Assembly (NCBI GenBank): GCA_963704755.1
Contig: OY969938.1
Location: 3,420,001 to 3,452,000, forward strand
Origin: an uncultured Chloroflexia bacterium
GTDB lineage: Bacteria; Chloroflexota; Anaerolineae; Anaerolineales; Anaerolineaceae
DNA length: 32,000 bases
Direction of reading: 5' to 3'
A program made the translations under genes and the position numbers. The notes beneath the pieces were generated by a model that was not told where the DNA came from, did not search any database, and saw nothing but the letters and a program-made list of their open reading frames with translations. Each line of letters begins with the position of its first letter. The stretch's first letter is position 1. Of the stretch, positions 1 through 32,000 are shown piece after piece.

Positions 1-1
1 C

Positions 2-709
2 AGCCAGCAAAACGTGGATCCGGCCCTGCAAATCCTGGCAGTGGGGGCGACCGGGCTGGTCGGCATGGCCGGGTCGATTTTCCTGGGCGTGTACTTCGGC
101 GCGCGGGTCGGCATTGGCAAAGAGGCCGGGCAGCAAAAGTCCTTCATCTGGTGGGTGATCAACCGTCTGATGTTCCTGGCCGCGGTGGGCTCGATCCAGG
201 CCTTTGCCCTGTATTACCTGCGCGATGTTTTGCACATCCCCAACGCGGCTTTCATGACGACCGTTTTGCTGGCGGCCGTGGCGGTCTTCCTGATCCCTTC
301 GGCGATCTTCGGGGGTAACCTGGCCGATCGAATCGGGCGCAAACGGCTGATTTATTATTCCGGCTTTATCGCTGCCGGCGGAACGCTGCTGCTGCTATTC
401 TCGCAAGGCATCGCTATGGTGGTTGTGGCGGGCTGCATCATCGGCCTGGCAACGGGCACGTTTTTCGCTACCAATTGGGCCCTGGGCACCGATTTGGTGC
501 CGGCAAAAGAAGCCGGGCGCTACCTGGGTATTTCCAACCTGGCCGGGGCCGGGGCGGGCATTGTCGGCGCCGGCATTGGCGGCCCCATGGCGGACTTTTT
601 CAACGCCGTCCAGCCCGGCCTGGGTTACCTGGTCATCTTTGCCATTTACGGGGCGCTGTTCCTGCTCTCCACCCTGGCGCTGACGCAGGTGCGGACGGCG
701 AGGGAGTGA
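2..709 (+). CDS. MFS transporter, C-terminal half (5' end lies outside the window)
   Basis: The reading frame is open from the window edge. The product has about six hydrophobic helices and an MFS-like loop (GGNLADRIGRKRL). The listed GVD start at 14 is probably internal. Confidence 0.7.
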   Translation, partial: SQQNVDPALQILAVGATGLVGMAGSIFLGVYFGARVGIGKEAGQQKSFIWWVINRLMFLAAVGSIQAFALYYLRDVLHIPNAAFMTTVLLAAVAVFLIPSAIFGGNLADRIGRKRLIYYSGFIAAGGTLLLLFSQGIAMVVVAGCIIGLATGTFFATNWALGTDLVPAKEAGRYLGISNLAGAGAGIVGAGIGGPMADFFNAVQPGLGYLVIFAIYGALFLLSTLALTQVRTARE

Positions 710-866
710 TTCGGTGTTGCGGTTTTTCAGTGAATCGGTGAGGGGAAGCGTCAGGTGTCAAGATGTGTGCATGATCGACCAATTCCTGGTTCCTATGGCT
801 GATCGATGCGTTTATTGATTACAATGAGAGACATCCTATCTGATTGCAAACACAAGGCAGCCTATT

Positions 867-1628
867 ATGCTTTTTTCTCCATCCCTTCCTGAAACCCGTT
901 TTGACTTACACTTCTCCCTGGCCAGGGTTCCCATCCGCGTACACCCGTTGTTTTGGGTGATGACGGTTTTGTTTGGCGCAGCTTCGGGGAACATCTGGCA
1001 GTTATTGATTTGGGTGGTGGCGGTATTTGTCTCGATCGTCATTCATGAGCTGGGGCATGCCTTTGTGATGAAGATGTTCGGCCAGCCTTCGCGGATCTTG
1101 CTTTACCTGGGCGGCGGGTTGACCATCCCGGAGCCGGTCCATTGGGGCAATCGCTGGATCAACGTGTCGCTCAAGCCGGCCCAAGAAATCTTGATCGCCC
1201 TGGCCGGGCCGGTTGCGGGCTTCCTCTTCGCCCTGTTGATCATTTTGGGTGGAGCAGCCGCCGGCGGGCTGGTCATGATGACGCCTTTGTTTGGGATCAT
1301 CCCCTTCCCGACGGTCTATTTGCTCTCGAGCGGGACGCTGGTGAACAGCATCATTTCGACCTTCATCTGGGTCAATATCTTTTGGGGCTTCATCAACCTC
1401 ATGCCGGTCTACCCCCTGGACGGAGGCAACGTGGCCCGCTCGCTGTTTATCCAGTTCGACCCGCGGGATGGGTTACAAAAATCGCTGTGGGTCTCGTTCA
1501 TTGCCGGCTGTGTGGTCGGGGTGGTCGGGATCTTCCTGTTCCATAATGCTTACCTGACCTTATTATTCGGGCTGCTCGCTTTTCAAAGTTACATGACACT
1601 GAAAGGCCGGACGAGTAATTTGTTTTGA
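867..1628 (+). CDS. M50-family (site-2 protease-like) membrane zinc metalloprotease
   Basis: HELGHAF (HExxH) lies inside a TM helix. A downstream NLMPVYPLDGG motif is typical of M50 peptidases. The protein is polytopic and hydrophobic. Confidence 0.85.
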   Translation: MLFSPSLPETRFDLHFSLARVPIRVHPLFWVMTVLFGAASGNIWQLLIWVVAVFVSIVIHELGHAFVMKMFGQPSRILLYLGGGLTIPEPVHWGNRWINVSLKPAQEILIALAGPVAGFLFALLIILGGAAAGGLVMMTPLFGIIPFPTVYLLSSGTLVNSIISTFIWVNIFWGFINLMPVYPLDGGNVARSLFIQFDPRDGLQKSLWVSFIAGCVVGVVGIFLFHNAYLTLLFGLLAFQSYMTLKGRTSNLF

Positions 1629-1656
1629 TTTCCGACCTGAAATGGGTGCACGCAAA

Positions 1657-1715
1657 ATAAATTATGGGGTGTTTGGAAACGTGCTTAGCACGTTTCCAAA
1701 CACCCCATAATTTAT
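1657..1715. repeat. Hairpin family copy A: perfect 28-bp stem with 3-nt loop (tta)
   Basis: I checked base by base that 1657-1684 (ataaattatggggtgtttggaaacgtgc) is the exact reverse complement of 1688-1715. It lies 29 nt after the M50 stop and is followed by a ttttt run, so it may also act as a terminator. Confidence 0.9.
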
Positions 1716-1783
1716 AACTTTTTAGGGGGCTCTCTGAAAAGTAGATAGTGTTCTAAATACACAAATCAGTTATAATCCTGGTT

Positions 1784-2560
1784 GTGAACCTGTATTCGTT
1801 TTTTATCGGCCTGGGCGCTTCGTTAGGGCTGCTGCTGGTCGCACACCGCTCGCCGGAACGGGAGCAGCTCTCCTGGACGGGCGCCGGTTTGATCGTGCTG
1901 GCGGCCGGGCTGGCCGGTTCACGCCTGAACTTCATTATGCTGCACCCGGGGCTGTTCGCCGGTGGGCATTGGGCTGATGCGCTGGCGTTCTGGCAGGGCG
2001 GCCTGGCCTGGCCGGGCGGTCTGGTCGCGGCGCTGCTGGCCGTTTTCGTGATCGCCCTGGCGCGCCGCACGATCTTAGGCGTCACTGCGGACCGGCTGTA
2101 CCCGCTGCTCATCCCGCTGGCGGCAATGATCTGGCTGGCTTGCGGCCAGGCCGGTTTAGCCTACGGGAATGCCATGTCTGACCAGATCCCCTGGGCGCTG
2201 CCGGTTGTAGACGAGCATGCCCTGCTCACTTACCGCTGGCCGTTGCAGTACGTCGCTGCCGGCACGTTGGTGTTGGTCACCTGGTGGGTGGAGGGCCTGA
2301 CCAATAACGCCCGTGTACCAGGTTCACGGGCCTGCATTTGGGCGTTTTTCTTTGGTCTGCATACCTTGTTGTTTTCCTACTGGCGGGCTGACAGCGCCCC
2401 GGTGCTGGGCAGCCTGCGTCTGGACTATGTCGCTGCCATCGGTCTGGCCGCGATTAGCCTGGTGGGGCTGATCGGCATGGCCGTAATCCGGCTGCGCGGC
2501 TCTTTTTCGGATGACCCCGCCAGAGCCAACCGCGAATCCTGGTCCTCGCCGAAAGAATAA
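1784..2560 (+). CDS. Polytopic membrane protein, divergent prolipoprotein diacylglyceryl transferase (Lgt)-like
   Basis: GTG start. Multiple TM helices are present. FWQGGLAWPGGLVAALLA resembles the Lgt GGLxxHGG region, but other Lgt motifs are not clear. Confidence 0.5.
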   Translation: MNLYSFFIGLGASLGLLLVAHRSPEREQLSWTGAGLIVLAAGLAGSRLNFIMLHPGLFAGGHWADALAFWQGGLAWPGGLVAALLAVFVIALARRTILGVTADRLYPLLIPLAAMIWLACGQAGLAYGNAMSDQIPWALPVVDEHALLTYRWPLQYVAAGTLVLVTWWVEGLTNNARVPGSRACIWAFFFGLHTLLFSYWRADSAPVLGSLRLDYVAAIGLAAISLVGLIGMAVIRLRGSFSDDPARANRESWSSPKE

Positions 2561-2658
2561 GCCTGCCGGGCCCTGGCTCGCCGCGAGTTTTACCTCTCCA
2601 TTCTATTTTTGGTACCCCTATCCCAATATAACGAGGAAGGCCAATTATCCGGTCCGCT

Positions 2659-3522
2659 ATGAAAATTACCATCGCACTCGCGCAAATCAATACTGTTCTC
2701 GGGAACGTGCAGGCAAACCTGGAGAAACACCTGGAAATGATCGACCAGGCCCACGCCGCCGGCGCCGACCTGCTGGTCTTCCCGGAGTTGTCGCTGACCG
2801 GTTACGTGCTGCAAGACCTGGCTTCCAGTGTGGCGCACCGGCCCGTGATGGATGATCCCGTCTTTCAGCCGCTCCTGGCGGCTTCCCAAAAGCTGGACCT
2901 GATGGTCGGCTTTGTCGAGGAAGACACCCGCAACCGGTTTTTTATCGCGTCGGCTTACCTATCGCGCGGGCAGGTGGTTCACGTACACCATAAAGTCTAT
3001 TTGCCTACCTACGGTTTGTTCGATGAAAGCCGCTTCTTCGCCTGGGGCGATTCGGTCGCGGCCTTCGACACTCGCTTTGGGCGTTTTGGCATGCTGATCT
3101 GTGAGGATTTCTGGCACGCTTCTCCGCCTTACCTGCTCTGGCTGGACGGGGCCGATTTATTCCTGTTCGCCTCGGCCTCCCCTGGGCGGGGCCTGGGCGC
3201 GCAAGACCAGCTCGAATCGGCCCGCTGGGTCGATCACATCACCGGGGCTTACGCCAGCCTGTTCACCTCCTTTGTGGTCCATGCGAACCGGGTGGGGTAC
3301 GAGGATGGCTTGAATTTTTGGGGAGCCTCCTCGATCCACGACCCAAATGGGGACCTGGTGGTGCAGGGGCCTTATCACGAAGCGGCCCTGACCGTGGCTC
3401 AAATCGACCTGAACCAGCTCCACCGCACCCGCGCGCGCCTGCCCTTGCTGCGTGACGAGCGTACGGCCCTGGTCTCGCGTGAGCTGGGCCGCATCACCAT
3501 CAATCGTTCGAATGGCCGCTAA
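2659..3522 (+). CDS. Carbon-nitrogen hydrolase (nitrilase superfamily), probable glutaminase subunit of NAD synthetase
   Basis: The Glu-Lys-Cys triad contexts are present: FPELSLTGY, HHKVYLP, GMLICEDFWH. The gene lies immediately upstream of nadE. Confidence 0.8.
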   Translation: MKITIALAQINTVLGNVQANLEKHLEMIDQAHAAGADLLVFPELSLTGYVLQDLASSVAHRPVMDDPVFQPLLAASQKLDLMVGFVEEDTRNRFFIASAYLSRGQVVHVHHKVYLPTYGLFDESRFFAWGDSVAAFDTRFGRFGMLICEDFWHASPPYLLWLDGADLFLFASASPGRGLGAQDQLESARWVDHITGAYASLFTSFVVHANRVGYEDGLNFWGASSIHDPNGDLVVQGPYHEAALTVAQIDLNQLHRTRARLPLLRDERTALVSRELGRITINRSNGR

Positions 3523-3535
3523 CCAGGAGAGAGCC

Positions 3536-4357
3536 ATGATCGACCTTACCATCAATACTACGTTGGCTCGCAAGATCCTGACCGGCTTCCTGCACAGCGA
3601 AATCAATCGAATCGGTCTGTCGCGCGCGGTGATCGGGCTTTCCGGTGGGATCGATTCGGCGGTTTCGTGTTTTTTGGCTGCCGAAGCCCTGGGACCCGAA
3701 AATGTACTGGCCGTGCGCATGCCCTACCGTACCTCGTCACAAGATTTATTGGATGACGCCCAACGGGTCATCGATGCGACCGGTGTGCAATCACTGACCG
3801 TGGAAATCACCCCCATGGCCGAGCCGTTTTTTGAGCAGTTCCCGGACCTGGGCCAGATGCGCCGCGGAAACGTCATGGCGCGCACGCGCATGATTGTGCT
3901 GTATGACCAGTCGGCGGCTTTCCGCGGGCTGGTGGTGGGCACCAGCAATAAGACCGAGATTATGTTGGGCTACTCGACCCTGTTTGGCGATTCGGCCTGC
4001 GGGCTGAACCCGATCGGTGACCTGTACAAGACCCAACTGCGCCAACTGGCCCGCGACCTGGGCGTGCCCCAGTCGATCCTCGACAAGGCGCCTTCGGCCG
4101 ACCTGTGGATCGGGCAGACGGACGAGGGTGAGTTGGGTTACAGCTATGCCGAGGCGGATCAATTGCTTTATTTACTGGTGGACCAGCGTTATACCCCGGA
4201 AGAATGTATGGCGGCCGGTTTTGAAGAGAAATTCGTCCAGAACGTGGTCGAGCGGGTACGCCGTAACCAGTTCAAGCGGGTGCTGCCGCCGATCGCCAAG
4301 CTGTCCAACCGCACGGTTGGCTACGATTTCCTCTACCTGCGCGATTGGGGCACCTGA
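3536..4357 (+). CDS. nadE: NAD+ synthetase (synthetase/ATP-pyrophosphatase domain only)
   Basis: It has the SGGIDS P-loop (GLSGGIDSAV) and a NadE-like C-terminus. I prefer the ATG at 3536, preceded by aggagagag, over the ORF-track start at 3452, which overlaps the upstream gene. Confidence 0.9.
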   Translation: MIDLTINTTLARKILTGFLHSEINRIGLSRAVIGLSGGIDSAVSCFLAAEALGPENVLAVRMPYRTSSQDLLDDAQRVIDATGVQSLTVEITPMAEPFFEQFPDLGQMRRGNVMARTRMIVLYDQSAAFRGLVVGTSNKTEIMLGYSTLFGDSACGLNPIGDLYKTQLRQLARDLGVPQSILDKAPSADLWIGQTDEGELGYSYAEADQLLYLLVDQRYTPEECMAAGFEEKFVQNVVERVRRNQFKRVLPPIAKLSNRTVGYDFLYLRDWGT

Positions 4358-4393
4358 ACAGGGGATTGAGACGCATATTCCCGTGATTGAATT

Positions 4394-4429
4394 ATCCAGG
4401 CTTCCCTCATTTACTCGGGAAGCCTGGAT
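4394..4429. terminator. Hairpin between convergent genes, a candidate terminator
   Basis: ATCCAGGCTTCCC (4394-4406) pairs with GGGAAGCCTGGAT (4417-4429) around a 10-nt loop. The flanking U-tracts are weak. Confidence 0.4.
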
Positions 4430-4492
4430 TAAGTATAAATGGGAGATCCTTCCGGTCGCCGTAAATTCACCGGGCCGATCTAGACCGTAAGG

Positions 4493-5422
4493 TCACTTTG
4501 CCTCGATCACACTTTGGGATGTGAGCGTCGTCTGGATACTTAAATTGTTCTGAAGGTTCTGAATCTTCGGGTTGTTTTTGATCCAGTTATAAATCAGATC
4601 CCTTTTTGCCTGGATGCCATTTTCCGGGGTGGAGTTGGATGACTGATTTTCGGAGGACGTCCCGTAATTATTGAAATAAATCGGCCTATCGTAATAGGAG
4701 ATTCCGAATCCGCCATCCAAATAGTTATTACTGGTTACGCTATAAACCTCCATTCCCCATAGATACTCGGAACCTAGCGACATGCCACAATTTCCTATAC
4801 CTGTGATGGTTACTCTATCCGTATAAGTGAAAGGAGAAGTAGAACAAATAGTCTCCCCATTCATGTCATACAGCACAATTTGATAGGCGTCTCCTTTGGA
4901 AGCCGGGCGAGCGACCCAGGAAAAGGTTGTCGGCAAAGTTATATGCGCGCCTGAAGCGGGGGAAGACAAAACGACATCCTGAATATCAAAGGTATTTACG
5001 TTCACAATTGTGTTCGATGCAAGTTCTTCGACCATCGGAGAGCACCAAACCCATAAACGGTTGGTGTTTTCTTCCTCATTCAGATAGCAAATTTCGTAGA
5101 ATTCATCGCCTTCCAACGGGGATAAATATGTAAACTGGTAAGTACCGTCTGAAGCACTGACCGCTGAAGAGACCAATAGACTATCATCGGTAAATTTTAA
5201 CGCTTCGATGATAATCGATCCGACACCCTTTCCCTTTTCGACCACTTTTCCGGTGATGGTGGCCGGATCCGGCGAACTGATCACGGATGGCAGGTACACC
5301 GTATACGTTGAGCCAGTACTGCCATCTTCATCGTCGCCTTTGACGGTGGCTGCGTTGGAAAAAACGAACAAAATGAATACGAACGCCAAAAGGATTCGAT
5401 AAAGTTTGCTGCTTTGTTTCAT
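4493..5422 (-). CDS. Secreted hypothetical protein with a carboxypeptidase-regulatory-like beta-sandwich segment
   Basis: An N-terminal signal peptide is present (MKQSSKLYRILLAFVFILFVFSNAATVKG). ITGKVV...DGTYQF is CarboxypepD_reg-like. The gene is visibly lower in GC than its neighbours. Confidence 0.7.
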   Translation of the reverse strand: MKQSSKLYRILLAFVFILFVFSNAATVKGDDEDGSTGSTYTVYLPSVISSPDPATITGKVVEKGKGVGSIIIEALKFTDDSLLVSSAVSASDGTYQFTYLSPLEGDEFYEICYLNEEENTNRLWVWCSPMVEELASNTIVNVNTFDIQDVVLSSPASGAHITLPTTFSWVARPASKGDAYQIVLYDMNGETICSTSPFTYTDRVTITGIGNCGMSLGSEYLWGMEVYSVTSNNYLDGGFGISYYDRPIYFNNYGTSSENQSSNSTPENGIQAKRDLIYNWIKNNPKIQNLQNNLSIQTTLTSQSVIEAK

Positions 5423-5701
5423 CTGGTTGCCTCCCTGATACGTCGATGAATAGTCTGGTGGGTTCTGTGCGTGCGAAGATCCACCCCATAGATTAGAAAC
5501 CCAACTTTGCTTGTTTTTGTTAAGTTGTACGGATAAATGAAAAAGAAATTACTCGAATGGGACGCCCGGTGCCTGGTCGCATATTCCCCTTCCAACCAGG
5601 AAGATTACAAAGGATTTAAGGCTGTATTTTATAATTACCCCCGAAACAAGAGAAAACATGCCCCCTTTCGATCGTGCGATGAAATAACTGTGGATATGTA
5701 T

Positions 5702-5730
5702 AGTTTATGGGTTCGAATGAGGCCTGTCAA
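5702..5730 (-). promoter_or_regulatory. Candidate sigma70-type promoter (TTGACA-17nt-TAAACT) facing the 4493-5422 gene
   Basis: On the minus strand, TTGACA (5730-5725) is followed by a 17-nt spacer and TAAACT (5707-5702). This implies a 5' UTR of roughly 270 nt. Confidence 0.3.
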
Positions 5731-5804
5731 GTATTATTCGTTGATAATTCGTGACCACTCTGCTACTGCAAAAGTTAGAGGTGTTAGGTGCCTGTTTCGT
5801 CTGC

Positions 5805-6162
5805 CTGGCCGGCGTGAATCCGGTTTTGAAAGCCGGCCAGCGCGGCGGATCGGCGCCTGTGGGCGACCAAGGTCGCGGCAACAAGAGCACAAAGCCCGGC
5901 CTGCGCCGGGCTGAAAAGGAGACCCACCTTCGTGGGCCTTTGTGTGGTAGTAGGTGCAGCTTTAGCTGCCGCCGGTTGGGTCAGGTGTTCAGGTTAGCGG
6001 CCCGGGTTATTGCATACCAGCCGGGGTCTTCGATCTGCGTTGAAGAGCGGGCTCGGTCTGGAGCCCGGCCCGAACAATGGTTTGTTCGGGTTCGAACCCC
6101 AGGCTTTAGCGCTGTTTGAAAATTGCGCTTGCATAGGTTGGGTTCGGGCTCATCAAGAGCCT
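5805..6162. other. GC-rich multi-hairpin noncoding region (candidate structured RNA or REP-like hairpin cluster)
   Basis: At least 11 local stems are present, for example 5805-5813/5832-5840 (9 bp), 5894-5900/5905-5911, 5923-5927/5932-5936, 5956-5960/5965-5969, 6048-6054/6061-6067 and 6069-6077/6082-6090 (9 bp). CACAAAG (5888-5894) pairs with CTTTGTG (5938-5944) and encloses two hairpins, forming a 3-way junction. No ORF here has protein-like composition. Confidence 0.35.
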
Positions 6163-6306
6163 TGGCTAAATATCGGGCGTTTATCCGCCAAGATGTTGCC
6201 CTGGCCCAACAACGCATGTTTTGGAAAGAGTCCAGAGGGCAAGACCAGCCATAAATTTCGTATTTTCCTACCCCCCTTATCCCTGATTACGGATCTCCTG
6301 GTCTTC

Positions 6307-8223
6307 CTATTCCTGTTCGGCCAACTCGGCCCACTCATTCATGCATGTTTCGAGCTTGTGCTGGATATCGGTGTATTCCTGCCCCAGCCGGCTGACCTCG
6401 GCGGCGTCGCTGGGCGGGTTCTCCAGCCGGTTGGAGATTTGCGACAGGCGTGTTTCCAGGGCGGTGATTTCTTTCTCGACAGTCTGCAAGCGCTCGCGGC
6501 GCTGCCTTTCATTATTATTTACCTTATTATTTTTCCCATTCGAACTGCGCTGGCGCGGCTTTTCACTCTTTTCTATGACTTCAGTGGGTTTTTGGCTGGA
6601 CGCCAAAGCCGCCTCGGCCTGCAGGGCGCTTTTGTATTCGCTGTAAGCGCCGTCGAAAATGCGCAGCTCCTGGCGATCGGGCAAAACGTCCCAGACCTGG
6701 GTGGCCAGCGCGTCGATCAGGTAGCGGTCGTGCGAGACCAGGAGTATGGTGCCCTGGTAATCGCTGAGCAGCGATTGCAGGATTTCTTGCGAGGGCAAAT
6801 CCAGGTGGTTGGTCGGCTCGTCCAGCAGGAGCAGGTTGGTGCCTTGCAAGGCCAGGCAGGCCAGCGCCAGGCGGCCCTGCTCTCCGCCGGAGAGCAGTCT
6901 CACCGGTTTGAATACATCGTCGCCGGTAAACAGGAATTTGGCCAGGTAGTCGCGCGTCTCGGCCGGGAGCATGTTCGGTGCGACGGCCTCGATTTCTTCC
7001 AGGAGGGTGTAGTCGGCATGCAGCCCTTCGTGGGCCTGGGCAAAATAACCGATTTTCAGGGCGGCCCCCAGGCTGACCTCGCCGCCAAATGGCGGAATTT
7101 GCTCCAGCAGGGTTTTTAGGAAGGTGGTTTTGCCGGCGCCGTTCGGCCCAATCACGGCGGCACATTCGCCCCGTTTGAGGGTCAGGTCCGGCACATGGAA
7201 CAGCGGCCGGCCCTCGTCCAGGTAGCCGACACTTAAATCGTAGGTACGCATCACCAGGTCACCCGAGCGGCCGCTGGCCTGCAGGCGGAAGCGCATTTTG
7301 CGCGGCTCTTTGGGCGGGGCCAGCCGGGCTTCTTTCAACATCCGTTCCAGGCGCGTGCGCCGCCCCTGGGCCTGGCGGGTATTCTGCCCGGCAATGTTGC
7401 GGCGGATGTATTCTTCTTCTTTTTCGATGAATTCTTGCTGGGTCTGGTATTCGGCCAGTCGATTTTGGTAACGTTCCTGGCGCTGGTTGAGATAGGCCGA
7501 ATAATTGCCGCGGTAGACTTCCAGGGCCGGGCTCATTTCCCAGATGACCATGGCGACCTGGTCGAGGAAGTAGCGGTCGTGCGAAACGATCAGCACGGCG
7601 CCTTCCCAATCTTTCAGAAAGTTCTCCAGCCATTCGACCGCGGCGATGTCGAGATGATTGGTCGGCTCGTCCAGCAGGAGCAGGTCGGGGCTCGAAAGCA
7701 GCAGGCGGGCCAGCAGCGCACGGGTGCGTTGGCCGCCGGAGAGCTGTCCCAGGGGGCGGCGAAAATCGGATAAGGCAAATCCCAGGCCGGTCAGGGTCTG
7801 GCGGATGCGGGTTTCGTAGGTATAGCCGCCCAGCAGTTCGAATTCTTGCTGCAGCCGCCCGTAGGTCTCCAGGGCCGTATCGGCCTGCTGCGGGTCGGCC
7901 ATCGCGGTTTCCAGGCGGCTCAATTCGCCCTGGCGCTCGATCAACTCGCTGAAGGCAGTCATACACTCATCCCACAGGCTGCGATGAGAATCCAGCCGGG
8001 CCTCTTGCGGCAGGTAGCCCATACTGGTCCCGCGGGCGCTGTGGATCGTTCCCCCGGAAGGATCTTCCAGGCCCAGTAGAATTTTGAGCAGGGTCGTTTT
8101 GCCCACCCCATTGGAGCCAACCAGGCCGATCCTGGCCCGGTGAGGTATGCTCAGGCTGATATCGCTAAAGATATCCTCTGGCCCAAAGGACTTGGAGAGG
8201 TTGTTGGCAGTTAAAAGAGGCAT
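6307..8223 (-). CDS. ABC-F family ATPase (two ABC cassettes, no TM domain, C-terminal coiled coil)
   Basis: Two Walker A sites (GSNGVGKTT, GPNGAGKTT) and two signatures (LSGGQRTR, LSGGEQGR) are present. There is a charged interdomain linker and a K/N/R/E-rich C-terminal tail. Confidence 0.9.
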   Translation of the reverse strand: MPLLTANNLSKSFGPEDIFSDISLSIPHRARIGLVGSNGVGKTTLLKILLGLEDPSGGTIHSARGTSMGYLPQEARLDSHRSLWDECMTAFSELIERQGELSRLETAMADPQQADTALETYGRLQQEFELLGGYTYETRIRQTLTGLGFALSDFRRPLGQLSGGQRTRALLARLLLSSPDLLLLDEPTNHLDIAAVEWLENFLKDWEGAVLIVSHDRYFLDQVAMVIWEMSPALEVYRGNYSAYLNQRQERYQNRLAEYQTQQEFIEKEEEYIRRNIAGQNTRQAQGRRTRLERMLKEARLAPPKEPRKMRFRLQASGRSGDLVMRTYDLSVGYLDEGRPLFHVPDLTLKRGECAAVIGPNGAGKTTFLKTLLEQIPPFGGEVSLGAALKIGYFAQAHEGLHADYTLLEEIEAVAPNMLPAETRDYLAKFLFTGDDVFKPVRLLSGGEQGRLALACLALQGTNLLLLDEPTNHLDLPSQEILQSLLSDYQGTILLVSHDRYLIDALATQVWDVLPDRQELRIFDGAYSEYKSALQAEAALASSQKPTEVIEKSEKPRQRSSNGKNNKVNNNERQRRERLQTVEKEITALETRLSQISNRLENPPSDAAEVSRLGQEYTDIQHKLETCMNEWAELAEQE

Positions 8224-8319
8224 GAGGTACTCGCTACGGTGGGAAAGTATAACATGGGATGGATGGGGAAAAGAGAAAATAAAAAATACATAGCTGCACA
8301 GCTACCGGAAAAGGACGGA

Positions 8320-8370
8320 GTGTTTTTATTGTTTTTCACCTGCTTTGCACGTGAAAAACAATAAAAACAC
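8320..8370. repeat. Hairpin family copy B: perfect 20-bp stem plus TGC/GCA apex, ttt loop
   Basis: 8320-8339 (gtgtttttattgtttttcac) is the exact reverse complement of 8351-8370. It lies between the divergent starts of the ABC-F gene and the sensor kinase gene. Confidence 0.9.
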
Positions 8371-8484
8371 CCCAGCTTTTTGAACTGGCCAGAGCAATTA
8401 AAAAAATAGAGCAGAGAGAAAAGTGAGAAATTGGATTTTATTGTCCGGTTCAGGTAAAATGAACCTTGTTGAATTGATACCTAT

Positions 8485-10170
8485 ATGAATACACCTCCTC
8501 TGACCCGTGAACAACTCGAAGAGCGCCTGTTGGCGCTCCATAAAGCCAGCCTTGAGCTGGTTCAAGAAATATCCCTGGAAACCCTGCTGGAGCAAATCGG
8601 CCAGCTGGCCTGCGAGCAGGTCAAGGCGCGCTACGCTGCGGTAGGGGTGGTGGGGCCTTCCGGTGAGCTCGAATCCTTTATCCCAATTGGCATGACCGCC
8701 CACCAGGTAAAATTGACCGGCCATGCGCCCCAGGGACTGGGTTTGATCGGCGCATTGATGCACACCCGTGATCCGATCCGGCTCACGAACATGAACGCCG
8801 ATCCTCGCAGCGTGGGTGTTCCCAAACACCACCCGGCCATGAAGTCGTTTATGGGCGTGCCGATCTACCAGGGTACCCGCCAGCTCGGCCAGATCTACCT
8901 GACCGATAAGATCGATGCTCCCGAGTTTAGCCAGGACGACGAACTGCTCATCCAGATGTTGGCATCCTATGCGGCGGTGGCGATCACCAATGCCAACATG
9001 TACAAAGAGCTGATCCAGCGCGACAAGATTCTCACCCGCCGCAATGAAAACCTGGCCTTGTTGAACGAGCTGGCATCCATCCTGGCCACATCGTCGGATA
9101 TCGATCAAATCCTCGATAAAGCTCTGACCCAGGTGTTGGATTACCTGCAACTGGACGTCGGTGAGGTTTACCTGCGCCTGGAAAACAGCCGCCATCTCAA
9201 AATGGTCCTGCACCGCGGCCAGCAGGTGGACGCCATCTGGAACCGAGAGCAATATAACCTGGGAGAGGGTGTGATCGGCAAAGTGGCCAAGTCCAACCAA
9301 TCCCAATTGATCCCGTTCAAAGACTTTGCCGAGATCGATTTGAACCCGGATGTGACCAATGGCAATATCCATGAGATCGCCTGCCTGCCGATCAGCGGCC
9401 GGCGCGGTTCTTTAGGCGTGATGTGTGTGGCCTCGCGCCACCCGCGCGGGTTGGACGAACTGGAGATTCAATTCCTGTCCACCATCGGCACGTGGGTGGG
9501 TACGGCCATCGAAAACCTGCGCCTGAACCTGCAAGGCCAGCGCCTGGCCGTGCTGGAAGAACGCGAACGGATCGGCATGGATCTGCACGATGGCATCATC
9601 CAGTCGATTTACGCCGTCGGGTTGACCCTGGAACACGCCCGCTTGCTGGTCAAAGAGGATCCCCAGGGGATGGTCCAGCGCATCGAGCAGTCCATTTCTG
9701 ATTTAAACAGCACGATCCGCGATATCCGCGCCTATATCCTCGACCTGCGTCCGCGCCAGTTACAAAACGAAAATTTGATGCAGGGTGTGCGCCGGTTGGC
9801 GCTGGAATTCCGCGCCAATACGCTGCTGAGCGTCAACCTGCAGGGACCGGAAAACGAGCTGGCCAGCCTGCCGGATGCCCAGGCAATCGCCCTGTTCCAT
9901 ATTTGCCAGGAAGCCCTGGCCAACATCGCCAAACATGCCCGGGCGCGCACCGTCAGTGTGACTCTCTGGCAGGCTTCCGACCGGGCCCTGCTCGAAGTGA
10001 CCGATGATGGGCGGGGTTTCGACCCTGAAAAAATGCAACTGACCATCGGGCACGGCCTTTCGAACATGTACACGCGCGCGCGCAATGTCGGCGGAGACGT
10101 GGATATTACTTCCGAACCGGATTCGGGTACGACTATTTTAGCCTGGGTGCCTTTTTCTGATGAAGACTGA
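8485..10170 (+). CDS. Sensor histidine kinase with two GAF-like domains, HisKA_3 and HATPase_c
   Basis: It has the HisKA_3 H-box ERERIGMDLHDGIIQSIY. N/G boxes are present (EALANIAKHA, DDGRGF, GHGLSNM). There is no TM segment, so it is probably cytoplasmic. Confidence 0.9.
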   Translation: MNTPPLTREQLEERLLALHKASLELVQEISLETLLEQIGQLACEQVKARYAAVGVVGPSGELESFIPIGMTAHQVKLTGHAPQGLGLIGALMHTRDPIRLTNMNADPRSVGVPKHHPAMKSFMGVPIYQGTRQLGQIYLTDKIDAPEFSQDDELLIQMLASYAAVAITNANMYKELIQRDKILTRRNENLALLNELASILATSSDIDQILDKALTQVLDYLQLDVGEVYLRLENSRHLKMVLHRGQQVDAIWNREQYNLGEGVIGKVAKSNQSQLIPFKDFAEIDLNPDVTNGNIHEIACLPISGRRGSLGVMCVASRHPRGLDELEIQFLSTIGTWVGTAIENLRLNLQGQRLAVLEERERIGMDLHDGIIQSIYAVGLTLEHARLLVKEDPQGMVQRIEQSISDLNSTIRDIRAYILDLRPRQLQNENLMQGVRRLALEFRANTLLSVNLQGPENELASLPDAQAIALFHICQEALANIAKHARARTVSVTLWQASDRALLEVTDDGRGFDPEKMQLTIGHGLSNMYTRARNVGGDVDITSEPDSGTTILAWVPFSDED

Positions 10171-10882
10171 CCTTCCATCCGGCGATAAAGCCGGGTATGT
10201 ACAGGGCGTATTCACGCGCATCGCCCCGCGTTACGATTTGATGAACCGCTTGATGACCGGCGGGCAGGACGTGGCCTGGCGCCGGGAAGTGATCCGGCGG
10301 GCCCAATTGGCCCCGGGTGAACGCCTGCTCGACCTGGGCGCCGGCACCGGTGACCTGGCTCGGGAAGCTTTACGCGCCCAACCGGAATGCCAGGTGGTGG
10401 CCGCCGACTTTACCCTGGGAATGATGCAGGCCGGCCAGAAACGGCCAGGCGCAGCCCTGGACTGGTCCAGCGCCGATGCGCTGCACCTGCCGTTCCCCGA
10501 CCAGAGTTTCGATGCTATCGTTTCGGGCTTCCTGCTGCGCAACGTCAGCGACCTGCCCCTGGCCTTAGCCGAACAATACCGGGTGCTCAAACCGGGTGGG
10601 CGCATGGTCGCCCTGGATACCACCCGTCCGCCGGAACATTCGATCCTGACGCCTTTTATCCGCTTCCATATGCGCAAAATCATCCCCTGGATGGGCACGC
10701 TCATTTCCGGCCAGCGGGATGCCTATTTGTACCTGCCCAGTTCCAGCGAGGCCTTCCTGACGGCCGAAAGGCTGGCCGCTACCATGGCTGCGGTGAACTT
10801 TCGCCAGGTGGTCTTTGTGCGCCGGATGGGCGGCACGATCGCCATCCACTGGGGACGCAAACCGGCCGAGCCCGGGCCGTAA
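10160..10882 (+). CDS. menG: UbiE/MenG-family demethylmenaquinone/ubiquinone C-methyltransferase
   Basis: VFTRIAPRYDLMNRLMTGGQDVAWRRE is the characteristic UbiE/MenG N-terminal motif. LDLGAGTGD is the SAM-binding motif. The ATG at 10160 overlaps the kinase stop (10168-10170). Confidence 0.85.
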   Translation: MKTDLPSGDKAGYVQGVFTRIAPRYDLMNRLMTGGQDVAWRREVIRRAQLAPGERLLDLGAGTGDLAREALRAQPECQVVAADFTLGMMQAGQKRPGAALDWSSADALHLPFPDQSFDAIVSGFLLRNVSDLPLALAEQYRVLKPGGRMVALDTTRPPEHSILTPFIRFHMRKIIPWMGTLISGQRDAYLYLPSSSEAFLTAERLAATMAAVNFRQVVFVRRMGGTIAIHWGRKPAEPGP

Positions 10883-10892
10883 GGGGGAATAT

Positions 10893-11408
10893 AAACCACG
10901 GAGGCACGGAGTTCACGGAGAAAAGAAAGAGAAGAAGAGAGACTATTTTAAAAACGCCTCGTCGTAGGGTGCGTTTGAGGGCTGACTTCCCTGGCAATGG
11001 CGAACCATCAGGCTATATGCCCACATCGCCGTGCCCGGAATGCACCATCGCGGCGCTGACTTTACAAATAAAATACGGAAGCACGGAGAAAATTTTCTAG
11101 AAGAACAATGCCATAGGGTGGGTGCAGGGTTCATTTATGACGCCGGCAACCTGCACACAGGCAAGGCCTACGAAACCTTGCCCGTACCCCACCATCTTGA
11201 CATCTCGGTGGGTTACGGGCAATTCCCGGGTTGGGACACCTGCTCTTTGTTCGCGAGCGTTGCTGATGAGCCCTGCACCCACCCTACAGCGCTGCGGTAA
11301 ATTTTCCTGGCCGGCCGATCCGCTTTGGGCTAGTTTTTTGGACAGTAATTTCTCTTTGTGTTTCTTATTTAAAAACTCTTCTCCGTGAACTCCGTGCCTC
11401 CGTGGTTT
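10893..11408. repeat. Composite palindromic element bounded by perfect 30-bp inverted repeats made of CACGGAG units
   Basis: I checked base by base that 10893-10922 (aaaccacggaggcacggagttcacggagaa) is the exact reverse complement of 11379-11408. More CTC(C/T)G(C/T)G units follow at 11415-11438, and an internal CACGGAG lies at 11071-11077. Confidence 0.85.
11113..11287. repeat. Internal inverted-repeat pair with (G/A)TAGGGTG heads (REPIN-like)
   Basis: ATAGGGTGGGTGCAGGGTTCAT (11113-11134) matches the reverse complement of 11266-11287 (GTAGGGTGGGTGCAGGGCTCAT) at 20 of 22 positions. The interior contains further stems, for example GGCAAGG/CCTTGCC and TTGCCCGTACCCCACC...GGTGGGTTACGGGCAA. Confidence 0.8.
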
Positions 11409-11489
11409 TATCTTCTCCGCGTCCTCTGCGTCTCTGCGGTGAAATTAAATACCCACAATTAACCAAAAAGTTTGCCTAATCGAGACAGC

Positions 11490-13439
11490 CTATCCCTGCT
11501 TATCGAGCAGCTTCAATGCGCCCTTGACCGGGTCACTGCCCTGATAGGTGCCCAGGATGCCGCCGGCGCTGTTCAAGGCCACCACGCCGACGACCTGGTT
11601 GAGGTTTTTTAGCTCGAAGGCCTGGGGCACTTGGCCGTCCCAGTCCGGCAGGATGACCACGTAATCGTTGGCCAGGTTGCCCAATTGGACGGCCTGTTCA
11701 TCGAAGGATTTCTGCAAAACCCGCCTGACGATGGCGCGCAGAAAACCCGGAATGCTGTGCAGGTCCACCACGTTGGCCACCCGCAGTTGCGAGGCGAGCG
11801 GGTATTTTTCCCGTATGGCTGCGTTGGCGGCGCTGGCGGCCTGGATGGTTTTTTGGGTGTGGACCAGCAGGAGCGTACGGACGCCGGGGGCGTATAAATT
11901 GACCTGCCGGCCCGAACTGACTGCCGTCAGGGTAATGGCCGGCGCGACTTTTTCTGCCTGGGGCAAGTCCTCACAAGGGGCGGGCGCCTCCACTGGGGTG
12001 AGCGTCTCCGCCGGTACCGAAATTTCGCGGATGGCTTCTTTACCGGCGGCGGTGACCATGCCCTTTAAAAAGGTAAGCTGCATCTCGCTGTAGGGCGGGA
12101 AACGCAGCGCGGCATCATAAACGGCCGAGCGCTTCAAGAAACTCTTTTTATGCGAGAAGGTGTTGAAGCTTTCCCGGCCATGATAGGCGCCCATGCCGCT
12201 CTGGCCAACCCCGCCGAAGGGGATTTGGGAGAAGGGCTGGTGGCTGATGGTATCGTTCAGGCAGCCGCCCCCAAAAGATACGTTTTGGACCAGCTTTTCC
12301 TGCACCTGCGGGTTCTCGGTAAAGATATACAGGGATAACGGCTTGGGCCGCTGATTGATCTTCTGAATGAGTTCGTCCAGGTCTTCGTAGGCGAGCACCG
12401 GCAGGATCGGCCCGAAGATTTCCTCGGCCATCACCGGGGCTTCCCAGGTGACATCCACCAGCAGGGTGGGGGCGAGGTACAGGCTGGCGCGGTCGTATTG
12501 CCCGCCGGCCAGCACTTTGCCGCTGTCTAAAAGCCCGACCAGGCGGTCGAACTGGGCCGCGTTGACGATCCGTCCCAGGCCCTGGCTCCGCTGCGGGTCT
12601 TCTCCGTAGAATTCGCGCAGGACACCGACCATTTTGTCCAACAGGGCTTCTTTGACCTGGCTGTGCACCAGCAGGTAATCGGGGGCCACGCATGTCTGGC
12701 CGGTGTTGAAAAATTTACCCCACACGATTCTTTTGGCGGCCTTGTCCAGGTCGGCCTCGCGGTCCACGATGCAGGGGCTTTTGCCGCCCAGTTCCAGGGT
12801 CAGCGGAGCCAGGTTTTCAGCCGCGGCCTTCATCACCATTTTGCCGACCGGCACGCTGCCGGTGAAAAAGATGGTGTCGAACGGCTCGTTGATGAGCGTG
12901 CGGGCGGTCTCGCCGGTCACCAGGCGGATGTAGGCCGGGTCGAAGTTTTGACCGATCAGGCTGGCCAGCACCTGAGAGGTCGCCGGGGCCGAGCGCGAGG
13001 GTTTCAACACGCTGCAATTACCGGCGCCGATCGAGCCGATCAGCGGGTTCAGCAGCAGTTGTACCGGGTAGTTCCAGGGAGCGACGATCAGGGCGACTCC
13101 CAGCGGCTCATAATAGGAAAAGGCCTCACCCTGTGGATCGAACATATCCTCGAAGGCTGTGATCTTATGCGGCCGGGCCCATTCGACCAGGTTGCTGCGC
13201 ATCACGTTGATCTCGTCCAGTACGGGCAGAACCTCGCTGCCGTAGGCCTCGAAAGCCGGTTTGTGCAGATCGCTGTGCAGGGCCGCGACGATCTCCTCCT
13301 GCCGGGCGAGGATCGCCTCGGCCAGGATCTTGAGCTGCTCCAGGCGGAAGCGAATGTCTCTGGTTTTTCCGCTGGCGAAAAAGCACTTTTGTTCTTCCAG
13401 GATAGCCGCTGAATTGAGTTCTTGTTGGGTGGTGACCAT
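11490..13439 (-). CDS. Aldehyde dehydrogenase (ALDH3-like, about aa 1-460) fused to a C-terminal domain of about 150 aa, redoxin/thioredoxin-fold-like without cysteines
   Basis: ALDH motifs are present: LELGGKSP (catalytic Glu), FNTGQTCVAPDY (catalytic Cys), EEIFGPILPV. A Pro/Ala linker (aa 461-498) is followed by ITLTAVSSGRQVNLYAPGVRTLLLVHTQKT...VVILPDWDGQV. Confidence 0.85.
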   Translation of the reverse strand: MVTTQQELNSAAILEEQKCFFASGKTRDIRFRLEQLKILAEAILARQEEIVAALHSDLHKPAFEAYGSEVLPVLDEINVMRSNLVEWARPHKITAFEDMFDPQGEAFSYYEPLGVALIVAPWNYPVQLLLNPLIGSIGAGNCSVLKPSRSAPATSQVLASLIGQNFDPAYIRLVTGETARTLINEPFDTIFFTGSVPVGKMVMKAAAENLAPLTLELGGKSPCIVDREADLDKAAKRIVWGKFFNTGQTCVAPDYLLVHSQVKEALLDKMVGVLREFYGEDPQRSQGLGRIVNAAQFDRLVGLLDSGKVLAGGQYDRASLYLAPTLLVDVTWEAPVMAEEIFGPILPVLAYEDLDELIQKINQRPKPLSLYIFTENPQVQEKLVQNVSFGGGCLNDTISHQPFSQIPFGGVGQSGMGAYHGRESFNTFSHKKSFLKRSAVYDAALRFPPYSEMQLTFLKGMVTAAGKEAIREISVPAETLTPVEAPAPCEDLPQAEKVAPAITLTAVSSGRQVNLYAPGVRTLLLVHTQKTIQAASAANAAIREKYPLASQLRVANVVDLHSIPGFLRAIVRRVLQKSFDEQAVQLGNLANDYVVILPDWDGQVPQAFELKNLNQVVGVVALNSAGGILGTYQGSDPVKGALKLLDKQG

Positions 13440-13771
13440 TTGAATTCCTTATGACTTTTAATGGCTGTTACGTTTATCGGGCGTGAACGCAGATTTTGGC
13501 GTGTGTTCTTTATTATCATCCTTAAATTGGGTTTTAATCTGTTGAATGGTTTTTCTATAGCGGCCAAGGAAAATAAAAAAAATCGTAACCTGCTTCCAAA
13601 GCCCTGCCCTGGCAAGTGCAAAGAATCCCCCTTTCATCCTCCTTGCTGAGGCTGTGAAGGACTTTCAGGCCCATCTTCGTGGCATGAAAAAAGAATTTCC
13701 AAGTGATTTTCCACATCCATTCCATTTCGTCTGCTCAATTTTCAACAAATAGCGGTTAGAATTAACCTGCT

Positions 13772-14302
13772 ATGGACTTATCTTCATCCGTTTCATCCGC
13801 TTTTGAGACCGATTTTGCCGTTTCTATTCTCGTCCGTTCGCAAGAGCAGACGGATGCCGAATGGCAGGATTTCAACCAGGGACCGGGGCGTTTTACCATC
13901 CCGGCCGGCTGTGAAGCTGCCTTACGGGTTAAAAACATCGACGACGATGAATTGATCCGCCTGGTGGGCGAGTTACAAGGCTGCCAGGTGATTACCTTTC
14001 TTAACCTGGCAGAAAACCGTAAAATCAGCGACCGGGGGGTGGCTAAACTCGCCAGCTTGACCTGGCTGACTCGCCTGAACCTGTCTTCCTGTACGATTAA
14101 TAGCGCGGCAATCGAATCGCTGATACCATTAAAGAAGCTGATCTATCTCAATTTAAGTTATTGCAATCGTTTGACGGACGAGGCTCTGCGGCCATTGAAG
14201 CGATTTTCGCGCCTGGCCTACCTGGATATCCAGGGCTGCCAGAAAATCACACACGCCGGTGTCCGCCGTTGCGAAAAGCGGGGGTTGACCATTCATCGTT
14301 GA
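13772..14302 (+). CDS. Leucine-rich repeat protein, cysteine-containing (LRR_CC / RNI-like) subtype
   Basis: Repeats such as LNLSYCNRLTDEALRPLKRFSRLAYLDIQGCQKITHAGV fit the C-x2-(I/L)TD CC-type LRR. There is no signal peptide. Confidence 0.75.
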   Translation: MDLSSSVSSAFETDFAVSILVRSQEQTDAEWQDFNQGPGRFTIPAGCEAALRVKNIDDDELIRLVGELQGCQVITFLNLAENRKISDRGVAKLASLTWLTRLNLSSCTINSAAIESLIPLKKLIYLNLSYCNRLTDEALRPLKRFSRLAYLDIQGCQKITHAGVRRCEKRGLTIHR

Positions 14303-14338
14303 TCCAGACTGGGAAATCCAGGCGTCAGGAGGAGTGTT

Positions 14339-16033
14339 ATGCCTTCAGAAGAACTCATTCGTGCTATTTCACTGGCCCGTGCAGGCGAGAAAGATTCGGC
14401 TCGCCACATCCTGTTAAAGATCGTTCAGGAAGAACCGCACAACGAAATGGCCTGGATCTGGCTGGTGGACACCATGCCGACCGATGCCCAGCGCATTTCT
14501 ACTCTCAAACAGTGCCTGCGTAACCTGCCCTCCAGCCAGATCGCCCGCCGGGCGCTGGAGACCATCCTGGCACGCCAACAGTCCGAGAATGAGCCGGGTG
14601 AGGCAGGCGGGGAAACCCCGCCTGCAGAGGAAGCCTCCCCTGGCAGCCGGCCGGGTGCGGGCGAACCATTCGAAAACGCAGCCCCGGCCGAGCCCTTGCC
14701 GGCCGGGAAAACCCCCTTTTCCTCCATTCCACCGGTCGAACCGGCCTCAACGCTCCAGGAGACCGGCCGGCCAGGTGAATCCACCGGCGCCGGGCCAGTT
14801 TCGCGGCCATCTAAGGCCCCGGCGAACCCGCAAAGGACCAATGAGGTCATTGCGGCTTTTCGTAATACGCCGGAGCCTCAGCCGGGCGTGACCGTTTCGG
14901 AGACAACAGAACGACGGACTCACCAACGCCCCGATTTCCGGCGGATTTTGACGGTTGCGGGGTTTACCGTGCTGCTGGTGGCGGTGATTTTCCTGTTAGT
15001 TCTGTATTTGACCAGCCCGATCAGCCCCTTGCAGGCTATAGCCCGGCGGAACGCGGGCGCAGTCCACACGCCTTATCCCACCCAATCCGATCTGTTTTCT
15101 ACCGCAACTCTGGTTCCGGGAGTCACACCAACCTCGGACATTCAGCCGACACCTCTTCCCCCTGGCATCGACCTGGGCGGGAAAACCCCTAACAGCCTGA
15201 TCTGGTCGCCAGATGGCACTTTTTTGGCCGTCGCGAGCGCGAACGGGATCACTTTTTACGATGCCGCCAGCTATAGCCAGTTGGGGTCGATCCTTTCTCA
15301 AGAGCCGATAAAGAATTGCAGCCTTTCTCCGGATATGCAATACCTGGCCTGCGGGGGATCGGTTTTGAATATCTGGAACGTGAGCGATGGCAGCCTGGCG
15401 GCAAGCTACCAGCCCCAGGATGCCGAGGATGAGAGCATCACCGCCCTGGCATTCAGCCCGGCCGGCGACCAGATCGCCCTGGCACTGGACCTGCCCAGCC
15501 CTCAGATCGTTTTCTGGTCGATAGCCGGCAGCGACCTGACCGGCACGGCGATGCCCTTGCAAGTGACGGCCAGCGGGATGGCCTATTCTTCCACGAATTC
15601 CGACCTGGTGGTCGGCCTGGTGGATGGCGAACTGCTGGTTCAAGAGCCCGGCTCCACCGATTTGCAGACGCTCCAGGAAGCGGGCACGGAACTGTCCAAT
15701 ACGCTCCAGTTCGCGGTATCGGGTAACCAGGTTGCTGCGGCCGGCGCGGACCGGCAGGTCACTCTGTTTGCACTGGATTCGGGCCGCCCGATCGGCCAGT
15801 TGGCGGTCGGGGCGAACATCCGTGCGCTGGCCTTTTCTCCGAATGGGAATTTATTAGCTATTGGCCTGGACAATAACCTCACCGACATCTGGCTGATGAG
15901 TTCGACCGGCACCACGAATTCAATTCAAATGATGGACAGCCCGGTGGTTGGCCTGGCGTTTTCTCCGGACGGCGCACAACTTGCCATTGCATACCAGCAG
16001 GGCTATGTGGCCGTCGCACCCACAGGCAACTGA
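14339..16033 (+). CDS. Membrane-anchored protein: TPR-like N-terminal module, Pro-rich linker, one TM helix, beta-propeller (WD40/PD40-like) repeats
   Basis: The TM helix is ILTVAGFTVLLVAVIFLLVLYL. Recurrent (L)AFSP(D/N/A)G...LA repeats are present, about five by eye. Confidence 0.8.
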   Translation: MPSEELIRAISLARAGEKDSARHILLKIVQEEPHNEMAWIWLVDTMPTDAQRISTLKQCLRNLPSSQIARRALETILARQQSENEPGEAGGETPPAEEASPGSRPGAGEPFENAAPAEPLPAGKTPFSSIPPVEPASTLQETGRPGESTGAGPVSRPSKAPANPQRTNEVIAAFRNTPEPQPGVTVSETTERRTHQRPDFRRILTVAGFTVLLVAVIFLLVLYLTSPISPLQAIARRNAGAVHTPYPTQSDLFSTATLVPGVTPTSDIQPTPLPPGIDLGGKTPNSLIWSPDGTFLAVASANGITFYDAASYSQLGSILSQEPIKNCSLSPDMQYLACGGSVLNIWNVSDGSLAASYQPQDAEDESITALAFSPAGDQIALALDLPSPQIVFWSIAGSDLTGTAMPLQVTASGMAYSSTNSDLVVGLVDGELLVQEPGSTDLQTLQEAGTELSNTLQFAVSGNQVAAAGADRQVTLFALDSGRPIGQLAVGANIRALAFSPNGNLLAIGLDNNLTDIWLMSSTGTTNSIQMMDSPVVGLAFSPDGAQLAIAYQQGYVAVAPTGN

Positions 16034-16144
16034 CCAGCCCTGTCCGGGCCCACCCATTCTTCCGGGGTGGCGCCTACCCCAACAGCAGATGTAAGCCTCC
16101 GGGTAACCTTCTATACTGAGTACAACCAGGCGCCGGAAGGAAAT

Positions 16145-16173
16145 TTGCTTCTGCCGGTGCCCTCCGGTATACT
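16145..16173 (+). promoter_or_regulatory. Candidate sigma70-type promoter TTGCTT-17nt-TATACT upstream of the protease gene
   Basis: TTGCTT lies at 16145-16150 and TATACT at 16168-16173. A GGGAGG Shine-Dalgarno lies at 16182-16187 and the ATG at 16194. Confidence 0.4.
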
Positions 16174-16193
16174 CGTCTTGTGGGAGGTATCCT

Positions 16194-17093
16194 ATGGCTG
16201 AAAATCTATTGGCCGCTTTTTCAGAGGGGCTCACGGCCGCTGTAGAAAAAGCGGCTCTTTATACGCTGGGCGTCGACGCCCGCCGGCGCATCCCCGCTTC
16301 GGGGGTGGCCTACGCCGCCGACCTGGTTTTGACTGTCGATCACGCGATAGAGCGTGAGGAGAATATTCAAGTCGCGCTGGCCGACGGCACGGTCCATTCC
16401 GCCAGCCTGGCCGGGCGGGACCCCGGCAGCGACCTGGCGCTGATACGCCTGGACGAGCCGGTTTTGACGCCGGCCGCAGCGCCTGCGGCGGGCGCAAAAG
16501 TTGGCCAGCCGGCTTTGAGCCTGGGCCGGCCCGGAAACGGCGCGGTCGAGGCCGGCTTTGGTGTGATTTCGGCGGTCGGCGGACCGGTACGCACGGCCCG
16601 TGGTGGTCTGCTGAAAGGCTACTACCGCCTGGACCACGTTCCCTACCCTGGGTTTTCGGGTGGCCCGCTGGTGGATGTCGACGGGGGCCTGCTGGGTATC
16701 AACACTTCCGGCCTGGCCATGAACGCGTTCCTGTCGATCCCGGCCGGCCTGGCCTGGGAGACTGCGGCTCTGCTCGAACAGCACGGGCGGGTCAAGCGGG
16801 GCTACCTGGGGGTGCGCAGCCAGCCGGTAAACCTGCCGGAAGGGGCGGCTGCGGCGCTGAGGCGCGATCAAAAATATGGCCTGCTGCTGGTCAACGTGGA
16901 AGATTCCAGCCCGGCCGGGAAGGCCGGCCTGATCGTGGGCGACATTTTGGTGGGAATCGGCGGGCAGCCGGTCGGTGACCCGGATGAACTGATGTCCGCT
17001 TTGAGCGCCGATGTGGCCGGCAAGACGATCAGCGTGGAGGTGTTGCGAGGCGGGCAGCCGCTAACCTTGCCGGTCTCGCTGGGAGAACGCTAG
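16194..17093 (+). CDS. S1C (HtrA/DegP-like) trypsin-fold serine protease with C-terminal PDZ domain
   Basis: Triad contexts are TVDHAIE (His), SDLALIRLD (Asp) and GFSGGPLVD (Ser). A PDZ-like segment is present (GYLGV...GLIVGDILVGIGGQPV). No signal peptide or TM helix is obvious. Confidence 0.85.
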   Translation: MAENLLAAFSEGLTAAVEKAALYTLGVDARRRIPASGVAYAADLVLTVDHAIEREENIQVALADGTVHSASLAGRDPGSDLALIRLDEPVLTPAAAPAAGAKVGQPALSLGRPGNGAVEAGFGVISAVGGPVRTARGGLLKGYYRLDHVPYPGFSGGPLVDVDGGLLGINTSGLAMNAFLSIPAGLAWETAALLEQHGRVKRGYLGVRSQPVNLPEGAAAALRRDQKYGLLLVNVEDSSPAGKAGLIVGDILVGIGGQPVGDPDELMSALSADVAGKTISVEVLRGGQPLTLPVSLGER

Positions 17094-17103
17094 GAGCCGC
17101 CGG

Positions 17104-17757
17104 GTGACCGAACAATCCCAGTCAGCCGAACCGATTTGCATAGCCCTGGCGACACCGCCCGGCGCAATCCGGGCCGGTTTGCGCGCCATGCTGGCGGAGG
17201 TGAGCGGTATCCGCGTAGTTTACGAAGGGACCAGCCTGGCTTCGATCGCGGATCTTTCTGCCCCGCCGGACATAGCTATCCTGACCCCCGGCGCGGCACG
17301 CGGTTTGGACTGGGCCGCCCTTTTTGCAGCATTACCGGGGCTGGCGTTTCTATTTCTGCTGCCGGAAGAACCGGCCCGCCTGCCCTCCGCGGATGTGCTC
17401 AATGGACGGGTTTGGGGAGTATTGCCTTTGGGCTCGGATGAAGAGACCCTGACGGCTGCGCTGCGCGCGCTCTATCAGGGTCTTTTGGTCAGCCCGCCCG
17501 GGATGGCGGGACCGTTGATCAATCTGCGCGAACTCGAGCCCGGGGAAGAAGAAGATTACGAGACGCTGACCCCGCGCGAGACCGAGATTTTGCAGCAAAT
17601 GACCCTGGGGTTGACCAACAAGCAGATCGCCCTGGCCCTGGGAATCAGCGAGCACACGGTCAAGTATCATATCTCGTCGGTATATACCAAGCTCAAGGCC
17701 ATGAATCGGGCCGAGGCGGTCAGCAAAGGCGCTCGCCGCGGGCTGATCGAGATATAG
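17104..17757 (+). CDS. LuxR/FixJ-type HTH regulator with an atypical receiver-like N-terminal domain
   Basis: GTG start. The C-terminal LuxR HTH is LTPRETEILQQMTLGLTNKQIALALGISEHTVKYHISSVYTKL. The N-terminal domain has the expected receiver length, but the acidic pocket is not evident. Confidence 0.8.
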   Translation: MTEQSQSAEPICIALATPPGAIRAGLRAMLAEVSGIRVVYEGTSLASIADLSAPPDIAILTPGAARGLDWAALFAALPGLAFLFLLPEEPARLPSADVLNGRVWGVLPLGSDEETLTAALRALYQGLLVSPPGMAGPLINLRELEPGEEEDYETLTPRETEILQQMTLGLTNKQIALALGISEHTVKYHISSVYTKLKAMNRAEAVSKGARRGLIEI

Positions 17758-17776
17758 GAATGCCCTCATCCCCCGG

Positions 17777-17803
17777 CCCCTTCCCCCAGAACGGGGGAAG
17801 GGG
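17777..17803 (+). terminator. Intrinsic terminator after the LuxR gene
   Basis: CCCCTTCCCCC (17777-17787) pairs with GGGGGAAGGGG (17793-17803) around a 5-nt loop and is followed by agATTTT. Confidence 0.65.
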
Positions 17804-17812
17804 AGATTTTAG

Positions 17813-17837
17813 CCCCTCTCCCATTTTGGGAGAGGGG
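17813..17837. repeat. Second G/C-rich hairpin in tandem with the terminator
   Basis: CCCCTCTCCC (17813-17822) pairs with GGGAGAGGGG (17828-17837) around the loop attttt-type sequence atttt. TTGGGGTGAGGG follows. Confidence 0.6.
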
Positions 17838-17914
17838 TTGGGGTGAGGGAGAAGCGCCGGCCGTCTCAAATTCCCGTTGGGTTACGGGCAAAGCCGGGCA
17901 AAAACGAAAGCGAT

Positions 17915-19132
17915 CTAATGAGAATGGGCGTGCCCTTCCGCGCTGTTCTCCGGGCCCAGGATGGTGAGCAAACGGCCCAGTTTGTCGGATTTTTTGGCGG
18001 CCAGGACGGCCAGCCCGGTGGCAATCGGCACGGCGGCAAACAAGCCAATCGAGCCAACCAGCGCGCGGACGATCTCTTCGGCCAGATAGTCCAGGTTGAT
18101 CAACAGACCGAAGTTCTGGTTGTTCAATGAAAAGAGCAGCAGCATTGGCAGGGAAGCGCCGGTGTAGGCCAGTACCAGGGTGTTGACCGTGGCGGCGACG
18201 TGGTCGCGGCCGATGTTCATGGATCGCCGGAAGAGGAAGCCAATCGACAGGTCCGGGTTGGCGCCGTGCAGCTCGAACACCGATGAAGCCTGGCTGATGA
18301 CCAGGTCGTCCAGCACCCCCAATGCGCCGATGATCATCCCGCCTAGCAGCAGGCCGCGTAAATCGATAGGCGTTTGGGTCATTTGGGTCAGGAAGAGCGA
18401 ATTTTCGTCGCCGGTGCCCGTCAGGCGGGTGACGTTGATGAACAAGGCCGAGAGCGCGCCGGAGAGCATCAACGCCAGCAGCATGCTCAACACGGCCGAG
18501 TGCGTCTTCAAGTTCCAGCCATATACCAGGTAGAGCGAAGCGGCCAGGAAGACGAACGAACCGATGATGCTGACCCAGACCGGGTTTTTCCCGGCCAGGA
18601 TCTGGGGGATGATGAAGAAGAGGATGATGGCCATGCTGAGCAGGATACCCAACAAGCCACGGAAGCCCTTCCAACCGCCAATGAGGACGCACGTCAACAC
18701 AAAGACGAAGAATAGCTGCAGGATGGGCTGGATGCGCATGAAGTCGATGAATACCGGCATCAGGGTGCCATCCGGCCGCTGGCCGATGGAGATCAGTACC
18801 TCTTCGCCGGATTTAACGTCAGCCGAGGCGGGGCGAACCTGCTGCTTGCCATAATCCACGGTGATGATCTGGTTTTTATATTGCCCTTCCAAAACCCGCA
18901 CGGAAAAATCCTGGTAGTGTTGGGTGGTTTGTCCCAGGGTTACCTGGCCCTGGTCGATGATTTGAACTACCAGGGCGCGTACCGTGGAGGCATCGTACCC
19001 GACCTGCGCGTCGGAACGGGTGGTTTCGATATTACGGGCCATTAATGGAGAGACCCAAAAGATCAGTATTACGCCTAAAATCAAGACGATGAGATACCAC
19101 AGGTAATTGAGAAGGTAATTTTTAGTTTTCAT
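17915..19132 (-). CDS. YibE/F-family integral membrane protein
   Basis: It has an N-terminal TM helix, a soluble segment of about 110 aa and a multi-TM block. The GALGVLDDLVISQASSVFEL motif is typical of YibE/F. I prefer the ATG at 19132 (MKTKNY) to the ORF-track start at 19168. Confidence 0.75.
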   Translation of the reverse strand: MKTKNYLLNYLWYLIVLILGVILIFWVSPLMARNIETTRSDAQVGYDASTVRALVVQIIDQGQVTLGQTTQHYQDFSVRVLEGQYKNQIITVDYGKQQVRPASADVKSGEEVLISIGQRPDGTLMPVFIDFMRIQPILQLFFVFVLTCVLIGGWKGFRGLLGILLSMAIILFFIIPQILAGKNPVWVSIIGSFVFLAASLYLVYGWNLKTHSAVLSMLLALMLSGALSALFINVTRLTGTGDENSLFLTQMTQTPIDLRGLLLGGMIIGALGVLDDLVISQASSVFELHGANPDLSIGFLFRRSMNIGRDHVAATVNTLVLAYTGASLPMLLLFSLNNQNFGLLINLDYLAEEIVRALVGSIGLFAAVPIATGLAVLAAKKSDKLGRLLTILGPENSAEGHAHSH

Positions 19133-19362
19133 AATGGGTAGGTAAATTAATATACCCCAGCTTAACACAATTGCAAAGCACAGAAAAACTGGCGTGTGCA
19201 GTGATATTGGTATGGAAGTTGCATTAAATAGGGCTATTCCTTTCCCCTAAAAAATGTTATTATGGTTATAGAATCATTACCGTGATAAACCCAATTATTA
19301 ACTTCTAATTGCCTTAAGCCTGTCCGTGGGGGTAAGAAAATGTATATAAACGGAGAAAAGAT

Positions 19363-19653
19363 ATGATCGATCGCCTGGCCACTGATTTTGTAAATACACG
19401 TCGCGCTAACCGGATCGACTGGGAACGACCGGTCACTATTGTGGAACCGGTGCAGGTTTCTGGCAAAACGATCAACGTCAGCGCCGTGGGTATTCTGCTC
19501 TCGACGGATAAAAATGCCAGCCTGCAATTAGGCGGCCCAATCGCCCTGGACATCCCGCACATGGAAGGGGATGATTCGATTGTGGTCCATGGCCAGATTG
19601 TGCGCCTGGAGAAGACCCACAGCGATTTACGCGTGGCTGTTAACCTGGCGTAG
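19363..19653 (+). CDS. PilZ domain protein (single domain, 96 aa)
   Basis: An RxxxR motif (TRRANRIDWER) and an N-x-S-x-x-G motif (NVSAVGILL) are present at PilZ-like spacing. A GGAGAAAAG Shine-Dalgarno lies upstream. Confidence 0.75.
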   Translation: MIDRLATDFVNTRRANRIDWERPVTIVEPVQVSGKTINVSAVGILLSTDKNASLQLGGPIALDIPHMEGDDSIVVHGQIVRLEKTHSDLRVAVNLA

Positions 19654-19679
19654 CTTTGCTTGGGCCGGGTCGGAAATTT

Positions 19680-19735
19680 GGGGTGTTTTATTATTTTTCG
19701 CGTGCGAAGCGCGCGAAAAAATAATAAAACACCCC
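19680..19735. repeat. Hairpin family copy C: stem of about 26 bp with one bulged A, gaa loop
   Basis: ggggtgttttattatttttcgcgtgc pairs with gcgcgcgaaaaaataataaaacacccc. It lies 27 nt after the PilZ stop and is followed by tctttttt, so it looks like a terminator. Confidence 0.9.
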
Positions 19736-19795
19736 TCTTTTTTGCGCTGGCTGAGCAGTATTATTATTGGATTGCATTCTCAATAATTTGCAACT

Positions 19796-20809
19796 GTGGT
19801 TATAATTTCCTTCGTGAAAAGCCGAATCGTTCTTATCTTCCTGCTTCTCCTGGGGGGAATATTGTTGTTTGTGCCGCGGTCGGTGCCGGTGCAGGCCCAG
19901 GCCGGCAGCGCCTCTGACCTGATCGGGGCAGTCAATGCCTTTCGCGCCGCCAATGGGCTGGAGCCTTATACCGTGGACGGCGACCTGATGAGTAAAGCCC
20001 AGGCCCAGTCAGAATACCAGGCTACGGTGGGTACCTGTACCCACCAGCGTGCGGACGGCAGCGGCCCGGGTGACCATGGCATCGCGTCCGAAAATGTGGC
20101 CTGCGGGCCGGGATTGTCGGTCTCGGATGCCATCTACGACCAGTGGACCGATTTATTGCACAGCGCGACTATGCTCGGACCGGATGCCGGTGTGGTCGGC
20201 GCCGGAGTGGCCACCTCGGGCGATAATGTCTTCTATACCCTGGACGTGAATGCCACCCAGGGCAACTTTGCCTACCGCCAGCCGCTTTCTGCGACGGACA
20301 TTGCCGCCGAGACCGCGGGTATTTCACCACCGCCGCTGCCAACGCTTGCGGGGCCGATCATCACATCCACCCCGGCGGACGACGGCTCGGTGGCCCACGT
20401 CATTCAATATGGCGAAACTCTGGAAGAGATCGCCAACGCTTATGGCGTGACCCTGAATGACCTGTTTGCCCATAACGCCAGCCTGAACCCGGATAACCCG
20501 GCCTATTATGCCGGCCAGGTACTGATCATCAAATCACCTTATACGGCCACCCCGGAGCCCAGCCTGACGCCGACACAACCGACTGCCACGCGCACGCCTC
20601 GGCCAACCCACACCCCCACCCGAGTTCCTTCGGTGACCCCCACCGCCACCTCCTCTCCCACACCTACGGCGACTTCTGTGCTGACCGTGATTGGTTTGGG
20701 CACCCCGAGCGCTGACCGAAAGGCTGCCGGTTATGGACTGGTGGCATTGTGTGCGGTCGGGTTGATTTTCTTGTTCGTGAAGGGCTTCCGCAAGGGCAGC
20801 CCGGGATAA
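19796..20809 (+). CDS. Secreted and anchored CAP/SCP (YkwD-like) domain plus LysM domain protein with a Pro/Thr-rich linker and C-terminal TM helix
   Basis: It has a signal peptide, a CAP-like segment (LIGAVNAFRAANGLEPY...), a LysM segment (HVIQYGETLEEIANAYGVTLNDLFAHN...GQVLIIK), a PT-rich region and a TM helix (GYGLVALCAVGLIFLFV). An alternative GTG start exists at 19814. Confidence 0.8.
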   Translation: MVIISFVKSRIVLIFLLLLGGILLFVPRSVPVQAQAGSASDLIGAVNAFRAANGLEPYTVDGDLMSKAQAQSEYQATVGTCTHQRADGSGPGDHGIASENVACGPGLSVSDAIYDQWTDLLHSATMLGPDAGVVGAGVATSGDNVFYTLDVNATQGNFAYRQPLSATDIAAETAGISPPPLPTLAGPIITSTPADDGSVAHVIQYGETLEEIANAYGVTLNDLFAHNASLNPDNPAYYAGQVLIIKSPYTATPEPSLTPTQPTATRTPRPTHTPTRVPSVTPTATSSPTPTATSVLTVIGLGTPSADRKAAGYGLVALCAVGLIFLFVKGFRKGSPG

Positions 20810-20855
20810 CCCGGCGGTCGCCTTTCTGCCCGAACCGGAAAGATTGGAAAAATTG

Positions 20856-21365
20856 ATGAGCGATTCTGTCTCTCGTGATATCGAAAAAACCAGTTTAGCC
20901 CCTTGTCCGTACTGCGGGGCTGCCGGTATGGGGGGGTATGAAGGTTGCAGCGAAACGTTGGAAAAGATTATGGCCCGTTTTCTGGGGAGACCGGGCTTCT
21001 CATATTTCTATGCCACACAACGCGCGCTGGTGGACTGTTACGGATTGCAGCACCCCGAGATTCACTGCGTTTCGGTCGAATCTTATGCCTCGCACCTGGC
21101 GGGGATATGTGTTTTCCTGCTCTATGATGGCCGCCGGTACATTTATAACGCAGTCGAGCGCTGGCTGATGGATGCCGGCGAACTCGTCCGGCCGGAAACG
21201 CCGGAGTTCCGGGGCAAAATGACTATAACGGACCTGCTGGACGTCAAGGACCCGCCTGACCTGCAAAGCCGGGTCAGCCGTTGGGCCGAAGACGTCTGGT
21301 CGGCCTACGCCAATATGCACAACCTGGCCTTCACCTGCGTCGAATTGGCGATGGAACGGGGTTAG
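20856..21365 (+). CDS. Hypothetical cytoplasmic protein with N-terminal CPYCG motif
   Basis: The composition is protein-like. I prefer the ATG at 20856 to the TTG at 20844. I do not assert a family from memory. Confidence 0.6.
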   Translation: MSDSVSRDIEKTSLAPCPYCGAAGMGGYEGCSETLEKIMARFLGRPGFSYFYATQRALVDCYGLQHPEIHCVSVESYASHLAGICVFLLYDGRRYIYNAVERWLMDAGELVRPETPEFRGKMTITDLLDVKDPPDLQSRVSRWAEDVWSAYANMHNLAFTCVELAMERG

Positions 21366-21374
21366 GTTCGTTTA

Positions 21375-21421
21375 GTAATTATGGTTATTTGCGTGCTACG
21401 CACGCAAATAACCATAATTAC
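21375..21421. repeat. Hairpin family copy D: perfect 22-bp stem, tac loop
   Basis: I checked base by base that 21375-21396 (gtaattatggttatttgcgtgc) is the exact reverse complement of 21400-21421. It lies between convergent genes. On the minus strand it is immediately preceded by ATAGGGT. Confidence 0.9.
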
Positions 21422-21447
21422 ACCCTATTCTTTTAGTTACCCGTGCT

Positions 21448-21759
21448 TTATCTTCTAAAGCGGCGGGCTAAGGCGTTGATTTGCTCGATGAGAGCCTGCC
21501 ATTGGCTGGGAATGTCGGATTCGTCCAACTCGACCGAGCGAGCCTGCTTTCCCATCTCGATGGTCAAAGAATAATGAAAACGGTCGGCTCCGCCGCCCTT
21601 CTCGGAAGTGGAGCTGATCTCTGTATCGAAGAAGTTGCTCGATTCCAATAAATCGGCCAACTGGCGGGCTTCTTGCGGATCGAGCCGGTTGGAATCGATC
21701 ACGGTTCGCAGGGTCATGCCGGCAAAACCACCGCTGCGTTCTATCCGAATGATCATCAC
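21448..21759 (-). CDS. Emfourin-like protein inhibitor of protealysin-type M4 proteases
   Basis: It is about 100 aa with an IERSGGFAG N-terminal motif. It lies directly downstream of the M4 protease gene and overlaps it (GTGATG overlaps the TGA stop), as in protealysin operons. Confidence 0.65.
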   Translation of the reverse strand: MMIIRIERSGGFAGMTLRTVIDSNRLDPQEARQLADLLESSNFFDTEISSTSEKGGGADRFHYSLTIEMGKQARSVELDESDIPSQWQALIEQINALARRFRR

Positions 21760-22876
21760 ATCCCCAGGGCCTTTTTGACCGAATTGAAGCAGCCCGAGCC
21801 GGACCCGTCGCTGGGGGTACCTACGGTAATCCCTACCCCGGCCCAGGCGTGATCAACGGCCTGTTGTTCCAGGCTGTTGTCGCCGTACAGCGTACCGGCG
21901 GCCTGGTGGGTAAGGTTGGCAGCGCCTTGAAAATCGGTGGTGGGTTGGATCAGGTCGCGCAGGGTAATGTACCAGATCTGGCCGGCTTTCTCCCAGGCGT
22001 TGCCACCGATCTCGATGGCGGCCAGGTAGAAGGCCTTGTTGGGGATGCCCGAGTTGATGTGTACACCGCCGTTATCGCTGGTGGTGTGGTTGTAATCGCT
22101 CATATTGGCGGGCTGGGGGTCTTTGCCCAACACCGGGTCGTCGTAAGCCGTGCCGGGCGCTTTCATCGAGCGGATGCCGACACCGTGCACATTGGCGGTA
22201 AATAGGCCTTCGCCAATAATCCAATCGGCCTGGGCAGCGCTTGGCCCAGGCTGTACTGCTTGACCAGGCTTCCGAAAACGTCCGAGAAGGATTCGTTGAG
22301 CGCGCCGGGCTGGTTGGAATAGATCAGCCCGCCTTCGAATTGGGTGACCCCGTGGGTGAGCTCGTGGCCGATCACATCGATGGCGATGGTAAAGCGGTTA
22401 AACAGTTGCTGGTCCGGCGGCAGGCCTTCGTCGCCGTCGCCGTAAACCATTTGCTGGCCGTTCCAAAAGGCGTTTTCGTAATTCTGGCCGTAATGGACGG
22501 TCGAGTCGATGGTCATACCGGCGTTGTCGATTGAGTTGCGCTGGTAGATATTCCAATACAGGTTGTAGGTGGCGCCGGCGCCATTGTAGGCTTCATTTAC
22601 CGTTACATCGGCGCCGTCAGGGTCGCCTTCGGAGCGCACCAATTGGCCAGGCAAATTGGTGCTGTGATTGGTTGTATAAACGCGCCGCTGCAAGTTGGTG
22701 TTGAGCGTTACCCGAGGCGCGGCCGCCAGGGCGGTGGCTTCCAGGCGTTCGGAGCGGAACTGGGCCGTCACCTGGGCGGTCTGGATATACCGCTCTTTTT
22801 GAGAGTCACTGCCGTTTTGGGCAATCTGATCGAATATATGGGGAGGGAGAACGCACGAGATGGAACCTGCTTTCAT
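21756..22876 (-). pseudogene. Protealysin-like M4 (thermolysin-family) metallopeptidase interrupted by a 1-nt frameshift
   Basis: The upstream ORF carries the CVLPPHIF propeptide motif, HELTHGV (HExxH) and GALNESFSDVFG. The downstream ORF carries RSMKAPGTAYDDPVLGKDPQP and GGVHINSGIPNKAF. The frames join at about 22238-22243 as ...KQYSLGQ/(S)AAQADWIIGEGLF. The total span of 22912-21756 is 1157 nt, which is 3n+2. Confidence 0.85.
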
Positions 22877-23115
22877 GAGATTTGCAACCTCCTTTGGTTG
22901 GCATGCTTCCAATCCGAGTTTGATCTGATTTTGGCTACAAAACCGCTGTCCGGCCGGGTTAAAAATGGCGTCCGGTTAGCCAGCCTCCGGGAACGGGCTG
23001 TTCCAGGCTGATCGAGTTCGGCTGGGATAAGTGCTATCCGCCTGTGGATGGGTTTGGGCAAGCTGGTTACGTTGAAATCGGCAGTCCCTTATCGCGGTAC
23101 GTCGCCGGTGTGTTT

Positions 23116-23148
23116 TTTCTGGTCAAGCGTTAGAAATCTTTCTGGTCA
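23116..23148. promoter_or_regulatory. Direct repeats TTTCTGGTCA, two copies 23 bp apart, in the divergent protease/GNAT intergenic region
   Basis: 23116-23125 and 23139-23148 are identical 10-mers. An imperfect inverted repeat CCGGT(TG)AACAAT...ATTGTTGACCGG follows at 23165-23208. Confidence 0.25.
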
Positions 23149-23451
23149 TTTATTTTTATATTACCCGGTTGAACAATCCTGTATCTATTATAAACAATTG
23201 TTGACCGGTTGCGTCGATAAATATTGTGAGGTTTTGCCGCACCGTAAAGAGAGAAATTCTTTAATAATCCTAATTCCAGTCGGGCAGGTTTTAGAAAATG
23301 CTTTGAAATACCCGGCTCAAAGGTTGTGTGGACGGGTTTTGTCGTAAAATGTAGTCAAGGGGAAATACCATCCAGGGCAATCGAATAGGATTATCCGTTC
23401 TTGCAAAGCAATACCATTCAGGTGGACAGGAGAAAAGGAGCTGGCCCGGCA

Positions 23452-24039
23452 ATGTTTCCGTTCAGGATTGAAACTTCTCGTTGTATCTTGCGCAGCTACC
23501 AACCCGGCGATGGGCCGATGTACCTGGCAGTTGGGCGGCGAAATTTCGCGCACCTGTCCCGCTATGAATCCGGGAACCTGGTACGGGCACTTAAAGATGA
23601 ACGAGATGCCGAAGAGACGGTCGCGGAGCTGGCCGCCGCCTGGGTGAGCGGACTGAGCTATTTTATCGGCGTGTTCGAGCGCCAGAGTGGTGATTTTGTT
23701 GCCCAGGTTTACATTGGCCTTTCGGCTCCAGAACTGCCGGAATACGAAATCGGCTACTTTGCCGACCGGGATCACGAAGGCCAGGGGTACGTCAGTGAAG
23801 CCGTCACTGCGGCCATCCAGTTCGCCTTTGGATATTTGAACGCCGCGCGCATCCGCCTGGAATGCGATGATAGCAATGTGCGCAGTATCCACGTGGCCGA
23901 ACGGTGTGGTTTGATTGCGGAAGGGCATTTGCGCGAGAACAAGAAAAATCCGGATGGTAGTATCAGCGGGACATTGGTTTACGGGCTGCTGCGCAGAGAA
24001 TACCTGGCGGCCCGGATAAATCGGGTAGTTTTGGGGTAG
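23452..24039 (+). CDS. GNAT-family N-acetyltransferase (RimJ/RimL-like)
   Basis: EIGYFADRDHEGQGYVSEAV matches the acetyl-CoA motif A region, and NVRSIHVAERCGL is present. I prefer the ATG at 23452, preceded by aaaaggag. Confidence 0.8.
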   Translation: MFPFRIETSRCILRSYQPGDGPMYLAVGRRNFAHLSRYESGNLVRALKDERDAEETVAELAAAWVSGLSYFIGVFERQSGDFVAQVYIGLSAPELPEYEIGYFADRDHEGQGYVSEAVTAAIQFAFGYLNAARIRLECDDSNVRSIHVAERCGLIAEGHLRENKKNPDGSISGTLVYGLLRREYLAARINRVVLG

Positions 24040-24155
24040 GTCTGTCCTAGAACATTCAGAATTTTTGAAAACCGAATATTTTCGAAGAAAAGAGTTCATC
24101 GTCCATTATTTTGCTGCCCATCACCGCATGTCTTTGCATGCCCACGGGGGTTCCT

Positions 24156-25328
24156 ATGAGCGAAGATACATTGAAACACATTGTTGAGCTTATTCAAGCC
24201 GGTCGATTAACCGAAGCGCAGGCCATTCTGCACCCCATGCTTAAAGCTGACCCATGTAATGGAATGACCTGGATTTTGTATAGCGAGACCTGTCCGGTAC
24301 TCGAGCAGCGCATTCTGGCGCTGGAAACCGGGCTGCGCTACAACCCGAGTGACGTACGCATCCAAAGCCGCCTGGAGGATATGCGTGTTCGCCAGAAAGA
24401 AGCCGTGGCGGCCATCCCCCTGCCCGGCCAGTTTTACTCGGTCGATCCGTTGGCGCGCAGCCTGCGCCAGGAAATCGCCGGTCAAACAGCAGCGCCGGCC
24501 GACAAAACAAATCCGGCTTCTCATCCTGAAAATGGCAAGCCGGTTCCGCCGGCGTTTGTTGAACAACCGGCGTCGAACGGCGGTGGAGATGCGGCCCAGA
24601 CTGCCGGCCGGGAAGAAAGTGAGCCTGGTGGTACGACCGGCTTTTTGATCGCCGTCGGAATTTTGTGTGTGGCCATCTTTGCCATGTTGATTTATTTTGT
24701 ATCCAATAATCGTCCGTTGAACCCGGCTGATTATCGTCACGAAGTGCCGGTGGAGTATTACCTGTACGTACCCACCGGGTACGATAAAGCGCAGGCCTGG
24801 CCGCTTTTCGTCGGCATCCATGGGACGGGTGGGTCGGGCCGGGATTGTTGGAATTTATGGCAGCAGTACGCCGAACGCGAGGGCTATATTTTGTTGTGCC
24901 CCACCTTGAGTGATTCCAGCGGCGGCTGGTACCAGAAGGACGGCGAGGCCAAAGTAATCGCCGCGATCAACCAGGTAGTGTTGAATTACCACCTGAAGCC
25001 GCGCATTTTTTTGACCGGCTTTTCGGCCGGGGCGCAGTTTGTGCAAGGATTCACCTTTGATAATCCCCAATCGGTGGCGGGGGTAGCCGTCCTCTCGTCC
25101 GGGAATTATTACGTGCCCTCCACGGTGGCGAGCGGTATTCCCTTTCTGGTAGTGATCGGCGACCAAGACGACGCCGGCGCGGTGAGCGGAAGCCGCCAGT
25201 TTGCCAATTCCGTGGCCAAAATTGGCGCGAGCGTGGATTACGAGGTTTTACCCGGCGTCGGCCACCAGGTGGTGGACAAAACCCGGGAGTTGGTGATTGA
25301 TTTCTTTGAAGAGGTAGAAGGAAAATAG
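24156..25328 (+). CDS. Membrane-anchored alpha/beta-hydrolase (esterase/PHB-depolymerase-like) with a TPR-like N-terminal module
   Basis: An N-terminal helical module is followed by a low-complexity linker and a TM helix (GFLIAVGILCVAIFAMLIYFV). The hydrolase part has YYLYVPTGYD...WPLFVGIHG and the nucleophile elbow GFSAG. The start is uncertain (24111, 24138 or 24156). Confidence 0.75.
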   Translation: MSEDTLKHIVELIQAGRLTEAQAILHPMLKADPCNGMTWILYSETCPVLEQRILALETGLRYNPSDVRIQSRLEDMRVRQKEAVAAIPLPGQFYSVDPLARSLRQEIAGQTAAPADKTNPASHPENGKPVPPAFVEQPASNGGGDAAQTAGREESEPGGTTGFLIAVGILCVAIFAMLIYFVSNNRPLNPADYRHEVPVEYYLYVPTGYDKAQAWPLFVGIHGTGGSGRDCWNLWQQYAEREGYILLCPTLSDSSGGWYQKDGEAKVIAAINQVVLNYHLKPRIFLTGFSAGAQFVQGFTFDNPQSVAGVAVLSSGNYYVPSTVASGIPFLVVIGDQDDAGAVSGSRQFANSVAKIGASVDYEVLPGVGHQVVDKTRELVIDFFEEVEGK

Positions 25329-25344
25329 GCGTTGAAATGCACTT

Positions 25345-25534
25345 GTAGGGTGCGCTTTAGCGCACCTTAATCCGCTTGGCTATTAATATCTATGGGTATC
25401 AAAGGATAAGCTTGTGGTAGGGTTGCTGCCTCAAAAAAATTCGCTTTATCAATTCTTGACCAAACATAGAAAAATGTGAAAGCCTAAAATCTTTACCTGC
25501 CCATGTTTTAACGGTGCGCTAAAGCGCACCCTAC
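25345..25534. repeat. REP doublet (REPIN-like): two identical 22-nt GTAG-headed REPs in inverted orientation
   Basis: GTAGGGTGCGCTTTAGCGCACC at 25345-25366 is the exact reverse complement of 25513-25534. Each has a GTAG head and a 7-bp stem (GGTGCGC/GCGCACC) with a TTTA loop. The doublet ends 58 nt from the 3' end of the RAYT gene. Confidence 0.8.
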
Positions 25535-25592
25535 GAGTTAGTATTGTAGAACAGTTGACCCGTTCACTCTGATTACTTTTTTATTAAATGAG

Positions 25593-26141
25593 TTACTCGC
25601 CAAATGAATCCGAACTTGGGAGTGTAATATCGCTACCCCAGTCTGGCTCGTATAAACCTAGTTGAACGTACCGGTGGAAACTGGACCAGGGCCAATCGCG
25701 GACAGATTGGACGAGGCCATGTTTGACCGGGTTGTAATGAATGTAGTCGAGATGGGCGTAGTAATCATCTTCATCGCGAATCATATGGTCCCAGAACCGG
25801 CGCTGCCAAATCCCGGTTTCCCGGCGCTTTGTGCGTGACTTTGTAGGTGTCCGCTCTTTTCCCTGGTATTCGCGATAAAACCTTGAGAAAAGGGCTTTGA
25901 TATAACGCCAGCGGATGGAATAGTCAAAATCTTCTTCGGGCAAATTCCATGTGCAGTGGATGTGCTCGGGCAGGAGGCAAATTGCGTCCATTTCAAACGG
26001 ATATTTCTCTTGAGTAATTTGGATTGCGTTTCTCAGCGCCTCGCGACTCTGGGGAGTGGTAAGGATAGGTATCCTTTGCCAGGTCACAATGGTAAAGAAG
26101 AACAATCCCCCTCGAAACATTGGCCGGGTGTAGTTTGGCAT
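25593..26141 (-). CDS. REP-associated tyrosine transposase (RAYT; IS200/IS605-like Y1 HUH enzyme)
   Basis: It has the HUH motif (LPEHIHCTW) and the catalytic Tyr region (HLDYIHYNPVKHGLV). The N-terminal GGLFFFTIVT strand is present. The size of 182 aa and the adjacent GTAG-headed REPs also fit. Confidence 0.85.
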   Translation of the reverse strand: MPNYTRPMFRGGLFFFTIVTWQRIPILTTPQSREALRNAIQITQEKYPFEMDAICLLPEHIHCTWNLPEEDFDYSIRWRYIKALFSRFYREYQGKERTPTKSRTKRRETGIWQRRFWDHMIRDEDDYYAHLDYIHYNPVKHGLVQSVRDWPWSSFHRYVQLGLYEPDWGSDITLPSSDSFGE

Positions 26142-26310
26142 TGTAATTTATTCTATAATAATTTTGATTTCGTAACTGCTCAGCCCCACGGCTAAGAAAC
26201 ACCTCAAATTCAGAAATTAATTACCCCGTGCCTGAATCGTTACTTAACTTCAAGAATAGAAGATCGAAATAATAAGCATCAAAAAGGATCAGTTTAAAAA
26301 TGCTTACTGC

Positions 26311-26598
26311 ATGAGAAAATATTTCCTTTTTGAGAGCGAAGGAGGAAAATCCGTGGACTATAACAAAGACAAAGTGGACGACATGACTCTGAGCCTGCTT
26401 TTTCTGACCATGTTCGACGATGATCACGGGCCGCGGGCCTGGAAATCCTTCGATTGGGACACGATGAATCGCCTCTTCGAAAAGGGCTTTATCTACGATC
26501 CGGTCGGCAAGGCCAAGTCGGTGATGGTGACCGAAGAGGGTCTGCAGCGGGCAAAAGAATTGTTCCATAAATTCTTTGTGGATAACGAAGGCGAATAG
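26311..26598 (+). CDS. Small conserved hypothetical protein (95 aa)
   Basis: The composition is protein-like (LSLLFLTMFDDDHGPRAWKSFDWDTMNRLFEKGFIYDPVGKAKSVMVTEEG). I recall similar DUF-type proteins but cannot name the family with certainty. Confidence 0.55.
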   Translation: MRKYFLFESEGGKSVDYNKDKVDDMTLSLLFLTMFDDDHGPRAWKSFDWDTMNRLFEKGFIYDPVGKAKSVMVTEEGLQRAKELFHKFFVDNEGE

Positions 26599-26604
26599 GT
26601 TGCG

Positions 26605-27270
26605 ATGATTTCTCCCTCAAAGGATACCGAAGCGGGCTATTCAGCCTGCCTGCCGGAATTCCTGGACGCTTTCGACCGGGACCTGGCGCGCTGGCGGCCT
26701 ATCCTGGTGGAGCGCTATGGGGACGATTCCGCGGACCTGGTCTCGCACGAAAGCCGGGAGGAATTCATGCGCCTGGTGCCCCTCATCCCATACATTGGCG
26801 GGCAAGACGACTGGCTGGATGCGCTGATGGAATCGGTGCGCTGCCTGGCCTTGTACCATGCCATGAAGCATCACGGCAAGACGGCGGAGGAAACCGGCCG
26901 GGTCGTGTACGAGGCCGTCCTGGCGCGGGCGGATGAGCCGCGGCCGGCGATCCCACCGGGTCAGCAGTTGGCGCCGACTCAGTTGATGGCCAGGCGCCGG
27001 GAGCGGGCGGAGCGCACCCAAGAGCGCCGCTACGGGCAGGGTTACGTGTGCGAATTCGTGCCCGGCGACGGCCAGAATTTTGATTATGGCTATAACTTCA
27101 CCGAATGTGCGGCCCAAAAGTTTTACCAGGCTCAAGGCGCCGCTGAATTCTTGCCTTCCTTCTGCGCGCTCGACTTTGCCTACAGCCAGGTATTTGGCCT
27201 GGGACTGACCCGCACCATGACCCTGTCGGCCGGCCAGCCGGTCTGCAATCACCGTTTCAAGTCGGGATGA
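26605..27270 (+). CDS. L-2-amino-thiazoline-4-carboxylic acid (ATC) hydrolase-family protein
   Basis: The C-terminal pattern FTECAAQKFYQAQGAAEFLPSFCALDFAYSQVFGLGLTRTMTLSAGQPVCNHRF resembles the Cys-containing signature of that family, as far as I remember it. Confidence 0.6.
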   Translation: MISPSKDTEAGYSACLPEFLDAFDRDLARWRPILVERYGDDSADLVSHESREEFMRLVPLIPYIGGQDDWLDALMESVRCLALYHAMKHHGKTAEETGRVVYEAVLARADEPRPAIPPGQQLAPTQLMARRRERAERTQERRYGQGYVCEFVPGDGQNFDYGYNFTECAAQKFYQAQGAAEFLPSFCALDFAYSQVFGLGLTRTMTLSAGQPVCNHRFKSG

Positions 27271-27335
27271 AGCTGGCCTGGTAAATTCTTGAACATCAGA
27301 AACTTTCGTAACCGTTCAGGCCAGTTTTAGGGGAA

Positions 27336-27390
27336 GGGTGATTTTGTTATTTTTTGCGTACTTCGCACGCGAAAAATAACAAAATCACCC
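27336..27390. repeat. Hairpin family copy E: 26-position stem with one G-T pair and one mismatch, ttc loop
   Basis: gggtgattttgttattttttgcgtac (27336-27361) pairs with gcacgcgaaaaataacaaaatcaccc (27365-27390). Confidence 0.9.
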
Positions 27391-27445
27391 TCTTCGTCCG
27401 GGAAAACTGAGTAGTTCAAACTGCCTAACCAGGGCCGATAAAAGT

Positions 27446-27478
27446 AAAAGCCTCGGCTGGTATCAGCCGAGGCTTTTT
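27446..27478. terminator. Canonical bidirectional intrinsic terminator
   Basis: AAAA-GCCTCGGCTG (27450-27459) is followed by the loop gtat and CAGCCGAGGC (27464-27473)-TTTTT. It lies 18 nt downstream of the minus-strand gene stop at 27496. Confidence 0.75.
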
Positions 27479-27495
27479 GATTATTTCATTCCTGG

Positions 27496-28935
27496 TTACT
27501 GGCCCTTTACCAGGGTTTCTACCAGGTCCTGGACCTTCTCACGCGACAGGTTGCTCCACAACAGGAAGCTCTCTCCGTTAGGCGCCACCAGCATGCCCCC
27601 GACACCGTTGCTGCCGGATTGGTCATAGTACAGCACCAGGCCGGACGCCGCTTTATAGGAGCCATTGGTGAAGCTCGATTGGACAAAGCCGAGGTCTTCC
27701 TGGCCAATAGCCTGCATATTGAAGTTGTCGCCGTTGGGGTTATTGTAGTGGATCTCGAAGGCGAACGGCTGGTCCGCGGGTTGGCCGCTGGCTGCGCCGA
27801 TCTCCTGGGTATAGCCGGATGGAATTGGATTCAGGACGTAGAAGTCGCTTGTGCGCGACGCCAGCTCATCCTGCGTCAGAGTCTCAAAGGTGACGTTGTC
27901 CTGCGTGTCTGCCTGGTCTGTCTCAGGAGCGTCCACGACTTTGACGCCTTTCAAATCACTCAGATCCCAGGCCACCGAGCTGCCTTCCGGCAGGATTTTG
28001 TCCGTCAGCCATTGGATATCGTCGATGACCACATCCTTGCCGTCTTTGCGTACGGTGATTTGCCTTTCGACCAGTTGGTAAGTATCGGCATTGAAAACCA
28101 TACGCAGCGAGCCGAGGTAGGTCTGGGTGTCCGACCCCTTCTGGCTCTGGTAGCTGTCATCCACCAGAACGTAGACCGTGCTGCCATCCGTCCAGGTCTT
28201 TTTACCCTCGACCTTCACGTGCGGGTCATTGCGGAATTCATCGAAGAATGTTTGGGCTTCGGCGTAAGGACCTGCGGCTGCGGTTCCCCGCAAGGACGCG
28301 GTTGCCTGCTGCTTTTCCGGGCTGATCTTCTCGCGAATTACCGTCAAGGTATCGCCGCTTGTATTGTCCAGCGAATACGTGTAAGTCCCATCAGAAGAAC
28401 TGGCGTCCAAAATGTTTCCGGCAGGATCATACGTCACCCTGTGGTCATAGCCATTGGCCAGGTCCAGATAATCTTCGATGATCGTTGTTATTCCGGTACT
28501 GTCGGAGACGACGGCCTGGTGGTTTTCGAAAACCTGCATGCGCGTGTACCAGATACCCTGGCTGGGCGCAGGGGTGGATTGGGCCGCGGCGGCGCGGTCG
28601 AGGATTTGTTGCGCCGAGACGGTATTGACCTTGCTAATCGTGAACACGGCCGCTACGGCCATGACTATCACGATTGCGAGAGCAGCGAACTTGCTTTGGA
28701 GTTTCATTGTTTTGAATATCCTTTCGAAGAAATTTACGTTCCACCCTATGAGACGTCGTTTTTCTTCTTGGGATACGGCTGGGGCCAGCATTTGCGCCTG
28801 CGTGAGGAAATTTGCCCGGCCTCTGGCCTGGGCCTGCGGATCGCGGGCTGGGGCGTCAGCCAGCTTATTCAGCAGGTTCTGGATATCAGCATCGTCGCGA
28901 TCATTCAATTGAGCCACAGTTCTCCTCCGAGTCAT
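27496..28935 (-). CDS. Putative anti-sigma factor / membrane protein with a large extracytoplasmic domain
   Basis: It is co-oriented with the ECF sigma gene and overlaps it. A cytoplasmic N-terminus of about 90 aa precedes one TM helix (FAALAIVIVMAVAAVFTI) and an outside domain of about 380 aa. The start is uncertain: ATG at 28935, or GTG at 28917 preceded by GGAGGA. Confidence 0.6.
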   Translation of the reverse strand: MTRRRTVAQLNDRDDADIQNLLNKLADAPARDPQAQARGRANFLTQAQMLAPAVSQEEKRRLIGWNVNFFERIFKTMKLQSKFAALAIVIVMAVAAVFTISKVNTVSAQQILDRAAAAQSTPAPSQGIWYTRMQVFENHQAVVSDSTGITTIIEDYLDLANGYDHRVTYDPAGNILDASSSDGTYTYSLDNTSGDTLTVIREKISPEKQQATASLRGTAAAGPYAEAQTFFDEFRNDPHVKVEGKKTWTDGSTVYVLVDDSYQSQKGSDTQTYLGSLRMVFNADTYQLVERQITVRKDGKDVVIDDIQWLTDKILPEGSSVAWDLSDLKGVKVVDAPETDQADTQDNVTFETLTQDELASRTSDFYVLNPIPSGYTQEIGAASGQPADQPFAFEIHYNNPNGDNFNMQAIGQEDLGFVQSSFTNGSYKAASGLVLYYDQSGSNGVGGMLVAPNGESFLLWSNLSREKVQDLVETLVKGQ

Positions 28936-29476
28936 AGATTTTCTCCTTCTTCGGCAGCAACATGCGTCGCAGTGCCTCGATGGCACGGTGCTGCAATGAC
29001 TTTACGGTACCCAGCGGTTTTTCCAATACCTGAGCTACCATCTCGTTTTCCCAGCCTTCCAGGTATTTCAAAGTGATCACCTGGCGTTGGTCGGGCGTAA
29101 GACGCACCAGGGCAGCCTGTACCTGCTCTTTTTGCAGGTTGTTTATGACGGTTTCGACCAGGTTGTCTTCCCCATCCAGCATCTCGTCGATCAGTTGCAG
29201 TGGGGGCGGGGGATTCCGGCGGTAGAGATCCGTGATGCGGTTGTGGGCAATGCGGTACAGGTAGGCTTGCAGATGGTCCCGCGGCCCGCCGCCGTTACGC
29301 AGGGCCTGCAAAAAACGCGTAAAGGTGTCTGCCGTGCAGTCCTCGGCCTGGTGTGGGTCGCCCAACAGGTGCAGCGCATAGCGATAAATGCCCAGGCTGT
29401 AGCGGTCGTAAATCTCAGCCAGGGCGTCCATTTCAAAACAAAGGGCGCGTTCGATCAATTCGCTTTCAGGAGTCAT
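28901..29476 (-). CDS. ECF-type sigma-70 family RNA polymerase sigma factor
   Basis: Region 2 (YRYALHLLGDPHQAEDCTADTF) and the region 4 HTH (LTPDQRQVITLKYLEGWENEMVAQVLEKPLGTVKSLQHRAIEALR) are present. I prefer the ATG at 29476. Confidence 0.85.
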   Translation of the reverse strand: MTPESELIERALCFEMDALAEIYDRYSLGIYRYALHLLGDPHQAEDCTADTFTRFLQALRNGGGPRDHLQAYLYRIAHNRITDLYRRNPPPPLQLIDEMLDGEDNLVETVINNLQKEQVQAALVRLTPDQRQVITLKYLEGWENEMVAQVLEKPLGTVKSLQHRAIEALRRMLLPKKEKIYDSEENCGSIE

Positions 29477-29690
29477 GAATAAAGGTACCGGGTAATCACC
29501 CAGGCTCAAATTTGAGGTTCTTTCCCATCCGGATGCGTACAGCCTCTATGCATATATGACGCACCACCGGCTCGAGGGATACGGGTAATCGAGGTGGAGA
29601 ATCTCCGGGTTTGATTGCCCCAGAGGCGAATATTGATGATACCAGTGAAATACGGTTATTCTGCGTAATTACTCAGCTATCGTAAAAGAG

Positions 29691-29747
29691 AGGTGTTTTT
29701 ATATTTTTTTCGCGAGCAAAGCACACGAAAAAAATATAAAAACACCT
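29691..29747. repeat. Hairpin family copy F: 22 perfect bp plus an imperfect GC apex, aaa loop
   Basis: aggtgtttttatatttttttcgcgagc (29691-29717) pairs with gcacacgaaaaaaatataaaaacacct (29721-29747) at 25 of 27 positions. It lies between the divergent sigma-factor and GT-C-like genes. Confidence 0.9.
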
Positions 29748-30035
29748 GATTTCTAAGCTGGCTTGAACAGTCACTGATCTGCTATAATGATTTTGACTTA
29801 CGGATGCAAATCATAGGTTGGGTAAGATCCGAAGTCATTTGCCCGGGAAATTAATCAATAAAGCCATACCGTGTTTGTGTTTTAAAGCCAACCGGAGTAA
29901 ACCTTTGCCAGGTGGTCTTTGTCCCCGCTTGAGGCCGAAGATCTAGCATAAATTCGGGCAGCACTTTCACGGGGCGGAAATGATCCGGGGGGTTTTAGGC
30001 TGGAAAGATGAGCGTTCAGGCGTACATCGAACAAA

Positions 30036-31523
30036 ATGGGTGGAGCTAAACGATTCTCTATCAAGAACATCGATCTGATTGCCAATATTTTTATTGGTGT
30101 ATTGGCATTTTTCTTTTTGGCGAACCTGAAAGGGGGGCAGGACTGGGGCGGCGACTTTAGTATGTATATCATGAATGCGAGAAACATAGTGAACGGCGCC
30201 CCGTATGCCCAAACCCAATACCTGTACAACCTGGATACCGCCAGCTACGGGCCGGTGGCTTACCCCCCGGTTTTTCCGTTATTGCTGACGCCTGTCATTG
30301 CGGTTTGGGGTGTCAATCTGCTCGCCCTAAAAGCGGTGGGAATCTTTTGCTTCGTAGGGTTGCTTTTCTACCTTTATTACAAGGTGATTCCCGGCCGTTT
30401 GCAACCCGCCTTGGGCATCCTCTATCTTGTGATCGCCGGCTTGTACCCGCCTTTCTTTGTGCAGCTCGATCGCATTACCTCGGATATTCCATTTCTCCTG
30501 ATTTGCGCCATTTCGTTGCGGCAGATCAATGATGTGACGGATTCCGGCAAGGGCGATATCGGCCACTGGTACCAGGCCGTGTGGACCGGGGTGGTCATTT
30601 ATCTGGCTTACGGAACCCGCGCCGTGGGGATTGTCCTTTTGCCCGTTGTGTTTTGCCTGGATTTGCTGCGAAACAAGAAGATCCACTTGACGACCTTCAT
30701 CGTTCTGGCTACGGCCAGCAGCTTGATACTTTTGCAGTATGGGTTGATCCCACAAACGGGAAGTTACTTCAACCAACTTCCGCAAAACTTTTATCAGGTA
30801 CTTCTTTTACTGTCTCGTACGCTAGTTTCTTATTTTGAATTGATTTTTTCGATGTTTCAGAGCAGCCATTTTTTTGTCCAGGCCGTTATTTTCCTGGTGG
30901 TGTTGGAGTTTGTGGTTATCGGTTTGCTTGGCCGCTTGAAACGAGGTGTTTCCAGCTATGAGCTCTTTTGTCTTTTTTATCTGGCCGGCTTATTGTTCTG
31001 GCCATCTTATCAAGAAATCCGGTTCCTTTTCCCAATCGTTCCCTTTTACATCCTCTTTTGCCTGGAAGGGTTCCAGACCATTCTCAATAAACTGGAAGCT
31101 TTTCCGGTCTGGCTGCTGAAAGCGCTTTCTTTGTTTTTGCTGCTCGGGTTTGGGTTCTATTACGATAGTATCTATACTGGGCTGGTGCCTCGACCGGCAA
31201 GCGAACTGGAAGCAAACAGCGCCCAGGAAGTGATGCAGTATGTGATCCGCGAAACCGGGCCGGATGACGTCGTCGCGTTTTTCAAACCACGCGTCCTGGC
31301 GCTTTTTACCGGCTGCGAATCGGTGGCCCTGGCCATCCCGGCACCGGATGGAGATAGCCTGGGCCGGATGAGCGCCCTGGGCGTAACGTATGTGATTGTG
31401 CGCCTGGACGATGTTGGTGACGACCAGCCCGAAATGCTACAGTTGATCCATTCCAATCCGCTTGATTTTCAGCTCGTATATCAAAACGCCGAATTCGGGG
31501 TGTATCGTTTTATGGGCGGCTGA
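30036..31523 (+). CDS. Polytopic membrane protein, GT-C-fold glycosyltransferase-like (ArnT/PMT-type)
   Basis: About 11-13 TM helices precede a soluble C-terminal domain of about 120 aa. The overall architecture resembles GT39/GT83-type enzymes. GC is lower than the backbone. Confidence 0.5.
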   Translation: MGGAKRFSIKNIDLIANIFIGVLAFFFLANLKGGQDWGGDFSMYIMNARNIVNGAPYAQTQYLYNLDTASYGPVAYPPVFPLLLTPVIAVWGVNLLALKAVGIFCFVGLLFYLYYKVIPGRLQPALGILYLVIAGLYPPFFVQLDRITSDIPFLLICAISLRQINDVTDSGKGDIGHWYQAVWTGVVIYLAYGTRAVGIVLLPVVFCLDLLRNKKIHLTTFIVLATASSLILLQYGLIPQTGSYFNQLPQNFYQVLLLLSRTLVSYFELIFSMFQSSHFFVQAVIFLVVLEFVVIGLLGRLKRGVSSYELFCLFYLAGLLFWPSYQEIRFLFPIVPFYILFCLEGFQTILNKLEAFPVWLLKALSLFLLLGFGFYYDSIYTGLVPRPASELEANSAQEVMQYVIRETGPDDVVAFFKPRVLALFTGCESVALAIPAPDGDSLGRMSALGVTYVIVRLDDVGDDQPEMLQLIHSNPLDFQLVYQNAEFGVYRFMGG

Positions 31524-31631
31524 ATTAACCACCATGAGCGTTAAGCCCGAGAAACATTGGCTTTTTATCTGGCGGCTTAGAAAGAGCTTTATTTGCAAAG
31601 AATAGTAGAAAGAGATTTTTTTGACTAAATT

Positions 31632-32000
31632 TTATTTTGCGAAATATTCTACATTTTCCAGACCGTGGAAATGCTCATCTTGGGTCCATAAGGTGGCATC
31701 ATGAGCTCGCGCTACGGCAAGAATCATGCTATCCGCCATCGGAATTTTGTGATTCATCGAAAGCTCCGCGGCCAGGATTGCGAGTTCCTGGGTAAGATCA
31801 ATTACTTTCCCAGTTGTCATCAGACCGACGGCCTTGAGTGCATCCTCTTCATCCCTTTGTAAAGCGATCTTTTTGAAAACCTCATAAATGCAAATTGTGG
31901 GGACAAGCAAGTTCTCGCTATCCTGAATCGAAGGTGCAAACTTCTCTCCGTTGGCGCCTCTGGCGAAATATTCCAACCAGCCGGATGAATCTACTACATT
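31632..32000 (-). CDS. PIN-domain (VapC-like) toxin, N-terminus runs off the window
   Basis: The frame stays open upstream to the window edge (..NVVDSSGWLEYFARG..), which gives the first acidic residue. The later ADSMILAVA and LWTQDEHF motifs are typical of VapC. Confidence 0.8.
   Translation of the reverse strand, partial: NVVDSSGWLEYFARGANGEKFAPSIQDSENLLVPTICIYEVFKKIALQRDEEDALKAVGLMTTGKVIDLTQELAILAAELSMNHKIPMADSMILAVARAHDATLWTQDEHFHGLENVEYFAK

Follow-up and report, generated by a model that had tools for sequence, protein, structure and literature searches.

Dispersed long hairpins with jointly changing arms between the genes of an uncultured Anaerolineaceae bacterium

Six long hairpins, designated A to F, are dispersed between the genes of the window, by which we mean the whole 32-kb stretch of contig OY969938.1, from an uncultured bacterium of the Anaerolineaceae (Chloroflexota), that was analysed here. 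Hairpins B, C, E, and F share a single ancestral sequence, copies of which have reached unrelated intergenic sites; the same is probably true of A and D, and at least one further environmental genome contains relatives of this family. The signatures of pairing in these hairpins, namely flipped base pairs, matching insertions and deletions, and the lack of wobble intermediates, point to arm-to-arm copying at the DNA level rather than to selection at the RNA level. We lean, tentatively and at somewhat under an even chance, towards the view that the hairpins are a lineage-restricted class of REP/MITE-like palindromic (“foldback”) repeats of about 47–80 bp, which are non-coding and maintained at the DNA level.

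Six long hairpins and their gene context

A first-pass annotation, made from the letters of the window alone, had described six very long intergenic hairpins, and we found inverted repeats at all six sites, far beyond chance by their folding z-scores. When folded as single-stranded DNA, the hairpins reach −21 to −32 kcal/mol, and none of 200 shuffles equals any of them (z of −15.1 for A, −8.2 for B, −9.5 for C, −10.3 for D, −11.7 for E, and −9.9 for F). Block shuffles of the window contained about 1.35 hairpins of at least 10 bp, none with stems as long as those of A–F. All six hairpins (6/6) are extragenic on a gene map backed by Pfam and NCBIfam. We rejected an assembly artefact on the grounds that independent assemblies, short-read JGI contigs among them, contain the hairpins too.

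Hairpin A (1657–1715) is a 59-nt palindrome with a stem of 28–29 bp, in which the 29-nt arms are 100% complementary and the loop is TTA; its base reads TAAATTATGGGGTG and its apex ACGTGC-TTA-GCACGT. It begins 29 nt after the stop codon of an M50 peptidase gene (867–1628, + strand) and is followed by lgt (1784–2560, +). The core of hairpin B (8320–8370) forms 23 of 24 pairs around a TTT loop, with an imperfect AAAAG/CTTTT extension reaching out to 8309–8381, and lies in a divergent spacer between the starts of an ABC-F gene (8223, − strand) and a GAF histidine kinase gene (8485, +). Hairpin C (19680–19735) has a stem of about 26 bp with one bulged A, a GAA loop, and the apex GCGAAGC; the stop codon of a PilZ gene (19363–19653, +) is located 27 nt before it and TCTTTTTTG directly after it. 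Hairpin D (21375–21421), a perfect 22-bp stem with a TAC loop and the apex TGCGTGC-TAC-GCACGCA, stands between the convergent stops of a DUF5946 gene (20844–21365, +) and an emfourin gene (21448–21759, −).

The remaining two copies have imperfect apices. Hairpin E (27335–27391) has a 25-bp stem with A·C and T·G mismatches beside the loop, which is effectively 7 nt long, or 3 nt if one A·C mismatch is allowed. It begins 65 nt after the stop codon of an ATC_hydrolase-like gene (26605–27270, +), and 55 nt from it is a canonical bidirectional terminator (27446–27477) that is conserved in a relative (L127). Hairpin F (29690–29748, or 29691–29747) combines a perfect lower stem of 22 bp with the imperfect apex CGCGAGC-AAA-GCACACG, and is located in a 526-nt divergent spacer between the start of an ECF sigma factor gene (29509, −) and that of a gene beginning at 30036 (+).

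The shared GGGTG...CACCC base reported in the first-pass annotation is present in A, C, E, and F, is degenerate in B, and is retained only on the right side in D, and the A/T-rich mid-stem is present as it claimed, with an apex close to CGTGC-NNN-GCACG. It had also called the pairing perfect in A, B, and D, which holds for A and D; B has one mismatch near the loop. The stems, 22–29 bp in A–F, are indeed far longer than those of ordinary terminators, and longer also than those of known REPs. A run of five or six T lies 0–6 nt past hairpins A, B, and C, and there is no T-tract past D, E, or F. Within the stems, the T-run comes before the G/C apex and the A-run after it, which is the opposite of the order in a bidirectional terminator.

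One sequence family and the covariation of its arms

Judged by their alignment, with about 81% column identity over 57 nt, hairpins B, C, E, and F clearly belong to one sequence family. Hairpin A aligns to it with a matching 9-nt gap in each arm, and A and D are probably family members that have diverged and lost matching stretches from each arm. The first-pass annotation had made the family depend on copies outside the six sites, and a metagenome scan, using a pattern that left the apex and the mid-stem free, yielded two from a public metagenome: L111 (1065–1147, stem of 39 bp) and L114 (228–304), with stems of 35–39 bp. Other metagenome matches (L112, L113, L115, and L117–L119) were rejected as members because their hairpins are imperfect or unrelated, and L116, a green-algal chloroplast contig caught by the search pattern, is treated as a parallel and not as a relative. 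A covariance model recovers the family (76.8 bits for B, 79.9 for E, 67.7 for F, and 42.7 for D), but it scores any long hairpin and so does not discriminate family membership. A half-hairpin pattern run on a genome collection gave chance matches, none palindromic among the at least 109 matches listed, and a scan of viral contigs for the hairpins gave no matches.

The family had not been recognised as a described one, and our searches agree. Rfam gave no match at the gathering threshold, and below it only look-alike matches to A/U-rich microRNA precursors. The literature searched, on Chloroflexi terminators, Anaerolinea palindromic repeats, and bacterial foldback or stem-loop families, held no description of these hairpins.

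That both arms changed together within each copy, as first proposed from the sequence, is borne out by transversion pair flips, by matching indels, and by pairing above an arm-swap control. Over the six sequences to which these statistics are limited, 93.2% of the pairing cells in the family alignment are paired, versus 82.8 ± 1.7% when the 3' arms are exchanged between copies, and pairing drops to 42–61% when the arms are slid out of register. Ten of 28 pairs are altered on both sides, a level of covariation reached by none of 500 shuffles. G·T accounts for only two of the 11 non-Watson–Crick cells, as many as expected by chance, and is thus not enriched. The pair flips include T-A to A-T and C-G to G-C; such transversions cannot pass through a wobble intermediate and are a sign of a DNA-level process. 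Matching indels in both arms occur in F (1 nt in each arm), A, D, and one hairpin of the relative described below (L110_I2). Mismatches cluster 2–5 bp from the loop, and further out, in its middle and outer parts, the stem is perfect. Copying outward from the apex by a folded-back nascent strand, a documented mechanism (PMC8794818, PMC7202029), would produce such a cluster, although perfect stems with tolerated apex mismatches are likewise expected from selection for hairpin stability, which counts against the DNA-level reading.

Long hairpins are also dense in a syntenic relative, L110. Stems of at least 18 bp number four in the window and five in 22 kb of L110, versus eight in 801 kb of unrelated bacterial background and two in 145 kb of other Anaerolineae loci, so that they are some 10–20 times denser in the window than in the unrelated bacterial DNA. 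The hairpins of L110 are equally long and share the GC-NNN-GC triloop apex, and their stem sequences are unrelated to those of the window. Counting stems of 15 bp or more, a 3-nt loop with GC-NNN-GC is found in 8 of 10 hairpins from the window and L110 versus 0 of 19 from the background. The architecture of long stem, 3-nt loop, and GC-NNN-GC thus extends beyond this sequence family. All seven long hairpins of L110 lie just 3' of stop codons, three more are found at gene 3' ends in another locus, L122, and in both loci the hairpins often occupy the entire spacer between convergent stops. At the M50–lgt orthologous 3' ends, the window and L110 both have a hairpin, with unrelated sequences, and the L110 orthologue of the PilZ 3' end carries a 35-bp hairpin unrelated to hairpin C. 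The PilZ 3' spacers of the two, aligned in search of an ancestral arm, are unrelated from the stop codon on, and are therefore uninformative.

Possible origin and maintenance of the hairpins

If the hairpins are foldback repeats, the unit that is copied and maintained would be the single-stranded hairpin itself, nucleating at the G/C apex with its 3-nt loop (GC-NNN-GC). Its arms would be kept complementary mainly by intra-hairpin template switching (quasipalindrome correction) during replication, in which one arm is rewritten from the other, so that a copy drifts in sequence and stays paired. The mobilising activity would be encoded outside the repeat. Copies would survive at sites that tolerate them, chiefly the 3' ends of genes and now and then 5' spacers, and those at the 3' ends may double as RNA 3'-end or terminator hairpins. 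A target-site duplication was sought at the ends of nine copies (boundaries ± 6 nt), and no direct repeat of 3 nt or more consistently abutted them; because palindrome boundaries are ambiguous, this is a weak negative. The analysis turned up no candidate mobilising enzyme either, and both negatives tell against the foldback reading.

The obvious partner to consider is the RAYT gene of the window (25593–26141), to which the first-pass annotation had implied a link. This RAYT is followed by its own REP doublet, two identical GTAG-tagged copies of 22 nt with a 7-bp stem (25345–25366 and 25513–25534, within 25341–25538), which differs from the long hairpins. The long hairpins do not flank the gene, the nearest being 1.2 kb off with two genes between, and the GTAG tag is absent beside the stem in all of A–F, L111, and L114. 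On the flanks of two homologues of this RAYT in other Anaerolineae (L125 and L126) are short REPs of the same GTAGGGTGCG type, and no long hairpin occurs within 10 kb either way, so the link is not supported; the RAYT of the window most likely acts on its own short GTAG REPs. That the hairpins are expanded, atypical REPs, mobilised as single-stranded DNA by this RAYT or a paralogue, is accordingly very doubtful to us. Some likeness does exist: the RAYT gene is within the window, the hairpin base (T/A)TGGGGTG...CACCCC resembles the cognate REP GTAGGGTGCGC...GCGCACC, and hairpin E reads GAAGGGTG, a 7/8 match to GTAGGGTG. Furthermore, perfect palindromes with a 3-nt loop are known among group 3 REPs, and some RAYTs accept an altered GTAG, such as GTGG (PMC8266576). 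The family stems of 22–39 bp, however, exceed the 5–13 bp of GTAG REPs (PMC3733652).

The hairpins could also be mainly functional RNA, either long factor-independent terminators or mRNA-stabilising 3' hairpins, with selection acting on the RNA stem and the resemblance between copies stemming from occasional duplication of a terminator module. We think this unlikely, but it deserves serious weight: A, C, D, and E begin 10–65 nt past stop codons, T-runs follow A, B, and C, and the position of the L110 and L122 hairpins at gene 3' ends, together with orthologous ends that retain a hairpin though its sequence is swapped, fits selection for a 3'-end function as well, which tells against our preferred reading. 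On the contrary, B and F stand in divergent spacers with no upstream gene end, and E is redundant with the conserved canonical terminator beside it, so the hairpins are not simply terminators; this redundancy also implies that normal terminators of 11–14 bp work in this lineage and its relatives. Selection on RNA further sits poorly with D, E, and F, which have no T-tract, with a T-rich arm 5' and an A-rich arm 3' of the G/C apex, and with frequent transversion pair flips in the absence of any G·U enrichment.

Decidedly less plausible is a purely mutational origin, in which most long hairpins of this lineage form in situ: the nascent strand folds back on itself where GC-NNN-GC provides microhomology, and its extension turns the local sequence into a perfect palindrome. 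Hairpins B, C, E, and F would then be exceptional in having been copied as well. Weak palindrome surveillance of the SbcCD type may favour such palindrome formation. The stem sequences of L110 and L122 are unique, their common apex contains the self-complementary GC, the ends of the 3-nt loops are mostly non-complementary, and pairing is perfect out to the adjoining stop codons, all of which fit this origin; a single template-switch event can make a perfect stem (PMC8794818), and SbcCD normally clears long palindromes (PMC3733652). However, formation in situ alone cannot explain four dispersed copies of the same sequence and two more in another genome, and no orthologous site with a single arm could be shown, the spacers being too diverged. 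A broader proposal, also rather unlikely in our estimation, is that some Anaerolineae (the window genome, L110, and partly L122) carry an unrecognised hairpin class set by structure and the GC-NNN-GC triloop, and made either by structure-recognising mobilisation, with a logic like that of attC and integrase, or by lineage-specific snap-back and template-switch growth of palindromes at gene ends. Either process, if true, would yield perfect palindromes of 20–40 bp at about one per 4–8 kb, which would be intolerable to most bacteria.

If confirmed genome-wide, the foldback repeats that we favour would offer a clear example from nature of dispersed repeats in bacteria that keep their pairing as their sequence drifts. 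They bear on the long-standing question of where perfect stems come from and how far “compensatory” covariation proves RNA function. Confirmation would further imply that certain Chloroflexi put up with a high density of long palindromes or actively produce them, raising questions about SbcCD-type surveillance and the construction of gene ends in a poorly studied phylum. In practical terms, such hairpins would mislead predictors of terminators, small RNAs, and microRNA-like precursors.

Comparison with known systems

REP palindromes are 20–40 nt long. Like REPs and REPINs, hairpins A–F are short, non-coding, extragenic, dispersed palindromes that fold as single-stranded hairpins. GTAG REPs have stems of 5–13 bp, and REPs mostly occupy gene 3' ends with a possible effect on termination or mRNA stability (PMC3733652). 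The closest in form are the group 3 SMAG REPs of Stenotrophomonas maltophilia, with 16-nt perfect palindrome arms and a 3-nt loop (PMC8266576), since these share the perfect stem and the short loop. A–F differ from REPs and REPINs in lacking a GTAG (or CGTC) tag, in the greater length of the family stems (even beside the 16 of SMAG), in lying away from the RAYT flanks, where the distinct GTAG doublet stands, and in having copy-specific mid-stems with coevolving arms.

Intrinsic terminators resemble A, C, D, and E in placing a G/C-rich hairpin soon after a stop codon, and A, B, and C in the T-run that follows. Unlike terminators, A–F have stems two to four times longer and a reversed order of A/T tracts around the apex; two of them stand in divergent 5' spacers, and ordinary terminators, such as that at 27446–27477, coexist with them. 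Integron attC sites are similar in that architecture is kept and sequence is not, each copy having its own complementary arms, in the folded single strand as the active form of attC, and in their position just after open reading frames. The hairpins, however, end in GGGTG.../...CACCC and have no R''/R' core sites (RYYYAAC/GTTRRRY) and no extrahelical bases apart from the single bulged A of hairpin C; no integrase or cassette array is found among the annotated genes of the window, and the neighbours of the hairpins are ordinary housekeeping genes.

Quasipalindrome correction and template switching, in the models of Ripley and Lovett and in Monttinen and Löytynoja (2022), can explain how “compensatory” changes at several bases, matching indels, and perfect stems come about in a single event (PMC8794818, PMC7202029). 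What they describe, however, is a way of mutating and not an element family, and it leaves the dispersal of one sequence to several loci unexplained. Dispersal is what the hairpins have in common with MITEs and foldback elements such as Correia, ERIC, and the Coxiella MITEs, which are likewise non-autonomous and intergenic, with inverted repeats that run to the centre of the element and may form a long RNA or DNA hairpin. In contrast to MITEs of 100–400 bp, the hairpins span about 50–80 bp, show no target-site duplication (the weak negative above), and are most constant across their class at the GC-NNN-GC apex, less so at their termini; we know of no parent IS with ends matching them, and no IS with GGGTG(T/A)TTT ends was noticed in the window. 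As in MITEs, several dispersed copies of the same sequence are present, namely B, C, E, and F together with L111 and L114.

Long hairpins with coevolving arms

Six hairpins, A (1657-1715), B (8320-8370), C (19680-19735), D (21375-21421), E (27335-27391), and F (29690-29748), are the top six results of an inverted-repeat scan of the window, and on folding they have stems of 22-29 bp and loops of 3 nt, except for E, whose effective loop is 7 nt. As single-stranded DNA they fold with energies of -21 to -32 kcal/mol (z = -8.2 to -15.1), which none of 200 shuffles can equal; in the block-shuffled window, hairpins of 10 bp or more number approximately 1.35, and none is as long as A-F. When stems of at least 18 bp with one mismatch allowed are counted, there are four in the 32 kb of the window and eight in 801 kb of unrelated bacterial DNA, a 10-20-fold excess. 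The first-pass annotation had described these hairpins as long and near-perfect with copy-specific stems, and this description is accurate overall, except that B, which it took to be perfect, carries one mismatch according to the scan and the folding. The hairpin family, a set of very long palindromes with coevolving arms, is real, statistically robust, and undescribed.

Copies B, C, E, and F display 81% column identity in an alignment of 57 nt, with the consensus GGGGTG-TTTTTATTGTTTTT-CGCGTGC-NNN-GCACGCG-AAAAACAATAAAAA-CACCCC. A metagenome collection, scanned with a pattern in which only the base and the T/A runs were fixed, gave nine loci. Two of these, both from one sample, are unmistakable relatives: a 39-bp perfect stem on contig L111 (1065-1147) and a hairpin on contig L114 (228-304). 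The outer motif TAAAT(N0-2)GGGGTG is common to these two, to A, and to a hairpin (560-630) of L110, the syntenic contig of a relative. Another metagenome contig, L116 (28% GC), carries genes for cytochrome f and for ribosomal protein L20 and therefore appears to be a green-algal chloroplast. It is densely filled with long hairpins, and these (854-900, 1278-1347, 2610-2667, 2861-2917, 3140-3194, and 3241-3292) have a common base, TGGGTG(T/A)TTT...AAA(T/C)CACCCA, and copy-specific stems, in parallel to the window family; because one of the six was selected by the scan pattern itself, this likeness may be coincidental.

Across six sequences, the whole basis of the covariation statistics, Watson-Crick or G·U pairing is found in 93.2% of cells; it falls to 82.8 ± 1.7% when each copy is given the 3' arm of another, and to 42-61% when the register is slid. 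Both sides have changed in 10 of the 28 pairs, and the observed covariation values were reached by none of 500 shuffles, which bears out the earlier claim that the two arms change together. The changes include pair flips from T-A to A-T and from C-G to G-C, and G·T accounts for 2 of the 11 unpaired cells, the proportion expected by chance. A 1-nt insertion in F is present in both arms, and A, D, and the L110 hairpin L110_I2 have to be given matching gaps in both arms before they can be aligned to the family. The mismatches lie 2-5 bp from the loop, and the stems are perfect in their middle and outer parts. The pair flips, the chance-level G·T, the matching indels, and the placement of the mismatches speak more for a process at the DNA level than for RNA compensation in steps. 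Replication template switching has been documented to create perfect stems and to fix multi-base "compensatory" changes in one event (PMC8794818; PMC7202029). A nascent strand that folded back at the apex and copied outward would be predicted to leave the mismatches distributed in just this way.

A class of hairpins with a common apex

The closest named homologues of the window ABC-F protein come from Bellilinea and Anaerolineaceae, and the host is accordingly a member of the Anaerolineae (Chloroflexota). L110 is syntenic with the window (ABC-F 79% identical, PilZ 83%, M50 62%), and its 22 kb contain seven long hairpins (560-630, 6188-6260, 8184-8242, 11997-12051, 15469-15522, 17574-17618, and 20315-20348) with stems of 15-35 bp, the longest of them perfect. 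These hairpins are unrelated in sequence to one another and to those of the window; all seven are immediately preceded by stop codons, and in most of them a GC-NNN-GC triloop forms the apex. When hairpins of 15 bp or more are compared, this signature (a 3-nt loop with GC-NNN-GC) occurs in 8 of 10 from the window and L110, 0 of 19 from the background, and 0 of 3 from other Anaerolineae loci. Because it accompanies unrelated stem sequences, the architecture is common beyond the sequence family, and the window family belongs to a lineage-specific class of GC-NNN-GC-apex hairpins. In L122, a more distant (67%) relative, two perfect palindromes, of 31 bp (8318-8383) and 24 bp (14408-14459), occupy the entire spacers between converging stop codons; they have even-length centres with no 3-nt spacer. 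Long hairpins are absent from the Anaerolineae loci L120, L123, L125, L126, and L127, and from L128 and its near-duplicate L129.

In the spacer where the GerE and YibE/F genes converge, the window has a pair of neighbouring hairpins of ordinary size (11-12 bp, C-rich/G-rich; 17777-17803 and 17811-17839); the corresponding place in L110 is taken by one perfect palindrome of 28 bp.

Genomic positions, terminators, and the RAYT

A gene map based on Pfam and NCBIfam confirms that all six sites are extragenic. A lies 29 nt past the M50 peptidase stop and upstream of lgt, and C 27 nt past that of PilZ. D is placed where the DUF5946 and emfourin genes converge, between their stops. E lies 65 nt past the stop of an ATC_hydrolase-like gene, and a canonical bidirectional terminator is 55 nt away from it. 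B is located in the divergent spacer that separates ABC-F (start at 8223, -) from a GAF histidine kinase (start at 8485, +), and F in a 526-nt divergent spacer between the starts of an ECF sigma factor gene and the gene at 30036. Neither B nor F has the end of a small ORF beside it.

Several features of the neighbourhood should be mentioned. B stands at the left edge of an 8-kb block (8224-16193) encoding the GAF histidine kinase, a UbiE-type methyltransferase, an aldehyde dehydrogenase, an LRR protein, and a WD40 protein; the flanking ABC-F and trypsin-PDZ protease genes are adjacent in L110, without this block. Directly upstream of the emfourin inhibitor gene (21448-21759), a thermolysin-like M4 peptidase is split into two overlapping ORFs (22163-22912 and 21756-22190, minus strand), which could be due to a frameshift, to decay into a pseudogene, or to an indel introduced in assembly. 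At the right edge is a gene for a PIN-domain protein (31632-31976), possibly the toxin component of a toxin-antitoxin system.

That A-F are long terminators is possible but doubtful. The positions of A, C, D, E, and the L110 set are compatible with a 3'-end role, and T-runs come after A, B, and C, but B and F lie in 5' spacers, the family order places the T-run before the G/C apex and the A-run after it, and normal 11-14 bp hairpins serve as terminators in relatives. E, moreover, is redundant with the nearby terminator (27446-27477; AAAAGCCTCGGCTG-GTAT-CAGCCGAGGCTTTT), whose stem, GCCTCGGC, is kept past the orthologous gene in L127 (7198-7230) even though the proteins are only 56% identical. 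Because the 3'-end positions fit, yet these four observations run counter to a simple terminator, the hairpins may plausibly terminate or stabilise transcripts as a secondary role, but not as the property that defines them. The M50-lgt spacer holds a hairpin in both the window and L110, and the PilZ coding regions of the two can be aligned to the stop codon and are followed by a different long hairpin in each. Growth of the palindromes on the spot is another, unlikely, reading.

A link to the RAYT (ORF 25593-26141, -; NF047646, E = 7e-55), implied by the first-pass annotation, loses its footing because this gene has REPs of its own. Directly past its 3' end is a REPIN-like doublet (25341-25538) of two identical inverted classical GTAG REPs, GTAGGGTGCGCTTTAGCGCACC, which occupy 25345-25366 (+) and 25513-25534 (-). 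The 26-nt arms of the doublet are separated by 146 nt, and the stems are of only 7 bp; in the window, no REP is found on the 5' side of the gene. In two other Anaerolineae contigs, L125 and L126, REPs of this GTAGGGTGCG type again flank the RAYT homologues (56-58% identity), and these 20-kb loci contain only ordinary hairpins of 9-15 bp and no long ones. It is this distinct doublet, not the long hairpins, that flanks the RAYT; the long hairpins lack the GTAG tag, which is essential or important to RAYT activity (PMC8266576), and have stems longer than those of GTAG REPs, for which 5-13 bp is reported (PMC3733652). Because the hairpin base TGGGGTG resembles TAGGGTG, and GTGG is tolerated by some RAYTs, we still grant a very slight chance that the long hairpins are atypical REPs mobilised by the RAYT. 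A degenerate REP-like sequence, GTAGGTGCAGCTTTAGCTGC, at 5949-5972, downstream of ORF 5537-5914, probably derives by decay from the REP of the RAYT.

Comparison with known elements

The annotation did not recognise a described repeat family in the hairpins; they have no match in Rfam, and the literature search found no description of such elements. What is new here is an undescribed family of long palindromic hairpins inside a lineage-specific class with a GC-NNN-GC apex. Our best reading, which we hold tentatively, is that they are REP/MITE-like repeats of a new variety, maintained at the DNA level. REPs are the closest known kind, above all those of the SMAG type, whose arms are perfect over 16 nt and whose loop has 3 nt; the extragenic location agrees, whereas the GTAG tag, the stem length, and the flanking of a RAYT all differ in A-F. 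MITEs come next, and share the dispersed copies, but a comparison of the flanks revealed no target-site duplication, a weak negative given the ambiguous palindrome boundaries. With attC sites, whose motifs are all absent from the hairpins, they have in common the logic of "conserved structure, free sequence".
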